DNA of 64,000 nucleotides, taken from Rickettsiales bacterium. GTDB lineage: Bacteria; Pseudomonadota; Alphaproteobacteria; Rickettsiales; UBA8987. The translations under genes were made by a program, and so were the position numbers. Numbering within the stretch: the first letter of the stretch is position 1; the number at the start of each line of letters is the position of its first letter. The notes beneath the pieces are model-generated. The model was not told the origin of the DNA and searched no databases. It was given only the letters and a program-made list of their open reading frames with translations. Shown one piece after another: positions 1 to 64,000 of this stretch. The stretch is from assembly GCA_965222525.1 (NCBI GenBank), contig OZ244955.1, forward strand, positions 256,025 to 320,024, written 5' to 3'.

Positions 1-2708
1 AGCCACGTCCTGGTGAGCAGGCATTGATGTATTTCCATGACAAGGATTACAGCAAGGCATACGAGATTTACCTCAAGCAGTGGCAGGATGGCAACCGTTC
101 GGTTAACGTGGTGCGCAAGCTGACCGACCTTCATTTGCAATATGGCAACATCCATGAGGCAATTGTGGTAATGGAGGAGTATTCCAGGCTGAACCCCGAT
201 TCGCTTGAGGCCAGACAGCAGCTTGGTACATATTACACCTATGCCCAGCAGATAGATAATTACCTGGCCAATCTGGAGGAAACATACAAGCTCTCCCCTA
301 CTCCCAAAACCCTGCGAGAACTTTCAAAGCTGTATAATTATTACGGTGAGCACCGCAAGCAGATAAATGTACTGCAAAATCTGGTGGATAATTATGATGC
401 AACCGAGGAGGATTATATCGGCCTGGCCTATCTCTATGCTTATGTAAAGGAACCAGGCAACGCACTACATACGCTGAACCTGCTCTATGAGAAGTTTGAT
501 AATACAAACAGGAAATTGAAATCCGAATCGCTGGAGTTTTATGTCAGCCTTTTGCTGGATGAGGGACAGTCTGGCAAGGCACTGGAAATTTCCAGCACCT
601 ATGTAACCGATAAAAAGCCGCAGATTGCTTCTCACCTTGCTGCCCTGATGAATCGAAAGGGATATAATGAAGAAGCGCTGGAAGTACTTATCCCCTATAC
701 TGACAAGCTGGAAAAGCACCCTCATATATTATCGGTTCTGTCCAATATCGAAATTGAGCTTGGCTATGAAGACAGGGCATATGAACGGCTACTGGCAATA
801 TATGAAAAGGGCAGGATTCCTGATACGGTTCTGGAGACATTCGTATTCCTGGCGGTTACCAAACAGGATAATGCGATATTAACTGATGTAATCCGTACCA
901 CCGAGCTGGAGCTGCTTTCCGAGGATATATTGTTATCTTTCGCTGAACTTTCCTTATCACTTTCCAGGCCTGAAATTGCAAGACAGGTGCAGAATAAGCT
1001 TGGTGACGGCTTCCTGAATGCGAGTCCACTGGTAAAGGCCGCACTCGAACTGGCGGTTATGGATACGGAAGAACGCAGGAATTTCAGGGGATTTGAGAAT
1101 CTGTCCGATTCGATGTCGGGCAGCAGGATGATCAAGATTATACGGATTTGCAGGCGGGCTGGGCTGGATGAGGTTGCCGGCAGGATTATGGGAGGGTTCA
1201 GCAAGGTTGACCTTAACGATACCGAACTTTTCGACATATCCGAATTATATTTCGAGATGGACAGGATCGACGAAGGCTATGAGCTGTTTAATTCCTTGCG
1301 TGAGGGCGGCAAAATCCGCAGGCAGAAGGCACAGCTTGACCATATATGGGCGATGTTTGCAGTGGCGGCTGGTGGAAAGGATGAACAGGAGGCCGTAGAG
1401 TGGCTGGAGTCTAACAATAGTCTTACCAAGAAATTATTACAGGATATATATTTCACCGCACGGGATTACAAGCGTAATAAAACGGCGCTACTGACAGCCG
1501 AGAAGCTTTTTGCAATGAAGGGTGATGATGAATCACGGACTCATCTTGCCGGCGCATTAATGGTCAATGGCAGACTGGAAGAGGCTTTGGGATATTTCCG
1601 TAAATTGCTGGACAGCAATATAAATATACACTCGGACTATATTGAGACTCTGGCCAAACTGGCAAAAAAGCATAAAAAAGGCAAAAAGGTGGCGGCGTTA
1701 CGTAAAGAGCTGAAAAATTATATAGCAACATACCTGCAACCACATGGTGACATTACTGATAATCAGCAATCCGAAAATAAATCCGCGCATATAACCGGCA
1801 AGGAGAAAAGTGACCTGGCATTTTTCCTGTCCGAGGAAGGGTTCTCTCTGGAAGCCGAGATGATTTTCCTGTCACTTGTGAAACACAGCGAAAATCCGGC
1901 AGATTACCTGGAAGGTCTGGGCTATATCCTGAGCAAGTCGCTGTCGCAGGAATCGCTGGACTGGCTATGGCAAAAGGCACGCAACGGAAAGTCGGAGCAG
2001 AAGGCTGCGTGGCTGAAAGTACTGGTAGAAGCCGGTCAGCACGGGCAGGTAGTAAAATTCATCGAGGACAAAAACATGGCACTGACTTCCGATTCGGTAA
2101 GCGATGTATATTATGCGGCACTGGAGAGGTCTGATTCGGTAGAGGGCAGGAAAAAACTGGCCGCAACCCTTGAGCGTGATATCGAACAGGAAACCGATGT
2201 CAAACGGCTGAAAAAGCTGGCGAAAATAGCCCGTGGCACCGATTCATATAACGCAACCGAAAAGGCCTACCTGAAAATTGTAAAACTGGCTCCCGATACG
2301 GGCAATGATATGAAAAAGGAACTGGCGATTATAAGCTTTTTCAGGGGACAATATTCAAAGTCGGAGAGATATTTTAACGAGTATTTTGCCCGAAAAGACG
2401 GGGATTACAGGGCAAATTTCTATTACGGAGAAATTCTGCACAAAAACAAACGCAAACGTCTGGCAAGGAAGCATTATCACAAGGCCTTGTCTCAAATAAA
2501 TTCAGTTGAAAAAGCTGACATAGCTGCCCGCTCGATAGAGCCGCATATCCTGATACGTCTGGGCAACAAGCAGCAAGCACTGGAGAAATTCAACAAATTA
2601 TTCGACTCAAACCGCAATGACAAATATATACGGGCTGATTTCGCCAGCTTCCTCATCCAGCTCGGCCGCTACAAGGAAGCGGAGGATGTCCTGACGGTAG
2701 ATAAATAG
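1..2708 (+). CDS. TPR-repeat protein, probably 5'-partial
   Basis: ORF track gives 24..2708 (TTG at 24), but the frame is stop-free back to nt 3, so the gene may begin upstream of the window. TPR-like helical repeats run end to end (AYEIYLKQW, ARQQLGTYY, ATEKAYLKIVKL, ARKHYHKALSQ). No signal peptide, TM segment or beta-barrel tail is visible. Confidence 0.6.
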   Translation, partial: PRPGEQALMYFHDKDYSKAYEIYLKQWQDGNRSVNVVRKLTDLHLQYGNIHEAIVVMEEYSRLNPDSLEARQQLGTYYTYAQQIDNYLANLEETYKLSPTPKTLRELSKLYNYYGEHRKQINVLQNLVDNYDATEEDYIGLAYLYAYVKEPGNALHTLNLLYEKFDNTNRKLKSESLEFYVSLLLDEGQSGKALEISSTYVTDKKPQIASHLAALMNRKGYNEEALEVLIPYTDKLEKHPHILSVLSNIEIELGYEDRAYERLLAIYEKGRIPDTVLETFVFLAVTKQDNAILTDVIRTTELELLSEDILLSFAELSLSLSRPEIARQVQNKLGDGFLNASPLVKAALELAVMDTEERRNFRGFENLSDSMSGSRMIKIIRICRRAGLDEVAGRIMGGFSKVDLNDTELFDISELYFEMDRIDEGYELFNSLREGGKIRRQKAQLDHIWAMFAVAAGGKDEQEAVEWLESNNSLTKKLLQDIYFTARDYKRNKTALLTAEKLFAMKGDDESRTHLAGALMVNGRLEEALGYFRKLLDSNINIHSDYIETLAKLAKKHKKGKKVAALRKELKNYIATYLQPHGDITDNQQSENKSAHITGKEKSDLAFFLSEEGFSLEAEMIFLSLVKHSENPADYLEGLGYILSKSLSQESLDWLWQKARNGKSEQKAAWLKVLVEAGQHGQVVKFIEDKNMALTSDSVSDVYYAALERSDSVEGRKKLAATLERDIEQETDVKRLKKLAKIARGTDSYNATEKAYLKIVKLAPDTGNDMKKELAIISFFRGQYSKSERYFNEYFARKDGDYRANFYYGEILHKNKRKRLARKHYHKALSQINSVEKADIAARSIEPHILIRLGNKQQALEKFNKLFDSNRNDKYIRADFASFLIQLGRYKEAEDVLTVDK

Positions 2709-2764
2709 TATATTTTTACCATATAAATGGTATAATTACTATTTACTTTTTATATTTTTCTGAT

Positions 2765-3049
2765 ATGATAGACGTTATAGACTTTGAATATGATTCCAGG
2801 AAGAGTGCATCTAACCTCGTAAAACATGGTATAAGCTTTGAGGATGCCATCAATCTTTGGCATGATCAAGGTCTACTTGAAATTCCTGCAAGAAATACGG
2901 ATGAACCACGTTTTCTTGTCATAGGAATGATAAACAACAGGCACTGGTCTGCTATCACAACTTACAGAGGAAAAAAGATACGCATTATTTCTGTAAGGCG
3001 TTCAAGAAAATCGGAGGTAGAATTATATGAAAGCGAGCGATTTAGATGA
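2765..3049 (+). CDS. brnT: BrnT-family (DUF497) ribonuclease toxin
   Basis: 94 aa. FEYDSRKSASNLVKHGISFEDA ... RIISVRRSRKSE matches the BrnT pattern. It overlaps the downstream antitoxin ORF by 23 nt. Confidence 0.8.
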   Translation: MIDVIDFEYDSRKSASNLVKHGISFEDAINLWHDQGLLEIPARNTDEPRFLVIGMINNRHWSAITTYRGKKIRIISVRRSRKSEVELYESERFR

Positions 3050-3257
3050 GAAATTTGATAATGGCAAGGAAGTTCTGGACGAGTTTGACCTGGACAAGGC
3101 CAGAAGGCCTAATCTCGAACAAAAACGGGTAAATGTTGACTTTCCCTCATGGATGGTTCAATCCCTTGACAGGGAGTCCCGCAGACTCGGTATCACACGC
3201 CAGTCCCTCATAAAAATGTGGGTCGCCGACAGGCTGGAAACCAGTAGCCATACATAA
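3027..3257 (+). CDS. brnA: BrnA-family antitoxin (RHH/CopG-like)
   Basis: 76 aa. The DFPSWMVQSLDRESRRLGITRQSLIKMWVADRL ribbon-helix-helix-like C-terminus is typical of BrnA. It is translationally overlapped with brnT. Confidence 0.7.
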   Translation: MKASDLDEKFDNGKEVLDEFDLDKARRPNLEQKRVNVDFPSWMVQSLDRESRRLGITRQSLIKMWVADRLETSSHT

Positions 3258-3346
3258 GATACTCCCCCTCCTTCATTGCTTTCTCCTAATATAACGTCTA
3301 TAGAATGCTTTAGGTTGTGTCTGTTGTAGATACAAAAGGAGCATAG

Positions 3347-4714
3347 ATGGCAGAGCACAGGGGGAAATTGCGTATAATACGCAGTTCGGCGGTCTTTGAG
3401 ATGCTGGTATTTTTTATACCAGTGGTGACGCTGAATATTGTATTCGGTGACGGCCAGCGCTTTATCAACCTTTCACCCCACCCTTTCTGGATAATCATCC
3501 TTCTTATAACTGTACAATATGGCACTCGTGAGGGGGTTATGTGCGCTATTGTCAGCAGTATAGTTCTACTTGCTGGCAACATCCCGAAGCAGGGGTTTAA
3601 TCAGGACTTCTACGAATATCTGCTGCTTATACTTTACCGTCCGATAATATGGCTCACCACTGCAGTTATCCTTGGCCAACTCAGAGTACGCCAGATTGAA
3701 AACCGCAAAGAGATACAGCACAATCTCGACGAGGCGTTGGAGCGGGAAAAGGTCGTAACCGAGGCATATAGCAAACTTAAAGATGTAAAGGAAACCCTGG
3801 AGGTACGGCTCGCCAGCCAGGTAAAAAGTACATCCGCCGCTTACGGTGCGCTGAAGGCGGTGGATACGCTTGATCAGAAAAGCATCCTGGCAGGTGTCGA
3901 GGATATGATAAAGGTAGTGATGAATCCTGACAAATTCTCAGTATATGCCCTCGACAAAAACGGATTTGAGCCAACCGCTTTAATGGGCTGGAGCAAGAAT
4001 GAACCTTATCAGCGTTATTTCGACAACCAGTCACCGCTTTACCAGGCTATAATCGGCCGCCAGCGGATTCTTTGTGTTATCAATGAGGAAGATGCAATGA
4101 TTCTTGGTGATGAAGGGATTATGGCCGCTCCGCTGGTGGATGAATCAAGCGGCGAGGTTTTCGGAATGCTGAAAATCGAGGAGCTGAATTTTACCGAAAT
4201 TACTCTAAGTAATGTTGAAACTTTCAAGGTGATAGCCGAGATTGTCGGTATGGCATACGCCAATGCAGCAAAATTCCGGGCAGCACAGGAAAACAGCCTG
4301 ATAAATTTTGATACAGAGCTGCCTTCACATAAGCTGTTCCGCCGTCAGTGTGACCTTGTGCTCAAGCTCAAGCAGAAAAGCAATCTGAAAGCCAGCATTA
4401 TTGAGGCAAAATTGCTTAATACCACTGATTTTTCCAGGGAAGAACGTTATAGCCTGGCAATGGAATTTGCTAATGTGGCAAAAACCATTATACCCGACGG
4501 TGATTTTTATAGCGGCCGGCGCAGTGGGATGGAATTACTGATATTACTGCCTAATATATCATCAGCAGAAGCCAAAAAACACGCTTCATCCCTACACCGT
4601 ACAATAAAGGATATAGAATCAGGAGAACTCGCCCGTGCCAAATTCTCTTTTGGCACCAACAAAATAGAAGGAGGAAGCAGTAGTAACAGGCGTAGGAGTG
4701 ATAACAACCAATGA
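3347..4714 (+). CDS. Inner-membrane GAF + degenerate-GGDEF protein (PelD-like architecture, putative c-di-GMP receptor)
   Basis: 455 aa. Four N-terminal hydrophobic helices are followed by a coiled-coil linker (EIQHNLDEALEREKVVTEAYSKLKDVKETLEVRL). The middle is GAF-like (FSVYALDKNG...APLVDESSGEVFGMLKIEE). The C-terminal GGDEF fold has its signature degraded to RRSGMELLILLP. AAGGAG RBS; ATGA overlap with the next gene. Confidence 0.55.
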   Translation: MAEHRGKLRIIRSSAVFEMLVFFIPVVTLNIVFGDGQRFINLSPHPFWIIILLITVQYGTREGVMCAIVSSIVLLAGNIPKQGFNQDFYEYLLLILYRPIIWLTTAVILGQLRVRQIENRKEIQHNLDEALEREKVVTEAYSKLKDVKETLEVRLASQVKSTSAAYGALKAVDTLDQKSILAGVEDMIKVVMNPDKFSVYALDKNGFEPTALMGWSKNEPYQRYFDNQSPLYQAIIGRQRILCVINEEDAMILGDEGIMAAPLVDESSGEVFGMLKIEELNFTEITLSNVETFKVIAEIVGMAYANAAKFRAAQENSLINFDTELPSHKLFRRQCDLVLKLKQKSNLKASIIEAKLLNTTDFSREERYSLAMEFANVAKTIIPDGDFYSGRRSGMELLILLPNISSAEAKKHASSLHRTIKDIESGELARAKFSFGTNKIEGGSSSNRRRSDNNQ

Positions 4715-5823
4715 ATCAAAACGCCACATCATATATCCCCAAAAGCTCAATGCTGTTTGTGACTGCGCTGATGGCGGCAGTTATAGCGATGCTGGAGGGG
4801 GATATTATCTACCGCCTTTATGTAGACCGTATGCGGCTTTCAACCGCTATCATCACCCACATTGCAATATTTATAGTTTTGGGGTGGTGGGTATATTTCA
4901 ACTATATCAAACAGGAAGATTTGCGCATCCCGCTGTTGTTATGGCTTTCGGTAACCGGAAGCGGTGTATTCGGTGCGCTAACCTGCCTGGTCACTATAAC
5001 CCTCTATTACCTATACATAAAAACTGCCAGCTCTTTTGCAGAATGGCTGGCTTCGATATTCCCCGAGCGCAAGGAAGCGCATAGCGATGTTTATGAAAGG
5101 CTGAAATTCGGCTGGGATGATTTCAGTGAAAAAAGGGGCGTAATACCATTCAGGGACATAATAGCGCTTGGGACTACCAACCAGAAAAGGATGGCGCTGG
5201 TCAAGATGTCCCGCCACTTCAAACCTTCCTTCGCCCCTGCATTGCTGGCGGCGGTTAATGATGAAAGCAACCCGATAAGGGTGCAGGCAGCTACGATTAT
5301 TTCCAAACTGGAAAATGAGTTTTTCCATGTAATCATGGAAATGGAAGAAGAGCTTGAGAAAAACCCTGAAGATGGCAACCTGTTGCGCAAGATAGCTGAC
5401 AGATGCGATGCCTACGCCTATTCCGGGCTGCTCGACAGGGAGCAGCAGGACAGGCTACGTATCAAGGCTATCGTACATTATAAGGGATATTTGGAAATCA
5501 CTCCCGATGACGCCGATGCAATATTTGCCCTGGGGCGGCTATATCTGCGCTGTCATAAGCCGCAGGAAGCCTATTCCGTATTCAGAAAAACCATTAAGCT
5601 CAAGGGGGAAGTAACCGCAAATATCGTGCCGTGGTATATGGAAGCACTGTTTAATATAGGCAGGATCACAGAATTGAAGGAGTTCGCATATAACAACCTT
5701 GATAAAATCGACAAGGATAATCGCCACCTGCTCCATATATATGAAATGGCAAAATTATGGGCACTGGGAATAGACGAGGAGCAATTACTGGTTATTCACA
5801 AGAAAAGTACGGGAAGCGGGTAG
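4711..5823 (+). CDS. Membrane protein with HEAT-like and TPR-like cytoplasmic repeats (PelE-like architecture)
   Basis: 370 aa. About four N-terminal TM helices, then a HEAT-like segment (ALLAAVNDESNPIRVQAATIISKL) and TPR-like segments (ALGRLYLRCHKPQEAYSVFRKTIKL). Start codon overlaps the upstream stop (ATGA). Confidence 0.45.
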   Translation: MNQNATSYIPKSSMLFVTALMAAVIAMLEGDIIYRLYVDRMRLSTAIITHIAIFIVLGWWVYFNYIKQEDLRIPLLLWLSVTGSGVFGALTCLVTITLYYLYIKTASSFAEWLASIFPERKEAHSDVYERLKFGWDDFSEKRGVIPFRDIIALGTTNQKRMALVKMSRHFKPSFAPALLAAVNDESNPIRVQAATIISKLENEFFHVIMEMEEELEKNPEDGNLLRKIADRCDAYAYSGLLDREQQDRLRIKAIVHYKGYLEITPDDADAIFALGRLYLRCHKPQEAYSVFRKTIKLKGEVTANIVPWYMEALFNIGRITELKEFAYNNLDKIDKDNRHLLHIYEMAKLWALGIDEEQLLVIHKKSTGSG

Positions 5824-5918
5824 AAAACTGTATCACTTTTGCCGCAGGAAGTAAAAAACCGTACATATTCACCCTAAAAACTATGCAAATCTGGCGGGTT
5901 ATAGTGTAGCCTTACCGT

Positions 5919-6632
5919 ATGTTTTATCAGAGAAGTGGCTTTACCGTACTGGAACTTTCGGTAGTGCTGGTCATCATTGGCTTGCTTATTGCGGGGGTGC
6001 TGGTCGGGCAGGATATGTTACGTCAGTCACGGATACAGTCGGTGGTGGTGGATATAAAAAATTTCCGCTCGGCAATCAGCCTGTTCCAGGAGCAGTACAA
6101 TGACCTGCCTGGTGATATTACTGACGCTTTTGATTACTGGGATACGGACTGCGCAGCTACCGCTGCAGCATGTAATGGTGATGGTGATGGTGCTATAGAG
6201 GAAGATGATGACGCAGCGGATACAAAGGAGGCTCTAAAACTATGGCAACAGCTTGTTCTAGCCAAGCAAATGCCCGGTAACTATACGGGAGTAGATGCCG
6301 GAGTACCTGATGTGCAAATTGAAGTTAATGCGCCTCCTTCAAAGATTCCTGAAGGTGGGTATTTGCCAGTAAATGCCACAGTATATACCGAAACCGACAA
6401 TTTTATTGCCTTTGGCTCGGAGAGGAACGATGCAGTTGAAGGTGAAGTGGTTAATGCCCTGGAGGCATGGCAGATTGACAACAAGATGGATGACGGCAAG
6501 GCGGCGGAAGGTGGCGTGCTGACGCTTGACGGTAGCGGAGAAACCGGCTGTATAGATACATTACCAAACCCTGATATATACGATCAGGATAATGAAGATA
6601 TAAAATGCCGGATGTTTTTTAAGATTTATTAA
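5919..6632 (+). CDS. Prepilin-type N-terminal cleavage/methylation domain protein (type IV pilin / pseudopilin-like), paralog A
   Basis: 237 aa. MFYQRSG/FTVLELSVVLVIIGLLIAGV has Gly at -1, Phe at +1 and Glu at +5. An acidic GDGDG segment and two Cys pairs are present. Confidence 0.75.
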   Translation: MFYQRSGFTVLELSVVLVIIGLLIAGVLVGQDMLRQSRIQSVVVDIKNFRSAISLFQEQYNDLPGDITDAFDYWDTDCAATAAACNGDGDGAIEEDDDAADTKEALKLWQQLVLAKQMPGNYTGVDAGVPDVQIEVNAPPSKIPEGGYLPVNATVYTETDNFIAFGSERNDAVEGEVVNALEAWQIDNKMDDGKAAEGGVLTLDGSGETGCIDTLPNPDIYDQDNEDIKCRMFFKIY

Positions 6633-6633
6633 A

Positions 6634-6729
6634 CCTCCCCCGCTTGCGGGGAAGGCAGGAAATTCGAGGAAACCATATCCTCCGTAGCTTTAGCGTAGGA
6701 GGATTGCTTCCCGAATTTCTGGTGGGGGA
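6634..6729. repeat. Palindromic repeat family C, full copy
   Basis: CCTCCCCCGCTTGCGGGG...GAAATTCGAGGAA...central hairpin...TTCCCGAATTTCTGGTGGGGGA. The same about 96-bp unit recurs at 9457-9552, and a deleted inverted form at 9635-9701. Confidence 0.85.
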
Positions 6730-6740
6730 ATCCACACTTC

Positions 6741-7154
6741 ATGACTGACGAAGAAAATACGGAGCAGACTGACATAGCGGAAAACACCGGGGATAACGCT
6801 GATAAAGCGCAGGGTGGTAATGCGGAAGAGGCAGTAGGATCCGCCGAAGCGCCCTCATCCGACAGTATATCGTCCGGTAGCGATGCTGTTGCTCCAACTC
6901 CTTCCCGTGACGATATGAATGCTTTCGGAGATGTTATGGTTGAGTTGTCGGCAGTTATGGGGCGAATCACCATGTCGGTAGAGCAGTTTTTAAAACTGGG
7001 GCGGGGCGCAATAATTGAGCTGTCGAAACACAAGGATGACGATATTGACATATACGCTAATAATTATCATATAGCGCAGGCGGAGATTGTAGTTGAAAGT
7101 GAGAATGTGGGTATTTCAATCACCAAATTACTCAAACAACCAAAGACGGTATAA
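6741..7154 (+). CDS. fliN: Flagellar motor switch protein FliN (SpoA domain)
   Basis: 137 aa. Acidic disordered N-terminus, then VMVELSAVMGRITMSVEQFLKLGRGAIIELSKHKDDDIDIYANNYHIAQAEIVVESENVGISITKLL. This aligns to the FliN/YscQ C-terminal SpoA domain as I recall E. coli FliN. Confidence 0.75.
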   Translation: MTDEENTEQTDIAENTGDNADKAQGGNAEEAVGSAEAPSSDSISSGSDAVAPTPSRDDMNAFGDVMVELSAVMGRITMSVEQFLKLGRGAIIELSKHKDDDIDIYANNYHIAQAEIVVESENVGISITKLLKQPKTV

Positions 7155-7156
7155 AA

Positions 7157-7870
7157 ATGCGGAAAAATAATAGTGGATTCAGTCTTGTTGAACTATCGAT
7201 TGTAGTAGTAATTATTGGCGTTATCATCGGAGCAATAACCTATATACAATCCATCCGTGAAAAGGCGGAGTCACGGGCAATTATCGCCGAAATGGGTGAA
7301 TATAAAAATGCCATCAGTGCGTTCCGTGATAAATATAAATACCGTCCGGGCGACCATCCCGATGCCGGTCGTTACTTCACTTCCGATGATAATGCTGACA
7401 CTGACGGTGATGGTGACGGGCGCTGGGATACAGCAACCGAGCGTGATGTTATGTGGCCGCAACTATATCAGGCCGGTTTTATCAGTCAGAAATTATCAGG
7501 AACAGGAGCAGCTTCCGAACCCGGGGTAAACCGACCTGAATCGAGGGTAGGTGGCGGCTGGACCATTATAGACACACTTGATATAGACCCGCCCGGTGCT
7601 GTTACTTCTATTAAATATCATTTTGTTCTGCGCTATGGCCAGCCTGACGGTACCGAGGATTTGGGCAATCCATCATTAAATATAGAAAAACACCGGTATA
7701 TAGACGCTAAAATAGACGCACCCGATACCCCGCTTTCCGGTTTTTATGTTGTAGGTGAGCCTGCCTGCGTTAGTGAAAGCGGTGGGGTTTATTCATATCA
7801 ACTGGACGAGGAACTGCTTTGCACCGCCAATATGCCGGAAATCAGCGCCGGCGGTACATATAGCCCCTAA
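7157..7870 (+). CDS. Prepilin-type N-terminal cleavage/methylation domain protein, paralog B
   Basis: 237 aa. MRKNNSG/FSLVELSIVVVIIGVIIGAI. It shares PGD, DGDGDG and W.QL motifs with paralog A. It starts 2 nt after the fliN stop. Confidence 0.75.
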   Translation: MRKNNSGFSLVELSIVVVIIGVIIGAITYIQSIREKAESRAIIAEMGEYKNAISAFRDKYKYRPGDHPDAGRYFTSDDNADTDGDGDGRWDTATERDVMWPQLYQAGFISQKLSGTGAASEPGVNRPESRVGGGWTIIDTLDIDPPGAVTSIKYHFVLRYGQPDGTEDLGNPSLNIEKHRYIDAKIDAPDTPLSGFYVVGEPACVSESGGVYSYQLDEELLCTANMPEISAGGTYSP

Positions 7871-8460
7871 TTGCACACTAATACTCCCTTATCGGTCACC
7901 ACGCAATCCAGTTTTATATCGTGCGGCTCACTGGGTATTCGGTCGATCTGCTGGAAATCATATCCGACACCGACTGCGATAACCTCGCTTATTTCCTGTA
8001 ATTGCCTCAGGGTGCGGTCGTAATACCCGCTGCCGAAGCCGATGCGATGACCGCTCTTATCAAATGCAAGCAGGGGAACTATAACAACATCAGGCTGCAA
8101 CAAAGCCGCTAAATCGGCAGGCTCCATTACACCAAATGAATGTTTATATAATTTATCTCCACGCTTATACCGCCTGAACGACAAATCCTTATCATGTTGC
8201 TGGATTCTCGGCAGGCATAAGCTGTGCCCGTTTTCCTCCAGAATCTCCAGCACCAATGTTATATCAATTTCATCCTTAAGCGGCCAGTATCCGGCAATTA
8301 TATCGCTCTGTTTAAGCGGGATATTAGCGATAAAATTCTGTGTAACCGCCCGGGCCGCCTCCTTGCGCATCCTATCAGAAACCGCCGCACGCAACTGCTT
8401 CATCTCCTTGCGTATTGAATCTTTCAGGGATTGTGTATTATTTTCTACGGGATGTGACAC
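7867..8460 (-). CDS. ygfA: 5-formyltetrahydrofolate cyclo-ligase
   Basis: 197 aa. The C-terminal RIGFGSGYYDRTL motif and overall size fit the MTHFS family. Confidence 0.8.
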   Translation of the reverse strand: MSHPVENNTQSLKDSIRKEMKQLRAAVSDRMRKEAARAVTQNFIANIPLKQSDIIAGYWPLKDEIDITLVLEILEENGHSLCLPRIQQHDKDLSFRRYKRGDKLYKHSFGVMEPADLAALLQPDVVIVPLLAFDKSGHRIGFGSGYYDRTLRQLQEISEVIAVGVGYDFQQIDRIPSEPHDIKLDCVVTDKGVLVCN

Positions 8461-8481
8461 ATAGACACAGAAAAGTCATAA

Positions 8482-8686
8482 GGAGGGATGAGACCGCCCG
8501 ACCGTCGACTCTGTAATTCCTCGCGAGACCTGTATGTACAGGTGGGCGCCATATCACAAAAGCCATAGTCCAGGATTTACAAAATGTTACCTGAGCTAAC
8601 GCTACTTTTGTCAGGGACAGCTCCCTTCGAGAAAACGTTGCCTCCGGGAAAAAGCTATCTAACGTACCAGGCAGCTTCCTCACCCC
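8482..8686 (-). ncRNA. ssrS: Candidate 6S RNA
   Basis: Non-coding stretch immediately upstream of ygfA on the same strand, the conserved ssrS-ygfA arrangement. The 5' GGGGUGAG..GCUGCC pairs with the 3' GGCGGUCUCAUCCC as a closing stem. An internal ACAAAAG/CUUUUGU helix gives a long irregular hairpin. Ends are approximate. Confidence 0.45.
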
Positions 8687-8794
8687 GATAAGAACATAGT
8701 AGCGCAATTTTAGAAGTGCTGCAACGATTTTACTTGCAAAAATCCAATTAAATTTTCTTGCAAAAAATATTTTTTCATATGAGTATGTTGCGTC

Positions 8795-8823
8795 TGTCAT
8801 CCTGAACCTGTTTCGGGATGATA
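8795..8823. repeat. Family A solo hairpin (TIR-only copy)
   Basis: TGTCATCCTGAACCTGTTTCGGGATGATA is the family A terminal sequence folded on itself. Confidence 0.7.
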
Positions 8824-8875
8824 AAAAGGAAAAACCATAGCGAATTACCTACATAAGGATGACCTGCCGGATAAT

Positions 8876-9454
8876 GTGGCGTTCAATGGTGACCTGGCGG
8901 TTGATACTGAAACCCGTGGGCTGAATATCGCATTGCGTGACAGGCTGTGTGTTGTACAACTTTCCGATGGTGGTGGCAATGCGCATCTGGTACAGTTTGA
9001 CGGCGAGAACTACGATGCGCCAAATCTGCGGAAGCTGCTTGCAGATGAAGGGCGTACCAAAATCTTCCACTATGCCCGCTTTGACCTGGCTGCTATCAAG
9101 CATTACCTGGATGTTGATATCCGCAATATATATTGTACCAAAATCGCATCCCGACTGGCCCGCACCTATTCCGACAAGCACGGGCTGAAGGAGTTATGCA
9201 AGGAATTTCTGGGGGTGGATTTATCCAAGCAGCAGCAATCCTCATATTGGGGGGCGAAGGATTTATCCAAGGCGCAGATAAGTTATGCCGCAGCAGATGT
9301 ATTATATCTCCATAAGTTGCGGGACAAGCTTAATGTAATACTTGAGGATGATAACCGCATTGAACTGGCACAGCAATGTTTTGACTGCCTGCCCGCCCGT
9401 GTTGCACTGGACTTGCAAGGCTGGAGCGATACTGATATATTCTCGCATAATTAG
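8876..9454 (+). CDS. DEDD-family 3'-5' exonuclease (small RNase D-like)
   Basis: 192 aa, GTG start. Carries LAVDTETRGL (Exo I), FHYARFDLAAI (Exo II) and YAAADVLYLHKL (Exo III). Confidence 0.75.
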   Translation: MAFNGDLAVDTETRGLNIALRDRLCVVQLSDGGGNAHLVQFDGENYDAPNLRKLLADEGRTKIFHYARFDLAAIKHYLDVDIRNIYCTKIASRLARTYSDKHGLKELCKEFLGVDLSKQQQSSYWGAKDLSKAQISYAAADVLYLHKLRDKLNVILEDDNRIELAQQCFDCLPARVALDLQGWSDTDIFSHN

Positions 9455-9456
9455 AA

Positions 9457-9701
9457 CCCCTCCCGCTTGCGGGAGGGGAGAAAATCTGAGGAAACCATAT
9501 CTTCCGTAGCTTTAGCGCAGGAGGATTGTTTCCCGGATTTTCGGGGAGGGAATGATGAAGTGCTGAGTGTTTAGTGCTGAGTGTTTTCAACAGGAGACCT
9601 AGCACTCAACACTCCGCACTTTGCACTTACCGTATTCCCCCACCAGAAATTCGGGAATTAAAATTCCTCGAATTTCTTGCCTCCCCCGCAAGCGGGGGAG
9701 G
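9457..9701. repeat. Composite of nested repeats: family C copy, a second small palindrome, and an inverted deleted family C copy
   Basis: 9457-9552 is family C. 9558-9620 has AGTGCTGAGTGTT...AGCACTCAACACT inverted repeats. 9635-9701 is a reverse-orientation family C lacking the central hairpin. Confidence 0.8.
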
Positions 9702-9745
9702 TGTACAGTAGAATTAACCTGCCCAGCCATTACACACCCCCTCCC

Positions 9746-10819
9746 ATGCTACATGTTCCATTCAGTCTCGTAATCAATCGCCTCGCAGTGACGGCGTGGG
9801 TGTTGCTGTGTATTGCTCTCTCCTTTATGGATTTATCCTTTATCTCTGACTCGATGGGTACTGACTCCGAGCATCTGCTCAATATTACATATGGCGGTGA
9901 AACCGATGGAATAGAAGGAGCGTATGGGGCTACCGCCAAGATTTTCCGCCTAATCCCCGAGGTTTTGCTGAATCCCGTTGTACTGGCGATAAGCTGTTTT
10001 GCGCTGGTATTGTTTATGAAGGATTTCCGCCGTTATAGAACTATCGCCATGGCGATGTATATTACGCTCCCCGCCATGCTGCTATTCATGACCCGTCCGC
10101 AGAAGGAAACCATAGTTATATGCCTGACAATTATAACATTCTTTATATTTCGTTCGCGATTGTCGGAGATGAAGAAAATATTGCTTATGACCGCACTTTA
10201 CGGTGCATACGCCTATTTTATCCGCGAATATTATTTCATTATTATCGTATTCTTTTTCGGCCTGTATTTTATGAAAAAAATGCACGGGATGATTCGCCTG
10301 GCGATTATACCGATTTCACTGGCAGCCCTTGCGTTACTGCCGTCTGATATTTTCCTGGAAACCCAGGGGATGCGTGATTTTGTCAATTACTGGCTGGGAA
10401 CGGATAAACGGGTGATACGTACGGCATTTGTCAACCCCTACCCTGCCGACAATGCCTGGCATTTTATCCTGAACTACGGATATGCCGCCCTGCGGCTGCA
10501 TCTGCCGATATTTTTCATGGCGCCAACATATAAGGAGGTGCTGCATATCGCCTCCGTATGGCTGTTTATCTGGTTTATCTGGATTGGTATGAATGCTCGC
10601 AAGGATATAACAGGGGCAGGAAAAAAGCGGGAAAGCCTGGGTAACAATGCAATATTATCTTCTCAACTTGCACTTGCGCATGTGCTGACCCTGCTTATAT
10701 TTGAACCTGATTTAGGTAGTTATTTAAGACACTTAACATCTATTTTCTTGTATCTTACTCCAAGTATGCTATTATACGACACTGGTAAACATAGGAAGAT
10801 TCGTATCGTTACCAGCTAG
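9746..10819 (+). CDS. Polytopic membrane protein, possibly a polysaccharide polymerase/ligase-like protein
   Basis: The track ORF starts at 9677, inside the repeat (MPPPQAGEV is repeat-encoded). I prefer the Met at 9746 (MLHVPFSLV). About 10 hydrophobic helices. The function call rests only on topology and the TagF-like neighbour. Confidence 0.45.
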   Translation: MLHVPFSLVINRLAVTAWVLLCIALSFMDLSFISDSMGTDSEHLLNITYGGETDGIEGAYGATAKIFRLIPEVLLNPVVLAISCFALVLFMKDFRRYRTIAMAMYITLPAMLLFMTRPQKETIVICLTIITFFIFRSRLSEMKKILLMTALYGAYAYFIREYYFIIIVFFFGLYFMKKMHGMIRLAIIPISLAALALLPSDIFLETQGMRDFVNYWLGTDKRVIRTAFVNPYPADNAWHFILNYGYAALRLHLPIFFMAPTYKEVLHIASVWLFIWFIWIGMNARKDITGAGKKRESLGNNAILSSQLALAHVLTLLIFEPDLGSYLRHLTSIFLYLTPSMLLYDTGKHRKIRIVTS

Positions 10820-10946
10820 ATAGACTTTCAGGAAGTCTTTCCGACTTTCCAGTGTAATTATCAGCAACTGATTGTAGAATATCAGGACGGCAAAAGGTCG
10901 CGGTGTATTTTTTTGGTCAAAATCAATTAGCTAATAAAAGGTTAAA

Positions 10947-12191
10947 GTGCATACAGGTATAAATAAAATTGTCTGGCATATGTTTCATGAGTTGTTTTAC
11001 CTGCTCATACTGCCGCTGGACCTGCTTGTCCCCAAACGTAAGGATTACTGGATTTTTGCACTCAAGCACGGCATTCCGTGGGGAGATAATCTGCGTAATA
11101 TTTTCGAGCGTGCGCTGGAAGACCCTGACATTACCCCAATTCTGCTTACCAACGGTTCTGACCCGCGTGATGACATAAAACAGCTCTATGCCGACAGGGG
11201 AATTGATATAATAACCGCAAAACGTATGAGTCTGCGCGGGGTTGGCTATTTCCTGCGCTCGAAATTCTGCTTTATCAGTTTTAGCAACATGGAATTATAC
11301 AGCGTTCTTATCCCGCAATTCCGCCATAATATTATCAATTTGTGGCATGGAATAAGGGTAAAGGCGGTTGGGTTTGCACTGCCGAAAAAGCGCAATTACC
11401 GCAGTGTACGCAAGTTCCTCAACCCGCATTACATATATTGTGACTATTATATTTCCAGTTCCGAGGTGGACAAGCTCGCCATGTGTACTACAATGATGCA
11501 TAACCCTCATAAAGTCTGGGTTACAGGCTCACCGCGCAATGACTATCTGTTTGAGGAAACCAGACTGCCCCCCGATTTGCAGGCAGAAGACGAGCATCTG
11601 AAAAAGGTACTGAATGGGCGGAAACTGGTGCTTTATTCGCCTACTTTCAGGGAATGGCGGGATAATGTTAACCCTATTTCCGATGAGAAGAATGCTGCAG
11701 CACTGGCGAAACTGGCGGAGAAATATGGTGCGGTATTCGGCATCCGCAAGCACTGGAGTGACCATGCACTGCAAATAGTAGACGGGCTGGGGATTATAGA
11801 CTGCGGCAACAAGGAATTTCCCAATTCACAGATTGTAATCCGGAATGCTGATATAATGATTTCCGATTATTCGAGCATATGGGTGGATTACCTGCTGCTC
11901 AACCGCCCTGTAATCGGCTATTGCTATGATTATGAACGTTATCTGCGCGACAGGTCGCTTTTATTCCGATATGATAACATCTTCCCGGGTGAGATAACCT
12001 ATAATTTCGACGAGCTTGTATCTGCCCTGGAATCCGTGCTGAAAGGCGAGGAAAGTGCCGATTCAAAGGCTCTTCGTAAATCCTCCCGTAAATTCTTCTT
12101 CAGCCATTTCGACAACCAGTCCACCACCCGCGTCTACACCAAAATCCAGGAGACTTATTTTGGTAAGAAGTGTCATTCTTCTAACAACTGA
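10947..12191 (+). CDS. CDP-glycerol/ribitol glycerophosphotransferase (TagB/TagF family)
   Basis: 414 aa. LVLYSPTFREW and MISDYSSIWVDYLLLNRPVIGYCYDYERY match the TagF-family catalytic region. Confidence 0.7.
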   Translation: MHTGINKIVWHMFHELFYLLILPLDLLVPKRKDYWIFALKHGIPWGDNLRNIFERALEDPDITPILLTNGSDPRDDIKQLYADRGIDIITAKRMSLRGVGYFLRSKFCFISFSNMELYSVLIPQFRHNIINLWHGIRVKAVGFALPKKRNYRSVRKFLNPHYIYCDYYISSSEVDKLAMCTTMMHNPHKVWVTGSPRNDYLFEETRLPPDLQAEDEHLKKVLNGRKLVLYSPTFREWRDNVNPISDEKNAAALAKLAEKYGAVFGIRKHWSDHALQIVDGLGIIDCGNKEFPNSQIVIRNADIMISDYSSIWVDYLLLNRPVIGYCYDYERYLRDRSLLFRYDNIFPGEITYNFDELVSALESVLKGEESADSKALRKSSRKFFFSHFDNQSTTRVYTKIQETYFGKKCHSSNN

Positions 12192-12211
12192 CCTCTGACA
12201 ACTGATAACTA

Positions 12212-14128
12212 TCACCCCACCCCGCTCATGAGGCGCTGGGTTTCGTAGAGGATTTTACCGCCGATAGGAGCGGCGATTTGTGAACCGTAACCGCCATGTT
12301 CTATCACCACTGACACCGCATAGCGCGGGGCGTGCACCGGCGCAAAGCCTATAAACAGCGCATGATAGCGCTCCTGCCGCTCGGTGGGGATATATTTGAA
12401 AGTCTTGTGACTCAACACCTGCGCCGTACCGGTTTTTCCTGCAAACTCCCTTCCTTCAACGGTGACCCGGTTGCGATATACCAGCCCTCGCCAGTGATTT
12501 ACCACCATATCCATACCATCCAGCACCGTTTGCAAATGTTCCTGTGATATACCTTCAATCTGCGGGAATTCCTCACGCTCTCGCGGTACCAGTATCTTCC
12601 GGCCACCGTCAATCGAAACCAACTCCTTCTCCGGCTCCCTTATTACCAGCCGCGGTACCACAGCCCGCCCGCCACTTGCCATACGTGCCGCCGCTACTGC
12701 AAGCTGTAACGGAGTTGACAGAACATAACCCTGTCCGATACCGGTATTAAGCGTCTCGCCCTGATACCAGGGCTCGCCGATTACAGCCGGTTTCCATCTG
12801 GTATCGGGAATAACCCCTGCTTTCTCGCCTGGCAATTCTATACCCAAAGGTTCATCAAACCCAAGCTTGCGGGCGGTTTCAGCAATTTTGTCAACCCCAA
12901 GCAATTTGGCGGTATGATAGAAATACACATTGCATGACTGCGCAATCGCACGTTTTAAATCAAGCTCACCATGCCCGTCACGATACCAGCAATGGAAATT
13001 ACGATCACCGAATGTATAGAATCCCGGGCAGAATACCGTCGTATCCGCATTGATTATACCATTCTGTAATGCCGCCAATGCAACTATGGTTTTGAATGTT
13101 GAGCCGGGAGGATATTCTGCCGCAACCGCCTTGTTGATAAAGGGCAAATCCGGGTCTTTATTAAGATAGTTCCAGTATTCCGGCTCTATCTTGCGCACAA
13201 ATTTATTGGAATCATAACCCGGTACCGAAACCATAGCCAGTACATCGCCGGTTTTTATATCCAGCACTACCGATGAACCGCCCTCAGTCTGCAAGCCACC
13301 CTTGCCGATAAGCTGTGCATGGACAAATTGCTGTAACTCTATATCTATAGTCAGCCGTGCATCTTCCCCGGGCACACCCTCATTGGTATCCAGCTCGCGC
13401 ACATGACTGCCGCGTGCATTCACCTCGACCTGCCGTACACCGGCCTTGCCACGCAAACTATCCTCCAGCGCCCGCTCCAGCCCCGTCTTGCCCACCCTGA
13501 ATTCGGGATGGCGGATGATATTGCCTTCCTTGAGGTCTTCCTCGGAAGGCTCGCTCAAATAGCCGGTTATGTGCGACATTGTCTCGCTATGCAGGTAATG
13601 GCGCACCTCCAGCGATTCTATGTTAACTCCCGGCAGATCGGGAATATTTACCTCGATTTTGGCAACCTTGTCCCAGTCCAGAAAATCCTCGATCAAAAGC
13701 TGTTCGTTATTGGGCAAATCGGCAAGCTGCTTTATCAGCTCTTCCTGTCTTTCTACCGGCAGGTCAATCAGGTGGGACAGATTTGCTATAGTTTCCTCCT
13801 GTATGGAGGTGTCGGTGGTTTTATTCCCCCGTAATATCCGGCTGGTAATGCTCGCCGGCGGGCGTACCGAAGGGTCGAGCAGAAGGCGGTAGCGCGGGGT
13901 ACCTTCCGCCACTATTACCCCGTTGCGGTCAAGGAACTTACCTCGACGCGGTAATACAGGATATAGCCGCACACGGTTATCCTCGGACAGGGTCTGATAG
14001 CGGTCGGCCTCACTGAATTGCAGGTAATACAGCCGTGAGCCGAGTGCCGAAAGCAGGCACAGCTTCGCCCCGCCAAGCACTACCGCCCGCCTGGTCAACC
14101 CCCGTGATTTTATAATCTGACTACGCAT
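12212..14128 (-). CDS. mrdA: Penicillin-binding protein 2 (elongation transpeptidase)
   Basis: 638 aa. N-terminal anchor, then SxxK (GSTFK), SxN (QSCN) and KTG (GKTGTA) motifs. Confidence 0.9.
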   Translation of the reverse strand: MRSQIIKSRGLTRRAVVLGGAKLCLLSALGSRLYYLQFSEADRYQTLSEDNRVRLYPVLPRRGKFLDRNGVIVAEGTPRYRLLLDPSVRPPASITSRILRGNKTTDTSIQEETIANLSHLIDLPVERQEELIKQLADLPNNEQLLIEDFLDWDKVAKIEVNIPDLPGVNIESLEVRHYLHSETMSHITGYLSEPSEEDLKEGNIIRHPEFRVGKTGLERALEDSLRGKAGVRQVEVNARGSHVRELDTNEGVPGEDARLTIDIELQQFVHAQLIGKGGLQTEGGSSVVLDIKTGDVLAMVSVPGYDSNKFVRKIEPEYWNYLNKDPDLPFINKAVAAEYPPGSTFKTIVALAALQNGIINADTTVFCPGFYTFGDRNFHCWYRDGHGELDLKRAIAQSCNVYFYHTAKLLGVDKIAETARKLGFDEPLGIELPGEKAGVIPDTRWKPAVIGEPWYQGETLNTGIGQGYVLSTPLQLAVAAARMASGGRAVVPRLVIREPEKELVSIDGGRKILVPREREEFPQIEGISQEHLQTVLDGMDMVVNHWRGLVYRNRVTVEGREFAGKTGTAQVLSHKTFKYIPTERQERYHALFIGFAPVHAPRYAVSVVIEHGGYGSQIAAPIGGKILYETQRLMSGVG

Positions 14129-14151
14129 TACATATGCCTAAAATTTGCAAT

Positions 14152-14298
14152 TGTCATGCTGAACTCGTTTCAGCATTCATCTGTCATAATCCTAAGACTG
14201 GCAATTGTGACGGAGTTTACCAAAATACATAGAACTGGTTATCTGTGATCAATACTGGTCATTGGATAAATAGATCCCGAAACAAGTTCGGGATGACA
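14152..14298. repeat. MITE-like element, family A
   Basis: TGTCATGCTGAACTCGTTTCAGCATTCAT ... GATCCCGAAACAAGTTCGGGATGACA terminal inverted repeats; 147 bp. Confidence 0.85.
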
Positions 14299-14312
14299 AT
14301 CAATAAAGCATA

Positions 14313-15575
14313 TTGAGTAATACAATAAAAATAATTATAAACAAAAAAATGAGTATTATCAGTATAGCGAGTATTCTTGTCAGTCTATGTGCGGTTTTTG
14401 CCTATGTGAATTACCGCCTGCTCAGGCTGCCGACCACTATCGGGATTATGGTGATTGCGCTGGTGCTGTCGCTTGGGGTTCTGATACTGAACAGCTTCGG
14501 GGTTGATGTCAAAACCTCAATCGAACCGCTTATAAATAATATAGATTTCAGCGAGGCGCTGCTGCACGGGATGTTAAGTTTTCTGCTATTTGCGGGTGCG
14601 ATGCATGTCAATCTTGACCACTTGCTGGAGCAGAAATGGATTGTCGGGATTCTTGCCTCATTCGGCACGATATTCTCAACATTTGCAGTAGGCTTTATCA
14701 CATACTACCTGTTTGCAGCGCTGGGATTCGAGATTCCGCTGATATATGCACTGATTTTCGGCTCTTTAATATCTCCCACCGACCCGATTGCGGTAATGGC
14801 GATACTCAGGAAAGCAGGCGTGCCTAAGACGCTGGAAACCAAGGTAGTGGGCGAATCCCTGTTCAATGACGGGATTGCGGTTGTGGTATTTATCGGCCTG
14901 CTGTCGATTGCAACCAAGGGGCAGGCCAGTGCCGGTGAAATCGCCATGTTATTTGCACAGGAAGCTATAGGAGGTGTGCTACTTGGGCTTTTGCTTGGTT
15001 ATATAACTTATCGTCTGCTCGCAACGGTTGATGACTTCCCGCTGGAGATATTGCTAACACTGGCACTGGTTATGGGTGGTTATGAGCTAGCACATACACT
15101 GCATACATCCGGCCCGATAGCAATGGTAGTTGCAGGCCTGCTGATTGGTAATCATGGCAAGAAATACGCCATGTCCGAGCGTACCCGTGAACATCTCGGC
15201 AATTTCTGGGAACTGGTGGATGAGTTCTTAAATGCGGTACTGTTTTTACTGATAGGACTGGAACTATTACTGGTAAAACCTGACTCAACCGCAATCATAG
15301 TCGGAATTATAATGATACCGACTTTACTCGGGATAAGGCTGTTTTCAGTATGGACACCGGTAGCAATACTGAAAAAACACCGCAGCTTTAGCCCTAACGT
15401 AGTTAAAATCCTTACCTGGGGCGGCTTGCGCGGCGGTATATCGGTTGCGCTGGTACTATCACTTCCCGCAGGCGAAATCCGTGACTTCCTGCTAATCACC
15501 ACCTACTGCATAGTCCTGTTCTCCATCATAGTCCAGGGGCTGACTATTGAAAAGGTAGCAAAAATCGGAGAATGA
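14313..15575 (+). CDS. Na+/H+ (cation:proton) antiporter, CPA1/NhaP-like
   Basis: 420 aa, about 12 TM helices. Carries ISPTDPIAV and ESLFNDGIAVV motifs. An alternative start lies at 14349. Confidence 0.8.
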   Translation: MSNTIKIIINKKMSIISIASILVSLCAVFAYVNYRLLRLPTTIGIMVIALVLSLGVLILNSFGVDVKTSIEPLINNIDFSEALLHGMLSFLLFAGAMHVNLDHLLEQKWIVGILASFGTIFSTFAVGFITYYLFAALGFEIPLIYALIFGSLISPTDPIAVMAILRKAGVPKTLETKVVGESLFNDGIAVVVFIGLLSIATKGQASAGEIAMLFAQEAIGGVLLGLLLGYITYRLLATVDDFPLEILLTLALVMGGYELAHTLHTSGPIAMVVAGLLIGNHGKKYAMSERTREHLGNFWELVDEFLNAVLFLLIGLELLLVKPDSTAIIVGIIMIPTLLGIRLFSVWTPVAILKKHRSFSPNVVKILTWGGLRGGISVALVLSLPAGEIRDFLLITTYCIVLFSIIVQGLTIEKVAKIGE

Positions 15576-15630
15576 ACTACCCAGCCAAATTGCACCCAAA
15601 AAGACTAAAGGCTAGAAACTACACTACAAC

Positions 15631-16488
15631 CTAATCGCCTGCGGCTTCCATGGCTTCCTCGAATTCCTTGAAGGAGGGCATGACGTCACCGGGAATCATC
15701 TTGCGGGCATATTCGACCGTAACCGCAGGTGCATTACCCTGCACATGCGCCAATATCGCAGTTTTTATACATTCGTAGTATTTATGCTCCTCGGCAAAGA
15801 ACTTGCCGATATATTGTCCCATCGGCCCGACAAAGCCGTATGCCAGCAGGATCCCCAGGAACGTACCCACCAGCGCCGCACCGATCAGCCCACCCAGAAT
15901 CTCCGGCGGTTCGGTAATACTACCCATAGTGATAATCACCCCCAGCACCGCTGCCACAATACCCAGTGCCGGGAAAGAGTCACCTAGTGTCACAATGGCG
16001 CTGGAAATCGTCTCCTTATGATGGTGATGTTCCTCAAGCTCGGCATTCATCATATCCTCAAGCTGATACTGGTTATCTACTCCCATCGTCAACAACCTTA
16101 TGTAATCATTGAAGAAATCGAGTGCATGGTGGTTTTTCATGAAAGTCGGATATTTGTTATATAGCTCACTACCTTCCGGCTCCTCCATCTGCTTTTCCAT
16201 TTCAAGCAGTCCCTTGGTTTTCATGAATTTGCATACATTATAGAGGAAAAGGAGAAGCTCAATGTAATCGGCCTTTTTATACGGCCGGCTTTTGAGCAAA
16301 TATTTGAAGCTTCCCAGAGATTGTTTCACCAGCCCGGGCGGGTTTGATATGATAAATGAGCCTATCCCCGACCCGCCGATAATCAGGAATTCGGTAGGCT
16401 GGTTAAGCACCGCAAGATTACCATGGTGAAGTACATATCCACCAAGCACACAGCCGATAACCGTTATGACGCCGATAATAAAAAACAT
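15631..16488 (-). CDS. motA: Flagellar stator protein MotA
   Basis: 285 aa. MotA/PomA-like N-terminus (MFFIIGVITVIGCVLGGYVLHHG) and C-terminal TM3/TM4 (PALGIVAAVLGVIITMG...LVGTFLGILLAYG). No motB is adjacent. Confidence 0.8.
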   Translation of the reverse strand: MFFIIGVITVIGCVLGGYVLHHGNLAVLNQPTEFLIIGGSGIGSFIISNPPGLVKQSLGSFKYLLKSRPYKKADYIELLLFLYNVCKFMKTKGLLEMEKQMEEPEGSELYNKYPTFMKNHHALDFFNDYIRLLTMGVDNQYQLEDMMNAELEEHHHHKETISSAIVTLGDSFPALGIVAAVLGVIITMGSITEPPEILGGLIGAALVGTFLGILLAYGFVGPMGQYIGKFFAEEHKYYECIKTAILAHVQGNAPAVTVEYARKMIPGDVMPSFKEFEEAMEAAGD

Positions 16489-16583
16489 TGCCTGCTAACC
16501 GCCAGCCTACTATAAATAGTGTTACCGACTGGCTTATGCCACAAAATATATTGTAAAACAAATAATTTTTTTACGGGGATAAA

Positions 16584-17983
16584 ATGGATTATCTGGCCTG
16601 GTGGATTGTAGCGGTTCTTGTGGGAGGGATAACAGTCATGGCTGCGTATTTCGCCGGTAGCAGGCGTGCAATACGTGCGGCAGCGGCAACGGAAGAGGCT
16701 TTGCGTACGGAGCATGAGGAGCAGAATAACGAATTGCTGAAAGTTAATGCAGAACTTGAGGAATTGCTTGTTAAGTCGAAGAGTGATGCGAATGCGCTTG
16801 GCAGGATGCTGGAGAAAGAATCACAGTATAACAAGGAGATAAAGCAAAAATATAATTCCGAACATGAAAAGCGTATTGAATCGGAAAAAGAGTTGGTAAA
16901 AATCCAGCAGAAGATTATTGAAACCGAAAAAAGGCTGGAGGAATTCAGGGAAAATCATGAGCAGAATATGAAGAATGCCAAACTGGCCTTTACTGAAACA
17001 GGAGGCAAGGTTTTCCGCGAGGAAGCGGAGGGTGTCTACAAAAAAACCATGGAACAGTTCGACAGGATTATTAAATCGGTCTCCGGCCTGAGCAGCCGTG
17101 TTGTCAAGCATGAAGACAAGGTTGAGACTATGTGGAAGGCGCTTTCTACCCCTTCCGGGGCGGGGCAGTTTTCCGAAATCGGGCTTGAGAATACGCTGAA
17201 AAATTACGGGCTTGAGCCGGAACGGGACTTTGTATTACAGCCGGTGGTGGATGATGCGGAAAACCGCAGTAATCTGCGGCCGGATGCTCTGGTATTCCTG
17301 CCCGGCGGGAATATCCTGGTGATTGACAGCAAGGCCTCGATGTTTTTTCTGGAACTGGCAGAAGTTGAGGGTAGTGAACGGGAGCAGGCCATTCTGGACA
17401 AGCTGAAGAAGCGGATGAATGACCATCTGCGTGCGCTTGCCGGCAGGGGGTATAAGGATGCGGTGCAGAAATCCTATAAGAAGAGCGGGCGGGATGATGA
17501 GATAAATCATATATGACCGCCATGTTCCTGCATAGCGAGGCCAATATCGAGCGTTTATATCAGGTTGACCCGGAGTTTCGTCGCAAGGCCGCGGAATATA
17601 ATATTACCCCGACCGGCCCGACCGGTCTGGCTGGTTTCCTGTCACTGGCACGGTTGGAGATTGAAAAGGAAGAGCGCAACAAAAATCAGGAGCAAATCAT
17701 ACATGAAGTCAGTAAATTACTGGGATATATTAAGGCAGCACTTAAACATTCTGAAAATGTGGGCAGGGGTATCAAAAAGGCTGCGGAAAGTTACGAGGAT
17801 TTTGTTCGTTCCATGAATAGCCGGCTGCTACCGTCAGCCCGGCGGATTAACAGGATGGGGGTACAGCTTCCCGGTGACCATAACCTGCCGCAGAACCTTT
17901 CCGGCTATCACGTCACCATAACCGACACCCCCCTCATCGAAGGCGACGCGGAGGAGGTTAAAGTTAAAAAACTACCCGCTTAA
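16584..17983 (+). pseudogene. rmuC: DNA recombination protein RmuC, split into two ORFs (16584..17516 and 17513..17983)
   Basis: The N-terminal ORF has a TM anchor, a coiled coil and RPDALVFLPGGNILVIDSKAS. The C-terminal ORF continues with MFLHSEANIERLYQVDPE...ITPTGPTGLAGFL. The ORFs overlap by ATGA, which implies a 1-nt frame change near 17495-17515. Confidence 0.7.
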
Positions 17984-18082
17984 GGCTTGCCACCATAATT
18001 TATAGTGTTTTGAACTTTTTAATTGGGGTATTATAGTTATAAAATAGAGAGTTAAAGCAAACTCAGCATAGCAGCAAACAAT

Positions 18083-18697
18083 ATGAGAAAATTGATAATT
18101 ACAACTATGTTTTTGCTAATTCTACCGCTTCCTACATATGCACAGGTTGGCGGGATAAATCTGGGTAGTAGTGCCGACCAGCCGATAAACATTGAATCCG
18201 ACACTCTGACTGTCAAGCCGGGGAAGAATATGGCTGTATTCAAAGGCAAGGTGAAGGCTGAACAGGGAGATGTCACTCTTAAGTCCGATAATATGACGGT
18301 GTTCTACAGTAATGATAACGGTACTAAAAATGACAATAAGGATATGAGCGGAAAGCAGCTCTCGAAAATAGAGACTGCGGGTAATGTAATCCTTACCGTA
18401 CCCGGTAAATCGGCGAAATCCGATCAGGGTAAATATGATGTCGAGAAGGAATATATCGTATTGACCGGCAACGTAGAACTAACGCAGGATAACAACAAAT
18501 TGCGTGGTGAAAAATTCCTTTATAATATGCGTACCGGTGAAAGCCGTATGCAAAGCGGTAGTGGCAGCACGGGACCATCAGGAGGCCGTGCCAAGGCAAC
18601 ATTCGGCGGAAATAGTAGTAACAACTCCGGCAAAACCGACAGCGGACGGGTAAAGGGCTTCCTCATCCCCAAAGAAAAACCCTCCACTCCACGGTAA
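18083..18697 (+). CDS. lptA: LPS transport periplasmic protein LptA (OstA-like)
   Basis: 204 aa. Signal peptide, then IESDTLTV...AVFKGKVKAEQGDVTLKSDNMTVFY...GNVELTQDNNKLRGEKFLYNMRTGE. Confidence 0.8.
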   Translation: MRKLIITTMFLLILPLPTYAQVGGINLGSSADQPINIESDTLTVKPGKNMAVFKGKVKAEQGDVTLKSDNMTVFYSNDNGTKNDNKDMSGKQLSKIETAGNVILTVPGKSAKSDQGKYDVEKEYIVLTGNVELTQDNNKLRGEKFLYNMRTGESRMQSGSGSTGPSGGRAKATFGGNSSNNSGKTDSGRVKGFLIPKEKPSTPR

Positions 18698-18703
18698 AAA
18701 GCA

Positions 18704-19375
18704 ATGACTAAAATGGAAAAAACAAAAAAAATATCATTCCTGCATCCGGCGTCGCTTATCGGGACGTTTCTGTGTATCGGGAAAATCCCGTTTGCTCCCG
18801 GAACATGGGGTTCTGTCGGCGGAGTGGTATTTCTCGGGGCTATAGTATTTTACATACCGGCAATTATCAGCAGGCAGATGCCGGATGCTTCCCATACCGA
18901 AGTGTGGGAACTGGCGGAAACCATTATGCCATATACGATTTTTGCTGTGACTGTGTTGATTTATATTATCGGGGCGTGGGCAACTTCGGTTTATATGAAG
19001 CATACCGGCAAACATGACCCGAAGGAAATAGTTATTGATGAGGTTGCCGGGATTTTCGTGATGATGAGTGTGGCAATGCCGGTATATAAAATCCTGCTAT
19101 CCTATGACCATACTGCATTTAACGCTATTCTCGGTGCGTATAATATATATTTTTTCATTGCAGGGTTATTACTGTTTCGGTTGTTTGACATATGGAAACC
19201 CTGGCCTGTCGGCTGGATTGACCGTAATATGAAGGGCGCACACGGGGTTATGCTGGACGACGTAGCTGCGGGCGTTATGGCCGCTATAGCGTTTTATATA
19301 ATTGTTCTTGCACTGTATTTTTCCGGCGGTTTTTACCAGCTATTGTCAATTACCCATCCCGATTGGGTTGAGTAA
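18704..19375 (+). CDS. pgpA: Phosphatidylglycerophosphatase A
   Basis: GKIPFAPGTWGS, IVIDEVAG, FRLFDIWKPWPV and MLDDVAAG motifs. Confidence 0.85.
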   Translation: MTKMEKTKKISFLHPASLIGTFLCIGKIPFAPGTWGSVGGVVFLGAIVFYIPAIISRQMPDASHTEVWELAETIMPYTIFAVTVLIYIIGAWATSVYMKHTGKHDPKEIVIDEVAGIFVMMSVAMPVYKILLSYDHTAFNAILGAYNIYFFIAGLLLFRLFDIWKPWPVGWIDRNMKGAHGVMLDDVAAGVMAAIAFYIIVLALYFSGGFYQLLSITHPDWVE

Positions 19376-19376
19376 C

Positions 19377-19637
19377 CTATGCAGCCGCAGGGACTACAGA
19401 GACGTAAACTCTGCCCTTGGCTTTTCTGGTGAATTTTACATTGCCGGAGATTTTGGCAAACAGGGTGTGGTCCTTGCCGATTCCGACATTGTCGCCGTCC
19501 CGGTATTTGGTGCCACGCTGGCGCACGATAATATTGCCGGGAATCACATATTCCCCGCCGAATTTCTTTACACCCAGTCTGCGACCCGCCGAGTCACGCC
19601 CGTTCCTGGAGCTACCACCTGCTTTCTTATGTGCCAT
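19377..19637 (-). CDS. rpmA: 50S ribosomal protein L27
   Basis: [28 protein letters not shown]... Confidence 0.95.
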
Positions 19638-19756
19638 AACTCAGTTCCTTTATTCTGTCTATCATCCTGCGGAAATTACGAAGTAATTTAGCGCAGGATC
19701 CAGTATTTATATTTTCTGGATTCTGCTCGCCTTGCATACGCAAGACAGCAGAATGA

Positions 19757-20314
19757 CTATTTCTTATCCTCTTTTTTACCAGTCTGACCCGTAGTCTTTG
19801 CTGTTTTTTTGGTCGCTGCTTCCTTCTTATCAGCAGTCTCCTTATTATCCTTTTTCGTTTTCGCAGCTGGTTTGTCCTCTGCCTTTTTGACTTCAGCTTT
19901 TTTCACGGCAGGTTTTTTAGCCTCCGCCTTCTTTTCCGTTTTGGCTTCTGCTTTCTTCTCCACCGGCTTTGCTGCATTTTTCGGAGCGGCCTTCGCTTTC
20001 AGCCCCTCACCTATATCCTGAATCCTGACTATGGAAACCTGCTGACGATGGCCTTTCTTCCGGCGATAATTATGACGACGCTTTTTCTTGAAAACGATGA
20101 TTTTATCATCTTTTTTCTGCTCGACAATCTCGGCAGATACCTTCATCCCCTTCACTACAGGCTCACCGACGGTTACTTTCTTACCATCACCAACCGCCAA
20201 TACCTCATCAAATACGACAGTCGCACCGGCATCACCGGCGATTTTCTCAAGCTTGACCGTATCGCCCCTGGCAACCTTATACTGCTTTCCGCCTGTTTTT
20301 ATTACTGCAAACAT
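19757..20314 (-). CDS. rplU: 50S ribosomal protein L21 with Lys/Ala-rich C-terminal extension
   Basis: [14 protein letters not shown]... L21 core of about 100 aa, then an about 80-aa KAEKK-type tail. Confidence 0.9.
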
Positions 20315-20425
20315 ATTTGTCTCATATAATAAGGAACTGGCTAATATATGTTTAACTGGCTTGCTGTCAACGGTTTTCTTGCCTTTTGATTGCTATTTTT
20401 CGGGATATGGGATAGAGGGAGCGGT

Positions 20426-21883
20426 ATGGAGAATCCGTTATACAGACCGGAAGACCTTGGTAAACCGATTCCTGATTCAAAACATGCTGTGTCCGTATGT
20501 TTGCCTAAATGGGCAGATGTGGTTGATTATGAGGAAGGCGAAGAGCGGGTTATAGAGGCGATGCAGGCCGGATATCCACGCTTCTTTTATCATCCGCTGG
20601 TAGAGGAGTTTTTTGCGGAATGCGAGAGGAAATTTGCCCGTGAGGGTGAGTTCTGCATAGCTTTTCCTTCTAAAAGGATAGCTGAGCAGTGCGTTAAATA
20701 TATTGCGCCATATGTTGATATAACAGGCAGAACAGAGCCTTATGGTGCGCAGGATGTTTATGTTTGCTGTTTGCCGGAAGCTGCCCGTGCTTGTGCCGGG
20801 GAATTCTGGCAACATACCGGGATGATTATAAATTCCCGTCAGGCGGAAGCTGTTCTGAGCGGCAATTTTCCGGCGGAAGATAACAGTAAAAATATTATAA
20901 AACAGCGCATTGCCGGGCTTTCGGGAGAAGATGAGGATAATATATACCTGTTTCCGTCGGGGATGGGTGCGATATTTACCGCCCATCAGGCGATAACCGA
21001 CATAAACCCGCAGCAAAAGACTATCCAGCTTGGCTTTCCATATGTTGATTCGCTGAAGGTGCAGGAGAAGTTTGGTGCGGGGGTGCATTTCCTCAAATAT
21101 AACGATGACAATGATTTAGCGGCAGTTGAAGAGATTATCCGCAATGAAAAAATAGCAGCGGTTTTTTGTGAATTTCCGGGCAATCCTTTGTTGCAGTCGA
21201 TTGCGCTGGATAAATTATCCGAAATCTTGCGTGTGCGGGAGGTTCCGCTGATTATAGATGATACTGTCGCAACCTGGTATAATGTTGATTTGCGGGAGTT
21301 TGCCGATATTACCACCACCAGCCTTACCAAATTTTTCGCCGGTAGCTGTGATGTTATCGCCGGTTCTCTGGTTATAAATTCCGCCTCTCCTTTATATGAT
21401 AAGCTAAAACCGGCAGTGGACAATATCTATGAGGATTTACTGTTTACCGGTGATGCGCAGGTGCTTGAGAAAAACTCCCGTGATTTTTCCGGGCGTATGG
21501 AAAAAATCAACGGAACCACGGAGGTTATATGCGATTATTTGCGTAACCACCCTGAAATAAAACAGGTTTACTATCCGAAATATATAACTCCTGATACATA
21601 TAACCGGCTGAAAAGGCCGGGTGCAGGTTATGGCGGGTTGTTTTCGGTTACCTTTAGCAGTGAGCAAAAAGCCATTGATTTTTATGATAATATCGAAATC
21701 TGCAAGGGGCCAAGCCTCGGAACCAACTTTACCCTGGCCTGCCCATATACCCTGCTTGCCCATTATCATGAACTGGATTTTGCTGCGAAATTCGGTATAG
21801 AGGCCAACCTGATACGAATTTCCATCGGCCTGGAAGACGCCGATGATTTGGTCAGCAAATTTGAAAAGGCTTTGATGCTATAA
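20426..21883 (+). CDS. Cys/Met-metabolism PLP-dependent enzyme (cystathionine gamma-synthase-like)
   Basis: I prefer the Met at 20426 (GAGGGA RBS). N-terminal HAVSVCLPKWADVVDYEEG...GYPRFFYHP. The PLP-lysine context is TTSLTKFFAG. Confidence 0.7.
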   Translation: MENPLYRPEDLGKPIPDSKHAVSVCLPKWADVVDYEEGEERVIEAMQAGYPRFFYHPLVEEFFAECERKFAREGEFCIAFPSKRIAEQCVKYIAPYVDITGRTEPYGAQDVYVCCLPEAARACAGEFWQHTGMIINSRQAEAVLSGNFPAEDNSKNIIKQRIAGLSGEDEDNIYLFPSGMGAIFTAHQAITDINPQQKTIQLGFPYVDSLKVQEKFGAGVHFLKYNDDNDLAAVEEIIRNEKIAAVFCEFPGNPLLQSIALDKLSEILRVREVPLIIDDTVATWYNVDLREFADITTTSLTKFFAGSCDVIAGSLVINSASPLYDKLKPAVDNIYEDLLFTGDAQVLEKNSRDFSGRMEKINGTTEVICDYLRNHPEIKQVYYPKYITPDTYNRLKRPGAGYGGLFSVTFSSEQKAIDFYDNIEICKGPSLGTNFTLACPYTLLAHYHELDFAAKFGIEANLIRISIGLEDADDLVSKFEKALML

Positions 21884-21903
21884 ATAATACCTTTCCACTC
21901 ATA

Positions 21904-22128
21904 TTACTCAAACAGCCTGTTCATCGGTACTTTCAATGCCTGCGCTATTACTGCAAGCATCTCTAGATTGACAAATTTTTTACCCATCTCGTAACAATCG
22001 AGAGTAGTGATACTCACCCCAGTCTGTTTAGCGAGATGTCGCATTGTCAGATTTTGCCCAACCCTTACTTCCCTGATATTATTACCAATTCTACGTCTGC
22101 ATGCACGTAACTCTTCCGTGTTTTTCAT
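21904..22128 (-). CDS. XRE-family helix-turn-helix transcriptional regulator
   Basis: MKNTEELRACRRRIGNNIREVRVGQNLTMRHLAKQTGVSITTLDCYEMGKK. GGGAG RBS before the Met at 22128. Confidence 0.7.
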   Translation of the reverse strand: MKNTEELRACRRRIGNNIREVRVGQNLTMRHLAKQTGVSITTLDCYEMGKKFVNLEMLAVIAQALKVPMNRLFE

Positions 22129-22442
22129 GATATGCTCCCTGTTGTTTGATTGACAAACGACAACCACAAACGATGTCGGGAGCTCACTACATGGCGAAAG
22201 TCATGCCCGCTTATTTCCAGACAAGCTGGTATTTTATTCACAGACTCCCGACCAGGAGCCCGATTTTACGGCAATCGGAAACCGCTTTCACCAAGGTGTA
22301 GTGAGCACCGAAGATGAAGCTAGTATGAAAGCAGATATATGTAAAGTTCTACCATAGCAAAAAGTGTATTTATCAACTTCGAGTAGTAAATTGACCTGTA
22401 CAATATATACTTTTAGTGTTGTATGACAAGAGCACCCTTCAG

Positions 22443-23141
22443 TCATCTCCCGCCGAATCGCCGCTCCCTGTTGTTAAACTCATCGACCGCCTTGCCCAAC
22501 TCGTTCTTGTCAAAATCAGGCCATAAGGTCTCGGTAAAATATAACTCGGTATAGGCCGACTGCCATAACAGAAAATTACTTATACGCTGTTCCCCACCGG
22601 TACGAATCAGCAAGTCGGGGTCGGGGATATCCCTCGTATACAGACAGGACGCAACCAGTTCCTCATTTACACCATCAACACTCACATTCCCCGCCTTGAC
22701 ATCTTCTGCAATTCTCCTCGCCGCATATGCGATTTCCTGACGCCCACCATAGCTTAGCGCCAGATTGAGATACCCCTCATCATTCGCTTCCGTTAACTTC
22801 TCAATATACGATATGCGCCCCAGAATATCATCACTAAACTTCTGTTTATCACCAACAATCCTTATCCTTATACCCTTGTCATGCAGCTTGTTAATCTCCT
22901 TGTCACTGCCCAGATAATGGCGCAGCAGGTTCATCAAATCCTCGACTTCATCCTGTGGCCTGCCCCAGTTCTCCGAAGAAAACGCATATAGAGTCAGGTA
23001 TTTTATCCCGAAATCCCTGCAGGCCTGTATGGTTTTTTTCGCCGCCTCCGCACCCTGCCTGTGTCCGGCAAGCAGCGGCATACGCCTTGCCTTTGCCCAG
23101 CGTCCGTTTCCATCCATTATAATTGCTACATGATTCAGCAT
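22443..23141 (-). CDS. uppS: Undecaprenyl diphosphate synthase
   Basis: HVAIIMDGNGRWA, TLYAFSSENW and RTGGEQRISNFLLWQ motifs. Confidence 0.95.
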   Translation of the reverse strand: MLNHVAIIMDGNGRWAKARRMPLLAGHRQGAEAAKKTIQACRDFGIKYLTLYAFSSENWGRPQDEVEDLMNLLRHYLGSDKEINKLHDKGIRIRIVGDKQKFSDDILGRISYIEKLTEANDEGYLNLALSYGGRQEIAYAARRIAEDVKAGNVSVDGVNEELVASCLYTRDIPDPDLLIRTGGEQRISNFLLWQSAYTELYFTETLWPDFDKNELGKAVDEFNNRERRFGGR

Positions 23142-23251
23142 TACATCCCTAAGATACCCTCTAAAATTATATGCAATAAATCTTCTTGTATACTTCTAAA
23201 ATTTTCTGCTATAAAGGTGCCGGTTGTGAAACTTTTTAATCGGAGGAACAA

Positions 23252-23773
23252 ATGTTGAACAGATTTTTTACTTTTCTACCGCTGATTCTGGTAACCGTGG
23301 CACTTTCCGCATGTAGCGGTAGCTCAGGCAAGGGCAAGCCTGGTGCAGGTGACGGAGCATCCGGTGCTTATGGCGATGCTGCTAATATCAAGGGCGGAAA
23401 TCTCGGCAATATAACACCAGGCACTCAGGAAGACCTGGTAGCCAATATCGGTGACCGTGTGTTTTTCTCATTCAACAGCTCGGCAATTACCGAAAACGGG
23501 CAGAAAACCCTGCGTCGTCAGGCTGACTGGCTGAAAAACAACCCGAATGTGACCGTGACTATCGAAGGCCATTGCGATGAGCGCGGTACCCGTGAATATA
23601 ACCTGGCACTTGGTGACCAGCGGGCTAATGCGGTGCGTAATTACCTTATCGGACTGGGAGTGGATAGCAGCCGGATTACCACTATAAGCTACGGTAAGGA
23701 ACATCCGGAATATCTCGGTTCAAACGAGGTTGCATGGAGTAAAAACCGTCGTGCAGTGACGGTTGCTAATTAG
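23252..23773 (+). CDS. pal: Peptidoglycan-associated lipoprotein Pal
   Basis: Lipobox LSAC. OmpA-like domain VTIEGHCDERGTREYNLALGDQRANAV. Confidence 0.9.
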   Translation: MLNRFFTFLPLILVTVALSACSGSSGKGKPGAGDGASGAYGDAANIKGGNLGNITPGTQEDLVANIGDRVFFSFNSSAITENGQKTLRRQADWLKNNPNVTVTIEGHCDERGTREYNLALGDQRANAVRNYLIGLGVDSSRITTISYGKEHPEYLGSNEVAWSKNRRAVTVAN

Positions 23774-23776
23774 GAG

Positions 23777-24916
23777 GTGGCTATGTTTAGAGGGGTGAAG
23801 TCGGCTACATTGCCTGTATTGTTGTGTGGTGTGTGTGCCGTAAGTGCGGCGCAGGCACAGGATTTCGAACAACAGCGGGTTGAAGACCGTATTATTAAGC
23901 TTGAAAAGCAGATTAACCTGCTGGAGCGGGCGTTTTTCAAGAAACAGGAATTATCGGGTAGTGCCGCCTCTGCGGATGGGGAGGACGGTGCTGTGGAGTC
24001 TCGTATATCCACGCTTGAAACTACAATGCGTGACTTAAGAGGCAAAATAGAAGAGCTTGAGCATGAGAATTTCCTGCTCAAGGCGAAGATTGCTAGGGCT
24101 CCCGGCAATGCGGGTAATATTACGCTCGGGGCAGCAAATGTCGGTAATTCTGAAACGGTTTCAAGTGAGATTGTAACAGTTTATGAAAATCCGGATGCAG
24201 CAGAATTACCTGAAAAGCAACGTCCGGTAAAAACTTCCGCAGTTGCAACTCCGGTTACGAAGCCTCCGGTTCCTGCTTCAATGAGCGGCAGGAAGAATGT
24301 ATTTCAGAAACCGGCTGAAATTGTTAAAAAAGGCAGTGGTATTGCGGCAGCGGCAGATAATAATGCGAAGTCTGGTGCGAAGCCAGGAGTACCGACCGAA
24401 AAGGCAACCGTCAGCGAAACTATCGTAACGGAATATTCCGATTACAGCGGTCCGATAAATCTGGGAAATGCGGAGCCGGCAGCTGGTAATACTGATAATG
24501 TAACGACGGCAGGTTCATCAAAGCCGGAAAGTGCCAAGGAACAATATGACTGGGCATTGTCGCTGATTACTGAAGCGAAATATAGCGATGCGGCGCTGGC
24601 ATTCCATCAGTTTGTCAATGACCACCCCAATACTGAAATGACCGGTAATGCCTATTACTGGCTGGCGGAAACCTACTATGTGCGTGGGGATTTCGAGCAG
24701 GCATCGGTATATTTTCTCGAAGGGTACAAGAAATTCCCTGAAAGCAGCAAGGCAGCGGATAATCTGCTGAAACTGGCTATATCACTTGGCAATACCGGCA
24801 AGAAAAAAGAGGCCTGTATTTCGTTTGACAAGCTGAGTAACGAGTTTCCATCTGCTTCCAGCGCAATAAAAAACCGCTCAAAAAAAGAGAGTGCAAGACT
24901 GGAGTGCAGTGGCTAG
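23777..24916 (+). CDS. cpoB: Tol-Pal associated cell-division coordinator CpoB (YbgF)
   Basis: Signal peptide, N-terminal coiled coil, and C-terminal TPR region (GNAYYWLAETYYVRGDFEQA...AADNLLKLAISLG). Directly downstream of pal. Confidence 0.8.
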   Translation: MAMFRGVKSATLPVLLCGVCAVSAAQAQDFEQQRVEDRIIKLEKQINLLERAFFKKQELSGSAASADGEDGAVESRISTLETTMRDLRGKIEELEHENFLLKAKIARAPGNAGNITLGAANVGNSETVSSEIVTVYENPDAAELPEKQRPVKTSAVATPVTKPPVPASMSGRKNVFQKPAEIVKKGSGIAAAADNNAKSGAKPGVPTEKATVSETIVTEYSDYSGPINLGNAEPAAGNTDNVTTAGSSKPESAKEQYDWALSLITEAKYSDAALAFHQFVNDHPNTEMTGNAYYWLAETYYVRGDFEQASVYFLEGYKKFPESSKAADNLLKLAISLGNTGKKKEACISFDKLSNEFPSASSAIKNRSKKESARLECSG

Positions 24917-26258
24917 CAATCCTCTAGACATCGCTGTGCAGTCTGTGGACAGGGCTATGGCAGCCGGAGCCGATGCAGCGGATGTGGTGGTATTCGGCAG
25001 TAATGATGTAAATGTGCGTGAGCGGCTGGGCAAGCCGGAAACTATAGAGCGCTCCGAGTCCAGGGATTTGGGGTTGCGTGTGTTTGTAAAAGGCAGGGAC
25101 GGACTGCAACAGGCGATAATTTCCTCCAATGATTTTTCCGAAAATTCGCTGACAGAAACCGTCAGCCGTGCGGTGGATATGGCGAAGGCTGCTCCTGCCG
25201 ACCCTTACAGCGGATTGGCACCATCGGAATTACTGGTAAAAAATACACCGGAGCTTGATATATGCGATGCGGATGAAGTGTCGGTTGAAACGCTGAAGCA
25301 ATGGGCGGCAGAGGCCGAGGAGGCTGCGCTTGCGGTTAAGGGCGTTACCAATTCCGAAGGCTCCGAGGCCAGCTATGGCAGGGATAGCGTAGCGCTGGCC
25401 ACCAGTAACGGTTTTGCCCACCAATATACCACCACCGGTTTTTCCATATCAGCCTCGGTTATTGCCGGTGAGGGAACGGCGATGGAAACCGATTACGACT
25501 ATGCGTTCAAGCGCCATATCGAGGATTTGAAAAAACCGGCAGATATAGGTAAAAGCGCGGGTGAGCGGGCGGTACGACGGCTTAATCCGCACAAGGCGGG
25601 AAGTTGCCAGGTGCCGGTAATTTATGAATCGCGGGTGGCCAAAAGCCTTCTGGGTTCCTTTGCCGGTGCGATTAACGGTGCGTCGATAGCGCGCGGAACC
25701 AGCTTCCTGAAAGACAAGATGAATCAGCAGGTTTTTGCGGATGACATCAATATAACAGACGATCCGCTGATGAAACGTGGTATTGCCTCCGAGCCGTTTG
25801 ATGGCGAGGGGGTAGCCGGCAAAAAGCGCAGCCTGATAGAAAACGGTACGCTTACTACATGGCTGCTTGATATACGTTCCGCCAACAAGCTTGGCCTGCA
25901 GACCACCGGCCATGCCTCGCGCAGCACATCATCCCCGCCCAGCCCCGGTTCCAGCAATCTATACATGGAAGCGGGCAGGCATTCAGTGACAGAACTGGTT
26001 GCCGATATTAAAAGCGGATTCTATATCACCGAAGCGTTCGGTATGGGGGTGAATGGCGTAACCGGTGACTACAGCCAGGGAGCCAGCGGGTTCTGGATAG
26101 AAAATGGCGAGATAACTTATCCGGTTAGCGAAGTGACCATAGCCGGCAACCTGACCGATATGTTCAAGAACCTCACCCCTGCCAATGATCTGGAGATGCT
26201 ATACGGCACCAACTCCCCTACCCTCCGCATAGAAGGCATGACCGTTGCAGGTGCCTGA
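24891..26258 (+). CDS. pmbA: PmbA/TldE-family metalloprotease component
   Basis: 455 aa. The TldD/PmbA family pattern runs from N- to C-terminus (GADAADVVV...LGLRVFVKG...GHASRS...SNLYMEAG...YPVSEVTIAGN). Confidence 0.8.
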   Translation: MQDWSAVASNPLDIAVQSVDRAMAAGADAADVVVFGSNDVNVRERLGKPETIERSESRDLGLRVFVKGRDGLQQAIISSNDFSENSLTETVSRAVDMAKAAPADPYSGLAPSELLVKNTPELDICDADEVSVETLKQWAAEAEEAALAVKGVTNSEGSEASYGRDSVALATSNGFAHQYTTTGFSISASVIAGEGTAMETDYDYAFKRHIEDLKKPADIGKSAGERAVRRLNPHKAGSCQVPVIYESRVAKSLLGSFAGAINGASIARGTSFLKDKMNQQVFADDINITDDPLMKRGIASEPFDGEGVAGKKRSLIENGTLTTWLLDIRSANKLGLQTTGHASRSTSSPPSPGSSNLYMEAGRHSVTELVADIKSGFYITEAFGMGVNGVTGDYSQGASGFWIENGEITYPVSEVTIAGNLTDMFKNLTPANDLEMLYGTNSPTLRIEGMTVAGA

Positions 26259-26568
26259 GAGGGTATCTAAATTCTACTAGCATGGCCTGCAAATAACTGT
26301 TTCCTGCGCTTCCGTTGCTCACGTACGAAAAAAGTACGCTGCGCTACAGTTCTCGGAAACAATTATTTTCGCCACATGCTAGCGAATTTATAGTCGTTCC
26401 AAATAATTTCCGTGTATTTTACAACCAGCTAGATTTGTATTAGAGCAAGTGAAATTTCGCAGCTCGTAGTTTACCCTACTTGCAAGAAATTTACACGCAG
26501 CTATAAGGCAAATTGAGCAGTTACAAAATACACGGAAATTATTTGGAACGACTATAGATACCCTCTCA
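26257..26568. repeat. Family D palindromic element interrupted by a nested IS630-type MITE
   Basis: The outer arms GAGAGGGTATC (26257-26267) and GATACCCTCTC (26557-26567) are reverse complements. The D core at 26269-26388 has AAATTC.CTAGCATG ends. It is related to copies at 42945-43086 and 41101-41137. Confidence 0.8.
26389..26556. mobile_element. IS630-derived MITE (168 bp) nested in family D element
   Basis: TIRs are TATAGTCGTTCCAAATAATTTCCGTGTATTTT ... AAAATACACGGAAATTATTTGGAACGACTATA. They are near-identical to the TIRs of the IS630 remnant at 57991-58684. The element is bounded by TA. Confidence 0.8.
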
Positions 26569-26574
26569 ATATTC

Positions 26575-27486
26575 TTATAATTTCCGCCGAACACCCAAAA
26601 TATGACACACGGCGCTTACCAGAAGCGGGCGGTTGAGGGTATAGAAATGGAAATGGTCAACCCCCTCCTCGCGCAGGATTCTGCACTGTTCCGCCGCTAT
26701 CATCGCTGATACTATATTACGCATTTTCGGGTTATTGTCAATTCCACCCAGCAGGTTATGCACCCATTCCGGCACTGTAGCCTGACATTTTTTACAAAAA
26801 TTCAGAAACATCGAAAAGTTCGATACCAGCGGGATACCCGGAATAATCGGCACATTAACCCCTGCCGCAGCAGCCTTGTCACGAAAATCCAGAAACAGCC
26901 CGGTATCAAAGAAAAGCTGGGTAATTGCGCGGTCAACACCAATATCCGTCTTCTGTTTGAGATATTCCAGGTCTTTCTCGGCACTTTCCGCCTCGGGATG
27001 CACCTCGGGAAAACAGGCCACGGAAATCTCAAAATCCGCTATATTTTTCAAACCTTTAACCAGATCAGCGCAATAAGCATAACCATCCGGATGCGGTATA
27101 TATTTTCCCGCCTGGCCAGCATCTTCGGGCGGGTCACCACGCAGTGCCACTATATGCTTTATACCGGAATCCCAGTATTCACGGGCAATATCGTCAATCT
27201 CCCCGCGGCTTGCCCCTACACATGTCAGATGCACCGCCGGAGTCAGCGAAGTTTCGTCCCTGATGCGCTTTACCGTATTATATGTACGCTCACGGGTACT
27301 CCCCCCCGCACCGTAAGTAACCGATACAAATTTCGGCTGTAACGCCTCCAGCTCCTTGATGGTATTCCATAAAACCTGCTCTGCCTCATCATCCTTCGGC
27401 GGAAAAAACTCAAAGGATACCTCCGGCGGTGGCAGCTCCAGAAACTCCTCAAACCGGGAGAGATGTTTGTTTAGTGTTTTGCTCAT
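26575..27486 (-). CDS. metF: 5,10-methylenetetrahydrofolate reductase
   Basis: VSFEFFPPK...FVSVTYGAGGSTRERT...HLTCV motifs. Confidence 0.9.
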   Translation of the reverse strand: MSKTLNKHLSRFEEFLELPPPEVSFEFFPPKDDEAEQVLWNTIKELEALQPKFVSVTYGAGGSTRERTYNTVKRIRDETSLTPAVHLTCVGASRGEIDDIAREYWDSGIKHIVALRGDPPEDAGQAGKYIPHPDGYAYCADLVKGLKNIADFEISVACFPEVHPEAESAEKDLEYLKQKTDIGVDRAITQLFFDTGLFLDFRDKAAAAGVNVPIIPGIPLVSNFSMFLNFCKKCQATVPEWVHNLLGGIDNNPKMRNIVSAMIAAEQCRILREEGVDHFHFYTLNRPLLVSAVCHILGVRRKL

Positions 27487-27628
27487 GGTAATAACTTAAG
27501 TTAACATAAAGTTAAGATCGTGACCTTTGCGCAACTCCATAATTGGCAAAACGCCTGTAAGGCAGGTTTTTTGTTTGTTTTTACCGTTTATATGGTATGC
27601 TTTAGCATAAAACAACTATGAAACTGCC

Positions 27629-28525
27629 TTGGGGAGGGTAGTTTTTATTTGGGATAAAGCTATGTTTGCAAAAAGAATATTGCTGTTGTCGGCAGTTTTT
27701 TTGGCTGTCGGGTTTCCTGTATATTCATTTGCCGAGGGCGCTCCGGCAGGTGATGTAGTCGCCTCCGAAAAGAAGGTACCAAAAGTAGTGGTATCGGAAG
27801 GAATCGAGGAAGAATTCGAGGACGGTGATTACTACGAGGAAAACGAGGAAGAAATATATAGCGACCCGGCCGATCCGTATGAAAAATGGAATCGCAAGAT
27901 CTTCTCGTTCAACGAAACCGTGGATGAGATGTTCCTTGAGCCGATAGCTCGCGGTTACCGTGAGTATATACCGAAATGGGGGCGTGACCGGGTAAGCAAT
28001 TTTGTTGATAATCTCTGGGAGCCGGTGAGTTTCGTAAATAATGTTGCGCAGGGCGATGTTGAAGGTTCGTTCCGCAATTTCTGGCGGTTTACCATAAATT
28101 CCACTGTAGGTATCGGCGGGCTGTTTGATGTTGCGTCACAGGCCGGTCTGGAGCCGGAGCGTGAGGATTTCGGCCAGACCATGGGTTATTACGGTGTTGA
28201 TGGCGGTGCATATATAGTCATTCCGTTTCTCGGCCCTTCAAATACACGGGATGCGGTGGGTACTGTGGTGGATGCCTTTACCAATCCGGCAAGCTATGCC
28301 AGTGCGGGAGCTACGGCCGGTTATCAGGCTATGAAAATTATCAGCAACCGTGAAGAATTGCTCGACATCACCGACGAAATTGACAAAAACTCTTTTGACC
28401 CTTATGCTACTATCAAGAGCGGGTATACGCAGCACAGGAAAAAAGCAATCCGCGATGGGGAGATTGCTGAAGGGCTGGATAGCATGGAGCCAAGTGCAGG
28501 TAGTGGTTTTTCCCTGTTTGAGTAA
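27629..28525 (+). CDS. mlaA: MlaA/VacJ-family outer-membrane lipoprotein
   Basis: DPYEKWNRKIFSFNETVDEMFLEPIARGYREYIP...VSNFVDNLWEP. The likely true start is the Met at 27662. Confidence 0.8.
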   Translation: MGRVVFIWDKAMFAKRILLLSAVFLAVGFPVYSFAEGAPAGDVVASEKKVPKVVVSEGIEEEFEDGDYYEENEEEIYSDPADPYEKWNRKIFSFNETVDEMFLEPIARGYREYIPKWGRDRVSNFVDNLWEPVSFVNNVAQGDVEGSFRNFWRFTINSTVGIGGLFDVASQAGLEPEREDFGQTMGYYGVDGGAYIVIPFLGPSNTRDAVGTVVDAFTNPASYASAGATAGYQAMKIISNREELLDITDEIDKNSFDPYATIKSGYTQHRKKAIRDGEIAEGLDSMEPSAGSGFSLFE

Positions 28526-28563
28526 CTTATCCGTATAAACCAGGGGTATAATCAGGAGGAGAT

Positions 28564-29235
28564 ATGAATATGAGGAAATTATTTCTGGCATTATGTGTAA
28601 CGCCAATACTGTTTTCTGGTACAATACCGGTTTTTGCTTCCGGTAACGAGGTAGCCGTCGGTGAATCCGCGTCTGGCAGTTCTCAGGAAATGGAAGGTGC
28701 ACGTGATTTCGTCAAGGGTTTGAGTGCGCAGACGTTTTCTATCATAGAAAACGCCGAACTGAAGGATGTGCAAAAGAAAGACTCCCTGAAGGATTTATTC
28801 AGGCAGAATGTCGACGTCAACTGGATGGCCAGGTTCGTTATGGGCAAGCATTTCCGCAAGATAAAGTCTGATAAGACACGACAGCATTATGTCAGCCTGT
28901 ATGGTGACTATCTGGTGGAGAGCTATATACCGAAATTCCGTGAGTTTTCCGGTGAAAAGTTTAATATTATCAAAATCCGCAAGGATGACGAGGGGGAGTA
29001 TACCGTGTTTACCGAGCTGGTTCCACCGACACCTGATGCTCCCAGTACCAAGGTGGATTATAAAATCCACAAGAAAAGTGATGCGGAATATAAAATCGTT
29101 GATGTTATTGGCGAGGGGGTAAGCCTTATTACCACCCAGCGCTCGGATTTCGGCGGCATGATTTCCCGCAAAGGAGTCAAATTCTTCATAGAAAGGCTGG
29201 AAGCCAAGGTTAACAAGATGAAGGCGGCAAGTTAG
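28564..29235 (+). CDS. mlaC: MlaC/Ttg2D-family periplasmic phospholipid-binding protein
   Basis: Signal peptide, then VDVNWMARFVMGKHFRKI...YVSLYGDYLVESYIPKF. Confidence 0.7.
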   Translation: MNMRKLFLALCVTPILFSGTIPVFASGNEVAVGESASGSSQEMEGARDFVKGLSAQTFSIIENAELKDVQKKDSLKDLFRQNVDVNWMARFVMGKHFRKIKSDKTRQHYVSLYGDYLVESYIPKFREFSGEKFNIIKIRKDDEGEYTVFTELVPPTPDAPSTKVDYKIHKKSDAEYKIVDVIGEGVSLITTQRSDFGGMISRKGVKFFIERLEAKVNKMKAAS

Positions 29236-29860
29236 GTTTTCCCGAGCGCCGTCTGCCAATCCCGAGGAATTTCCTGGCAGTCCACCATAGAATCCGCATG
29301 TCCAGCCAGAAATTATGGTGGCGGACGTAAAACATGTTATAGCGGAATTTATAGGGCAGGATACGGTTGATATATTCGCTCTCACCGTCCTCACCGGCAG
29401 CGGCCAACATACGTTCCTCCTTCTCATGAAACAGGATTGAAGCAAAGCCGGTCAGGCCGGGTTTTACGCTGGTAATTTTGCGGTATTGCTCTGGATAAAT
29501 CTCGATATATTTCGGCAATTGTGCCCGCGGTCCTACCATGCTGATATCACCGCGCAATACATTATAAAGCTGTGGCAATTCATCCAGCCGGTATTTGCGC
29601 AGGAATGTCCCCACCCTGGTAATCCGGTTTTTCTTGGCATTATGGGTAATACCGTCATCCTTCACCGGGTCATTTTCCACCCGCATGGTACGGAATTTAT
29701 AAAAAGTAAAAGGCTGCAAGTCTTTCTTGATACGGGTTTGTGTATGAATCACCGGCCCTGGAGAGCTGAACTTCACCATAATTGCAATCATCAGCATAAG
29801 TGGTGATAGCGCCACCAGCAGCAAGGATGATGATACTATGTCGAATAGTCGTTTTATCAT
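29210..29860 (-). CDS. Small monotopic phosphoglycosyl transferase (bacterial sugar transferase family, PglC/WbaP C-terminal type)
   Basis: 216 aa. KRLFDIVSSSLLLVALSPLMLMIAIMVK...FYKFRTM...DELPQLYNVLRGDISMVGPRA. Confidence 0.85.
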   Translation of the reverse strand: MIKRLFDIVSSSLLLVALSPLMLMIAIMVKFSSPGPVIHTQTRIKKDLQPFTFYKFRTMRVENDPVKDDGITHNAKKNRITRVGTFLRKYRLDELPQLYNVLRGDISMVGPRAQLPKYIEIYPEQYRKITSVKPGLTGFASILFHEKEERMLAAAGEDGESEYINRILPYKFRYNMFYVRHHNFWLDMRILWWTARKFLGIGRRRSGKPNLPPSSC

Positions 29861-29880
29861 GGTGGCTTGTGGTAATGCAT

Positions 29881-30037
29881 TGTCACCCCGGATGGCATGC
29901 TTTCTCCAAATCTATGATTTGGCAAGAAAGCACCATTCTCGGGGTTACAGGTAAGTAACGTGAATGTGTAATAACCCCGAGAACGCTATTTTCTGACTAC
30001 ATCAAAGATGTAGAGAAAATATGCGTCCGGGGTGACA
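29881..30037. repeat. MITE-like element, family B (nested palindromes)
   Basis: TGTCACCCCGGA.GCAT...TTCTC outer TIRs, plus inner inverted repeats (CTCGGGGTTA.../...TAACCCCGAG); 157 bp. Confidence 0.85.
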
Positions 30038-30051
30038 AATTAACGTACTGG

Positions 30052-30837
30052 TTAAAAATAATAAACGACCCGCCTGGCGAGTTTCTTTTGTATAATAACA
30101 GCTATAACTACCATAATTGCAGCTATTGAAAATGCCATCGTCATCTGCGTAACAGAGGGAAACGTACCATAATATACAAATTCCTGCATCGGTTTTATCA
30201 GAATATAAAACGGGTTATACTCAAAATACACCATATACTCCGCAGGTATTGCCGAGGCCGGATATACAATGGGAATTGTCCAGAATAAAGCGTTAAAAGC
30301 TACTGTCAGCAAATGGTGCAGATCATTGGCATATGGGGCAATATACGCTACTGCTATAGCAGCAAAAATCGTGAACAATATGATGGGAAGCACTACCAGC
30401 GGCCATAGCAGGAATACTGTCAGGCTGAAAGTGCCGGTAATCAGGCCGACTGCCAGATACATCATTGAAAATGATACGACCAGCGTATAAAGCGCAACAG
30501 CCACATCGGAAATTATGAAGATAGTCTTCGGCAGCATACATCCGCCCTTTATCAGCCCGCCATGTGACACCAGCGAGTTTGCCCCCAGCGTCACCCCTGA
30601 TACTATAAAAATCCAGGGCAGCAACCCGCTTACCAGCAGCAACACGTAATTATCCATGTCAAAGCGCAATATTGTCGAGAATACGATTGACAGTACGATT
30701 ACCTGCACAGTCGGCTGGATGAGAGTCCACAACACACCCAGAAACGACCCGCGATACTGCTTCTTCAGAGAAAGCTCGGACAGGAACAATAGAGATTTGA
30801 AATAGTTCCTGTCGAGTCTTGAAATTATATTCAACAT
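30052..30837 (-). CDS. ABC-2 type polysaccharide/polyol-phosphate export permease (Wzm/TagG/KpsM-like)
   Basis: 261 aa, 6 TM. N-terminal LKKQYRGSFLGVLWTLIQP is typical of ABC-2 permeases. It is adjacent to the cognate ATPase. Confidence 0.75.
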   Translation of the reverse strand: MLNIISRLDRNYFKSLLFLSELSLKKQYRGSFLGVLWTLIQPTVQVIVLSIVFSTILRFDMDNYVLLLVSGLLPWIFIVSGVTLGANSLVSHGGLIKGGCMLPKTIFIISDVAVALYTLVVSFSMMYLAVGLITGTFSLTVFLLWPLVVLPIILFTIFAAIAVAYIAPYANDLHHLLTVAFNALFWTIPIVYPASAIPAEYMVYFEYNPFYILIKPMQEFVYYGTFPSVTQMTMAFSIAAIMVVIAVIIQKKLARRVVYYF

Positions 30838-30838
30838 A

Positions 30839-31582
30839 TCAGTTGGCAGTTGACCGATTATACTCCCCTATCACCTCTTCTGGCTTACCGTCCATAACAA
30901 TTTTGCCACCCTGCATCCATATACAGCGATTGCACACATTCTCAATTACATCGGTGCTGTGATTGACCATTAAGGCAACTGACACCGAATCCAGTTTTTC
31001 CTTTATCAATGCAGTGGCTTTCTGCTGAAAACCAACATCACCGGTAGCAAATATCTCATCAAGTATCAATATCTCCGGCTCCTGGAACACCGCCAGTGCA
31101 AATGCCAACCGCGCCCGCATCCCGGTACTATATGCTTTCAAAGGCTGGTCTATACTTTCCCGCAATTCGGTAAATTCTATAACCTTTTCCTCAACGTCAC
31201 GATTGTAATGTACAAGCTGGCCGGTATATAGCAGGCCAATCCTGATATTCTGACGGCCGGTGAATTCCGGCTCAAGCCCCATTCCCATCTCGATAATCGG
31301 GGTAATCTTGCCGGTGATACTAACCGTACCGCTGGTTGGCGGGTAAATTCCGGCTATTACTTTCAGCAGTGAACTTTTGCCGGAACCGTTGCGACCGATA
31401 ATTCCTACCCGTTCGCCATGATTCACATCCAGAGACACCCCCTGCAGGATTTTTATGCAAGTATCACGCCCGCCGACCTTACCCTTGCCCACAACCATCT
31501 GCTTCAGGCTCTGTGCCCGCAACAGCGTATCCACACCATCAACATGAATATCTTTCAGATGGATCTTTGCCTTTTCTGTCAT
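30839..31582 (-). CDS. Polysaccharide/teichoic-acid-type export ABC ATPase (Wzt/TagH/KpsT-like)
   Basis: Walker A GRNGSGKSSLLK, signature YSTGMRARL, Walker B ILILDE. Confidence 0.85.
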   Translation of the reverse strand: MTEKAKIHLKDIHVDGVDTLLRAQSLKQMVVGKGKVGGRDTCIKILQGVSLDVNHGERVGIIGRNGSGKSSLLKVIAGIYPPTSGTVSITGKITPIIEMGMGLEPEFTGRQNIRIGLLYTGQLVHYNRDVEEKVIEFTELRESIDQPLKAYSTGMRARLAFALAVFQEPEILILDEIFATGDVGFQQKATALIKEKLDSVSVALMVNHSTDVIENVCNRCIWMQGGKIVMDGKPEEVIGEYNRSTAN

Positions 31583-31723
31583 CCTGAACTTGTTTCAGGA
31601 TCTATCAAGCAGAGTCCTGATAATAGTAATTGCAACTAATCTTATCAAAATTTCAAACTGACCATCAATTAATATGGATTCCGTTGTTGAATGGATGGAT
31701 CCTTCACCTCGTTCAGGATGACA
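31577..31723. repeat. MITE-like element, family A
   Basis: TGTCATCCTGAACTTGTTTCAGGATCTAT ... CCTTCACCTCGTTCAGGATGACA; 147 bp. Its first 6 nt are the reverse complement of the ATG-ACA start of the ABC ATPase gene. Confidence 0.85.
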
Positions 31724-31737
31724 ACCAACTCCGCCTG

Positions 31738-33030
31738 CTACGCCACCCTTCTTGACTCCTGTGAATCCATGAATTCTGCAATTGCACCGACCACATATTC
31801 CCTTGCATTTGTATCAATCGCATGATGGCAGCCGAATGCAAAACCGTTCTGCATTATATTATCAGAATTTTCGCTAGTACCGGCAATGCGATGCTCATAA
31901 TGCTCAAATACAGGATGGCGGGCAATATTACCTGCTATAACAGGGCGGGTTTCTATGTTACGTTGTTTGAGGTGTGCAGTTATATCAGCAACATCAAACG
32001 GGGCGCTATCCTTAACAATTATCCCGAACCCGAACCAGCTTGATTCTGCACCGGCAGTTTCATCCTGAAACGCAAAGAACTCGCTGAACTTATCCAGTTC
32101 CCGCCGGAAAAATGCTGCATTCTCCCTGCGGGTAATAACAATCCTGTCCAGCTTGGGAAGTTGCACAGAGCCCATAGCCGCCTGACATTCGGTAGGACGC
32201 AAATTATACCCCAGATTGACAAAAATAAACCGAGGATCGATATCAGGATATTTTTCGACATATTGCTGGTGGTTATCGGCTTCCCGCGACCAGCCATGTG
32301 CCCGCATAATTCTCATGGTCTCGGCCAGTTCATGTTCATCGGTTACGCAAATCCCGCCCTCCAGCGTAGTAATGTGATGCGAATAATAGAAGCTGAAAGT
32401 CCCGATACGCCCGAAACTTCCCACCGGCTTACCCTTGTAAACCCCTCCCATAGCCTCACAGCAATCTTCTATAACCTGTAAATCATGTCGTCCGGCGATA
32501 TCCATAATCGCATCCATATCACAGGGATTACCATATACATGTACCGGCATTATCGCCCTGGTTTTGTCGGAAATAGCCGACTCCAGCTTGTTTAAATCAA
32601 AATTCCATGTGTCCGGCTCGCAATCGACAATAACCGGCACCAGCCCGCTTTGAATCACCGGCCATACCGTTGTCGACCATGACAGCGCAGGGACAATCAC
32701 CTCATCGCCGGGTTTAAGCGGATTGCTGGTCTGCGGATTGGCTATAGCAGCCACTGCCAGTAAATTGGCCGAGGAACCGGAATTATTCATCACACCATAT
32801 TTATACCCGAATTTCGACGCATATTCGCCCTCAAACTGCTTTACCTTCCTGCCCATAGTAACAAAAGTGGAAAGCATTGGCTGGATTGCAGCAAATATCT
32901 CCTCAGTACCGAATGTCGGCTCATGCAACCGTACCACCGGCCTATCCGGATTAAATGTAAAGTCATGCTGCGCATTGCAATATGACTCTATTGCTTGCTC
33001 TATATTATCCAGTAATTCCTGTCCTGACAT
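31738..33030 (-). CDS. DegT/DnrJ/EryC1-family enzyme with His in place of the PLP lysine (sugar 3-dehydratase-like, RfbH/ColD type)
   Basis: 430 aa. NNSGSSANLLA, DEVIVPALSW and the active-site region TFSFYYSHHITTLEGG (His218/His219, nt 32374-32379). Confidence 0.7.
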   Translation of the reverse strand: MSGQELLDNIEQAIESYCNAQHDFTFNPDRPVVRLHEPTFGTEEIFAAIQPMLSTFVTMGRKVKQFEGEYASKFGYKYGVMNNSGSSANLLAVAAIANPQTSNPLKPGDEVIVPALSWSTTVWPVIQSGLVPVIVDCEPDTWNFDLNKLESAISDKTRAIMPVHVYGNPCDMDAIMDIAGRHDLQVIEDCCEAMGGVYKGKPVGSFGRIGTFSFYYSHHITTLEGGICVTDEHELAETMRIMRAHGWSREADNHQQYVEKYPDIDPRFIFVNLGYNLRPTECQAAMGSVQLPKLDRIVITRRENAAFFRRELDKFSEFFAFQDETAGAESSWFGFGIIVKDSAPFDVADITAHLKQRNIETRPVIAGNIARHPVFEHYEHRIAGTSENSDNIMQNGFAFGCHHAIDTNAREYVVGAIAEFMDSQESRRVA

Positions 33031-33052
33031 CTTTATTTCCTTTGGTTGCAGT

Positions 33053-33388
33053 TTATACCCTGTCCTGATGGGATTGCATATACGAACGCAAAACAGCGTT
33101 CATCGTGCTTTGATAGCCGCGCCCCTGTTCACGATACCAGGCCAGCACATCAGCATCAACCCGCATATATAAAGGCTCTTTAGGGGGTGTTACCGAAACT
33201 ATCAAGTCATCCCAATCCTCTACACTGGGAGAAAGTGCCGCATCTTTATCACCTTTCCGAACTACCCTGGCTTCTTCCCTTGTCATGGAGTTAATTTTAT
33301 CCCAGTCAGTTGCAGATTTACCTTCCTCCCGAAGCTTTTTAATCTCCTTTTCCGAATAGCGCGCAGTATTTTTTGATTTCCGTGTCAT
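33053..33388 (-). CDS. brnA: BrnA-family antitoxin (second copy)
   Basis: 111 aa. C-terminal VDADVLAWYREQGRGYQSTMNAVLRSYMQSH. Overlaps the upstream brnT by 50 nt. Confidence 0.65.
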   Translation of the reverse strand: MTRKSKNTARYSEKEIKKLREEGKSATDWDKINSMTREEARVVRKGDKDAALSPSVEDWDDLIVSVTPPKEPLYMRVDADVLAWYREQGRGYQSTMNAVLRSYMQSHQDRV

Positions 33389-33617
33389 CTGCCCTGTGTG
33401 TTGAAATTATCCTTTTATTTTCACCTCGTGCTGTCCATACCACAACCCAAAGGCGCCCTTCTATTTCACCAACCGTTGCAAACCGCTCCTCACTATTACG
33501 TGGCGAAAGGTAAGTATATTCGGGACGGCCATCGAATAACTGCACCGCATCAATAAAATCCATACCGTGCTTTTCAATATTCAACAGCCTTTTTCTTTCA
33601 TCCCACTCATACATCAT
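33339..33617 (-). CDS. brnT: BrnT-family (DUF497) toxin (second copy)
   Basis: MMYEWDERKRLLNIEKHGMDFIDAVQLFDG...RIISTHRA. Confidence 0.8.
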   Translation of the reverse strand: MMYEWDERKRLLNIEKHGMDFIDAVQLFDGRPEYTYLSPRNSEERFATVGEIEGRLWVVVWTARGENKRIISTHRADDTEIKKYCALFGKGD

Positions 33618-33656
33618 TATATATACAAATTGTATATATTGTCAAGCCCCGGCACA

Positions 33657-33881
33657 TCACATACTCGATTCAACTTCCAGATATTTTCCTTCAAGCTGGC
33701 TATATTCATCCGGCGTAAACCATGGTAGTTGCTCACTGGGCTGGTCGTAGAGGTTAAGCAATATCAGATTATCAGTAGTAGTGCGGAAATAACGCACATC
33801 CTTATTGAGGGTAAAATTCCTGCCATCCCTGGTATTACCCGAATAATCCTCAACACATTTTATAACAGCATCCGGTTTCAT
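33657..33881 (-). CDS. Hypothetical protein (74 aa)
   Basis: An AAGGAGG RBS lies 6 nt upstream of the ATG. No recognisable motifs. Confidence 0.5.
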   Translation of the reverse strand: MKPDAVIKCVEDYSGNTRDGRNFTLNKDVRYFRTTTDNLILLNLYDQPSEQLPWFTPDEYSQLEGKYLEVESSM

Positions 33882-34227
33882 AATCGGCCTCCTTTTGATT
33901 AGTGACTAGTAGTTAGAATCTAGAGTCTGGTGTTTGATTGCCAGCCGTTATTTACAAGGTTTTTTGTTCTATTACAAGAGTGAGAAAACGTTATGCGGTT
34001 AAAAATTATGGTTTACAAAGAATAAGGAAAATGGGAGAATGGTGCTATATAAGCCTTCAGGAGACACATCATGCACGGAGTATATATCGGAGCGATAATA
34101 TTTTTTACGGTAGCAATGGCGATTGCCTTTATGATTCCGGTGAAATTATGCGGTGACAACCCGCACAGGGCGGATGACTAAAAGCAGGTTCCTTGCGCTT
34201 ACCGACTGAATGATCTGCGCCACGCCA

Positions 34228-34731
34228 CTACTGCAACGCCTTCAATGCAGCGGGTAGTGCCTGTTCCAGATCTATAGACACCCCCTCACCCAGCTCCATT
34301 GAAGTTGGAACTTCATCCATTGGATGCCAGTCCTCGCCCTTTTTCTTATAGAAAACGTTCTTCTCGGTATCGTGGTAGATATCGGAATCGGGGTAATGTT
34401 TAAACTTTGACCTGTAACCATGCGCTTTTGCATGGTCGGGAGGCCCACGGCGCTTGTCTTTACCCGCATGTTTGCCATGCTTGTCTTTCTTTCCATGTTT
34501 ATCCTTTTTGGAATGCTTATGTCCGCGCTCCCCCTTATCATCGTCCTCATCTTCCCTGTCGGCTTTTTCTTTTCTATCCGGCCTTTCCTTATCAGCTTTA
34601 TCAGACTTTTTGCCGAATACCCGCTCCAGCCATGAAGGCTTTTTATCCGAAGCATTGTCATCGGCAATAGCAGGTGAAACACCAGCGATCAGCACTCCAA
34701 CAAATAAAATTGTGAGTATATTTCTAATCAT
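34228..34731 (-). CDS. Secreted Lys/Asp/His-rich low-complexity protein
   Basis: I prefer the Met at 34731 (AGGAG RBS), which avoids overlap with rpsT. Signal peptide MIRNILTILFVGVLIAGVSPAIA, then KKSDKADKERPDRKEKADREDEDDDKGERGHKHSKKDKHGKKDKHGKH. Confidence 0.6.
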   Translation of the reverse strand: MIRNILTILFVGVLIAGVSPAIADDNASDKKPSWLERVFGKKSDKADKERPDRKEKADREDEDDDKGERGHKHSKKDKHGKKDKHGKHAGKDKRRGPPDHAKAHGYRSKFKHYPDSDIYHDTEKNVFYKKKGEDWHPMDEVPTSMELGEGVSIDLEQALPAALKALQ

Positions 34732-34750
34732 GATTAACTCCTGTGATGGT

Positions 34751-35014
34751 TTAGGAAATAGCCTTGACCCTGGCATTCAGGCGGCTGAGCTTGCGGGAGG
34801 CGGTACCGAGCTTGATAACACCCTTGCTTACCCCGCGCATAAGTTCTTTTTGAGCGGTTTTCAGGGCAGTCTGCGCGGCAGGCTTATCCTTGCTCTCAAT
34901 TGCAGCGATAACCTTTTTAACCGACGTACGGATACGTGAACGCCGTGCCGAATTCCTTTCGTAACGCTTTTTAGTCTGCCTTATCGCCTTTTTCGTTGCG
35001 CTATGATGTGCCAT
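34751..35014 (-). CDS. rpsT: 30S ribosomal protein S20
   Basis: [30 protein letters not shown]... Confidence 0.95.
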
Positions 35015-35131
35015 AATGCCTGGTTCCTTTATGTAAGGAGGGTGTAGATATACCGTTTTCCCTTGTTAGTCAAGCGGGAATTGAGGAGTTTAAGAATACA
35101 GGAAGTCAGGGATACAAGAAATTCCAACGGT

Positions 35132-35280
35132 TGTCATCCTGAACTTGTTTCAGGATCCATATATCAAAGTAACAATCGTTAACTGTTCATAGTTGACAAT
35201 ACCAAAATACATTAGGTACAAACCAATTGCCAGGATTCAGTAATGGGATGAATGGATCCTGAAACAAGTTCGAGATGGCA
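35132..35280. repeat. MITE-like element, family A
   Basis: TGTCATCCTGAACTTGTTTCAGGATCCAT ... ATGGATCCTGAAACAAGTTCGAGATGGCA; 149 bp. It is preceded at 35090-35128 by a family E fragment (GAGTTTAAGAATACAGGAAG...). Confidence 0.85.
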
Positions 35281-35309
35281 TACACCACTAGCTCCGTATT
35301 GGATGACAA

Positions 35310-37442
35310 TCACCCAGACAGGAGGTATTTTATCTGGCTGTCATATTCGAAGAGGTAAAGTAATGTGCGCAGGGCGGTGCTGCGTTCGGATTTAAGTTCA
35401 GGGTCGGTTTCGATAATCATCTTGGTATCATCCCGTGCAGCCAGAAGAAGCTCGCTATGTTCGGGCAGGACCGCCAGTTTGAAATCCGGCATACCGCTTT
35501 GCTTCGTCCCCAGAACCTCACCACTGCCGCGCAACAGCAGATCCTCCTCGGCGATACGGAATCCGTCCTCGGTCTCACGCATAATCTTCAGCCTGCGCTT
35601 GCCTATATCACTGATTTTGTTATCATAAAGCAGGATACAGGAGGAAGGCTTGTCATGCCGCCCGACCCGCCCGCGCAGCTGATGTAACTGCGCCAGGCCA
35701 AAGCGCTCGGCATGTTCGATAACAATTACAGTCGCCTCCGGCACATCAACCCCGACCTCTATAACCGTAGTCGCCACCAGAACATCAAGTTCACCCTGCT
35801 TGAACGCCGACATAACCACATCCTTCTCCTCCGGTTTCATCTGGCCATGTACAAGCCCTACCCGATTCTGCTGCTGCCCGCCAAGAATCTGCTGTAAATG
35901 GCGGTGGCGGTCTTCGGCAGCGGCAAGATCGATATTCTCCGACTCCTCTATCAGCGGGCATACCCAATACACTCGGTTACCCGCCGCTATAGCCCGCTTC
36001 AGCCCCTCCACTATATCACCTATGCGCGATTCGGGGATGATGCGGGTATCAATCGGACGACGTCCTGCGGGCTTTTCCCGCAGGCTTGAAATATCAATAT
36101 CACCGTAAAATGTAAGCGATAGTGTGCGCGGAATCGGGGTTGCAGTCATCAGCAGGATATCGGTATTCTGTCCCTTGGCTGCCAGTGAAAGCCGCTGCTT
36201 TACCCCGAATCTATGCTGTTCGTCGATAACCACCAGCGCAAGGTCATGAAATTTAACACTGGCCTGAAACAGGGCATGAGTACCGATAATTATATGGATT
36301 TCGCCATTTTCAAGTGAGTGTAGAATTTCCTCACGGTTTTTGCCCTTGTCACGTCCGGTCAGCAGACTCACCCGTACCTCGCCATCCAGACCTGACTCAT
36401 TGATAATCCGGCTAATCCAGGCGGCATGCTGACGGGCAAGAATCTCGGTCGGAGCCATAAGCACCGCCTGCTTGTCCTCCTCCACCGCATTCAGCATAGC
36501 CATAAGCGCCACCACCGTCTTGCCGCTACCGACATCGCCCTGTAACATACGCAGCATACGGTGTTTGTCTGCCATATCCTCCAGAATCTCCGATATAACC
36601 TGCTGCTGACCTTTGGTAAGGCTGAAAGGCAGCGCATCCGCAAGCCTGCTGCGCATCCTGCCATCCCCCCTGACACTGCGCCCCGCCTTCTTCTTGACAT
36701 TACGGCGGGTAAGCGCAAGTGCAAGCTGATTTGCCAGTAATTCATCATAAGCCAGCCGCATGCGCACTTTTGATTCGGGAGCAACATCCGCTGCCGAATC
36801 CGGATTATGCAGCTTGTCCATGGCAGCTTTCCAGCTCTCCCAGCCCTGACGCACCATAAATTGCGGGTCTATCCATTCCGGCCATTCCGGCATCTTGCGC
36901 ATAACCGCAACCGCCTGCCCGATAATCCTATTCATCATCTTCTGCGAAATCCCCTGTGTAAGCGGGTATACCGGCTCGGTACGGCATATTTCATCGAGCC
37001 TGTCAGGCAGTGCAATATGGTCGGGATGAATCATCTGCAGCACTTCATCAAACCGCTCAACCTTGCCGCTGACAAGGCGTTTCTGGCCGACAGGCAATTC
37101 CCGCCTGATGTAATCCGGCTTCATATTGAAAAACACCACTGTCAGATAGCCGGTATCGTTATGGCAGATAACCCGGAAAGGGCGGCCGGAATGCGGCGGT
37201 GGCGAGCGATATTCCTCAATCTCCACGATAACGCTGATCACCTCGCCATCGGGAGCGGAAATCAGGTCGGGCATAGCGCTGCGGTCAGTCACCGCATATG
37301 GCATATGGGTCAGCAGGTCGATAATCCGCGGTTCGCGGTCACGTGGTGCAACAAGCCCGGTAAGATTCTGCGCAATCTTCTTCCCCACCCCGTCAAGCGT
37401 GGTAGCCGCAGCAAATAAAGGATTAAGAATCGTCGGACGCAT
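35310..37442 (-). CDS. recG: ATP-dependent DNA helicase RecG
   Basis: 710 aa. Wedge domain plus helicase motifs GDVGSGKT, DEQHRFGV, TATPIPRT and QLHQLRGRVGR. Confidence 0.95.
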   Translation of the reverse strand: MRPTILNPLFAAATTLDGVGKKIAQNLTGLVAPRDREPRIIDLLTHMPYAVTDRSAMPDLISAPDGEVISVIVEIEEYRSPPPHSGRPFRVICHNDTGYLTVVFFNMKPDYIRRELPVGQKRLVSGKVERFDEVLQMIHPDHIALPDRLDEICRTEPVYPLTQGISQKMMNRIIGQAVAVMRKMPEWPEWIDPQFMVRQGWESWKAAMDKLHNPDSAADVAPESKVRMRLAYDELLANQLALALTRRNVKKKAGRSVRGDGRMRSRLADALPFSLTKGQQQVISEILEDMADKHRMLRMLQGDVGSGKTVVALMAMLNAVEEDKQAVLMAPTEILARQHAAWISRIINESGLDGEVRVSLLTGRDKGKNREEILHSLENGEIHIIIGTHALFQASVKFHDLALVVIDEQHRFGVKQRLSLAAKGQNTDILLMTATPIPRTLSLTFYGDIDISSLREKPAGRRPIDTRIIPESRIGDIVEGLKRAIAAGNRVYWVCPLIEESENIDLAAAEDRHRHLQQILGGQQQNRVGLVHGQMKPEEKDVVMSAFKQGELDVLVATTVIEVGVDVPEATVIVIEHAERFGLAQLHQLRGRVGRHDKPSSCILLYDNKISDIGKRRLKIMRETEDGFRIAEEDLLLRGSGEVLGTKQSGMPDFKLAVLPEHSELLLAARDDTKMIIETDPELKSERSTALRTLLYLFEYDSQIKYLLSG

Positions 37443-37517
37443 GGTGCAGGTTATTTACAAAAACATGGATAACCTACGCCACGATAACAGGATTTACAAC
37501 CAGTTACCAACAATGTA

Positions 37518-37952
37518 TCAACCGCGCCCCTCACGCACTTGTCCCAGCCTATCATTCACTTGCTTCATAGCATCTGTAAGGTGCGCATAATTAATTATTT
37601 TTTCTTTTCGCAAGATGCCAGCAATTTCCTTAATATCGAGATTCTTTCCTGTTACCACCACCGGAAAAGACTGATCGTCTTTTATATTCACATCGAAATC
37701 ATAATTCCGTATCCGAGTTGCAGATTTCAAAGTTTCAGCAACATGATTCACTGCCGCATCATCATTTAAGAATTGGTTTTTTCCATTGATTTTGTATTTG
37801 CCCGCATTAACAGCCATATGTACTTCCGTCAATCCATCATTTCCTGCCACATCATAGGCAAATGCAAGAGTTGGAATAGAGGCTTTACCCTTGTATTTAA
37901 CAACGCCCAATCTGAAAAAATGTTTTCCCTCATCTGCTTTTTTGTCTTCCAT
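37518..37952 (-). CDS. Hypothetical protein (144 aa), A+T-rich gene
   Basis: Clean ORF with no signal peptide and no motifs I recognise. Composition is visibly more A+T-rich than the neighbouring recG. Confidence 0.5.
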   Translation of the reverse strand: MEDKKADEGKHFFRLGVVKYKGKASIPTLAFAYDVAGNDGLTEVHMAVNAGKYKINGKNQFLNDDAAVNHVAETLKSATRIRNYDFDVNIKDDQSFPVVVTGKNLDIKEIAGILRKEKIINYAHLTDAMKQVNDRLGQVREGRG

Positions 37953-38184
37953 TGTAATCTCCTTTTATAAGTTTAAGTTTTCACAGGCTTATATAAAGCC
38001 GTCCCATATATTATATACCAGAGAAATGTTACAACTATATTACAATGAATGATATTTTTTGCAACTTTTTGTTAACCTGTTGATATTTAAGATAACTTCC
38101 TGCGCTCTTTTTCAAAAAAAAACACATCGCCAGCGGTTATTGTTTTGATATTACCATCTTCAAGGCGAAGGATAAACGACTTAA

Positions 38185-38802
38185 TTACGCAGCCTGTTCA
38201 CCATTATCGCCAGAACTGGCCTTCAGTTGCGAGTCCACCCAGGAGATATTGCCATCATCGCGGCGGTATACCACGCTGATTCCGCCGCTCTTCTTGTTAA
38301 TAAACATCAGTGCCGGCAGGTTGGCCAGATTCATCCGCATAACCGCATCACTTACAGAAAGCCTTTCAATCTGCATAGGCTTTTCGGCAATAATAATCGG
38401 GTTATCCTCAGCTTCCGCACTTTCCTCACCTTCATCGGAGAATATATATTTGGTACCACTGACCGGCTGAACAGCATCTCCCATTTCCGCCGGGTTCGCC
38501 TTGTGATGATCCTTTATCCGCCTTTTATAACGCCGTAGCTGCTTTTCTATCCGTTCAGAGGCCTGGTCGAATGCTGCATAAATATCCCCCGCCTTGCCGT
38601 TACCCTTGATAACAATACCGGTTCCGGTTCCTTCATTAACGATAATATCAGCAACGAACAGATGTGCCTCCTTGGTAAACACTACCCGTGCATCTATCGC
38701 CTGTTCGAAATATTTACTGACTTCACGCTCCAGACGCTCCTCTACATGCTCACGCAAGGATGCTCCGACATCAATCTGCTGTCCTGATACTGATATTTGC
38801 AT
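38185..38802 (-). CDS. hpf: Ribosome hibernation promoting factor, long form
   Basis: MQISVSGQQIDVGASLREHVEERL...IEKQLRRYKRRIKDHH, plus a C-terminal dimerisation-type domain. Confidence 0.9.
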   Translation of the reverse strand: MQISVSGQQIDVGASLREHVEERLEREVSKYFEQAIDARVVFTKEAHLFVADIIVNEGTGTGIVIKGNGKAGDIYAAFDQASERIEKQLRRYKRRIKDHHKANPAEMGDAVQPVSGTKYIFSDEGEESAEAEDNPIIIAEKPMQIERLSVSDAVMRMNLANLPALMFINKKSGGISVVYRRDDGNISWVDSQLKASSGDNGEQAA

Positions 38803-38862
38803 TTTTTATCCTCCTGTTGGTTTATACATTTTAATATAATAACTTTATTTATGCGAATCAAT

Positions 38863-39792
38863 ATGATTACATGGAAAATTATGGATTCCGGCAAGAAAAT
38901 TGCAGATATAGAGCGGATTGTGGCAATGCTGGCCGATGATTTTGGTTACACGCCGGTTATTGGTAGTGAGATTGAGTTTTATTTTGCTGATGGTGATGAG
39001 TCGAAGGATAATGATATACTTGCACTGGTGATGATGGGCTGTCGTGAGAAGGGGATTGAAATTGAAAAGATGGACAGTGAAACCGGCCACAGGCAATATG
39101 AAATTGCGCTGCGCTGGATTGCTGATCCCGTGCTGGCGGTGGAATGGATTGACAGGCTAAAGGAAATTATTTCATTTGCAGCAGGAAAAATGGGTAGTGA
39201 GGCTTTGTTTGCAGCCAAGCCTTTCGAGGATCAACCGGGATGCGGACTGCATATAAATATCAGCATGTTCGGGGAGGATAAGCACAGTTTATTTGCCAAG
39301 AAGGGAGAGGAGGATGAAACCGAGATTATGCAGTGTTGTATCGGCGGGTTATGTGCGACAATGCTTGAGTCTATGGTATTTTTCGCACCGCTTGAGGAAT
39401 CATATGCAAGGTTTACTACGGGTTTTAACAAGGTTGAAGAAGGAGAGCCGCTTAGGCAATATAACAATGCACCGGTAAATATCAGCTGGGGTGGAAATAA
39501 TCGTACGGTTGCGCTGCGTATCCCTACCAGTACGCTGGATGCGGAAATGCGTCATATCGAACATCGGGTAGCCGGTGCTGATGCTGATGTCGGCGCAGTT
39601 ATAGCTGCAATTCTGGCGGGCATACATTACGGGCTGAAACACCAAATCCAGCCACCACATCCCAAATTATACGGCAACGCCTTCGATAAGCAATATAGCC
39701 GCCTCCCTCCCCTGCCCGATTCTTTGCAATCTGCACAGGTATTTAATGAGGATAGCAGTGTATTAGAAACCTACTTCAATCCTGAGGAATAA
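38863..39792 (+). CDS. Glutamine synthetase catalytic-domain protein lacking the N-terminal beta-grasp domain
   Basis: About 305 aa from the Met at 38863 (start uncertain; 38881 is also possible). KPFEDQPGCGLHINISMF, NAPVNISWGGNNRTVALRIP and IEHRVAGADADVGAVIAAILAG match GS C-domain motifs. Confidence 0.65.
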   Translation: MITWKIMDSGKKIADIERIVAMLADDFGYTPVIGSEIEFYFADGDESKDNDILALVMMGCREKGIEIEKMDSETGHRQYEIALRWIADPVLAVEWIDRLKEIISFAAGKMGSEALFAAKPFEDQPGCGLHINISMFGEDKHSLFAKKGEEDETEIMQCCIGGLCATMLESMVFFAPLEESYARFTTGFNKVEEGEPLRQYNNAPVNISWGGNNRTVALRIPTSTLDAEMRHIEHRVAGADADVGAVIAAILAGIHYGLKHQIQPPHPKLYGNAFDKQYSRLPPLPDSLQSAQVFNEDSSVLETYFNPEE

Positions 39793-41034
39793 TGAGCCGA
39801 AAATGAGGATTCGGGAGGGGGTGGTTGAGGTTGAGGTTATATAACCAGTTGCATCTTCAATATCGATACAGGATTTGCTGTTAAACCCAGCCCCCATAGC
39901 CATTTTGGCTATCTGTTCTGCACTATAGCTGTTATACTCACTTTTTACACTCACTCCGCAGACCAGTTCTGCCCTGCCCAGTAAAGGGCGGAGAAATGCC
40001 GTAACGTCCTTCCCCCTTGTAGTACCGCAGATAATATATAACGGCATATCATCCCAATCTCTCTCCACCATCTGCGTTATAGAATAACCGGCAGCCTCAT
40101 TATGCCCGCCGTCAAACCATAATTCCCAGCCTTCAGGTAAATTATAATCGGTAATCTGCTCCAGCCTCCCCAGCCATGTGGCATTTACCAGCCCGGCAGC
40201 AATATCCTCACCTTTTATATCGAAATCCTCAAGCAATGTAGCGGCAGCTATGGCATTACCGGCATTTACCACCTGATGGTCACCTATAAGGGCTGGTACA
40301 GGAAAATTTACACCTCCATTATGGTCGGTGTATGTAATTCCTTCACTATTTCTCTGTATAACCCAGTTCTTGCGGAACTGGTATAAGGGAGAGCCAATTT
40401 TTTCCGCTTCCCTTTCAAGAACGGCCAGGGCTTCTCCCTGCTGGAAACTAACCACACAAGGGGTATTGCCACGCATTATCCCCGCTTTTTCATATGCAAT
40501 CTTACCAAGGCTTTCGCCCAGAATTTCCATATGGTCATAGGAGATGGTAGTAATTATGGTAAGCAGCTTGTCTTCTATAAGGTTTGTCGGGTCACTGCAT
40601 CCGCCACAGCCGGTTTCCACCAGTAATATATCGGCAGGGCTTTCGGAAAATGCCAGAAATGCCGCTGCGGTAGTTGCGCTGAAAAATCCCGGCTGCATAT
40701 CACCAGCCACATCCCGACAGCGCTCCAGTATCATATGCAGGCTATTATCGCTTATATGCTCGCCATCCAGGGTAATACGTTCATTGAAATGCAGTAAATG
40801 CGGGGAGGTATAGCTATGCACCTTGTACCCTGCCTCCTGCAATATCGCCTGCAGGAAAGCAATAGTCGAGCCTTTGCCGTTAGTTCCGGCAACATGTATA
40901 ACCGGCGGGAGGTTTTGTTCAGGACTACCCAGCCTGTCCAGCAATATCCTGGTATGCAACAGCGGGTCAGCCTCCGGCTCCTTCCATAAAGGCTGCGGCC
41001 AGTGCGGCATATGGATCTTTTTGTATGTGGGCAA
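39763..41034 (-). CDS. folC: Folylpolyglutamate synthase / dihydrofolate synthase
   Basis: VIHVAGTNGKGST P-loop, SPHLLHFNERI, and Mur-ligase-like organisation. Confidence 0.9.
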   Translation of the reverse strand: MPTYKKIHMPHWPQPLWKEPEADPLLHTRILLDRLGSPEQNLPPVIHVAGTNGKGSTIAFLQAILQEAGYKVHSYTSPHLLHFNERITLDGEHISDNSLHMILERCRDVAGDMQPGFFSATTAAAFLAFSESPADILLVETGCGGCSDPTNLIEDKLLTIITTISYDHMEILGESLGKIAYEKAGIMRGNTPCVVSFQQGEALAVLEREAEKIGSPLYQFRKNWVIQRNSEGITYTDHNGGVNFPVPALIGDHQVVNAGNAIAAATLLEDFDIKGEDIAAGLVNATWLGRLEQITDYNLPEGWELWFDGGHNEAAGYSITQMVERDWDDMPLYIICGTTRGKDVTAFLRPLLGRAELVCGVSVKSEYNSYSAEQIAKMAMGAGFNSKSCIDIEDATGYITSTSTTPSRILIFGSLFLRIEVGF

Positions 41035-41100
41035 GGGATTTTGGCCGTTGGCTATCAGCTATTGGCCTTTGGTATAAGAAATACTCTAAACAGTACCGTC

Positions 41101-41137
41101 AAATTCGCCACATGCTGGCGAATTTTAAGAAACCCTC
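41101..41137. repeat. Family D element, internally deleted mini-copy
   Basis: AAATTCGCCACATGCTGGCGAATTTTAAGAAACCCTC is the two D ends joined, plus one outer arm. It lies immediately after the rpmG stop. Confidence 0.6.
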
Positions 41138-41311
41138 TTAGGACTTCAGCTTTTCTTCCTTGAACAGCACATGCTTGCGGATTACCGGATCATATTTGCG
41201 GAAGGAAAGCTTCTCCGGCTGTTTCTTGGGATTACGCTTCTTTACCAGAAAAAATCCGGTACCGGCAGTACTCACTAATTTCACCAATGTTACATTCTTC
41301 GACTTGGCCAT
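41138..41311 (-). CDS. rpmG: 50S ribosomal protein L33 (not in ORF track, 57 aa)
   Basis: My manual translation of the minus strand gives [57 protein letters not shown], which is the L33 pattern. Confidence 0.9.
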
Positions 41312-41396
41312 AGCTGTATTTTGTTTTTCGTTTCAAAAAAGAAGGGCAATTCTGCCCTCCCACCCCATATTTGTCAAGCTATTTATTGGATATTCC

Positions 41397-42863
41397 CTAG
41401 CCCTGAACCCGGTAATTGGGAGATTCCTGGGTGATGGTGACATCATGGGCGTGGCTTTCACGCAGACCGGAATTGGTAATCCGCACAAACTCGCATTTGC
41501 TTTTCATGCTTTCTATATCCGCATTGCCGGTATAGCCCATCGCCGCACGCAGGCCGCCTATCAGCTGGTGGATTACATCCGCCACCGCCCCTTTATATGG
41601 CACACGTCCTTCAACCCCTTCGGGGACAAGTTTTAGCTGGTCACTTATATCCTGCTGGAAATAGCGGTCAGCCGAACCACGCGCCATCGCCCCTACCGAA
41701 CCCATCCCGCGATAGGTTTTATATGAACGCCCCTGGTATAATATAACCTCGCCGGGGCTTTCGGAAGTTCCGGCAAATAATGAGCCAACCATTACACAAT
41801 CGGCACCGGCAGCAATAGCCTTGGCAATATCGCCGGAATATTTAATCCCGCCATCGGCAATCACCGCAATATCACGTTTTTTCGTCTCTTCAACCGCCCC
41901 CATTATAGCGCTTAATTGCGGCACACCAACTCCGGCAACAATCCTTGTAGTACAAATCGAACCCGGCCCTATACCAACTTTCACCGCATCCGCTCCGGAA
42001 TCTATCAGTGCCCTGGCACCTTCGGCGGTGGCGACATTCCCGCCGATTACAGGTATATCGCTATATTTCTTCTTTATGCGTGAAACCGTATCCAGCACCG
42101 ACTGCGCATGGCCATGTGCGGTATCAACAATAATCGTATCAACATCCGCAGCAATAAGCGCTTCCGCCCGTTCAACACCGGCATCACTGGCCCCAACCGC
42201 CGCCGCAACCCTGAGCCTCCCCTTGTCATCCTTACTGGAATTGGGGTAAAGCTGGGATTTTTCGATATCCTTAACCGTCACCAGACCTATACAATGATAA
42301 GTATCATCAACTACCAGCAGCTTCTCTATACGATGCTGGTGGAGCAGCTTCTTGGCTTCTTCCGGCGCGACACCCTCATTAACCGTCACCAGGCCGTCAC
42401 TGGTCATAAGCTCACTCACCGGCTGCTGCATATCCTGGGCAAAACGCACATCACGGTTGGTGATTATCCCCACCAGCCTGTTATCATTATCAGTAACCGG
42501 TACACCGGAAATCCGGTTGTCAAACATTATAGCCAGAACATCGGCAAGACTGGCATCAGGGCGGGTAGTGATAGGGTCAACCACCATGCCGGATTCGAAT
42601 TTCTTTACCTTGCGGACTTCCTCCGCCTGCTCCTCTATCGAAAGATTCTTGTGTATGCAGCCGATACCGCCATTCTGTGCCATGGCAATGGCCAGTTCAC
42701 TTTCGGTTACGGTATCCATTGCGGCGGATATAAGGGGAATGCCGAGATTCATACCGGCAACAAGGCGAGTGGAAATGTCTGTCCCCGACGGGTGAATATC
42801 AGAAGCAGCGGGCTTTAGCAGTACATCATCAAATGTAAGTGATTCTTTTAATTCAATTGCCAT
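41397..42863 (-). CDS. guaB: IMP dehydrogenase
   Basis: I prefer the Met at 42863 ([18 protein letters not shown]). CBS pair present. Catalytic [11 protein letters not shown] loop. Confidence 0.95.
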
Positions 42864-42944
42864 TTTGCCTGGTTTATTTTTCCACTCCATAAGGAGGCGC
42901 TTTAGCCAAGGTAACCCAGATATTTCATATTAGATTTCCCCGGA

Positions 42945-43086
42945 GGGATTTCTTAAAATTCGCTAGCATGAGGCGAAAATGGCTGTTTTCGAGAACCGTA
43001 CTGCATCGTACTTAAGGGTACGTGAAGCACGGAAGCGCAGAAAACAGTTATTTGCAGCCCATGATAGTAGAATTTGAAGAAATCCC
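42945..43086. repeat. Family D palindromic element, intact copy
   Basis: GGGATTTCTT AAAATTCGCTAGCATG ... CATGATAGTAGAATTT G AAGAAATCCC. Opposite orientation to the 26257 copy. It abuts the stop codon of the 43086 gene. Confidence 0.8.
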
Positions 43087-43388
43087 TAGGCCTCTTCCAG
43101 CTCTTCCTCCTTGCCCACTTCCTGTGCCATCTGCTTGCGCTCCTTGGCGGTAAGCTTGGACATTTTCTGCTGTTCCGTATCCCAGCGATATTGCGTCACT
43201 ATCACCCTGGTGCCGGTAGTAACAACGTCGCCATTTTCAAGCTGCAATACATCAAAACCCTTCTGCAGGGCTTCCGATATAATGGCCGAGGAATGGCGCA
43301 GATATTCGGGATTGAGCATCAAATCATCCCCACCGCTATCCCGTTCCGTTTCCTTTATCCGTTTGAGAGAGTCTTTAATTGGATCCAT
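43086..43388 (-). CDS. Hypothetical conserved-looking small acidic protein (100 aa)
   Basis: I prefer the Met at 43388 (AAGGAG RBS). MDPIKDSLKRIKETERDSGGDD...; no recognisable domain. Confidence 0.55.
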   Translation of the reverse strand: MDPIKDSLKRIKETERDSGGDDLMLNPEYLRHSSAIISEALQKGFDVLQLENGDVVTTGTRVIVTQYRWDTEQQKMSKLTAKERKQMAQEVGKEEELEEA

Positions 43389-43564
43389 AGCTTTACTCCT
43401 TGAATAATGTGGTTGCGACCCCACTATAGAAACCTGAAGGTCTCCATATCCGTATATTCTACAATCTAAGGTATCCTGTTACAATAAAACAAGCAACACT
43501 GCAACAAATATGGCACGTTATAACCTGTTTTTTTATATAAATCTATATGTAAAATTTTTCTGAT

Positions 43565-43714
43565 TGTCATCCTGAACCTGTTTCAGGATCCATTTATCAA
43601 AGCTATGATAACTGACAGGTTATAAACATACTCTTCAAAATACAGGAACCTGTGCTTTTGTTACCAAGATTATGTCATAGGAAAAACAGATCCTGAAACA
43701 GGTTCAGGATGACA
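43565..43714. repeat. MITE-like element, family A
   Basis: TGTCATCCTGAACCTGTTTCAGGATCCAT ... AGATCCTGAAACAGGTTCAGGATGACA; 150 bp. Confidence 0.85.
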
Positions 43715-43724
43715 TAAAGCACCA

Positions 43725-44747
43725 TCAACCAGACTTATGTGGGTCGAAGGCGTCACGGACTGCCTCACCTATAAATATCAACAGGCTCAGCATTACCGCA
43801 ACTACTACAAAGCCGGTTATTGCCAGCCATGGTGCTTCCAGATTGGCCTTGCCCTGCGCCAGCAATTCCCCCAGCGACGGAGAGCCGGGTGGCAGACCGA
43901 ATCCCAGGAAATCCAGCGCAGTAAGAGTGGTAACTGAACCGTTCAGTATAAATGGCATAAAGGTAAGTGCCGCGACAAAGCTGTTAGGTAATATATGGCG
44001 GAACAGTATCTTGTGCTCACGCACTCCGAGCGCCCGTGCCGCCCGCACATAATCCATATTACGGGTCTTCAGACATTCCGCCCGCACCACCCCTACCAGC
44101 GACATCCAGCTAAACAGCAGCATAACCGCCATCAGCCACCAGAAATTCGGCGTAATAAAGCTGGTCATAATTATAATCAGGAACAGTACCGGCAGACTGC
44201 TCCATATCTCGATGAAGCGCTGGAAAATCAGGTCAGTCCAGCCACCAAGATAGCCCTGCACCGCACCGGCAACTATACCTATTACCGAGCTGAATATAGT
44301 GAGAACCAGCCCGAATAATACCGATATACGGAAGCCGTATATAAGCCTGGCCACCACATCTCGTCCCTGGTCATCGGTGCCAAGCCAGTTTTCACTACTA
44401 GGCGGTGCGGGGGCAGGTACCGGCAGGTCATAATTGATAGTGGAATAGCTATATTTCACCGGCGGCCAGAGCATCCAGCCATTTTTCTCTATAATATCAG
44501 CTATATAGGGATCGCGATAATCGGTTTCGGTATCGAAATCCCCGCCAAAAACGGTTTCGGGATAGGATTTGAAAACCGGAAAATAAACCCCTCCCTTATA
44601 TCCCACCATAATCGGCTTGTCATTGGCGATGAATTCGGCACATAAGGTTAGCATAAATAATATCAGAAATATCCATAACGACCAGTATCCACGGCGGTTC
44701 TGACGGAATTTACGCCATCTTCTTCTGGTTATGGGGGACAGGCTCAT
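43725..44747 (-). CDS. yejE: ABC transporter permease, DppC/OppC family (YejE-like), orphan
   Basis: 340 aa. N-terminal RRRWRKFRQNRRGYWSLWIF...ANDKPIMVGYKGGVYFPVF and an EAA-type loop (YVRAARALGVREHKILFRHILPN). No partner permease, ATPase or binding-protein gene is nearby. Confidence 0.7.
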   Translation of the reverse strand: MSLSPITRRRWRKFRQNRRGYWSLWIFLILFMLTLCAEFIANDKPIMVGYKGGVYFPVFKSYPETVFGGDFDTETDYRDPYIADIIEKNGWMLWPPVKYSYSTINYDLPVPAPAPPSSENWLGTDDQGRDVVARLIYGFRISVLFGLVLTIFSSVIGIVAGAVQGYLGGWTDLIFQRFIEIWSSLPVLFLIIIMTSFITPNFWWLMAVMLLFSWMSLVGVVRAECLKTRNMDYVRAARALGVREHKILFRHILPNSFVAALTFMPFILNGSVTTLTALDFLGFGLPPGSPSLGELLAQGKANLEAPWLAITGFVVVAVMLSLLIFIGEAVRDAFDPHKSG

Positions 44748-44909
44748 TTTTGTTGCAAGGCTGGATTGTTAGGGAAAACAGGGGGAAATATGGGTAAAAT
44801 ATGCGTAAATCTTGACTAAAGCATGATTTAAGGGTAGTTTTATAATTGAAATATGGGTATAATTGGACGTGAGAATAGGTTGTAGTGCCGGGAAGTTCAA
44901 TAGATATCT

Positions 44910-45072
44910 TGTCATCCTGAACTTGTTTCAGGATCCATCAGGCAAGATATTGAGAACTAACGGTTACGACTAAGCTTACCAAAATATCAAAATAAGCCAT
45001 CAACCACCAAGATTAGGTCATGGGGTGAATGGATCCTGAAACAGCAAAAGTATAGCTTTTGCCAGGATGACA
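44910..45072. repeat. MITE-like element, family A variant with extra hairpin in right TIR
   Basis: TGTCATCCTGAACTTGTTTCAGGATCCAT ... ATGGATCCTGAAACA[GCAAAAGTATAGCTTTTGC]CAGGATGACA; 163 bp. Confidence 0.85.
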
Positions 45073-45100
45073 TAAAAATTACCCTGTAAAATGTTATACT

Positions 45101-45331
45101 ATGTCACAAAACCTGAAAATTCTGTTTGTACTTTCCTGTTTTCTCCTACCTGCATGTGCTGCGGTAAGCAGGTTTCAGGAAGAACATATGCCACCGGAGC
45201 CTCCAAAAATACTGGAACCACACCAGTATCCTTGTAAACAACCGCATACCCATGGCCGTGATTTTGATGTATGTGCCGCACAGAATAACCCTTCTCCGCA
45301 GTTTGATGAATCTGAAAGCGGAGAGTTCTAG
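45101..45331 (+). CDS. Small putative lipoprotein (76 aa)
   Basis: Signal peptide with lipobox-like LLPAC. Pro-rich mature part with two further Cys. Confidence 0.5.
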   Translation: MSQNLKILFVLSCFLLPACAAVSRFQEEHMPPEPPKILEPHQYPCKQPHTHGRDFDVCAAQNNPSPQFDESESGEF

Positions 45332-45865
45332 ATGACAGATCGTAATGCCGGAAAGCTGCTGGATGAGCTGGAAAAGATAGAAGTCCCCGCATACAGTTCC
45401 AGACTGCATGTCCATACGAAAGACGTGCCGACGGATCTTACCCTGGGAAAGCTCGATAAAATTCTTGATACGGTTGCGGAAGCTATAGATCAAAACCGCA
45501 TATCATTATCTGAAGATGGAAGTAAGGCCAGACTTAACAGGAATCTGCAATTCAGGGAGGGGTTGCTGGATAATCCTGTTATGCTGTCCCTTACCGCGGC
45601 TGTTATTTTCAACCCCGAAGAAAAGCTGAAGATTCTGGCAGCCAAGGTGGTGCAGGAGGCAGAAAAACTTGACAGGTCAATTGACCCGAAAACATTCAAA
45701 ATGACGGACGGAGTGTATAACCGGCTTGAAAAAATAGCCGGAAGCTTTAATGAAAATATGAATAACGCAGGGGTGGACAGAAAATTTGTCAGCACCAGCC
45801 TTAATTCAATCGCCACCGCCATCCCGGAACTGATGGAACAAAGATACACGACTCTTTCTATGTGA
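45332..45865 (+). CDS. Hypothetical protein (177 aa)
   Basis: It starts immediately after the upstream stop codon (TAG ATG). Helical-looking, with no recognisable motifs. Confidence 0.5.
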   Translation: MTDRNAGKLLDELEKIEVPAYSSRLHVHTKDVPTDLTLGKLDKILDTVAEAIDQNRISLSEDGSKARLNRNLQFREGLLDNPVMLSLTAAVIFNPEEKLKILAAKVVQEAEKLDRSIDPKTFKMTDGVYNRLEKIAGSFNENMNNAGVDRKFVSTSLNSIATAIPELMEQRYTTLSM

Positions 45866-45967
45866 CATAGCTCACAATTTTTACTGTGAATGCTATGGTA
45901 TTTTGTTAAAATAAAATTATCGTCGTAAAGTAAGGTTATTACATATAAACTCTTTCTTTTTAAGGAT

Positions 45968-46513
45968 ATGAAAATATCTCTAAAAAAACTTATATTTTTC
46001 ATACCATTGGTAATACTGGTAATTTTTGTAATGATGCTTACGTTGCGGCTAGCAGGTGAAAAACTTACGCAAAATTCTACCTCTTTTGTACAATCTCCTC
46101 TGGTTGGCAAGCGGGTGCCAGAATTTACCCTTCCTGCCCTGTATAAAGGTGAAAAAGGGCTGGACAGCAACGACTTTCCGGCAGATGACAATGAAATGGT
46201 TCTGATAAATATTTTCGCATCATGGTGTGTTACATGCCGAGGTGAACATCCATATTTAATGCAACTGGCGCAAAAGGGCATCAAAATATACGGTATAAAC
46301 TGGAAGGACAAACCGCAAGATACAAAGAACTTCCTAGCACAACTCGGTAATCCTTATCAAGAAATCGGGATTGATGAATCCGGCACGGTTGGGGTCGATT
46401 TTGGCATAACTGGTGCTCCTGAAACATTTCTTATCTCAAATGGCACCATACTCTACCGTCACTCCGCTCCTATAACTCCAAAGTTTATTGAGAAAATGTT
46501 TGAAGATTACTAA
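45968..46513 (+). CDS. ccmG: Thiol:disulfide interchange protein DsbE/CcmG (cytochrome c maturation)
   Basis: N-terminal anchor, thioredoxin motif FASWCVTCRGEHP, and GITGAPETFLI. Confidence 0.85.
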   Translation: MKISLKKLIFFIPLVILVIFVMMLTLRLAGEKLTQNSTSFVQSPLVGKRVPEFTLPALYKGEKGLDSNDFPADDNEMVLINIFASWCVTCRGEHPYLMQLAQKGIKIYGINWKDKPQDTKNFLAQLGNPYQEIGIDESGTVGVDFGITGAPETFLISNGTILYRHSAPITPKFIEKMFEDY

Positions 46514-46567
46514 GCTAAATATAGTTAGCTATAAGTGAAATATCGCTTTATGCGAAAATATAAAAAA

Positions 46568-46592
46568 GGGTACCTTCAAAAAGAAGGTACCC
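46568..46592 (-). terminator. Rho-independent terminator of the porin gene
   Basis: GGGTACCTTC-AAAAA-GAAGGTACCC is a perfect 10-bp stem. On the minus strand it is followed by TTTTTT (complement of 46562-46567). Confidence 0.75.
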
Positions 46593-46629
46593 TAAAATAT
46601 AGCTCTTTCTATTACCATCCAGCTGGTTA

Positions 46630-47754
46630 CTAGAAAGTAAGCTCTGCGCCGACAAGCACTACGGAACCGTCATTGTCCGCACTTGCCGCTACGTTATCGT
46701 CAGTATCAAAGAAGCTGACTTCCACGTAAGGTACAAGACCCGGTGCAAGCTGGTAGTCTGCACCAACCACAAGGTTGGAGAACTCGTGCTCGTCAGTACC
46801 GGCAGCCTGTGTCGCCTCACTTTGCAGATAAGTTACACTGATACCGTATGGACCGTTTTCATAAGCGGCACCAAGAGTCCAGAAAGACTGGTCGTCATTA
46901 GGAGCAGCAGTAGTGCTCAGACCACTTTCGCCCCAATCAGCCCATGAACCTGCAACCGAGAAACCTTCGAAATCAGCGCCCAGACCTAAAGCCCATGCTG
47001 CTACATCCTCAGTTGTAGCGGTTTCTGCGCTACCGAACTCACCGGTTGCAGAAGCGTGGATACCCACACCTTCAACTTCACCGCTATATTTAACACCGAC
47101 ACCAACCACATTTTCCTGGTTAGTACCTGTATCGGAAGACAGACCGGAAGCTGTACCTGTATCACCTTCATCAGGAGTAAAGCTCACACCAACCTGAAGG
47201 CCGGAGAATGAAGGAGTGAAATATGATACCTTGGTTGCATCTTCACGCACAGCAGTAGTGAATTGTGAAGGAAGATCCGGAGAAATCAGGAACGGACCGC
47301 CTGTAGCAACATCAACATGACGGTAAAAATCACCGTCAATACCGCCGGTTGCACGAGCAATAGTTGAAGCATCAACTTTCATGCTGTGTACGACACTTAC
47401 ATTGTTACCCATTTCAACACGTCCGGCTTCACTTTCCAGATAGATATATGCCTTGTCGGCATTACCACCGTCACCGTCAGCATCACCGTCAGTATCAGCG
47501 TTAAGCTCGATAACCGCACCGTAAACGATGCCATTATCAGCCTGACCTTCAACATTAACATGAATTTCAGTGTCGGTCACGATATGCTGCTCACGGCTGA
47601 AACCGCCTGTAGCAAACGCAGAATCCTGATCTGCAAAGCCTGCCTGAAAGTCGATGAATCCACCGACTGTCACGGTAGGCCCAGCCGCATGAGCCGCACC
47701 GGCCAGAGCCGCCGCACTCATCAAGGCTGTTGTACCTAAAAGAACTTTTTTCAT
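46630..47754 (-). CDS. Outer-membrane general porin
   Basis: Signal peptide MKKVLLGTTALMSAAALAGAAHA. Alternating beta-strand pattern, an Asp/Gly-rich loop, and a C-terminal ...VGAELTF. Confidence 0.8.
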   Translation of the reverse strand: MKKVLLGTTALMSAAALAGAAHAAGPTVTVGGFIDFQAGFADQDSAFATGGFSREQHIVTDTEIHVNVEGQADNGIVYGAVIELNADTDGDADGDGGNADKAYIYLESEAGRVEMGNNVSVVHSMKVDASTIARATGGIDGDFYRHVDVATGGPFLISPDLPSQFTTAVREDATKVSYFTPSFSGLQVGVSFTPDEGDTGTASGLSSDTGTNQENVVGVGVKYSGEVEGVGIHASATGEFGSAETATTEDVAAWALGLGADFEGFSVAGSWADWGESGLSTTAAPNDDQSFWTLGAAYENGPYGISVTYLQSEATQAAGTDEHEFSNLVVGADYQLAPGLVPYVEVSFFDTDDNVAASADNDGSVVLVGAELTF

Positions 47755-48060
47755 AATTAAATCCTCAAGTTAGTTAAACCCTGTTAAATTTCTAAATTGT
47801 ATCTTAAATGCCATCTGAATGGAGTAGACACAATACGTCTAACGACATGGCAGCTATTTAAACCGCAAGTCCGCCAATTGGCAACCCGATTTATACTATT
47901 ACGATGCAAAAACTCCGATATGGCCGAGTTGTGTTGCCAACTTATCACAGTCACAATTGTGTTGAAATGCGGGATCTTTACAATATATAGGGTATCAACT
48001 GTTGCAGAAATTCGTCAATAATACTATATGTAGGTTTAGGTAGAAATATAGCGTTGTATT

Positions 48061-48735
48061 ATGACAACAGATGTTGTGCAGAATCTTATCGGGGTAAGGA
48101 AGCGGGTTGCTGATGCAGGCAGGAAATATCGGCTGGATATTGAGTGCAATCCCGAGATTATAGCGGTCAGCAAGACGCATGATGCTGATAGCATTCGGCC
48201 GCTGCTTGAGGCAGGGCATCGTGTGTTTGGCGAGAATCGTGTACAGGAGGCTATGAGCAAATGGCCGGCTTTGAAGGTGGATTATCCTGGTGTTGAGTTG
48301 CATTTAATCGGCGCATTGCAGACCAACAAGGTGAAGGATGCGCTCAGGCTGTTTGATGTAATACAGACGGTGGACAGGCCGAAACTTGCCGGCGTGTTGG
48401 CTAAACAACTGGCAAAAGGTGATTATCATGATAAAAAGTTTTTTATCCAGATAAATACCGGTGAGGAGGAGCAGAAGGCCGGTATTATACCGCAAGAGGC
48501 AGATGATTTTATTGGCTATTGTGCGGGGGAACTTGGATTGCCGGTGGTTGGGTTGATGTGTATCCCGCCGGTAGATGACAATCCCGCCTTGCATTTTGCG
48601 TTACTAAAGAAAATCGCCGAGCGTAATAACCTGCCTGAGTTGAGTATGGGCATGAGCGGGGATTTCGAGCTTGCCGCCGCCATGGGCGCTACTTATGTGC
48701 GAGTCGGCACCGCCATTTTCGACACCAGAGGATAA
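48061..48735 (+). CDS. yggS: YggS-family pyridoxal phosphate homeostasis protein
   Basis: IIAVSKTH (PLP Lys), FGENRVQE, HLIGALQTNK and MGMSGDFELA motifs. Confidence 0.9.
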   Translation: MTTDVVQNLIGVRKRVADAGRKYRLDIECNPEIIAVSKTHDADSIRPLLEAGHRVFGENRVQEAMSKWPALKVDYPGVELHLIGALQTNKVKDALRLFDVIQTVDRPKLAGVLAKQLAKGDYHDKKFFIQINTGEEEQKAGIIPQEADDFIGYCAGELGLPVVGLMCIPPVDDNPALHFALLKKIAERNNLPELSMGMSGDFELAAAMGATYVRVGTAIFDTRG

Positions 48736-48762
48736 AGTCCGAAATTTAGTGATATAGTCTCC

Positions 48763-51700
48763 CTAGCTTCTTACCTCTCCTACCCCGGGTAATCCGGAGA
48801 ATTCGATATTGCGGGGGAGGGTGTAGGTTTCGGGGAGGAGGAGTTCCAGCCGAATATTGTTATTAGTTGTGACAATCAAATATATTGCGGTTCGCACTCC
48901 TGCCCCCCTGCTTGTATTTTTGCCGGAATCTTCATCCCCATCTTTACTTTTATTATTACCATTATTATCCAGAATATTTTTTATATCATAAACCGCCTGT
49001 TTATCGGTTATTTCAATCCTCACATTACGCTTGTGCCCTTCAAGATAATCATCGAGCAGAACTATTGATTCGGCCTGCAACCGTACTCCGCCCTCATCCT
49101 TGCGTGCATCTACTTCCACCAGCAGCGGTCTGGTACCTTCCAGCAAGTCACGGCTTTCGGATATAAGTTCATCATTGAAAATGGAGATTTCGATACTGCC
49201 CATATGGTCGGAGATGTTGAGATAGGCGAAGCGGCGGCCTTCACGCTCACGGTGGGTTACCTTGACCACCACCCCGGCAACCTTGATATTACCGCCCTTA
49301 TCCGGTATTTTCTCGGCGAATTCATTGGAGCATATCACCCCGATACGCTGTAAATCCTGCTTATATATATCAAGCGGGTGGGAGGTGAGATAAAACCCTA
49401 CTGCATCAAACTCCCGCATCATCCGCTCCTCGCTTGCCCAGTCTTCTATATCAGGCAGTTTCGGATGGGTGATATCACTGCTTCCGGCATCGCCGAACAG
49501 GTTAATCTGGTTGCTTGCCCGCTCTTCCGCCGCTGCAGCGCTATAGCGGGTGAGGATAGTTGCCGATTCAAATAATTGATGGCGGTTTTTGTTCAGGCAG
49601 TCAAACGCACCGCATTTGGCCAGGCTCTCCAGTTGCCGCTTATTGATAACCTTGTTATTACAGCGAGCGGCAAAATCAAATATATCCCTGAATATACTAT
49701 TCTTCCGGCGCTCCTCCTCCATTTCACTCATCGCATCAATCCCGACCCCTTTAAGTGCCCCCAGACCGTAGCGTATTGCCTTGCCATCCTCGCTGTGTTC
49801 AATGGTAAAATAAGCCCCTGACTTGTTGATATCGGGGGGGAGAATTGCAATACCCGACTTGGAAGCCTCCTCACGTAATATATTAAGCTTGTCGGTATCG
49901 CCGATATCTATATTCATAAATGCGGTAAGGAATTCAACCGGATGGTTGGCCTTGAGATATGCAGTCTGGTAGCCGATGACCGCATATGCCGCCGCATGTG
50001 ACTTGTTAAAACCATATCCGGCAAATTTGGCAACCAGATCAAAGATGGAACTGGCCTGCGTCTTGCTCACACCATTCTTCACCGCACCCTCGACGAACAT
50101 GTCACGCTGTGCATCCATCTCCGCCTTGATTTTCTTGCCCATCGCCCGCCGCAGCAAATCCGCACCGCCAAGGCTGTATCCGGCCAGGATCTTGGCTATT
50201 TCCATCACCTGCTCCTGATAGATAATCACCCCGAAAGTCTCCTTCAGACATTCTTCCAGCATCGGATGCGGATATTCCGGCTTTTCGCGGCCATGCTTGC
50301 GGGCGATATAGGTGGGGATATTCTCCATCGGGCCAGGGCGATAAAGCGAAATCAACGCAATAATATCCTCGATACTGTCCGGCTTTAACTTGCGCAGGGC
50401 ATCGCGCATACCGGCACTTTCCATCTGGAACACGCCGGTAGCATTGCCCCCGGAGAGCATTTTGAATGTAGCTTCATCATCATATGCACTATCCTCTATA
50501 TCAATCTCGCCGCCCTGCTCACGGATTAGTTGACAGGCACGGTCAATAACAGTCAGGGTTTTCAAGCCCAGAAAATCGAACTTCACCAGACCCGCCATCT
50601 CGGCATATTTCATCGAATATTGCGTAGTGGGGATATCAGAGCGATGGTCGCTATATAAAGGCACAATCTCGGTAAGCGGCTTCGAGCCTATAACCACACC
50701 GGCCGCATGGGTCGAGGCATGGCGATGCAGCCCCTCCAGCTTCAGCCCGATATCCAGTAATTGTGCTACCTGTTCATCCTGCTTGGCCTCCTTCTTGAGT
50801 TGCGGGTCCATATCTATGGCCTTTTCAAGCGTCACCGGGTCAATCGGGTTCCACGGTACCATCTTGCATATTCTATCCACCTGCCCGTATGACATCTGCA
50901 ACACCCGCCCGACATCACGCAATACCGCCCGTGCCTGCAACTTACCGAAAGTGATAATCTGCGCTACCTTGTCCGCACCATATCTCTCCTGCACATAATG
51001 GATAACCTCGTCACGGCGATACTGGCAGAAATCAATATCGAAATCCGGCATCGATACCCGCTCGGGATTAAGAAAACGCTCAAACAGCAATCCGAAACGC
51101 AGCGGGTCAAGATCGGTAATCTGCAATACCCAGGCCACCAGCGAACCCGCACCCGAACCACGTCCCGGCCCGACAGGAATCGAGTTACGCTTGCTCCAGC
51201 GGATAAAATCCGAGACTATAAGGAAATAGCCGGGAAAGCCCATCTGTGCGATAACATCCAGCTCATATTCCAGCCGCTCGCAATATTGCGGTTGTTTCTG
51301 CTGCAGGGTTTCATATGAATCCTCCCCCAGACGCCCGCACAGACCAGTCCTGGCCACCGCACGTAATTCCTCTTCCTGCGAACGCCCGCCCTCGGTAGGG
51401 AAATCCGGCAGCATCGGTTTCTGCGGCTCCGGCATAATTGCACAGCGTTGTGCAATAACCAGCGTGTTTTCAATAGCTTCCGGGATATCGGCAAATAACT
51501 CCGCCATCTCCTCCGCCGATTTGAAATAATGTTCAGGAGTATAACGGCGACGTTTTTCCTCACCGACATAACTGCCATCGGCAATACATATCAGTGCATC
51601 CTGCGCCATATGCATATCACGCTCGGAAAAAAACACATCATTGGTAGCCACCAGTGGCAAATCATATTTATACGCAATGTCAATCAGCGGCTTTTCTATA

Positions 51701-52296
51701 TGTTTTTCGCTGTCAAGATTATGCCGCATCAGCTCGATATAAAACCGGTCGGGGAATATTTGCTTGAGTTGTTCCGCAACTTCCTCGGCTTCCCTGATAT
51801 GATCATTTTGCAGATATTTACCAATTATTCCCTCCGGCCCGCCGCTCAATGCTATCAGTCCGGCGGAATGCTGCTGCAACTTATCAAGAGTGACAGTCGG
51901 GTTATGACTATCCTTCCCGTTCAGGAATGAATGGCTGACCAGCTTGAGCAGGTTGCGATATCCCTCCTCATCCCTGGCCAGCAATACCATCTGCCCCGAC
52001 GGTGCCTCCTGCTCACTGACTACTGATGACTGACCACTGACAACTACATTCACCACACAGCCAATAATCGGCTGCACTCCCTCCTTCGCCGCTGCTACCG
52101 CAAATTCCAGCGAGCCAAACAGATTTCCGCTATCGGTAAGTGCCACCGCCGGCATATTATGCTTCCTGCACAAACCAACCAGTTCGGTAATTTTTATCGC
52201 CCCCTCCGCCAGCGAATATGACCCATGCACCCGCAGATGTACAAATTGCGGCTCTGCGGCTTTTGCCTTTGATTTCTGTTTCTTTTTAGGAGGCAT
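48763..52296 (-). CDS. dnaE: DNA polymerase III alpha subunit
   Basis: 1177 aa. PHP domain (FVHLRVHGSYSL), palm/fingers (GPGRGSGAGSLVAW, MPDFDIDF) and an OB-fold C-terminus. Confidence 0.97.
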   Translation of the reverse strand: MPPKKKQKSKAKAAEPQFVHLRVHGSYSLAEGAIKITELVGLCRKHNMPAVALTDSGNLFGSLEFAVAAAKEGVQPIIGCVVNVVVSGQSSVVSEQEAPSGQMVLLARDEEGYRNLLKLVSHSFLNGKDSHNPTVTLDKLQQHSAGLIALSGGPEGIIGKYLQNDHIREAEEVAEQLKQIFPDRFYIELMRHNLDSEKHIEKPLIDIAYKYDLPLVATNDVFFSERDMHMAQDALICIADGSYVGEEKRRRYTPEHYFKSAEEMAELFADIPEAIENTLVIAQRCAIMPEPQKPMLPDFPTEGGRSQEEELRAVARTGLCGRLGEDSYETLQQKQPQYCERLEYELDVIAQMGFPGYFLIVSDFIRWSKRNSIPVGPGRGSGAGSLVAWVLQITDLDPLRFGLLFERFLNPERVSMPDFDIDFCQYRRDEVIHYVQERYGADKVAQIITFGKLQARAVLRDVGRVLQMSYGQVDRICKMVPWNPIDPVTLEKAIDMDPQLKKEAKQDEQVAQLLDIGLKLEGLHRHASTHAAGVVIGSKPLTEIVPLYSDHRSDIPTTQYSMKYAEMAGLVKFDFLGLKTLTVIDRACQLIREQGGEIDIEDSAYDDEATFKMLSGGNATGVFQMESAGMRDALRKLKPDSIEDIIALISLYRPGPMENIPTYIARKHGREKPEYPHPMLEECLKETFGVIIYQEQVMEIAKILAGYSLGGADLLRRAMGKKIKAEMDAQRDMFVEGAVKNGVSKTQASSIFDLVAKFAGYGFNKSHAAAYAVIGYQTAYLKANHPVEFLTAFMNIDIGDTDKLNILREEASKSGIAILPPDINKSGAYFTIEHSEDGKAIRYGLGALKGVGIDAMSEMEEERRKNSIFRDIFDFAARCNNKVINKRQLESLAKCGAFDCLNKNRHQLFESATILTRYSAAAAEERASNQINLFGDAGSSDITHPKLPDIEDWASEERMMREFDAVGFYLTSHPLDIYKQDLQRIGVICSNEFAEKIPDKGGNIKVAGVVVKVTHREREGRRFAYLNISDHMGSIEISIFNDELISESRDLLEGTRPLLVEVDARKDEGGVRLQAESIVLLDDYLEGHKRNVRIEITDKQAVYDIKNILDNNGNNKSKDGDEDSGKNTSRGAGVRTAIYLIVTTNNNIRLELLLPETYTLPRNIEFSGLPGVGEVRS

Positions 52297-52373
52297 GTTC
52301 TACCAACCATAATACTACTGTATATGTTTTTCAAAGCTTGTTTTGTGGAGGGAAGTGATTATATTGCGGGGTT

Positions 52374-53678
52374 ATGGTGAATGAGAAGGAAAATGGGCTT
52401 AATATCGGGATTGCCGGACTTGGTACGGTCGGGGTGGGAGTGCTGCGGATTTTGCTGGAAAAACAGGAATTATTTGCACGCAAAACCGGCAGGGAAATTG
52501 CCGTCCGGGCGGTATCATCCCGTGACCGCAGCAAGGACCGCGGGGTGAGCCTTGATAATATGGACTGGTATGAAAACCCTGTTGATATAGCACATGATGA
52601 CAATATCGACCTTGTGGTTGAGACTATCGGCGGTGATAGCGGGGTTGCGTATGATTTATGCAAGGCTGCCCTTGAAGGCGGCAAACATGTAGTGACTGCC
52701 AACAAGGCGCTGATAGCCAAACATGGCAATGAGTTTGCTGAAATAGCGGAAGGGCAGGGGGCAGCGTTGATGTTTGAGGCTGCGGTTGCCGGCGGCATCC
52801 CTATAGTAAAGGCTTTGCGGGAGGGATTGGCAGCAAATAATTTCAGCCGTATATCCGGCATACTTAACGGCACCTGTAATTATATCATTTCCGGGATGAA
52901 GCAGAAAAACCGTGAGTTTGATGATGTGCTGGCAGAGGCGCAGAGGCTCGGCTATGCAGAAACCCCGCCTGACCTGGATATAGACGGAATCGACACCGCC
53001 CATAAGCTGGCAATAATTACCGCCCTGGCCTATAATTGCAGGCTTGATTTCGACTCCGTACATATAGGTGGAATTCGTAATGTTTCGCTTGCCGATATTA
53101 AATATGCCGATGAGCTGGGATATGAAATCCGCCTGCTGGGGATTGCCAAGCAGACCGAGAGTGGTATAGAGCAACGGGTACATGCCTGTCTGGTGCCGAA
53201 ATCTTCAGTATTTGCACAAGTCTCCGGAGTCACCAATGCTGTGCTGGCCGAATGCGACGCGCTCGGTCCGGCATTCTTCACCGGAGCAGGTGCCGGCCGG
53301 AATCCCACCGCTTCTTCGGTAATAGCAGATATTATTGACATCGCCCGTGGCAATATATCACCGCCATTCGGAATGCAGGTAAATCAGTTGCAGGAAGCCG
53401 AATTTATTGATATTAAGAGCCATACCGGTGAATATTATATGCGGATGCAGGTGAGTGATGAGCCGGGTGTTCTGGCCTCGATTACCTCACTGTTCGGCCA
53501 GCAGGAAATCGGGATGGAGACGGTTTTGCAGAAGGCTGATGAGCAGAGCAAAACCGCGCAGATTGCACTCACCACCCATAATACCAGCGAAATTGCCATA
53601 AAGAAACTTCTGGGCGAGCTGGAGAATATGGAATATATTGTCGAAACCCCGCATATTATAAGGATTGAGCGGGTTTGA
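52374..53678 (+). CDS. hom: Homoserine dehydrogenase
   Basis: NAD-binding IGIAGLGTVGVGV, catalytic region GILNGTCNYI...GYAETPP.DIDG.D, and a C-terminal ACT domain. Confidence 0.9.
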   Translation: MVNEKENGLNIGIAGLGTVGVGVLRILLEKQELFARKTGREIAVRAVSSRDRSKDRGVSLDNMDWYENPVDIAHDDNIDLVVETIGGDSGVAYDLCKAALEGGKHVVTANKALIAKHGNEFAEIAEGQGAALMFEAAVAGGIPIVKALREGLAANNFSRISGILNGTCNYIISGMKQKNREFDDVLAEAQRLGYAETPPDLDIDGIDTAHKLAIITALAYNCRLDFDSVHIGGIRNVSLADIKYADELGYEIRLLGIAKQTESGIEQRVHACLVPKSSVFAQVSGVTNAVLAECDALGPAFFTGAGAGRNPTASSVIADIIDIARGNISPPFGMQVNQLQEAEFIDIKSHTGEYYMRMQVSDEPGVLASITSLFGQQEIGMETVLQKADEQSKTAQIALTTHNTSEIAIKKLLGELENMEYIVETPHIIRIERV

Positions 53679-53702
53679 GAGGAGAAATTAGGGATACGTG
53701 GC

Positions 53703-53860
53703 TGTCACCCCGGACGCATATTTTCTCTGAATCTTTGATTCAGTCAGAAAATAGCGTTCACGGGGTTATTGCGTAGTCACGTACTGTTGCTTATAACCCC
53801 GAGAATGGTGTTTTCTTAGCGAAATCAAAGATTTCGAGAAAACATCCATCCGGGGTGACA
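53703..53860. repeat. MITE-like element, family B
   Basis: TGTCACCCCGGACGCATATTTTCTC ... GAGAAAACATCCATCCGGGGTGACA with inner CACGGGGTTAT/ATAACCCCGAG repeats; 158 bp. Confidence 0.85.
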
Positions 53861-53908
53861 AAATACTAGACTCTAGACTCAAAACTCTAGCCACTAAAGG
53901 AGAAAAAC

Positions 53909-54904
53909 ATGCTGGCAGAAAAGAAAATAACTATTGAACCGCAATATACGCTGGGGCGCAATCTGGCGCTGGAGGCGGTGCGGGTGACCGAAGCGGCAGC
54001 GCTGGCCTGTTCGAAATGGATGGGGCTTGGTGATGAGAAGGCCGCCGACCAAGCGGCTGTGGACGCAATGCGGCGTGCGCTCAACAGCCTGGATATACAG
54101 GGTACGGTTGTGATAGGTGAAGGCGAGCGTGACAAGGCTCCTATGCTTTATATTGGCGAGAAAGTGGGAACCGGAACCGGCCCTGAAGTTGACATAGCGC
54201 TCGACCCGCTGGAGGGTACGACAATTTGCGCCACCGGTGCGCCTAATGCGCTGGCGGTGGTAGCACTGGCGGAGAAGGGCGGATTCCTTAACGCACCCGA
54301 TGTTTATATGGAGAAAATTGCGGTTGGCGGTGGTTTGCCAAATGGAGTGATAAATCTTTCCGACAGTATTGAGAAGAACCTGAAACATCTGGCCAAGGCA
54401 AAGAAATGTGATATTTCCGACCTGTTGGTGGTTATCCTCGACCGCCCGCGCCATGAGGAGCTGATTGCCAGGGTGCGTGAGCAGAAAGCACGTATCCAGC
54501 TTATCGGTGATGGTGATGTAGCGGGGATTATCGCAACCACCCGTCCTGAAACCGCTGTTGACCTTTATGTCGGTATCGGCGGTGCACCTGAAGGTGTGCT
54601 AGCAGCGGCGGCTTTATGCTGTACCGGCGGGCAGATGCAGGGCAGGCTGGTATTTGACGGCTCCAGCAAGGTTGATGATGAGCAGAAGGAGCGTGCGAAA
54701 GCCATGGGCATTACCGACCTGAACAAGATTTATACCCGTGAGGAACTGGCGCATGGTGATGTCATGTTTGCTGCCACCGGTGTTACTACCGGCTGGATGC
54801 TGGAAGGGGTTAAACGCTTCCCGGGCGGTGCGCAGACCCATTCACTGGTAATGCGCTCCCAGACCGGCACCACCCGCCTGGTCACCACCGAGCATAAATT
54901 CTGA
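53909..54904 (+). CDS. glpX: Class II fructose-1,6-bisphosphatase GlpX
   Basis: 331 aa. VTEAAALA...GDEKAADQAAVDAMR...GEGERDKAPML...ALDPLEGT... is the GlpX pattern. Confidence 0.9.
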   Translation: MLAEKKITIEPQYTLGRNLALEAVRVTEAAALACSKWMGLGDEKAADQAAVDAMRRALNSLDIQGTVVIGEGERDKAPMLYIGEKVGTGTGPEVDIALDPLEGTTICATGAPNALAVVALAEKGGFLNAPDVYMEKIAVGGGLPNGVINLSDSIEKNLKHLAKAKKCDISDLLVVILDRPRHEELIARVREQKARIQLIGDGDVAGIIATTRPETAVDLYVGIGGAPEGVLAAAALCCTGGQMQGRLVFDGSSKVDDEQKERAKAMGITDLNKIYTREELAHGDVMFAATGVTTGWMLEGVKRFPGGAQTHSLVMRSQTGTTRLVTTEHKF

Positions 54905-55108
54905 TTTCATATAATATAAATTGAGATGATCAGCTTACTTAGCAAAGATATCTTAAAAACTTTTGGTAAAAAAATATAGTATTTCCTAATTTGAGGTAAA
55001 AGTTAGGGACATAAACTTCATAGGGTATAAAATTGCAGGCATAAAACCAAGCGGTCGTGCTGTACAAAAATCGCTCAACCCGTTCAAACCCTTAAAATAT
55101 TTTTAAAG

Positions 55109-57733
55109 CTACTGTGGCTGCAGAGCACCTCTAAAAGTCTCACCTTTTAGGCCTGGCCATTTCTTGTTACTTAGGTCAAGAGCACCTTTAGCTGCTGGGC
55201 CATACTTGTCCGGAATATACTCACTATTCAACTTAGGATCAGCTTCAATACCTGATGCCTCCCAACCTGGATTATAGTAGCTTTTCGTTTTTACGAAATA
55301 GCTGGATTTTTTGAAATCAGACAAACTAGAGAAGCTAATTTTTTGATCTCCATAATACAACTCCTTAAATACAGGGGCAGACAGATCTGTCCTGTGATAC
55401 AGATTACCATCAAGGATATGTGACCCTCCTTTTATTTGGCACTTTCCTAATATATGCTGCTCTTCCAACTCAACAAAAATGTTATTGTACATTTCATGTG
55501 GAAAATTAGAGTTTAACTGCTCTGGCCCAAAGTTTGAATAGTGGTAGCAGTTTCCCATACCATTATTGGAGGAGTATTTTTTACCAGAAATAACCGTATT
55601 ATGGTAGATTTTCCACGGATCAGGAGTTGTAATTCCTGACATGCTATGAGAGCCAAAACCAGATCCTGCAGCATACCCTGTTCCATCCGCTCCTTTCATA
55701 TGGCCCGACAACAAATTATGTGGGTCGGATCTTCCTTTAAATGTATATTGCGAAGCGTCAATAATATTATGGTGTATATATTTAGTTCCAGTATACCCAG
55801 GCTCTTGATCACCAGATCCATGCCATGAGAACCCTGCATGCACGCCTATTAGCTTATTATGGTGAATGTTGTAATTGTATCCGGCTGAACCCATTTGAGT
55901 TACGTCATCTCTGATGTTATAAAACTCATTATGATGAATATGTATATCATGGGCTTTATTTGTAAAGTTTATAGCATCAAAGGTATCCCTAAAAGTACTA
56001 TTTTTTATCTCAACATTATGGCCATCTATAGTTATGCCTGCACCTTGATAGCGATGCCCCGGCCTCCCTGAGCTTGGCCTCTTTACATCACTCCATGCTA
56101 TCCATTGTGGTACTTTGTCATCTATTATAATATTATCAAAAAGTATGTTATGCGAATGCTCTTGGACTCTTATAAAATACCTTCCAGCTTTAATTGACGA
56201 ATTCTTTACAATAATATTATTTGCACCACCCGGTAAAAATCTTAATGCCGTACCTCCATAACTAAAGTTTATACTTTCAAGTTTTATATATGATGAATCA
56301 CTACTAATCCTTATAATTTCATTTTCAGGAAAAACATACAATTTAGTTTTTCTAGGGTCGACATTAGTGGGATAGGATAAATTCATTTCATCTTTACCCT
56401 GGTATTTACTATGCTGTAATCGCACATATATCTTTTGATCATCTTTATTAAAGTATACTCCTGGCCCTATATAATAATCCTTGGTACCAAGGTAGTCCTC
56501 ATTGTTGGAACTAAACGGTACATAATCTTCATATGCAACAATATGATAGCCTCCATTATCTTCGCCCAAATAGGCATGTACGTAGTTAATATTTTTTGGG
56601 TATGTTTTAACGGAACGATAAATATTTTTCTTAGCATCAACAACTTCCCAATCAGCATTATCTACCTTTCTAAACTCTGAAAAGCCACCATCAATAATCG
56701 GTATCTCTCCGGGATACGCTTTTATAACTATAGGCTTATCTTTTGTTCCACTCACACCTATAAGAATATCACTTTCTCTATATACTCCTTCACGAATAAC
56801 CAAAGTATCTCCTGCACGAAGCTGATTAACTGCATGTTTTATTGTTTTCCAAGGCTTATCTTTTGTTCCAGAGTTATTGTCATTACCACCTGGAGAGACA
56901 AACAAGGCATTTTCCGGCAAAGATATGCACTTCGGATTTTCTATACATAAAGAACTTTGGTCAGAAATTTTAATGCCCCACTTACTTGAAAGGTAATTAT
57001 GTACTTGCGTAAGCTCAGAAACCTCTAACATGCGATCATACATTATTATTTCCGCAATGTATCCTTTTAACCTAGCTTTATTATCCAATCTACTATCTGT
57101 CTTATGTATAGAACCCAACGTTAAGCCATTTATATGTCTACTACCAAGATATCCTTTCACTATAGATTTTCCATCAATAAATGTTTCAGAGTGATGAGCA
57201 TTAAAAACAGTCGTAAATATTGCAGGGGTTAGAGAAATACTACCTCCTAAAGATAATTTTGCGCCTGCCCAGGAAAAGTCACCTTTACTATTGGAAAAGA
57301 GGGCATGTCTATAATTTCTGTTTATACCATCGTACAAATATGGCCGAAACCCCCGCTCACCACTTTTATCAAATTTAGCAACAACGAAAATTGTATTGGG
57401 TTGTTTTTTTATATTAGAAAATTTAGGAGTCTTTAGTAAATCACCGCCATCAAAGTGCAATACTGATATTCCATTTAAGCTCCTTATTCCATACGATGGC
57501 ATATATTTTGTGGATTTCTGAACTGCATCGTAATTATTCCCACTTTTATCTTTCCATACACTCACATAACCCTTACTATCCTTTATAAGAGTATTTACAT
57601 CTGCTGAGTCGAACCATACTACCAGATCAGATTGTACGGGAAGAGTCGCGCTTGCAAATGATCTTTCTACCGCCAGTAGAGAAAATGAAAAAACTAAAAG
57701 GGAAAAATATGCTACTATTTTGGAACTTTTCAT
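55109..57733 (-). CDS. Secreted LamG-like lectin domain + right-handed beta-helix protein (polysaccharide-active enzyme or adhesin)
   Basis: 874 aa. Signal peptide. N-terminal LamG pattern (LVVWFDSADVNTL..VSVWKDKSGNNYDAVQ...GYIAEIIMYDRMLEVSELTQVHNYLSSKWGI). Then DKPWKTIKHAVNQLRAGDTLVIREGVYRE and PbH1-like repeats (HNVEIKNSTFRD.., IHIHHNEFYNI..). The gene is strongly A+T-rich. Confidence 0.7.
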   Translation of the reverse strand: MKSSKIVAYFSLLVFSFSLLAVERSFASATLPVQSDLVVWFDSADVNTLIKDSKGYVSVWKDKSGNNYDAVQKSTKYMPSYGIRSLNGISVLHFDGGDLLKTPKFSNIKKQPNTIFVVAKFDKSGERGFRPYLYDGINRNYRHALFSNSKGDFSWAGAKLSLGGSISLTPAIFTTVFNAHHSETFIDGKSIVKGYLGSRHINGLTLGSIHKTDSRLDNKARLKGYIAEIIMYDRMLEVSELTQVHNYLSSKWGIKISDQSSLCIENPKCISLPENALFVSPGGNDNNSGTKDKPWKTIKHAVNQLRAGDTLVIREGVYRESDILIGVSGTKDKPIVIKAYPGEIPIIDGGFSEFRKVDNADWEVVDAKKNIYRSVKTYPKNINYVHAYLGEDNGGYHIVAYEDYVPFSSNNEDYLGTKDYYIGPGVYFNKDDQKIYVRLQHSKYQGKDEMNLSYPTNVDPRKTKLYVFPENEIIRISSDSSYIKLESINFSYGGTALRFLPGGANNIIVKNSSIKAGRYFIRVQEHSHNILFDNIIIDDKVPQWIAWSDVKRPSSGRPGHRYQGAGITIDGHNVEIKNSTFRDTFDAINFTNKAHDIHIHHNEFYNIRDDVTQMGSAGYNYNIHHNKLIGVHAGFSWHGSGDQEPGYTGTKYIHHNIIDASQYTFKGRSDPHNLLSGHMKGADGTGYAAGSGFGSHSMSGITTPDPWKIYHNTVISGKKYSSNNGMGNCYHYSNFGPEQLNSNFPHEMYNNIFVELEEQHILGKCQIKGGSHILDGNLYHRTDLSAPVFKELYYGDQKISFSSLSDFKKSSYFVKTKSYYNPGWEASGIEADPKLNSEYIPDKYGPAAKGALDLSNKKWPGLKGETFRGALQPQ

Positions 57734-57990
57734 AAAGTTTTCCTTGTTATTAAGAGATATGGGTTAAAATGTATAACCAGAATACCACAAGATAGTTAAC
57801 AAACAATTAATAAGTCATAAAAAATGCAGCTATTTTATTAAATTCTACTAATTTTTTACTAAAAATACATTTAGTACAAAAAATAAACAAAATTCAAGAG
57901 TGTATTTTTAATTGTTCCAAATAATTACCGTATATTTTGTTATTATCCATTGGGTTATTTATTTCTGTTAATTTTACTTCATACTTTATC

Positions 57991-58684
57991 TATAGTCCTT
58001 CCAAATAACTTCCGAATAGTTTAAGATTTTTGCGGCACCATTTTGCAGGTAGTAAGATGACATATATAGTATTTCCAATTTTAATTGGGAATACTATGAA
58101 GACCTGCGAAGCAGGGATTCCACCGCGCAAGCGAGTGTAATTTTACTTACGTAAAATTAGAAAATACTATAGTATTGATTTGTGCGAACGAGTTGTATCG
58201 TTTGTTTCTGGTGGTGGCAGCAAGCTTGAGGCCTCTCGTCGCTTTTCGGTCAGCGTCTGGTGCGTCAATGACTGGTGGTCTCGGGATGATTTACACCCCA
58301 AACCGCATGGTCGCAGACAGCGCAAACTGAACAGGGACGCTGTTAAGCGTCATTTCGAAGTTGTGTCCAAAATCTACTATAATTATGGACAATGCCGCAT
58401 TCCACAAAAAGAAGGATATTGTGGAGATGGCTGAAAAAGCAGGGCATGAAGCCATTTTCCTGCCTCCGTATTCACCAGACTTTAATCCCTTCGGGTATAA
58501 TTCCCCGCCCCTTGGGGCGAAAGAATAATATAATCCGAACTGATGCCCCGTAGCTTGCTACGGGGTAGTTCATTCCAATCGAAAAAGTCTTCGCTCATCT
58601 CAAAAAACAAAGGGCAAACGCTCCGCTTGGAAAACCAATCGACGACATAATCAAGTCATACGGAAATTATTTGGAAGGACTATA
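57991..58684 (+). mobile_element. Degraded IS630/Tc1-mariner-family insertion sequence (transposase pseudogene with internal deletion, frameshift and MITE insertions)
   Basis: Left TIR TATAGTCCTTCCAAATAACTTCCGAATAG at 57991; right TIR CGGAAATTATTTGGAAGGACTATA ending at 58684. An HTH-like N-terminal ORF spans 58180..58434. In another frame lies MDNAAFHKKKDIVEMAEKAGHEAIFLPPYSPDFNP (58385-58489). IEKVFAHLKKQRAN resumes at 58578 after an about 88-bp hairpin-rich insert. Total length is 694 bp. Confidence 0.75.
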
Positions 58685-59431
58685 AAAAACGTTACAGACG
58701 GATAGCGATCTATATTACATTATTTTTCCAATATAGTATTTGCTAGGATGCGTCAATGCTGGAAATTAAGGGAACCATGTTGAGGAGATTGCAAAATCAG
58801 AAAGATAATTACGTGTTGAAGTTGCCAAAGGACCGCGGAATGACTGACAGAAGGGGAAATTCAAGGTTTTGTTGTGGTGATAGAATGCCGAGCGGGAACC
58901 TTATAACCCTAACTTATGCTGCACACTACTTCGTCGCTAAGATGCTCAAGTCCACATGTACATTTAACTACGCCTACAGCTCTGCACTTCTCGCTCCTCA
59001 TATTGTTTTGCATAAGCGAATTTATAGAGGTATCCAAGCATAGTCCGGCATAACTGCAACCAGCATGCGAACCTAAAAACCCTATGAATTTCAACATGAT
59101 ATCAAAAAAACATGAATCGCTATGCCCATGGCAGAAATTCTAACAAAAAGAATCACCAAATAATATTTCACCCCCTCCTCCCAAACTCATAACTTTCATC
59201 TCCAGCCCCCTTAAGGTAAACCAAACCTTAAGTATTTTTGCAACACCTGCATGTTTTTTACTTTTTTTACACTTCCTTGATCCAGATCAAGGACAAAAAA
59301 AATCAGTTGTGCTATTACACTCGGCCAAGTCGTTAATACTTCGTTAAAGTATATACGGTTTTTTACTAATATAACATGCCTCTGGGGCTGTTAATTTTTT
59401 TCAATTTTTTAACTTTTTAAGGAGTTCTGTA

Positions 59432-60697
59432 ATGGATCAATTAAAAAAGACTTTACTTCTGGGTGCTTCGGCACTCGCTCTTGCTGTTACACCTGCATTT
59501 GCGGACGATAACGTAGATGACGGTATTGATGGCAATGAAAACAATGACAATACTGTTAACCAGGTTGGAGATGACAACAACTCTAACAATGGTGGCGGTA
59601 ATGACAACAACACCTCTGATAATGGAAATGACAATAACACTTCCGATAACGGAAATGATAACAACACTTCCAATAACGGAGATGACAACAATGACGGCAA
59701 TACTGTTGCTTCCGGCAATGGTTCTGGCGACGATGACAACGAAAACAATGCATTCTCCAAGAATGACATTGATACCGATGTTGACGCTTCTGACAATTCA
59801 GACAACAGCAATGACGGCAATGATAACAACACCTCTAATAATGGTGATGATAACAATGACGGCAATACTGTTGCTTCCGGTAACGGTGCTGGTGATGACG
59901 ACAACGAAAACAACGCTTTCTCCAAAAACGATGTAGACGTTGATGTTGACGCTTCTGATAACTCAGATAACTCCAATGACGGAAATGATAACAACACTTC
60001 CAACAATGGAGATGACAACAATGATGGTAACACCATTGCATCTGACAACACCTCCAATGACGGAAATGATAACAACACTTCCAACAACGGAGATGATAAC
60101 AATGATGGTAACACCATTGCTTCCGGTAACGATGCTGGTGACGACAACAACGAAAACAATGCATTCTCCAAGAATGACATTGATACCGATGTTGACGCTT
60201 CAGACAACAGCACCGGAAAAGGTGATGACAACAACGAAAGCAATGCATTCTCCAAGAATGACGTAGACGTTGATGCATCTGACAACTCTGATAATTCAGA
60301 CAACAGCACCGGTAAAGGCGATGATAACAACGAAACCAACGCCTTCTCCAAGAATGATGTTGATGTGAATGCCAGTGAAAATAATATGAATTCCAAAAAC
60401 ACTGACAACAGCACCAACACACTTACTGACAACAGCACTGACAGCAGCCAGGATGACAGCGTAAGCTTCGGCGATGCTAAAACCCTGACAGCTTCTGTTC
60501 TGGATGCTTCTGTTTCCGGAAACTCTGTTACAGTAGCAGTTGGTGGTGCCAGAAGAATTGGCGTCTATGAAGCTGACAACACCATCCAGGGAGATGCTTT
60601 CCGCAACTCCAGAGGTGTTAATGCTAACGCACAAAACACTGGTAACAGTGCAAGCGTTCAGCAAGCTATTACTATCAAGGCTGACATCCATAACTAG
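59432..60697 (+). CDS. Secreted Asp/Asn-rich tandem-repeat protein with C-terminal Gly/Asn/Gln module (P1)
   Basis: AAGGAG RBS. Signal peptide MDQLKKTLLLGASALALAVTPAFA. Five copies of N.NAFSKND[IV]D.DVDASDNS embedded in DNNTSNNGDDNNDGNT units. C-terminus DNTIQGDAFRNSRGVNANAQNTGNSASVQQAITIKADIHN. Confidence 0.8.
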   Translation: MDQLKKTLLLGASALALAVTPAFADDNVDDGIDGNENNDNTVNQVGDDNNSNNGGGNDNNTSDNGNDNNTSDNGNDNNTSNNGDDNNDGNTVASGNGSGDDDNENNAFSKNDIDTDVDASDNSDNSNDGNDNNTSNNGDDNNDGNTVASGNGAGDDDNENNAFSKNDVDVDVDASDNSDNSNDGNDNNTSNNGDDNNDGNTIASDNTSNDGNDNNTSNNGDDNNDGNTIASGNDAGDDNNENNAFSKNDIDTDVDASDNSTGKGDDNNESNAFSKNDVDVDASDNSDNSDNSTGKGDDNNETNAFSKNDVDVNASENNMNSKNTDNSTNTLTDNSTDSSQDDSVSFGDAKTLTASVLDASVSGNSVTVAVGGARRIGVYEADNTIQGDAFRNSRGVNANAQNTGNSASVQQAITIKADIHN

Positions 60698-60826
60698 TTG
60701 TAATTTCAACTATATGGGTGACTCTTGCTAGTCACGAGATTGTTGCGGGCGGGTATCCTGTGCTCCTCCTGCCCGCAGCAAAACAGATGATAGATGATGG
60801 ATTATAGATGATAGAGAAAGGGATTT

Positions 60827-60988
60827 TGTCATTCTGGCAAAAGCCGTACTTTTGCTGTTTCAGGATCCATTTGTCAAAACCCTGATAGCTGGCAATTCTG
60901 TAAAAATTATCAAAATGCGATTGTTGACCATAAACTACAAAAACCCTGCCATTGGATAAATGGATCCTGAAACAAGTTCAGGATGACA
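60827..60988. repeat. MITE-like element, family A variant with extra hairpin in left TIR
   Basis: TGTCATTCTGG[CAAAAGCCGTACTTTTGC]TGTTTCAGGATCCAT ... ATGGATCCTGAAACAAGTTCAGGATGACA; 162 bp. Confidence 0.85.
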
Positions 60989-61023
60989 GTTATTCCCTAA
61001 AAGGGTTTGCAAGGAAAAACAAA

Positions 61024-61488
61024 ATGGCAAAATTCAACCAAATAATACCGGTTCTGGCGGTCGGTACCGCTCTTGTTGCTGCTCCTGCAGCATATGCAGA
61101 GGAAACACAGATATACTCCATGCAATATATGGCGGTAGAGGATAATGACGCCACCTTCATACAGCATTCCGGTGTGATGGTAAAAGGCGGCGATGCCGAA
61201 GTGGAAATTACAATAGCAGATAATAATGAAGAGGAAACATTCGGCATGGTGATATCCGATGATGAATTACAAACATCACGAGGTGCCTCAGGTATTGAAA
61301 CTCTCAATGTTTCAATAATGAAGGCTACATCCAAGAATAACTCGGTGGGGGATAACTCGGTTACCGGCGATAATGTCATAAGCCAGGGTGCGTTCGGCAA
61401 TTCGCAGGGAGTTATAACTTCCGTACAGAACAGCGGAAATAACGTAACCATCCAGTCCTCAACTATCGTCAATATGTCGATTCAGTAG
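61024..61488 (+). CDS. Secreted protein with VISDDELQTSRGA motif and C-terminal Gly/Asn/Gln module (P2)
   Basis: The track ORF starts in the MITE (60952). I prefer the Met at 61024 (AAGGA RBS). Signal peptide MAKFNQIIPVLAVGTALVAAPAAYA. C-terminus DNVISQGAFGNSQGVITSVQNSGNNVTIQSSTIVNMSIQ. Confidence 0.75.
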   Translation: MAKFNQIIPVLAVGTALVAAPAAYAEETQIYSMQYMAVEDNDATFIQHSGVMVKGGDAEVEITIADNNEEETFGMVISDDELQTSRGASGIETLNVSIMKATSKNNSVGDNSVTGDNVISQGAFGNSQGVITSVQNSGNNVTIQSSTIVNMSIQ

Positions 61489-61511
61489 AGTCGGAGTTGC
61501 AATTTATTAAC

Positions 61512-61576
61512 TGTCACCCCGGACGCATATTTTCTCCAAATCGGAGATTTGGAGAAAATATGCGTCCGGGGTGACA
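61512..61576. repeat. Family B mini-copy (outer TIR hairpin only)
   Basis: TGTCACCCCGGACGCATATTTTCTCCAAATCGGAGATTTGGAGAAAATATGCGTCCGGGGTGACA; 65 bp. Confidence 0.85.
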
Positions 61577-61584
61577 AAGTGAGC

Positions 61585-62298
61585 ATGAATTCTATATCAA
61601 AAAAATTCCTGTTGATTTCTGCAGTTACAGCGGCGGTTACATTCACTTCAGGCCAGTCGGACGCAGCCAATATGCCGTTCTTCGGCGGTAACGGGTCGTT
61701 TAATGTAAAGGTGGAAAGCTACAAGGAAGCCCGGTTCCGTTCGGTAGTACGCCAGGATTATGATTTCAGTTGCGGTTCTGCTGCTGTGGCTACCTTGCTC
61801 AAATATCACTACGACCATCCTGTAGAGGAGAAGGAAGTACTGGATGCCATGTTCGAGGATGGCGACAAGGAAAAAATCAAGAGCAAGGGCTTTTCCATGC
61901 TTGATATGAAAAACTTCCTCAAAAACAAGGGATATTCCGCTGATGGCTACCGTACTGCGCTGGACAAGCTGACCGAGGTCGGAATCCCCGCAATCGTGCT
62001 GATTAACAATAACGGCTATATGCATTTCGTGGTGGTCAAGGGGGTGGATAAGGAAAATGTACTGGTCGGTGACCCTTCGCTCGGCAAAAAGGTTATGGCC
62101 AGGGATGAATTCGAGAAAATGTGGAATGGCATATTGTTCGTAATCAAGAGCCATAAAGCGGTCGGAAATCAATATTTCAACAGAAAAAAGGACTGGCGGC
62201 TGTATCAGGAAGCCCTGTTCGATTCGGCACTAAGCAATGAATCGCTGGCAAACTTCACGATACATATACAACCGGCACCGAATTATTTTAATTTTTAA
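61585..62298 (+). CDS. Periplasmic (signal-peptide-bearing) C39-family cysteine peptidase
   Basis: I prefer the Met at 61585 (the track start 61549 lies in the repeat). Signal peptide MNSISKKFLLISAVTAAVTFTSGQSDA. Q57-x5-C63 (VRQDYDFSCGSAAVATLL), H147 (GYMHFVVVKG) and D163 (VLVGDPS). Confidence 0.8.
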   Translation: MNSISKKFLLISAVTAAVTFTSGQSDAANMPFFGGNGSFNVKVESYKEARFRSVVRQDYDFSCGSAAVATLLKYHYDHPVEEKEVLDAMFEDGDKEKIKSKGFSMLDMKNFLKNKGYSADGYRTALDKLTEVGIPAIVLINNNGYMHFVVVKGVDKENVLVGDPSLGKKVMARDEFEKMWNGILFVIKSHKAVGNQYFNRKKDWRLYQEALFDSALSNESLANFTIHIQPAPNYFNF

Positions 62299-62299
62299 A

Positions 62300-62410
62300 T
62301 GTCATCCTGAACTTGTTTCAGGATCCATCTACTACGGGAGTTTAAGAATACAAGAGCCAAGAAATCAGGAAATTTCCTGCATTCTTATTTTCCTGTATTC
62401 TTAAGTTCTT
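62300..62410. repeat. Truncated family A element interrupted by family E palindrome
   Basis: 62300-62328 is the family A left TIR TGTCATCCTGAACTTGTTTCAGGATCCAT. 62333-62410 is GAGTTTAAGAATACAAG...CCTGTATTCTTAAGTTC with self-complementary ends; a related fragment lies at 35090-35128. Confidence 0.7.
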
Positions 62411-62442
62411 TTTCAACCACCAACCAATGAAAGGGTCGTAAA

Positions 62443-63099
62443 ATGTACAAAAAGCAAGGTAAGCATATTAAATCCAGTTTAGGTATTTGTTCTGTTATCG
62501 CTCTGATGGCGATATCGTCAGGCGCAGACGCTACTCCCGAAATGAGTGCATATGAATCATATGATTTCACCGCTCATAATAATGTTATATCCGACCCCGA
62601 ATTGGATAAAATGCGCGGGGGTTTCCTGTTCTCCAACGGTCTGAAAGTCGATTTCGGTATATCAATACAGACAATGGTTAATGGTATATTGGTACGTGAG
62701 CTTAACCTGTTCAGCGACCGGCTGGATGAGGTAAATCCTGACGAATTGCAAACAGTGATTCAGGTAGGTAATGGTAATATCGCAGGTGGTGGTAATCCGT
62801 CAGACAGTATGCCAAATGATAGTGGTGCGACAAATGGACAAGGAGTCCCGCAGGTTCAGGCAAATACCGTGCAGAATCAGGTTAACCATGTAGCCGCACC
62901 TGATATAACCGTACATAACGGTATTGCACTGGGTAATATCCCCGGCCTGTCAACAATTATACAGAATAATGTGGATAATGCATTGATCCAGCAGTTTAAC
63001 GTGATGGATGTTAAAGTAAGCGGTTTTAGCGGTTTCAGGATGCAGAACCTGACCCCGATCCTCAACCACCAGGCTATCAATGGTGTTAATGGTTTCTAG
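62443..63099 (+). CDS. Secreted protein with VISDPELDKMRGG motif and Gly/Asn/Gln module (P3)
   Basis: Signal peptide ..ICSVIALMAISSGADA. The motif is at residues 48-60. Later comes GNIPGLSTIIQNNVDNALIQQFNVMDV. Confidence 0.75.
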   Translation: MYKKQGKHIKSSLGICSVIALMAISSGADATPEMSAYESYDFTAHNNVISDPELDKMRGGFLFSNGLKVDFGISIQTMVNGILVRELNLFSDRLDEVNPDELQTVIQVGNGNIAGGGNPSDSMPNDSGATNGQGVPQVQANTVQNQVNHVAAPDITVHNGIALGNIPGLSTIIQNNVDNALIQQFNVMDVKVSGFSGFRMQNLTPILNHQAINGVNGF

Positions 63100-63188
63100 G
63101 AAACGCTTTCTCTTCATATGCTGCTGGAAAGCACAGAAATAGGCCGGTATTCCACCCCTATACCGGCCTTAATTTTGCCTCGGGGTAA

Positions 63189-64000
63189 TCAGAAATCACT
63201 CGACCCGCTGCTTTTCTTCAGGGATACCCCTCCTGTGGGGTCGGCAAAAAACTCCCCGCCCTGCTTCATTTTCAGATTAAGGTTGCTTGCATTATCGGCT
63301 TCTGCCAAAGCAACTTCCTTGGTAATCATACCTTTATTATACAAATCCAGCAGGCACTGATCTAATGTTTGCATCCCAACATCCCTGCTTTTTTCGATAG
63401 TATCCTTTAGTTCTTTAATTTTTCCTTCTTCTACCAAGGCTTTTATCAAACCTTCATTTATCATTATTTCATACGCCAGCACATGATGGCCGTTTTTGCC
63501 CTCAACCAGACGCTGTGACACAACACCTACCAGATTTTGCGACAGGGTTGTCAGAATTTGTTTATGTAATTCCTCGGGGAACAGGTTGATTATACGCTCA
63601 ATAGTCTGGTTGGAGTTGTTGGAGTGTAAAGTGGAAATGACCAGGTGACCGGTCTCGCAAAAAACCAGTGCATTCTCCATAACTTCACGGTCACGTATTT
63701 CCCCGATAACCATTACATCAGGACTCTGGCGCAGGGCATTCTTCAATGCAATGCCGTAGGAATAGGTATCAATACCGATTTCCCGCTGGGTAAACAGGCA
63801 GTTTTTATGATGGTGATAATACTCCACTGGGTCTTCTATAGTTACAATATGACCCTCGCCCACAGTATTACGATGTTCCAGCATTGCAGCCATCGAGGTG
63901 GATTTTCCCGAGCCGGTTGCCCCCACAACTAGCACCAACCCACGCTTCTTCATTATGAAATCCTTGTATATACCCGGCAGACGTAATTCCTCAAAGCTGG
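63189..64000 (-). CDS. PilT/PilU-family type IV pilus retraction ATPase, 5'-partial (PilU-like C-terminus)
   Basis: The frame is open past the Met at 63953 to the window edge (..SFEELRLPGIYKDFIMKKRGLVLVVGATGSGKST). Walker A, DPVEY, VMVIGEIRD and GHLVISTLH motifs are present. Confidence 0.85.
   Translation of the reverse strand, partial: SFEELRLPGIYKDFIMKKRGLVLVVGATGSGKSTSMAAMLEHRNTVGEGHIVTIEDPVEYYHHHKNCLFTQREIGIDTYSYGIALKNALRQSPDVMVIGEIRDREVMENALVFCETGHLVISTLHSNNSNQTIERIINLFPEELHKQILTTLSQNLVGVVSQRLVEGKNGHHVLAYEIMINEGLIKALVEEGKIKELKDTIEKSRDVGMQTLDQCLLDLYNKGMITKEVALAEADNASNLNLKMKQGGEFFADPTGGVSLKKSSGSSDF

What the first reader, a model, noticed from the sequence alone, without database searches (positions are those of the whole stretch)
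1..5823. PelD-like / PelE-like pair plus a large TPR protein, without PelF/PelG or any glycosyltransferase
The product of 3347..4714 has the domain order 4 TM, coiled coil, GAF, then degenerate GGDEF (RRSGMELL in place of GGDEF). This is the architecture of the c-di-GMP receptor PelD, which as I recall is also 455 aa in P. aeruginosa.

The translationally coupled next gene (ATGA overlap) encodes a TM + HEAT/TPR protein, comparable to PelE. Upstream is a TPR protein of at least 894 aa that lacks the beta-barrel of PelB.

The Pel synthase components PelF and PelG, and PelA and PelC, are not in the window. The genes that follow are pilin-like genes and fliN. So this may be a c-di-GMP-sensing membrane module re-used for something other than Pel polysaccharide, for example control of a pilus or pseudopilus or of another exopolymer.

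A BrnTA toxin-antitoxin pair is wedged between the TPR gene and the PelD-like gene.
Basis: partly seen in the sequence, partly recalled or inferred. Interest (0 to 1): 0.58.

Follow-up and report, generated by a model that had tools for sequence, protein, structure and literature searches.

The report
Split Pel polysaccharide operon (pelB-pelD-pelE)
This is the front half of a Pel biofilm-polysaccharide gene cluster (TPR protein, PelD, PelE) cut off from its synthase genes pelF/pelG, which lie elsewhere on the same chromosome, so it is an ordinary though rearranged Pel locus and not a new signalling module.

Summary
Window 1-5823 encodes:
- a PelB-like all-TPR protein that ends without a barrel;
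- a BrnT/BrnA toxin-antitoxin pair;
- a 455-aa protein with N-terminal membrane helices, a long helix, a GAF domain and a degenerate GGDEF-like domain (SGMEL in place of GGDEF);
- an ATGA-coupled membrane + TPR protein.

No pelF, pelG or pelA, not even a remnant, is present in the 64 kb.

The 455-aa protein belongs to a widespread, divergent PelD family. In 55 of 57 related loci it is followed by pelE, pelF and pelG. The two nearest relatives have TPR-PelD-PelE-PelF-PelG.

The source chromosome (one 2,114,217-bp contig) encodes three PelF and three PelG elsewhere. One PelF is the best non-self hit of the nearest relative's PelF. One PelG groups with that relative's PelG just as the window PelD groups with its PelD.

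So this is most likely a split pel operon with a toxin-antitoxin insertion, not a module re-used for pili.

The canonical c-di-GMP I-site arginine is missing (PDGD instead of RxxD), as in about half of this family, so c-di-GMP sensing is doubtful.

The sequence upstream of the window could not be retrieved. Interest is low to moderate.

The parts
1..2708 (+). PelB-like periplasmic TPR scaffold gene. Its 5' end lies about 28 codons upstream of the window. All TPR, with no C-terminal porin region.
   Evidence: TPR Pfam matches span residues 14-897. It is 34% and 33% identical to the two TPR ORFs that precede PelD in L001, and matches residues 15-1024 of the 1432-aa TPR protein of a chlamydial pel operon.
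2765..3049 (+). brnT toxin gene, part of a cassette inserted between pelB and pelD.
   Evidence: Pfam BrnT_toxin, E = 4.5e-25. In relatives the TPR gene abuts or overlaps pelD: a 16-nt overlap in L001, a 23-nt overlap in L067 and an 8-nt gap in L002. Here the gap is 638 nt.
3027..3257 (+). brnA antitoxin gene, overlapping brnT by 23 nt.
   Evidence: NCBIfam BrnA_antitoxin_add, E = 9e-36, above its cut-off. Pfam CopG_antitoxin, E = 4e-4.
2768..3301 (.). 12-nt perfect inverted repeat (2768-2779 and 3290-3301) bracketing the brnTA cassette. It may be a cassette boundary or an operator; its function is untested.
   Evidence: the repeat finder.
3347..4714 (+). Divergent pelD: N-terminal membrane helices, a long juxtamembrane helix, a GAF domain, and a degenerate GGDEF-like domain with SGMEL in place of GGDEF and PDGD in place of the RxxD I-site.
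   Evidence: It retains all 15 invariant residues of the 36-sequence family alignment.
4711..5823 (+). pelE: N-terminal membrane segments plus a cytoplasmic TPR-like helical domain, translationally coupled to pelD by an ATGA overlap.
   Evidence: 50% identical (E = 2e-110) to the gene between PelD and PelF in L001, and 26% identical (E = 8e-40) to the one in the chlamydial operon L002. TPR matches. Hydropathy. Overlap.

Best explanation
The locus is the pelB(TPR)-pelD-pelE portion of a Pel-type synthase-dependent exopolysaccharide system. Its glycosyltransferase (pelF) and membrane partner (pelG) are encoded elsewhere on the same chromosome.

Inferred mechanism, by analogy with P. aeruginosa, where PelD, PelE, PelF and PelG form one inner-membrane complex:
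- PelD and PelE made from this locus assemble in the inner membrane with a PelF/PelG pair made from another locus. The most likely pair is P0235/P0201.
- That complex polymerises and translocates a Pel-like polymer.
- The TPR protein acts as a periplasmic scaffold.

The ancestral contiguous operon (TPR-D-E-F-G, as in the two nearest relatives) was broken by rearrangement after pelE and interrupted by insertion of a brnTA cassette before pelD.

This PelD keeps the GAF and GGDEF-like folds but lacks the I-site arginine. Activation is therefore probably not through canonical c-di-GMP binding. It may be constitutive or respond to another ligand.

Shown here: homology, family synteny, absence of F/G in the window, and presence of F/G paralogues in the genome. 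Inferred: assembly in trans, the nature of the polymer, and the mode of regulation.
For: - Family membership. 109 homologues at 29-51% identity. In 57 related loci with at least 4.5 kb after PelD, 55 have E, F and G downstream, and in 53 PelF starts within 400 nt of PelE.
- Nearest relatives. P0002 (51% identity) and P0010 both sit in TPR-TPR-PelD-PelE-PelF(DUF3492+GT4)-PelG.
- The window matches their TPR, PelD and PelE, but not PelF, PelG or PelA.
- P0235 is the top non-self hit (60%) of the L001 PelF.
- Congruent trees. In neighbour-joining trees the window PelD pairs with the c36525 PelD, and P0201 pairs with the c36525 PelG. The c9936 sequence is next in both trees.
- The window PelD keeps all family-invariant residues, and both ORFs are intact and ATGA-coupled. 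This argues against decay.
- Literature. PelDEFG form one inner-membrane complex (PMC12345266). Duplication, locus loss or gain and rearrangement of pel operons are documented (PMC7112194).
Against: - The positions of the PelF and PelG genes on the contig are unknown. The source genome is not in the gene-position index, not in the genome collection scanned and not in the metagenome collection.
- Trans-assembly of a Pel complex from separate loci has not been shown.
- The trees are simple neighbour-joining trees without support values. P0201 is also 63% identical to its in-genome paralogue P0127.
- pelE and the first pilin-like gene are on the same strand, 95 nt apart, with no predicted terminator between them. 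Co-transcription with non-pel genes is therefore possible.
Confidence: 0.62

Rival explanations
1. Ordinary but re-ordered locus: pelF-pelG (and perhaps pelA) lie immediately upstream of the window, so the cluster is contiguous and only looks truncated because the window starts inside pelB.
For: The window begins about 28 codons into the TPR gene, and nothing upstream could be fetched. Gene order does vary in this family: pelA and pelB sit between pelE and pelF in L028 and L031.
Against: In none of the 57 informative loci are pelF or pelG upstream of pelB or pelD. In the nearest relative the gene upstream of the TPR genes is ftsY.
Confidence: 0.15
2. Left-over copy: after duplication of the pel operon this copy lost pelF-pelG. 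The remaining pelB-D-E genes are redundant with the paralogous locus (P0014) and are non-functional or on the way to decay.
For: The genome has at least two PelD paralogues. A toxin-antitoxin cassette has been inserted into the operon. Flanking synteny with the nearest relative is completely lost. Locus loss after pel duplication is documented (PMC7112194).
Against: All three ORFs are full length. PelD keeps every family-invariant residue. The ATGA coupling is intact. The genome keeps a PelF and a PelG that are co-orthologous to those of the nearest relative's operon, and has more F/G pairs (three) than detected PelD (two). That fits a relocated pelF-pelG better than a deleted one.
Confidence: 0.13
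3. One reading: the PelD/PelE membrane module has been co-opted to control a pilus, a pseudopilus or another polymer encoded by the downstream genes.
For: Pilin-like, FliN-like and pilin-like genes follow on the same strand after a 95-nt gap with no predicted terminator. The I-site is lost, so the input signal may have changed.
Against: No pilin-like or FliN-like homologue is found next to pel genes in any of the related loci fetched. No pilus ATPase, platform protein or secretin is in the window. I-site loss is common in this family inside complete D-E-F-G operons, so it is not linked to loss of F/G. The window also has motA, so the FliN-domain gene is plausibly just flagellar.
Confidence: 0.06

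Closest known systems
PelD of Pseudomonas aeruginosa (c-di-GMP receptor of the PelDEFG complex; PDB 4DN0, 4ETZ)
   Same: Same length (the PDB constructs end at residue 455). Same order of parts: membrane helices, long helix, GAF, degenerate GGDEF. The fold match covers GAF plus GGDEF. Same operon position in relatives, between pelB and pelE-F-G.
   Different: No detectable sequence match. phmmer finds nothing. Family profiles reach the PelD chains only at E = 0.4-1, in the GAF region. Pfam PelD_GGDEF does not appear even at E <= 10. The RxxD arginine is replaced by proline. pelF and pelG are not adjacent.
Streptococcal PelD (class IV; TM + GAF, no GGDEF domain), a c-di-GMP-independent PelD
   Same: It is a precedent for a PelD that cannot bind c-di-GMP through an I-site yet works in a pel operon (PMC7112168, PMC12345266).
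   Different: The window protein keeps the whole GGDEF-like domain and has only lost the key arginine. It has no SDR domain. It comes from a Gram-negative bacterium.
PelE of P. aeruginosa (inner-membrane TPR-like interaction module)
   Same: N-terminal membrane segments plus a C-terminal TPR-like region. It lies directly after pelD and is translationally coupled to it. It is homologous to the gene at the PelE position in more than 55 pel operons.
   Different: Not compared directly with P. aeruginosa PelE (no sequence was available here). The family is very divergent: only 2 columns are at least 80% conserved.
PelB of P. aeruginosa (periplasmic TPR scaffold plus outer-membrane porin)
   Same: A long TPR array encoded just upstream of pelD.
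   Different: It ends in TPR repeats and lacks a C-terminal region. It corresponds to residues 15-1024 of a 1432-aa homologue. The same truncation is seen in the two nearest relatives, where the gene is additionally split in two. 'pelB fission' is described in PMC7112194.
BrnT/BrnA type II toxin-antitoxin system
   Same: The toxin and antitoxin models match, with toxin-first order and overlapping genes.
   Different: Nothing unusual except where it is inserted, inside a pel operon.

Membership tests
PelD | N-terminal multi-pass membrane region (four TM helices in PaPelD) | tested here: met
   AlphaFold2 helices 13-33, 46-58, 60-75 and 88-~110. Hydropathy segments 9-35, 62-80 and 91-110.
PelD | Cytoplasmic GAF domain after a long juxtamembrane helix | tested here: met
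   Pfam GAF_3, E = 1.4e-7, above its cut-off. Continuous helix 88-172 followed by an alpha/beta domain at 177-316.
PelD | C-terminal degenerate GGDEF-fold domain (no GG[DE]EF) | tested here: met
   Foldseek matches to PelD and diguanylate cyclase structures across both domains. Family profiles align to GGDEF domains, and I read SGMEL as lying at the GGDEF position.
PelD | I-site RxxD plus a second arginine that bind c-di-GMP (Pa R367/D370/R402; Bc R363/D366/R395) | tested here: not met
   The window has P383-D-G-D386. About half of the family keeps an RxxD that aligns with the I-site of real cyclases. S415 at the position of the second basic residue is my own alignment-based inference. The residue requirements come from PMC7112168.
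PelD | Match to the curated model Pfam PelD_GGDEF | tested here: not met
   No match at E <= 10. No precomputed PelD Pfam domain on any of the 109 homologues.
PelD | Encoded in a pel operon next to pelE, pelF and pelG | tested here: inconclusive
   pelE is adjacent. pelF and pelG are absent from the window but present three times each on the same contig. Homologues sit in D-E-F-G operons in 55 of 57 loci.
PelD | Binds c-di-GMP and is required for Pel synthesis | not testable with these tools
   Needs binding assays and genetics.
PelE | Small inner-membrane protein with a TPR-like cytoplasmic domain, encoded directly after pelD | tested here: met
   The single-sequence AlphaFold2 model is poor overall (pLDDT 54), all-helical, and confident only for about residues 200-340.
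PelB | Periplasmic TPR array | tested here: met
PelB | C-terminal outer-membrane porin domain | tested here: not met
   The protein ends within a TPR match (residues 853-897 of 901). The C-terminal ~400 residues of the 1432-aa homologue have no counterpart in the window. Whether that region is a barrel was not tested.
BrnTA | BrnT RNase-toxin fold family plus BrnA antitoxin, adjacent genes | tested here: met
   Pfam BrnT_toxin at 88 bits (cut-off 34.5). NCBIfam BrnA at 122 bits (cut-off 60).

The most novel reading that the evidence does not exclude
A PelD/PelE pair that has lost the c-di-GMP I-site and is physically separated from any synthase acts as a trans-acting or shared regulatory scaffold. 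It could serve more than one of the three PelF/PelG pairs in the genome (three F/G pairs but only two detected PelD). Alternatively it is co-expressed with the downstream pilin-like and FliN-like genes, so that surface-polymer output is coupled to a signal other than c-di-GMP.
Probability: 0.1. Interest if true: 0.55.

Novelty: new member of a known kind. Interest (0 to 1): 0.25.

Why it matters
- It corrects an attractive but unsupported reading, an 'orphan c-di-GMP module re-used for pili'. The locus is a rearranged Pel locus.
- It shows that a large, mostly unannotated PelD/PelE family exists in complete pel operons of chlamydial, alphaproteobacterial, acidobacterial and other uncultivated lineages. 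In the annotations seen, NCBI records name PelF and PelG, while the named PelD records are called hypothetical or GAF-domain proteins.
- About half of these PelD proteins, including this one, keep the GGDEF-like fold but lack the I-site arginine. This extends the question, already raised for streptococci, of how Pel synthesis is switched on without c-di-GMP.
- A genome with three pelFG pairs and a detached pelDE pair could be used to test whether Pel complexes assemble from genes in trans.

Tried and rejected
- **Source genome around the window.**
  - Exact-protein look-ups for P0001, P0014, the PelE protein and P0201 all returned 'not on record'.
  - The genome-contig scan did not contain the source genome.
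  - An exact 43-nt DNA scan and a protein-seeded scan of metagenome contigs found nothing.
  - Cluster look-ups gave no accession numbers or names.
- **Direct sequence link to P. aeruginosa PelD.** phmmer gave 0 hits. Family profiles gave only E = 0.4-1, in the GAF part. Homology to PaPelD therefore rests on fold and operon context.
- **'Ordinary active diguanylate cyclase' or 'sensor kinase'.** Rejected. There is no GG[DE]EF, the Pfam GGDEF match is below threshold, and there are no kinase domains.
- **Defence-system reading.** Rejected. PADLOC gave no hits for BrnT, BrnA, PelD, PelE or ORF 9677-10819.
- **pelF/pelG pseudogene remnants after pelE.** None found.
- **Flank synteny with the nearest relative.** None of nine flanking proteins of L001 is encoded in the window.
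- **PelE structure.** The single-sequence model was too poor (pLDDT 54) for a fold search.
- **I-site loss versus lineage.** I looked for a taxonomic correlation, for example with Chlamydiae. Chlamydial loci are mixed, so there is no clean correlation.
Full report
**1. What is in the sequence**

- **TPR protein (3..2708, +).** It is cut by the window edge. It matches TPR families from residue 14 to 897 of 901, and the last match is at 853-897, so it ends in repeats with no room for a barrel.
- **brnT (2765..3049) and brnA (3027..3257).** They pass curated thresholds: Pfam BrnT_toxin at 88 bits and NCBIfam BrnA at 122 bits.
- **PelD-like protein (3347..4714, 455 aa).**
  - It has a GAF_3 match at residues 177-303 and only a faint GGDEF match (E = 0.04).
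  - An AlphaFold2 model built on 36 homologues (pLDDT 86.8) shows N-terminal helices at 13-33, 46-58 and 60-75. These are followed by one continuous helix at 88-172, a GAF domain and a GGDEF-like alpha/beta domain.
  - Foldseek against the PDB returns GAF-GGDEF cyclases and the four P. aeruginosa PelD entries across about 300 columns.
- **PelE-like protein (4711..5823).** The PelD stop and the next start overlap as ATGA. The 370-aa product has three hydrophobic segments in its first 103 residues and TPR matches around 250-300.
- **No pelA, pelF or pelG in the 64 kb.** tblastn with these proteins from related loci found nothing. Profile HMMs of 71 PelF and 120 PelG sequences, run without filters on the six-frame translation, gave a best E of about 1.

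**2. Is it really PelD/PelE?**

Sequence alone does not link the 455-aa protein to P. aeruginosa PelD.

- phmmer against PDB sequences finds nothing.
- Family profiles reach the PelD chains only at E = 0.4-1.
- Pfam PelD_GGDEF does not match.

The link comes from fold and, above all, from context.

- The protein has 109 homologues at 29-51% identity.
- For two of them I fetched the contigs. The closest (P0002, 51%) lies in TPR-TPR-PelD-PelE-PelF(DUF3492+GT4)-PelG. A Parachlamydiales one lies in GH114(PelA)-771aa-TPR(1432 aa)-PelD-PelE-PelF-PelG.
- A scan of one genome per species gave 63 more loci.
- Of 57 loci with at least 4.5 kb after PelD, 55 have PelE, PelF and PelG downstream. In 53 of them PelF starts within 400 nt of PelE. 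None lacks both F and G.
- The next-closest relative (P0010) again has TPR-TPR-D-E-F-G.

So this is the PelD/PelE of a widespread, divergent type of pel operon. The window is the exception within that family.

**3. Where are pelF and pelG?**

The protein database reports the length of the longest contig carrying each protein. P0001, which is identical to the window protein, sits on a single contig of 2,114,217 bp from NCBI/ENA.

- a paralogous PelD, P0014 (40% identity);
- three PelG: P0125, P0127 and P0201;
- three PelF: P0235, P0239 and P0274.

P0235 is the best non-self hit (60%) of the PelF in the nearest relative's operon.

In neighbour-joining trees the window PelD pairs with that relative's PelD, and P0201 pairs with its PelG. 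The same third taxon (c9936) branches next in both trees.

The simplest reading is that the partners of this PelD/PelE still exist but have been moved. None of them lies in the 58 kb downstream.

I could not see upstream of the window. In the 57 informative relatives F and G are never upstream of B or D, so I give that possibility about 15%.

**4. Signs of rearrangement**

- In relatives the TPR gene abuts or overlaps pelD: 16-nt and 23-nt overlaps, and one 8-nt gap. Here 638 nt separate them, and this gap holds brnTA.
- The brnTA cassette is bracketed by a perfect 12-nt inverted repeat.
- None of nine genes flanking the nearest relative's operon is present in the window.
- After pelE there is a 95-nt spacer with no predicted terminator. 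A prepilin-type gene follows, then a FliN-domain gene, then a second prepilin-type gene that starts 2 nt after the FliN stop. The block ends against a convergent 5-formyltetrahydrofolate cyclo-ligase gene and a 6S RNA.
- None of the related loci fetched has pilin-like or FliN-like homologues near pel genes.
- The window has no pilus ATPase, platform or secretin.
- It does have motA, so the FliN-domain gene is probably flagellar.

**5. The c-di-GMP question**

- A profile of the family members that carry RxxD aligns its invariant R...D with the I-site RxxD of solved diguanylate cyclases (6d9m, 4zve, 3ign, 6zxm), just upstream of the GGDEF motif.
- About half of the family has this motif. The other half, including the window protein (P383-D-G-D386), its paralogue, its nearest relatives and many chlamydial sequences, has Pro, His, Ser or Gly at the arginine position. 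Some members lack the whole domain.
- All three types sit in complete D-E-F-G operons. I-site loss is therefore a family feature and is not connected with the missing F/G here.
[quoted passage not shown] Streptococcal PelD lacks the domain altogether (PMC7112168; PMC12345266).
- By my reading of the alignment, the second basic position is S415 in the window protein. This is an inference.
- Canonical c-di-GMP sensing is therefore unlikely for this protein. What replaces it is unknown.

**6. Most likely mechanism and rivals**

- **Best explanation (0.62).** This is a split pel operon. PelD and PelE from this locus join a PelF/PelG pair encoded elsewhere, most likely P0235/P0201, to form the inner-membrane Pel synthase complex. 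The TPR protein acts as a periplasmic scaffold. Homology, family synteny and the genomic presence of F/G are shown here. Assembly in trans, the polymer made and the regulation are inferred from the P. aeruginosa PelDEFG complex.
- **Rivals.**
  - F/G lie directly upstream, making a contiguous but re-ordered locus (0.15).
  - This is a redundant left-over copy after duplication (0.13). Intact ORFs, retained invariant residues and retained co-orthologous F/G argue against it.
  - The module has been co-opted for a pilus or pseudopilus (0.06). The only support is adjacency.

**7. Comparison with what is known, and novelty**

- Pel operon duplication, locus gain and loss, pelB fission and rearrangement have been catalogued (PMC7112194). 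PelD variants that cannot bind c-di-GMP are known from streptococci.
- The locus is thus a new member of a known kind.
- Two modest points of interest remain.
  - There is a large PelD/PelE family that curated models miss, present for example in many chlamydial MAGs. No paper in the library mentions PelF, PelG and chlamydia together.
  - PelD forms that keep the GGDEF-like fold but have lost the I-site arginine are frequent.

**Overall interest: 0.25.**

Noticed in passing
window 2768-2779 and 3290-3301: A perfect 12-nt inverted repeat (ATAGACGTTATA / TATAACGTCTAT) brackets the brnTA cassette. The left arm lies in the first codons of brnT. It may be a cassette boundary or an operator.
   Followed up: no
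window 5919-7870: Two paralogous prepilin-type genes (each 237 aa, 26% identical, both with a GDGDG motif) flank a FliN-domain gene. The FliN stop and the second pilin start are 2 nt apart. No pilus assembly genes are nearby.
   Followed up: partly
window 8487-8680 (-): A 6S RNA (Rfam, 58.7 bits) lies just upstream of the 5-formyltetrahydrofolate cyclo-ligase gene at 7867-8460 (-). The 120-aa ORF at 8438-8800 (-) overlaps it almost entirely and is probably not a gene.
   Followed up: yes
window 16584-17983 (+): RmuC is split into two overlapping ORFs (16584-17516 and 17513-17983) that match consecutive parts of the Pfam model. This is a frameshift or a genuine split.
   Followed up: no
window 55109-58000: A low-GC stretch (33% against about 46-47% elsewhere) lies over an 874-aa right-handed beta-helix protein (chondroitinase-B-like / DUF1565 matches). 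It may be horizontally acquired.
   Followed up: no
window 10947-12191 (+) and 29210-33030 (-): Other surface-polymer genes are present in the window. They are a TagF-like CDP-glycerol glycerophosphotransferase, and a cluster of a sugar transferase, an ABC-2 transporter pair and a DegT aminotransferase. None of the window proteins scanned against Pfam matched a GT4-type family.
   Followed up: no
loci L004-L066 (genome contigs): The PelD-like family occurs in three forms: with RxxD, without the arginine, and without the GGDEF-like domain (for example the Tagaea loci L036, L037, L040). All lie in pelD-E-F-G operons. Many chlamydial MAGs carry complete pel operons, which the searched literature does not mention.
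   Followed up: partly
L054 1786-3839; L014: In the second pel locus of the nearest relative's genome (L054) PelD is broken into two or three ORFs, from a frameshift or an assembly error. L014 has PelF but no detectable PelG within 10 kb.
   Followed up: no
protein P0201 (source genome, outside the window): The PelG that is co-orthologous to the nearest relative's PelG is 444 aa. It starts about 17 residues later than its paralogues (MGLVRAY... versus MAGIGF...IGIVQAY...). This is either a mis-called start or a 5' truncation at a rearrangement point.
   Followed up: no

Follow-up and report, generated by a model that had tools for sequence, protein, structure and literature searches.

Results

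Hairpin units in the window

The window, by which we mean the whole 64-kb stretch of DNA analyzed here, contains six units of about 150 bp that form the repeat family designated family A, one related doublet, and two single hairpins, none of which is expected by chance (Table 1). All of the units are intergenic and several start 2-30 nt past a stop codon, in agreement with the first-pass annotation, which had placed the copies between genes and often at gene ends. Its six listed full copies (14152-14298, 31577-31723, 35132-35280, 43565-43714, 44910-45072, and 60827-60988) are all present at those coordinates; the repeat family is thus real, but the count of at least seven full copies is reduced to six family A units, and the "related hairpin" at 19664-19699 proves to be the left arm of a further, seventh doublet that belongs to another subtype. 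The extra hairpin CAAAAGCYRTACTTTTG that had been noted in the 44910 and 60827 copies is common to both, but it occupies the right-arm loop in 44910-45072 and the left-arm loop in 60827-60988, and the two copies share the same internal orientation despite this opposite placement.

Table 1. Hairpin units of the window, with covariance-model (CM) matches, DNA folding energies, and surroundings
Position	Strand	Feature	CM match or fold	Surroundings and remarks
8793..8822	+	Single hairpin GTCATCCTGAACCTGTTTCGGGAT, slightly degenerate	CM 30.8 bits, E 2.4e-7	6S RNA gene ~115 nt away
14150..14300	+	Family A doublet	CM: 14150-14179(+) E 1.7e-10; 14271-14300(-) E 1.4e-12	Between divergent PBP2-like and Na+/H+ exchanger genes
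19662..19757	.	Related doublet, other subtype	Weak CM matches, E 1-2; -12.4 kcal/mol per arm (DNA fold)	Arms (T)ATCATCCTGCG...CGCAGGATCCAG and GTCATTCTGCTG...CAGCAGAATC; inner hairpin inside each loop; 14-nt spacer
31575..31726	+	Family A doublet, right arm degenerate	CM: arms E 8.7e-13, 4.2e-7	Begins 15 nt past stop of DegT-type aminotransferase gene; upstream of ABC ATPase gene
35130..35282	+	Family A doublet	CM: arms E 6.2e-13, 8.1e-9	~30 nt downstream of recG stop codon
43563..43716	+	Family A doublet	CM: arms E 9.6e-12, 3.6e-11	11 nt downstream of yejE-like permease stop; best-preserved copy, arms 91% complementary
44908..45074	+	Family A doublet	CM: left arm E 8.8e-13; right arm 45030-45070 E 0.9	Upstream of yejE-like gene; right-arm loop swapped for extra hairpin CAAAAGCTATACTTTTG
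60824..60990	+	Family A doublet	CM: right arm E 1.6e-12	Left arm with extra hairpin CAAAAGCCGTACTTTTG, as in 44908..45074, and weakened stem; inverted repeat 92% complementary to 45028-45075
62298..62327	+	Single hairpin, perfect consensus	CM E 1.3e-12	Begins 2 nt past peptidase C39 gene stop

Pairwise identity among the window units was about 85% or more in the termini versus about 59% in the interiors, as expected from the initial description of conserved ends and diverged centers. The interiors are homologous between copies and all lie in one orientation, so the whole unit was copied. When family A was compared by blastn with all loci collected, no match reached 40 nt, indicating that the interior is lineage-specific. 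Reading the conserved interior segment ACCAAAATAC as an IHF site was rejected by eye, as there was no fit to WATCAANNNNTTR. The flanks were aligned for target-site duplications, a check proposed along with the original interpretation of the family as a MITE, and no direct repeats were present around any of the seven window units. The homologues found in the closest relatives (yejE, 81-82%; RecG, 65%) are too distant for an empty-site comparison at the nucleotide level; locus L206 is only 72% identical. Searches of the published literature by sequence or peptide strings gave no relevant match.

Structure and covariation of the hairpin arm

The 29-nt terminus TGTCATCCTGAACTTGTTTCAGGATCCAT matched the window nine times at three or fewer mismatches, as opposed to zero matches in 100 shuffles; the terminal hairpins of family A are real and far above chance. 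Each arm, previously called a terminal inverted repeat (TIR), is an oriented hairpin of single-stranded DNA composed of GTC, a 7-bp stem starting with AT, the 7-nt loop ACNNGTT, and a C; the arm palindrome is ATCCTGA-N7-TCAGGAT. With a covariance model built on one hairpin, 12 simple arms were recovered in the window (E < 1e-6). Four further arms are loop-expanded or degenerate: those at 45030-45070(-), 19662-19702(+), and 19717-19757(-) scored E values near 1, and the one at 60827-60867(+) was recognized by eye only, not by the model. The 64 kb thus hold 16 arms. As in SRMs (see below), whose palindromes measure 20-50 nt, a hairpin-forming palindrome is present in many copies and is oriented by its conserved flanks, GTC(AT) at the 5' end and C at the 3' end. 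Arms at 31696, 35253, 60827, and 8793 are decayed. Folded as DNA, an arm gives an 8-bp stem with a 5-nt loop at -6 to -7 kcal/mol, and the entire best-preserved doublet (43563..43716) reaches -40.2 kcal/mol (z -10).

Across 62 arms, G4, C6, A7, and T8 were invariant, and T5 and C28 were at least 90% conserved. When partner arms were picked solely via the ATGAC anchor, 96.3% of the stem positions were paired. Compensatory changes were frequent, with one pair occurring as CG (26), GC (25), or UA (8) and another as UA (46) or CG (13), such that GTCAT stays fixed while the stem varies by compensatory substitution. This covariation is found within a single arm and not between the two arms of a unit; in the doublet at 14150..14300, for example, the left (ATGCTGA) and right (ATCCCGA) stems are unlike each other, yet each is self-complementary. 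We conclude that the two arms of a unit are independent oriented hairpins.

The same hairpin around GIY-YIG genes in other genomes

The exact hairpin is widespread: at least 120 genome stretches carry it, and these span roughly ten phyla, including CPR bacteria, Bacteroidota, Alpha- and Gammaproteobacteria, Spirochaetota, Elusimicrobiota, Melainabacteria, Bacillota, and others. Inverted hairpin pairs had spacers of 8-113 nt in 61 cases, and the next two spacers, of 326 and 355 nt, each contained a GIY-YIG ORF. Small single-domain GIY-YIG genes (~95 aa) are bracketed by hairpins in inverted orientation in these other genomes, and among 200 related loci a GIY-YIG nuclease was the sole gene type between such ends. 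In the reverse test, which used 58 GIY-YIG genes with sequence available on both sides, the hairpin was located upstream of 36, downstream of 37, and on both sides of 30. Hairpin density was 4.52/kb at distances of up to 150 nt from the gene ends compared to 0.09/kb elsewhere (48-fold, p = 6e-72), and the orientation was convergent in 88 of 103 cases. In other genomes, this hairpin type therefore brackets small GIY-YIG genes with inverted copies, as SRMs bracket Ssn genes.

The bracketed proteins belong to Pfam PF01541, are 91-97 aa long versus 94 aa for SsnA, the GIY-YIG (cd10448) ssDNA nuclease of Chenal et al. 2025 (PMC11893778), and show weak similarity to UPF0213 structures. One homologue (locus L192, 55% identity) is flanked by exact canonical NTS. 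From their Pfam GIY-YIG assignment, their similar length, and the hairpins on either side, the bracketed genes are predicted to be of the Ssn type and are putative members of CDD family cd10448. Among 80 related genes, 53 were associated with the family A-type hairpin as against three with hairpins fitting the published SRM pattern.

Discreteness of the hairpin-ssn-hairpin units

Units of 352-390 bp with 80-88% identity occur in unrelated contexts, with homology beginning exactly at GTCAT and ending exactly at ATGAC. In the syntenic loci L128 and L134, 88%-identical units occupy different sites around a gene that is itself only 74% identical, giving filled versus empty sites, and in Pedobacter arrays the number of units differs at an orthologous locus. 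No direct repeats indicative of a target-site duplication were seen at seven ssn-bearing units. These hairpin-ssn-hairpin units are discrete. A thyA-folA context was considered as the cause of the "unrelated flanks" and rejected, being confined to one CPR lineage and present at one of 82 other loci. Doublets on sphingomonad plasmids were also discarded as empty-site cases, as the breakpoints of homology come from a Tn3-family end and not from the doublet.

Discussion

Family A and the Ssn system

We consider it likely that the repeats of family A are inverted doublets without a gene, accompanied by two singlets, all built from an Ssn-related hairpin motif; family A is not a set of ordinary transposon relics. 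In the NTS/SRM-SsnA system, as in the family A type, an oriented hairpin with GTC(AT) 5' and C 3' of a palindrome is present in hundreds of intergenic copies, a single-domain GIY-YIG gene of ~94 aa is bracketed on both sides by inverted copies, and the copies are spread across phyla, with Sphingomonadales and symbiont-like genomes enriched for them. Both the NTS-ssnA-NTS architecture and the intergenic bias of the motifs have been described (PMC11893778). As shown for the Neisseria and Wolbachia enzymes, binding of SRM hairpins by Ssn, a recently described small GIY-YIG nuclease, requires ssDNA and is restricted to the GTCAT strand, and the nick is made a few nucleotides 5' to the motif; mutagenesis showed the GTC and 3' C positions to be critical for cleavage and binding, and altering the palindrome sequence while keeping the hairpin abolished the activity of the Neisseria enzyme (PMC11893778). 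The two systems differ in stem-loop sequence (TCCCGCG-MAV-GCGGGA in NTS/SRM versus CCTGAAC-NN-GTTTCAGG in family A) and in the organization of family A, within the window, as ~150-bp doublets with a conserved interior. The family A hairpin also misses the published SRM pattern, HGTCWYN(0-2)YYVSBRHN(0-5)WNVSBRGN(0-2)RNCYNB, a search heuristic rather than a functional definition: the pattern had no match in the window, and the consensus terminus fails it whereas canonical NTS fits.

As a mechanism, we propose that a predicted ssn gene located elsewhere on the 2.1-Mb chromosome would recognize the family A arms. As the arms of a doublet lie on opposite strands, nicks are predicted just outside both unit ends. 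The hairpin-ssn-hairpin unit would represent the coding form and the ~150-bp doublet the non-coding form, by analogy with dRS3-RS-dRS3 or REPINs, and the doublets would have spread, each as a complete unit, to intergenic spacers with no duplication of the target. Continuing constraint would act on the arms, and not on the interior, because the arms would be the recognition sites of the protein; the mostly intact arms alongside interiors at ~59% identity argue for such constraint, although gene conversion could be an alternative source of arm conservation.

Alternative explanations

The first-pass annotation had read family A as a classical MITE, with 29-nt ends bound by a DDE transposase encoded elsewhere and a 150-bp unit that is cut and pasted. 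Much of that description stands, in that a short, non-coding, dispersed, intergenic unit with terminal inverted repeats is present in many copies and was copied whole, and TG...CA-type ends are common among DDE elements. The absence of target-site duplications at all seven window units leaves the classical reading only partly supported. In addition, covariation is internal to each arm, the arms at opposite ends of a unit are often dissimilar, solitary arms occur, and the partner gene sharing these ends encodes a ~95-aa GIY-YIG nuclease rather than a transposase; to our knowledge, no transposase activity is associated with such a nuclease. The earlier statement that the window holds no partner element is correct, as no candidate partner gene was found. 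Overall, we regard a MITE origin as very improbable. That annotation had set against its own reading the case that the conserved ends are a protein-binding motif with no insertion polymorphism: the ends do appear to be essentially that, as Ssn-related motifs, but filled and empty sites and array-size differences exist for related units in other genomes. Even less credible, and to our minds exceedingly improbable, is that the arms are REP hairpins and the doublets REPINs moved by a single-copy Y1 (RAYT) transposase. The oriented hairpin with a fixed 5' motif, the inverted doublets without target-site duplication, and the intergenic location, often at 3' gene ends, all fit, and a parallel to REPIN systems was drawn in the Ssn paper (PMC11893778). 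The flanked gene, however, is GIY-YIG and not Y1, the fixed motif is GTCAT and not GTAG, and no Y1 homologue was detected in the window or in 206 loci using an IS200-type query, which is a weak test for distant RAYTs.

The hairpins might instead be conserved at the RNA level, as transcript terminators, 3'-end stabilizers, or a small RNA, in line with the units that begin shortly after stop codons and with the strong fold of a whole unit. We find this quite unlikely: only one of 12 arms is terminator-like and T-runs are absent, leading us to reject the terminator reading, units lie either way round with respect to genes and also between divergent genes, and conservation resides in the asymmetric GTC...C flanks. 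No Rfam family matches the units; at the gathering threshold the window yielded 6S RNA only, and a permissive scan of two units returned only generic, miRNA-precursor-like long-hairpin matches far below threshold. Ssn, moreover, does not bind RNA (PMC11893778). The units may still have a secondary effect on mRNA. Finally, family A could comprise orphan relics of an Ssn element whose gene was lost, with arms persisting passively or through recombination and gene conversion and no enzyme acting now. A profile search of the 64-kb window found no ssn gene (best E 2.4), some arms are decayed, and ~19% of genomes that carry over 200 SRMs have no detectable ssnA (PMC11893778); most arms are intact, however, while the interiors have diverged, and we judge this explanation quite unlikely as well.

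Mobility and relation to known repeat systems

An IS-like architecture for NTS-ssnA-NTS was proposed only as a hypothesis by Chenal et al. 2025 (PMC11893778). It gains its first comparative support here from the discrete boundaries, the occupied versus empty sites, and the stronger conservation of the unit than of the genes beside it. This comparative evidence that hairpin-nuclease-hairpin behaves as a discrete mobile unit makes it directly testable whether Ssn drives a new type of transposable element. From their dispersal we infer that the gene-less doublets of family A are mobile. More tentatively, hairpin-ssn-hairpin may constitute a distinct class of bacterial mobile element whose only protein is a ~95-aa GIY-YIG ssDNA nuclease, with the family A doublets as miniature non-coding derivatives lacking target duplication and the near-identity of the hairpin in about ten phyla reflecting repeated horizontal spread; we hold this to be possible, though short of probable.

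Family A, otherwise an anonymous set of repeats in the genome of an uncultured, alphaproteobacterium-like organism, would hereby find its place in the Ssn/SRM system. The large pan-bacterial class of GAAC-loop hairpins falls outside the published SRM search pattern, so published counts of SRM-bearing genomes and of SRM-flanked Ssn genes are probably underestimates. The class also provides a predicted new enzyme/site pair, with the candidate recognition sequence TGTCATCCTGAACTTGTTTCAGGATC, for ssDNA-cutting tools.

The likeness to palindromic-element expansions suggested at the outset is apt. Bacterial MITEs (Correia, Nezha, and Rickettsia palindromic elements) resemble family A in size, inverted ends, copy number, and intergenic preference, but have target-site duplications and/or transposase-derived TIRs, whereas the ends of family A are autonomous hairpin motifs, which can also be found alone. 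IS200/IS605 elements and PATEs share subterminal hairpins recognized as ssDNA, the lack of target-site duplication, and short gene-less derivatives; they differ in that the left and right ends are not mutual inverted repeats, both cuts fall on one strand, and a Y1 transposase is used. REP/BIME/REPIN elements with RAYT, like the family A type, combine an oriented hairpin and fixed 5' motif with replicating inverted doublets and no target-site duplication, and, like the Ssn system, have one coding gene between repeats and ssDNA recognition; they differ in using an HUH rather than a GIY-YIG fold, in the fixed motif, and in being lineage-specific, whereas the family A-type hairpin is near-identical across phyla. 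The NIME of Neisseria, which consist of dRS3-RS-dRS3 units and in 2007 were considered Neisseria-specific (PMC1797815), likewise place short inverted hairpin repeats around intergenic 50-150-bp repeat segments. Only this architecture is common, as the dRS3 consensus ATTCCCN8GGGAAT is not matched by the arm palindrome, and NIME build long arrays that draw on over 100 RS families, whereas family A units are isolated and have a single interior family. NIME arrays vary between genomes, which may be compared with the difference in unit number in Pedobacter.

Family A copies in the window

All six full copies of about 150 bp reported by the first-pass annotation were found in place, and a search with the 29-nt terminus returned 9 window matches at ≤3 mismatches vs 0 in shuffled sequences. 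The earlier count of at least seven full copies is corrected to these six; a seventh doublet is of another subtype, and the hairpin at 19664, described as a related one, is present and is actually its left arm. Using a covariance model made from 62 single arms (one hairpin each), 12 simple arms were detected in the window at E < 1e-6 and 3 loop-expanded arms with E near 1, and a degenerate left arm at 60827-60867 was recognised by eye only. The window total is 7 doublets and 2 singlets (lone hairpins), or 16 arms per 64 kb. All of them lie between genes, where the first-pass annotation had placed almost all, and several are 2-30 nt past a stop codon. Units invariably begin with GTCAT preceded by T and end with ATGAC followed by A, and no target-site duplication was found at any unit examined in the window, a check that the first-pass annotation had proposed. 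Its description of conserved termini and a diverged interior agrees with the identities across family A units (arms, ∼85% or more; interiors, ∼59%), and the arms are the more strongly constrained part. Interior homology among the six units was seen in forward orientation only (13 of 15 pairs, z up to 7.5), and therefore the whole unit was copied. On the basis of this homology, the absolute orientation is the same for all six doublets whatever the direction of the neighbouring gene (chance ∼1/32, two-sided), and both singlets carry GTCAT on the + strand; a replication-strand bias is a possible cause of the shared family A orientation. The loop is a recurrent site of nested hairpins, both in the window (45040-45062 and 60835-60857) and at two related loci elsewhere, L041 and L036. 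At the two window sites, two family A units carry one and the same 17-nt palindrome instead of the loop, in opposite arms, and in L041 a complete second hairpin unit is nested within the stem-loop of another.

Distribution and covariation of the hairpin

The query GTCATCCTGAACNNGTTTCAGGATC was scanned against one genome per species and matched at least 120 genome stretches, compared with a chance expectation, by simple arithmetic for 23 fixed bases, of ∼0.02 matches. The matches listed include CPR/Patescibacteria, Bacteroidota, Sphingomonadales and other Alphaproteobacteria, Gammaproteobacteria, Campylobacterota, Spirochaetota, Elusimicrobiota, Melainabacteria, Bacillota, and Desulfobacterota. 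In most loci an inverted partner follows the hairpin after 8-113 nt. Partner arms were chosen by the ATGAC anchor alone, so that selection was independent of pairing. Their GTCAT and loop are constant, the stem letters change in compensatory fashion (CG 26, GC 25, and UA 8 at one pair; UA 46 and CG 13 at another), 96.3% of stem cells are paired, and the observed covariation was reached by none of 500 shuffles. Because the stem changes are compensatory while GTCAT and the loop are kept, we conclude that each arm is a structure-constrained, oriented hairpin and not half of a long TIR. This agrees with the earlier statement that the terminus is itself a hairpin.

The hairpins bracket a GIY-YIG gene in other genomes

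Beyond 61 short inverted pairs, the next two had spacers of 326 and 355 nt, each holding a 91-97-aa ORF with a GIY-YIG domain alone. In the reverse test we sampled 80 metagenomic relatives of the flanked GIY-YIG proteins, with flank counts limited to the 58 genes having at least 200 nt on each side. A + hairpin lay upstream of 36 of the 58, a - hairpin downstream of 37, and both at 30. The hairpin-class pattern occurred at 4.52 per kb within 150 nt of gene ends vs 0.09 per kb elsewhere (p = 6e-72), the orientation was convergent in 88 of 103 cases, and the median gap to the gene was 31 nt upstream and 20 nt downstream. Thus, the hairpin class of the window brackets genes for Ssn-like proteins (small single-domain GIY-YIG ssDNA nucleases) in other genomes, and the ends are of identical type whether or not a unit contains the gene. 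Within the 64-kb window, an Ssn-type gene is absent, and an approximate query for an IS200-type Y1 gene found none.

SsnA of N. meningitidis has 94 aa and a single GIY-YIG domain (cd10448) (Chenal et al. 2025, PMC11893778). It recognises the repeat NTS (CGTCATTCCCGCGMAVGCGGGAATCYRG), which extends dRS3. Binding is limited to ssDNA of one strand and depends mainly on the C directly 3' of the palindrome. Cleavage depends mainly on the three nucleotides 5' of the palindrome and takes place a few nt from the motif, on its 5' side; the enzyme has no activity on dsDNA or RNA (PMC11893778). Ssn-related motifs (SRMs) lie near 71% of homologues and on both sides of 42%, 81% of genomes with >200 SRMs in the published survey encode an ssn homologue, and the authors call NTS-ssnA-NTS IS-like, as a hypothesis only (PMC11893778). 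The window arms share these sequence features, GTC 5' and C 3' of the palindrome being the most conserved columns, and the ∼150-bp doublets parallel dRS3-RS-dRS3 of the neisserial NIMEs, and resemble REPINs, in architecture. In contrast to NTS, the window terminus is missed by the published degenerate SRM pattern (0 window matches), and the family A hairpin class lies outside that search pattern. Among the 80 related genes, 53 had the GAAC-loop hairpin (the family A arm) and only 3 a motif of the published pattern, which in one of these (L192) is the exact canonical NTS. We conclude that family A is real and is best accounted for as part of the recently described Ssn/SRM kind.

Mobility in other genomes

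The mobility evidence covers hairpin-ssn-hairpin units and hairpin arrays, in other genomes only. Units of 352-390 bp with 80-88% identity occur in different (meta)genomes, their homology starting exactly at GTCAT and stopping exactly at ATGAC, among unrelated neighbours (guaA and a HAD hydrolase gene; pilin-like genes; a response regulator gene; a nucleoside phosphorylase gene and an integrase-like gene). Loci L128 and L134 are syntenic (dehydratase-like gene, 74% identical; next gene, 75%). In L134 the two genes are separated by a unit, and in L128 by ∼30 nt; L128 instead carries a unit (88% identical) upstream of the first gene, a position at which the 226 nt available for L134 contain none. 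At one orthologous intergenic site, two Pedobacter species have unequal numbers of gene-less hairpin units. The discreteness of the units and their different placement among related genomes add comparative support for mobility of the hairpin-ssn-hairpin unit. The first-pass annotation had named a lack of insertion polymorphism as evidence against its reading; the filled and empty sites and array differences elsewhere therefore show such polymorphism for the element class. In one CPR lineage, the spacer between thyA and folA is occupied by the unit; the conserved site suggests long vertical retention of the unit there, a context found at 1 of 82 other loci and hence not general. On the Sphingobium yanoikuyae plasmid NZ_CP060123.1 (L207, 456-575 and 605-737), an other-type doublet (GTCATCCCGGCGCATGCCGGGAC) adjoins a GAAC-loop doublet, and a Tn3-family (Tn5403-like) end ∼50 nt beyond explains the homology breakpoints among related plasmids.

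Alternative readings and proposed mechanism

The original interpretation of family A as a MITE, taken here as one of the DDE type, is disfavoured by the missing target-site duplications, the covariation within each arm, the occurrence of singlets, and the lack of a transposase between such ends in the loci examined. The GIY-YIG identity of the flanked gene argues against a REPIN/RAYT system. A primary function at the RNA level is likewise disfavoured, as the arms are not terminator-like, match no Rfam family, and are of mixed orientation relative to genes. The copies may possibly be orphan relics.

Published work shows that Ssn nicks the GTCAT strand 5' of its motif, in ssDNA (PMC11893778). 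We predict that the source genome encodes a cognate Ssn, bracketed by TGTCATCCTGAAC...-type arms and with TGTCATCCTGAACTTGTTTCAGGATCCAT as recognition hairpin, and that the window doublets are substrates of this nuclease encoded elsewhere in the genome. By extrapolation from 16 per 64 kb, the source contig of 2,114,217 bp would carry ∼500 arms. The two nicks of the nuclease would lie on opposite strands, immediately beyond the ends of the unit; such nicking may underlie the copying of units and may also cut incoming or exposed ssDNA near repeats, as in Neisseria.

Other repeats and genes

With families A-D together, the window is unusually repeat-rich. Family B resembles family A in its GTCAY-plus-hairpin logic, and no link to a gene was found for it. 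Its member at 61512-61576 has collapsed to a perfect 31+31-nt palindrome, with the appearance of a deletion between the two arms.

Features in the window and at the thyA-folA site of other genomes
Feature	Position	Strand	Remarks
Seventh doublet, other subtype	19662-19757		Inner hairpin in loop of both arms
Family B, ∼155-bp inverted doublets headed TGTCACCCCGGA...	29881-30037, 53703-53862, 61512-61576		Long inner hairpin per arm
Family C, inverted 58-nt blocks	26269-26583, 41095-41135, 42946-43075, 57880-58022		84-90% identity; with shorter related pieces
Family D, ∼105 bp, CCCCGCTTGCGGGG hairpins	6628-6731, 9450-9553, 9634-9705		Direct and inverted copies
6S RNA gene	8487-8680	-	Rfam RF00013, 58.7 bits
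yejE-like permease gene	43725-44747	-	Bracketed by two family A doublets (span 43563-45074)
421-aa ORF, D/N/G/S-rich tandem repeats	59432-60697	+	27-nt and 165-nt periods
Palindrome TTAAGAATACA...TGTATTCTTAA	62340-62405		Directly adjoins singlet 62298
Partial palindrome copy GGAGTTTAAGAATACAGGAAG	35088-35105		Adjoins doublet 35130
hairpin-ssn-hairpin in thyA-folA spacer	L208 2950-3324; L213-L221	opposite	Conserved site in two CPR (Levybacteria-like) lineages

The ORF at 8438-8800 overlaps the 6S RNA gene and was rejected as spurious, and the 421-aa ORF has no Pfam match. In relatives L201 and L203, yejE is adjoined by its usual operon partners, the genes yejA and yejB; both are absent from the whole window. 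The position of the yejE-like gene between doublets could reflect rearrangement at repeats or correspond to the repeat-gene-repeat arrangement considered for Neisseria. The closest relative of the window RecG is 65% identical and the best named matches are from Rhodospirillales (55-58%); judged by the relatives of RecG and YejE, the window falls in an alphaproteobacterium-like lineage.

Follow-up and report, generated by a model that had tools for sequence, protein, structure and literature searches.

Between the convergent genes pmbA and metF of a Rickettsiales bacterium lies a block of inverted repeats, which raises the questions of whether it is one repeat or several, in what order its parts arrived and which part owns the outermost arms. 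We studied it within a 64-kb window, by which we mean the whole stretch of DNA analysed (64,000 nucleotides).

Two elements, one inside the other, separate pmbA from metF

The block is a nested pair of non-autonomous elements: an outer element of 147 bp, belonging to what we call family D, and an inner MITE of 164 bp. The convergent arrangement of pmbA and metF around the block, already described in the sequence-only reading, was borne out by the ORF list and by domain matches, and the layout is as follows.

24891–26258, + strand: pmbA/tldE-type metallopeptidase ORF, from the ORF list (Pfam PmbA_TldD 1st, 2nd and 3rd domains, E = 5e-80)
26256–26390, + strand: left and main part of the family-D element, comprising left basal stem, hairpin core and start of the right basal stem
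26389–26390, no strand: left copy of the TA target-site duplication, read from the sequence
26391–26554, no strand: 164-bp element, read as an IS630-derived MITE, with identical 30-nt terminal inverted repeats (TIRs) at 26391–26420 and 26525–26554
26555–26556, no strand: right copy of the TA target-site duplication, read from the sequence
26557–26568, + strand: right end of the same family-D copy, with right basal stem GATACCCTCTCA, pushed away by the MITE
26575–27486, − strand: metF (methylenetetrahydrofolate reductase, MTHFR) ORF, convergent with pmbA

The TGA stop of pmbA (26256–26258) overlaps the first bases of the family-D basal stem, and the metF stop lies 7 nt from the right end of the element; the closest MetF relative is 67% identical. 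The left basal stem, TGAGAGGGTATC (26256–26267), is perfectly complementary to GATACCCTCTCA. Between them, the D core (26268–26390) shares 83% identity with 42956–43075 on the opposite strand, and the left part of the element ends at the TA (26389–26390) that served as the MITE target. The fold of the 326-nt block is Y-shaped, with an outer stem, a D hairpin and a MITE hairpin (−136 kcal/mol, z = −13.7). Deleting 26391–26556 in silico restored an uninterrupted 18-bp stem, GAGAGGGTATCTAAATTC/GAATTTAGATACCCTCTC, and with it the 147-bp D hairpin.

The inner element is best explained as a later arrival, which entered family D at a TA in the right basal stem, 12 nt from the D end, and duplicated that TA. 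The insert is absent from all of the ~70 other family-D copies (window copy 2, the metagenome-assembled genome (MAG), plasmids and viral contigs). These copies, the perfect TIRs and the TA duplication uphold the proposed nested transposition, and nesting gives a relative date: family D first, then the IS630 MITE. It had further been claimed that the IS630 family was active after the MITE expansion, which the data bear out for this single copy only.

We regard as extremely improbable a history in which the 312-bp block is a single composite repeat propagated as a whole. Its compact Y-shaped fold is all that speaks for this, against which the 164-bp part is missing from the ~70 family-D copies, has its own perfect TIRs, TA duplication and IS630-type ends, and was unmatched in plasmids. 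Two findings had been named beforehand as fatal to nesting, namely that the 312-bp block recurs as one unit and that the TIR similarity fails on alignment; we looked for both, and neither was found.

We put the probability of the overall explanation at about 0.8: an IS630-derived MITE nested in family D, arms that belong to D, D as a mobile alphaproteobacterial family, and selection for pairing on its antisense strand. A nested insertion is ordinary and routine, and here it points to IS630-type elements having been active recently in an alphaproteobacterial genome that is small and rich in repeats; the outer family is the interesting part.

The inner element is related to IS630-family ends

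The 164-bp element is best read as a MITE that arose when an IS630-family IS lost its interior. Both of its ends carry the identical 30-nt TIR TAGTCGTTCCAAATAATTTCCGTGTATTTT. It had earlier been described as 168 bp long with 32-nt TIRs; the length is correct if both flanking TAs are counted, and is refined here to 164 bp with 30-nt TIRs. Its relatives in the window are as follows.

57897–57940, − strand: degenerate solo end (TIR) of the IS630/MITE lineage, from window and TIR alignments
57993–58682, + strand: internally deleted IS630-family remnant (Pfam HTH_Tnp_IS630 and DDE_3), with TA at 57991–57992 and 58683–58684

The MITE ends have their closest relatives in the ends of the remnant: within the window, the MITE ends matched both remnant ends over 24–27 nt at 96% identity (E ~1e-6). 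This alignment and the TA duplication confirm the earlier observation that the element is bounded by TA and has TIRs matching those of the remnant. A later 88-bp hairpin insert lies within the remnant (58490–58577). Homology of the MITE TIRs with IS630-family ISs extended to a seven-way alignment that included a full IS (L011). This two-ORF IS630-type IS, from a metagenome (L010/L011), has the ends TA–TAGTCATTT...AATGACTA–TA, also given as TA–TAGTCATTTAAAATAATTTCC...GGAAATTATTTGAAATGACTA–TA, and shares with the MITE the architecture TA–TAGTC...GACTA–TA.

The MITE lacks transposase coding; the sole ORF across it has 68 codons and no homologue. One end encodes ...HGNYLERL*, resembling the transposase C-terminus ...YGNYL. 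The element was probably moved by an IS630 transposase acting in trans by cut-and-paste, and the transposase that mobilised it may now survive only as the remnant in the window. A search of the protein collection found no intact cognate transposase of the source genome (best match 75% identical); an IS cognate to the MITE would be expected to end in TAGTCGTTCC. Within the window, the single full MITE copy was accompanied by one solo end. A viral scan with a MITE 17-mer gave five single-site matches, about chance level by our estimate, and a six-frame peptide profile of D plus MITE found no match among 5.8 billion proteins.

These properties place the inner element beside known IS630/Tc1-mariner-derived bacterial MITEs, with which it shares 30-nt perfect TIRs like IS630-family ends, a TA duplication and the lack of an encoded transposase, one end still coding for transposase C-terminal residues. 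It differs from them in being seen as one complete copy within the 64-kb window and in that no intact cognate IS was detected for the source genome.

The outer arms belong to family D

The sequence-only reading offered two accounts of the outer arms: they are carried by family D itself, or D targets the loops of terminator hairpins. Other D copies in the window bear on this choice.

41101 to 41137/41138, − strand: truncated D remnant (mini-copy), consisting of one basal-stem arm and the terminal ~25 nt, directly 3′ of the rpmG (L33) stop
42944–43087, − strand: uninterrupted family-D copy (copy 2), 144 bp, upstream of guaB, its left end overlapping a TAG stop
43086–43424, − strand: DUF2671 gene, whose TAG stop is overlapped by D copy 2

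Both had been noticed before, the mini-copy after rpmG at the same place and the intact copy with similar outer arms at a stop codon, whose limits we refine to 42944–43087 and whose stop codon is that of the DUF2671 gene. Copy 2 has the arms AGGGATTTCTT/AAGAAATCCCT; 12 of 13 nt of the mini-copy flank, GAGGGTTTCTTA, agree with GAGGGATTTCTTA, the arm of copy 2. The arms of the pmbA–metF copy (copy 1), of copy 2 and of the mini-copy are also homologous to a solo arm at 23151. Beyond the window, the S. indicum arm TAGGGTGTATCGACATTCAG resembles the copy 1 arm TGAGAGGGTATCTAAATTCTAC, a Mesorhizobium copy (L029) ends in AAATTCTAC/GCGAATTT, and Shinella and Sphingobium copies share 85–87% identity over their full 143 nt, of which the arms are a part. 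Two filled/empty polymorphisms show the arms arriving with the insertion, no palindrome being present at the empty sites.

The outer arms are thus best taken as the basal stem of D itself and not as a host terminator. Arm homology between copies and the filled/empty pairs support the first of the two earlier accounts; the second, targeting of terminator loops, is contradicted because the arms came with the insertion, into sites that have no palindrome when empty. Without the interior, the arms do form the perfect palindrome centred on CTAG that had been pointed out, but it is the base of the D stem, and the true ends of D are these arms, not the AAATTC at which the core had been said to end.

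A related possibility, which we judge very unlikely, is that the host already had a palindrome here, for example a bidirectional pmbA–metF terminator, which became the arms when a ~120-bp D core inserted in its centre or loop; it pictures a 24-bp palindrome holding GAGAGGGTATC-TA-GATACCCTCTC. That copy 1 without its interior is a perfect palindrome centred on CTAG, the preferred IS630 target, would suit it, as would the unlike arms of the two window copies and a copy without arms (L002). The homologous or similar arms listed above and both filled/empty polymorphisms argue against it. So do arms within operons, where a terminator is unexpected (thiolase to hydroxyacyl-CoA dehydrogenase, L001; etfB–etfA), and the lack of a T-run after the hairpins: an intrinsic terminator scan of D gave a weak internal site only, and the flanks of 48 copies held no T-runs.

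Family D is a mobile family of Alphaproteobacteria

The D copies in the window are best seen as diverged members of a family found in many Alphaproteobacteria, with copies usually ~120–147 bp long. Rhizobial and sphingomonad plasmids yielded 35 records with 92 places, and in the viral collection the exact 19-mer core occurred 48 times on 45 contigs (<1 expected by chance, an estimate). The Rickettsiales MAG holds two copies, and a scan of genome contigs with the D end pattern returned those two and one chance-like match. Phages gave no match to D, nor did Rickettsia in a plasmid BLAST. A single match came from a metagenome scan, inside a CRISPR spacer, with 24 nt identical to the D end; this and the viral-collection contigs would fit horizontal spread of D on mobile DNA.

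Filled/empty polymorphisms of +142 bp in A. vitis and +144 bp in Sphingobium Tom strains, both including the arms, indicate that family D is mobile. In A. vitis, strain S4 carries the insertion and VAT03-9 the empty site; the Sphingobium strains include TomMM7A and TomTYG46. The Sphingobium insertion has TA (or TAG) on both sides and one copy in the empty allele, compatible with ordinary target duplication, and the A. vitis insertion shows an exact duplication of 1 nt only, or, if one mismatch is allowed, TGA/TTA. Many of the GC-rich copies have TA at both boundaries (TA...TA). At etfB–etfA, the divergence between the filled and empty sequences compared is too great for a target duplication to be recognised.

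Family D is apparently undescribed. The searchable literature (MITEs in Alphaproteobacteria, a MITE review and the exact core sequences) gave no description of it, although one may exist beyond that literature. D has no Rfam family at the gathering threshold, D plus MITE giving only sub-threshold generic hairpin (miRNA-precursor) matches; over the window, 6S RNA was the only Rfam family. The family links a deep-branching Rickettsiales-like genome with rhizobial and sphingomonad plasmids via one conserved hairpin.

Family D has a nearly invariant centre, variable ends and a strand bias

The centre of D is a nearly invariant, imperfect ~85 nt with conserved internal loops and bulges (core pattern ...CTGCAAAT..TTTTCTGCGCTTCCGGTGCTCACGTAC-loop-GTACGCTGCGCTCCGGTTCTCGGAAA..ATTTTCGCC...). 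The basal stem varies in sequence from copy to copy with complementarity always kept, and the termini, most commonly TAGGRCC...GGYCCTA, are the most variable part. Conserved terminal inverted repeats of the transposase type were accordingly not found in D. Over the 39 pairs of the structure, 91.1% of cells were paired, against 75.6% when shuffled and 33–40% when slid, and compensatory changes occurred at 33 of the 39, a count reached in 0 of 500 shuffles. At the etfB–etfA junction shared by Aminobacter and Rhizobium, the D copies differ by compensatory arm changes.

Copies lie at, or a few bases from, an ORF stop codon and nearly always point the same way. Counting ORFs of at least 80 codons, 16/22 and 21/48 copies have their left end directly against a stop, and at most 3/22 and at most 3/48 their right end. 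The strand antisense to the upstream ORF was the more stable in 18/18 and 45/48 copies. Wobble-type transitions favoured that antisense strand both in the variable arms (82:15, p = 2e-12) and in the core (103:17), and G·U pairs numbered 193 on the antisense and 35 on the sense strand; these orientation and wobble counts come from related copies and so are not fully independent.

Two coding roles for D were considered and rejected: a small conserved ORF, since stops interrupt Rickettsiales-type copies, and read-through in the frame of the upstream gene, since the frame differs among copies.

What kind of element family D might be

Pairing in D appears to have been selected on one strand only, that antisense to the upstream ORF, and such selection would suggest that D acts or moves single-stranded. 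We tentatively propose, at somewhat less than even odds, that the active or mobile form of D is single-stranded, either DNA of the bottom strand or an antisense RNA, and is recognised by its conserved core and shape and not by its terminal sequence. More doubtfully, D could represent a class of alphaproteobacterial mobile element, or recombination site, that is defined by structure and has yet to be described, a functional analogue of attC or REPIN handled by a putative single-strand-specific enzyme. Its marks would be a hairpin of ~145 nt whose irregular core is invariant and whose basal stem can vary, pairing selection on the bottom strand only, one-orientation insertion exactly at ORF 3′ ends, and mobility unexplained by conserved terminal repeats.

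D may instead be an ordinary double-stranded cut-and-paste MITE, served in trans by a DDE transposase with TA/TAG duplication, its stop-codon position and its orientation and strand biases coming solely from post-insertion selection on a transcribed hairpin; this, too, we hold to be possible though doubtful. The TA (TAG) on both sides of the Sphingobium insertion and the many TA...TA-bounded copies fit it, and a TAA/TAG stop gives a TA target whose use regenerates the stop and would thus be a neutral site. The pattern of conservation, lowest at the termini and highest in the centre, is however the reverse of that in transposase-recognised TIRs. A clean TA duplication is missing from the A. vitis event, the strand favoured by the wobble bias is the non-mRNA one, and our searches found no IS carrying D ends; H62, a candidate IS end of an autonomous partner, was rejected as merely a truncated D copy.

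We consider it unlikely that D is not a selfish transposon but mainly a functional RNA or cis-regulatory module under selection, spread with genes and by occasional duplication, for example an antisense small RNA, an element for 3′-end processing or stability, or an insulator that blocks antisense transcription. Such a role would account for a core conserved across orders with its internal loops and bulges, for compensatory evolution at the shared etfB–etfA locus, and for the fixed orientation to ORFs and one-stranded G·U bias. It sits poorly with a patchy distribution in which presence varies among strains of one species, and with copies that follow unrelated genes, several per replicon. Promoter or terminator features and an Rfam family were not found, and of the two strands, the one that folds better is not transcribed together with the neighbouring gene.

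If D is a substrate of recombination or transposition, it would point to a novel mobility system based on single-stranded DNA, in a class where integrons are not known to occur; as an RNA element, D would be a widespread 3′-end module that has escaped annotation. Both ideas can be tested directly, since filled and empty alleles occur naturally in culturable strains of Agrobacterium vitis and Sphingobium.

Family D compared with known hairpin repeats

Like REP/REPIN-RAYT (HUH) and IS200/IS605 systems, D is a structure-defined extragenic hairpin repeat with a strand-specific constraint, and one of its two insertion events lacks a clean target duplication. Unlike them, its other event is compatible with TA duplication; unlike REPs and REPINs, it is a single ~145-nt hairpin that conserves a ~85-nt irregular centre and not a 20–40-nt REP with a GTAG-type head.

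With integron attC sites, D shares its place directly after, and sometimes overlapping, an ORF stop in fixed orientation, an imperfectly paired hairpin that conserves unpaired bases and has a length in the attC range, and a bottom strand that folds better and is apparently selected. However, the attC boxes RYYYAAC...GTTRRRY are absent at the base of D, conservation lies in the centre with a variable base whereas attC shows the reverse, and D copies are scattered after housekeeping genes where attC sites stand in arrays beside an integrase.

ERIC, Correia, RUP/SPRITE and RPE repeats resemble D as 100–170-bp hairpin repeats in or next to transcription units, several of them TA-flanked and with orientation-dependent RNA effects. 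D showed no sequence similarity to these repeats in the collections searched, which included no RPE consensus, and their termini are conserved, unlike those of D. SPRITEs are terminator-like, which D, having no T-run, is not. The RPEs (Rickettsia palindromic elements) also occur in Rickettsiales, but they insert in frame inside genes, whereas D lies just after the stop.

A nested insertion between pmbA and metF

The block at 26257-26568 has the make-up described in the sequence-only reading: complementary arms (the basal stem strands at the outer ends of a hairpin element, family D), a D core (its conserved central hairpin) and an inner palindrome. The arms of this copy, c1, enclose an imperfect palindrome of ~120 bp, the D core, which shares 83% identity with the opposite strand at 42956-43075, together with a second palindromic element. 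The whole block was predicted to fold into a Y shape (-136 kcal/mol, z = -13.7).

Features of the pmbA-metF locus
24891-26258, plus strand: pmbA/tldE-type ORF (Pfam PmbA_TldD), stop TGA at 26256-26258
26256-26267: left arm of c1, TGAGAGGGTATC, beginning at the T of the pmbA stop
26389-26390 and 26555-26556: TA flanks on both sides of the MITE
26391-26554: MITE, 164 bp, identical 30-nt ends TAGTCGTTCCAAATAATTTCCGTGTATTTT
26557-26568: right arm of c1, GATACCCTCTCA, perfect complement of the left arm TGAGAGGGTATC
26575-27486, minus strand: metF ORF (MTHFR domain), its end 7 nt beyond the c1 right arm

The MITE ends align with the element at 57993-58682 at either terminus, over 24-27 nt at 96%, and the terminal similarity proposed earlier thus holds. 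Translated fragments of the latter element matched HTH_Tnp_IS630 and DDE_3, identifying it as an IS630-family remnant that has lost internal sequence. A protein search for its relatives returned none more than 75% identical and none from the 2,114,217-bp source contig. The closest full relative retrieved (L010/L011) has two ORFs with HTH_Tnp_IS630 and DDE_3, the DDE ORF being 75% identical across the C-terminal half of the query, and ends TAGTCATTTAAAATAATTTCC...GGAAATTATTTGAAATGACTA flanked on each side by TA. This IS and the MITE have a common architecture (alignment A9); in this IS type the transposase reading frame finishes inside the right end (C-terminus ...YGNYLK, then stop), and ...HGNYLERL with its stop is still readable in the MITE end.

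In-silico removal of 26391-26556 restored an uninterrupted 18-bp stem (GAGAGGGTATCTAAATTC/GAATTTAGATACCCTCTC), and the insert was absent from every one of ~70 other family D copies examined. The block is a genuine nested insertion of an IS630 MITE within a D hairpin, an ordinary kind of event, as the sequence-only reading had it (D, then an IS630-type MITE at a TA). Because the MITE ends match IS630, excision restores the stem and the other copies lack the insert, the order of D first and MITE second is well supported. Perfect ends and an intact duplication suggest that the MITE insertion was recent.

The remnant itself contains an 88-bp hairpin-rich insert (58490-58577) that splits the DDE motif (...DFNP/IE...). 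DFNPIE is contiguous in the relative P0121, and therefore another small element was active after the IS copy arrived. A degenerate solo end of the IS630/MITE lineage lies ~50 bp upstream of the remnant (57897-57940).

The arms and the inserted DNA

Two origins had been proposed for the arms: D's own ends, or terminator hairpins whose loops D targets. The uninterrupted copy c2 (42944-43087) has arms AGGGATTTCTT/AAGAAATCCCT, the rpmG-adjacent remnant (41101-41138) has GAGGGTTTCTTA beside the D end, the same as the c2 arm at 12/13 positions, and the c1 arm GAGGGTATCTA is a further variant; these copies suggest that the arms travel with D. A solo AGAGGGTATCTTA (23151-23163, minus strand), 11 nt of it identical to the c1 arm, closely precedes the start of ORF 22443-23141 and has no adjoining D core; it may be all that is left of a D copy, or the match may be due to chance.

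Empty sites for family D were found in A. vitis and Sphingobium. In A. vitis, the hairpin is present between an isocitrate-lyase-family gene and an ABC permease in S4 and CG78 and absent from this junction in VAT03-9, F2/5 and VAR03-1, the last being more diverged; the filled allele is longer by 142 bp, the entire hairpin including arms, and the empty site (AAAATCTGACCGTTTG) has no palindrome. At a second locus, in Sphingobium 'Tom' strains, five plasmids are filled and four empty, differing by 144 bp. This evidence from outside the window is decisive: the arms belong to the insert. With the arms inserted along with the hairpin, the targeting of terminator loops is rejected and the first proposal stands.

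In Sphingobium, TA (or TAG) lies at both sides of the insert, with a single copy in the empty allele; this is compatible with D as a conventional MITE that duplicates TA, with selection acting on it once inserted. We rate this reading only a little below the single-strand reading favoured below; against it, the exact duplication in A. vitis is only 1 nt (TGA left, TTA right) and the ends are the least conserved part of D.

A widespread hairpin family

A pattern scan of representative genomes, a collection without the source genome (whose D and MITE copies are known from the window alone), gave two full D copies in one Rickettsiales MAG (L001, L002). In plasmids, BLAST with D gave an unexpected match to its central ~90 nt (76-81% identity) in Sphingobium, Shinella, Agrobacterium/Allorhizobium, Phyllobacterium and others; with a Shinella copy as query, 35 records matched at 92 places. 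Identity between Shinella and Sphingobium copies is 85-87% and extends over the full 143 nt, including the outer stem. The core 19-mer GCTTCCGGTGCTCACGTAC found 48 copies on 45 contigs of a viral collection (<1 expected by chance, an estimate). D thus belongs to a widespread family. No Rfam family matches it, and no description was found in open-access text, although it may be described elsewhere.

In alignments A3, A5 and A10 the central hairpin is irregular and nearly invariant, and the basal stem around it varies in sequence among copies and in every copy remains self-complementary. Most copies measure 141-148 bp in total; a second class is close to 120 bp long. Copies from S. indicum (TAGGGTGTATCGACATTCAG...) and Mesorhizobium (...GGAAATTCTAC...GCGAATTT...) link GC-rich forms to c1 (TGAGAGGGTATCTAAATTCTAC). 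Nested hairpins recur within the family: two unrelated copies, L030 (S. indicum plasmid pSRL1, ~1165-1200) and L042 (a viral-collection contig, ~1930-1965), carry the same ~30-nt hairpin TTGAAGCGAGTCACGYGCCTCGCTTCAA in the core, and L027 holds a different small insert.

In metagenomes the D end pattern has a single match, a CRISPR spacer (L004 296-325; JABLTQ010020400.1) identical to the end of c2 at 24/24 nt. The array has 47-nt repeats (GTTGTTTTCAATGGTTCAAAGATACTAATTTGAAAGCAAATCACAAC), which we take to resemble Bacteroidetes type II-C repeats. About one pattern match is expected by chance in a collection of that size (an estimate); its falling in a spacer is a striking coincidence, and D-type sequences may ride on targeted mobile DNA.

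Position, orientation and strand

With copies oriented by their cores and ORFs of at least 80 codons (raw ORFs on viral contigs), the left end of D was at, overlapping or a few bases from an ORF stop in 16 of 22 copies from plasmids and the window and in 21 of 48 from viral contigs; c1, c2, L001 and L002 conform to this. The right end was at a stop in at most 3/22 and 3/48. Several contigs have a gene-hairpin-gene-hairpin arrangement, with a D hairpin directly after each of two neighbouring ORFs (L078 1928-2050 and 2872-2992; L051; L064; window 41101-43087), superficially like a cassette array. No T-run was found 3' of the hairpin, and D as an intrinsic terminator was therefore rejected.

Across 49 aligned copies, the consensus structure comprises 39 pairs and 91.1% of cells are paired (75.6% in shuffled and 33-40% in slid controls), with compensatory changes in 33 pairs, reached by 0/500 shuffles; in Aminobacter and Rhizobium, the copies that lie between etfB and etfA differ in their arms by compensatory changes. 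The strand antisense to the upstream ORF is more stably folded in 18/18 and 45/48 copies. Wobble-leaving transitions, antisense versus sense, numbered 82:15 in the variable basal stems (p = 2e-12) and 103:17 in the core. Because the copies share ancestry, the statistics of this section overstate their independence. The usual deamination bias, which falls on the non-transcribed or leading strand, would be expected to skew the substitutions the other way. That D is primarily a functional RNA module seems to us improbable.

D departs from a typical MITE in three respects: its ends are the least conserved part, it faces ORFs in a fixed orientation and its pairing appears to be selected on one strand only. 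Our favoured reading (probability about 0.4) is that D would be a structure-defined element acting or moving in single-stranded form.

Other features of the window

MITE-like DNA is unusually abundant in the window, where palindromic or short dispersed repeats unrelated to D make up at least three more families.

Further repeats
29880-30038, 53703-53860, 61512-61576: repeat family members
6628-6731, 9450-9553, 9664-9705: repeat family members
14260, 31577, 35131, 43565, 44910, 60952, 62300: ~30-40-nt repeats

The sole above-threshold Rfam match in the window is a 6S (SsrS) RNA gene (8487-8680, minus strand; 58.7 bits). Inside ORF 59432-60697, tandem or dispersed internal repeats of ~80-160 nt (59636-60372; 67-89% identity) indicate a predicted repeat-containing protein.
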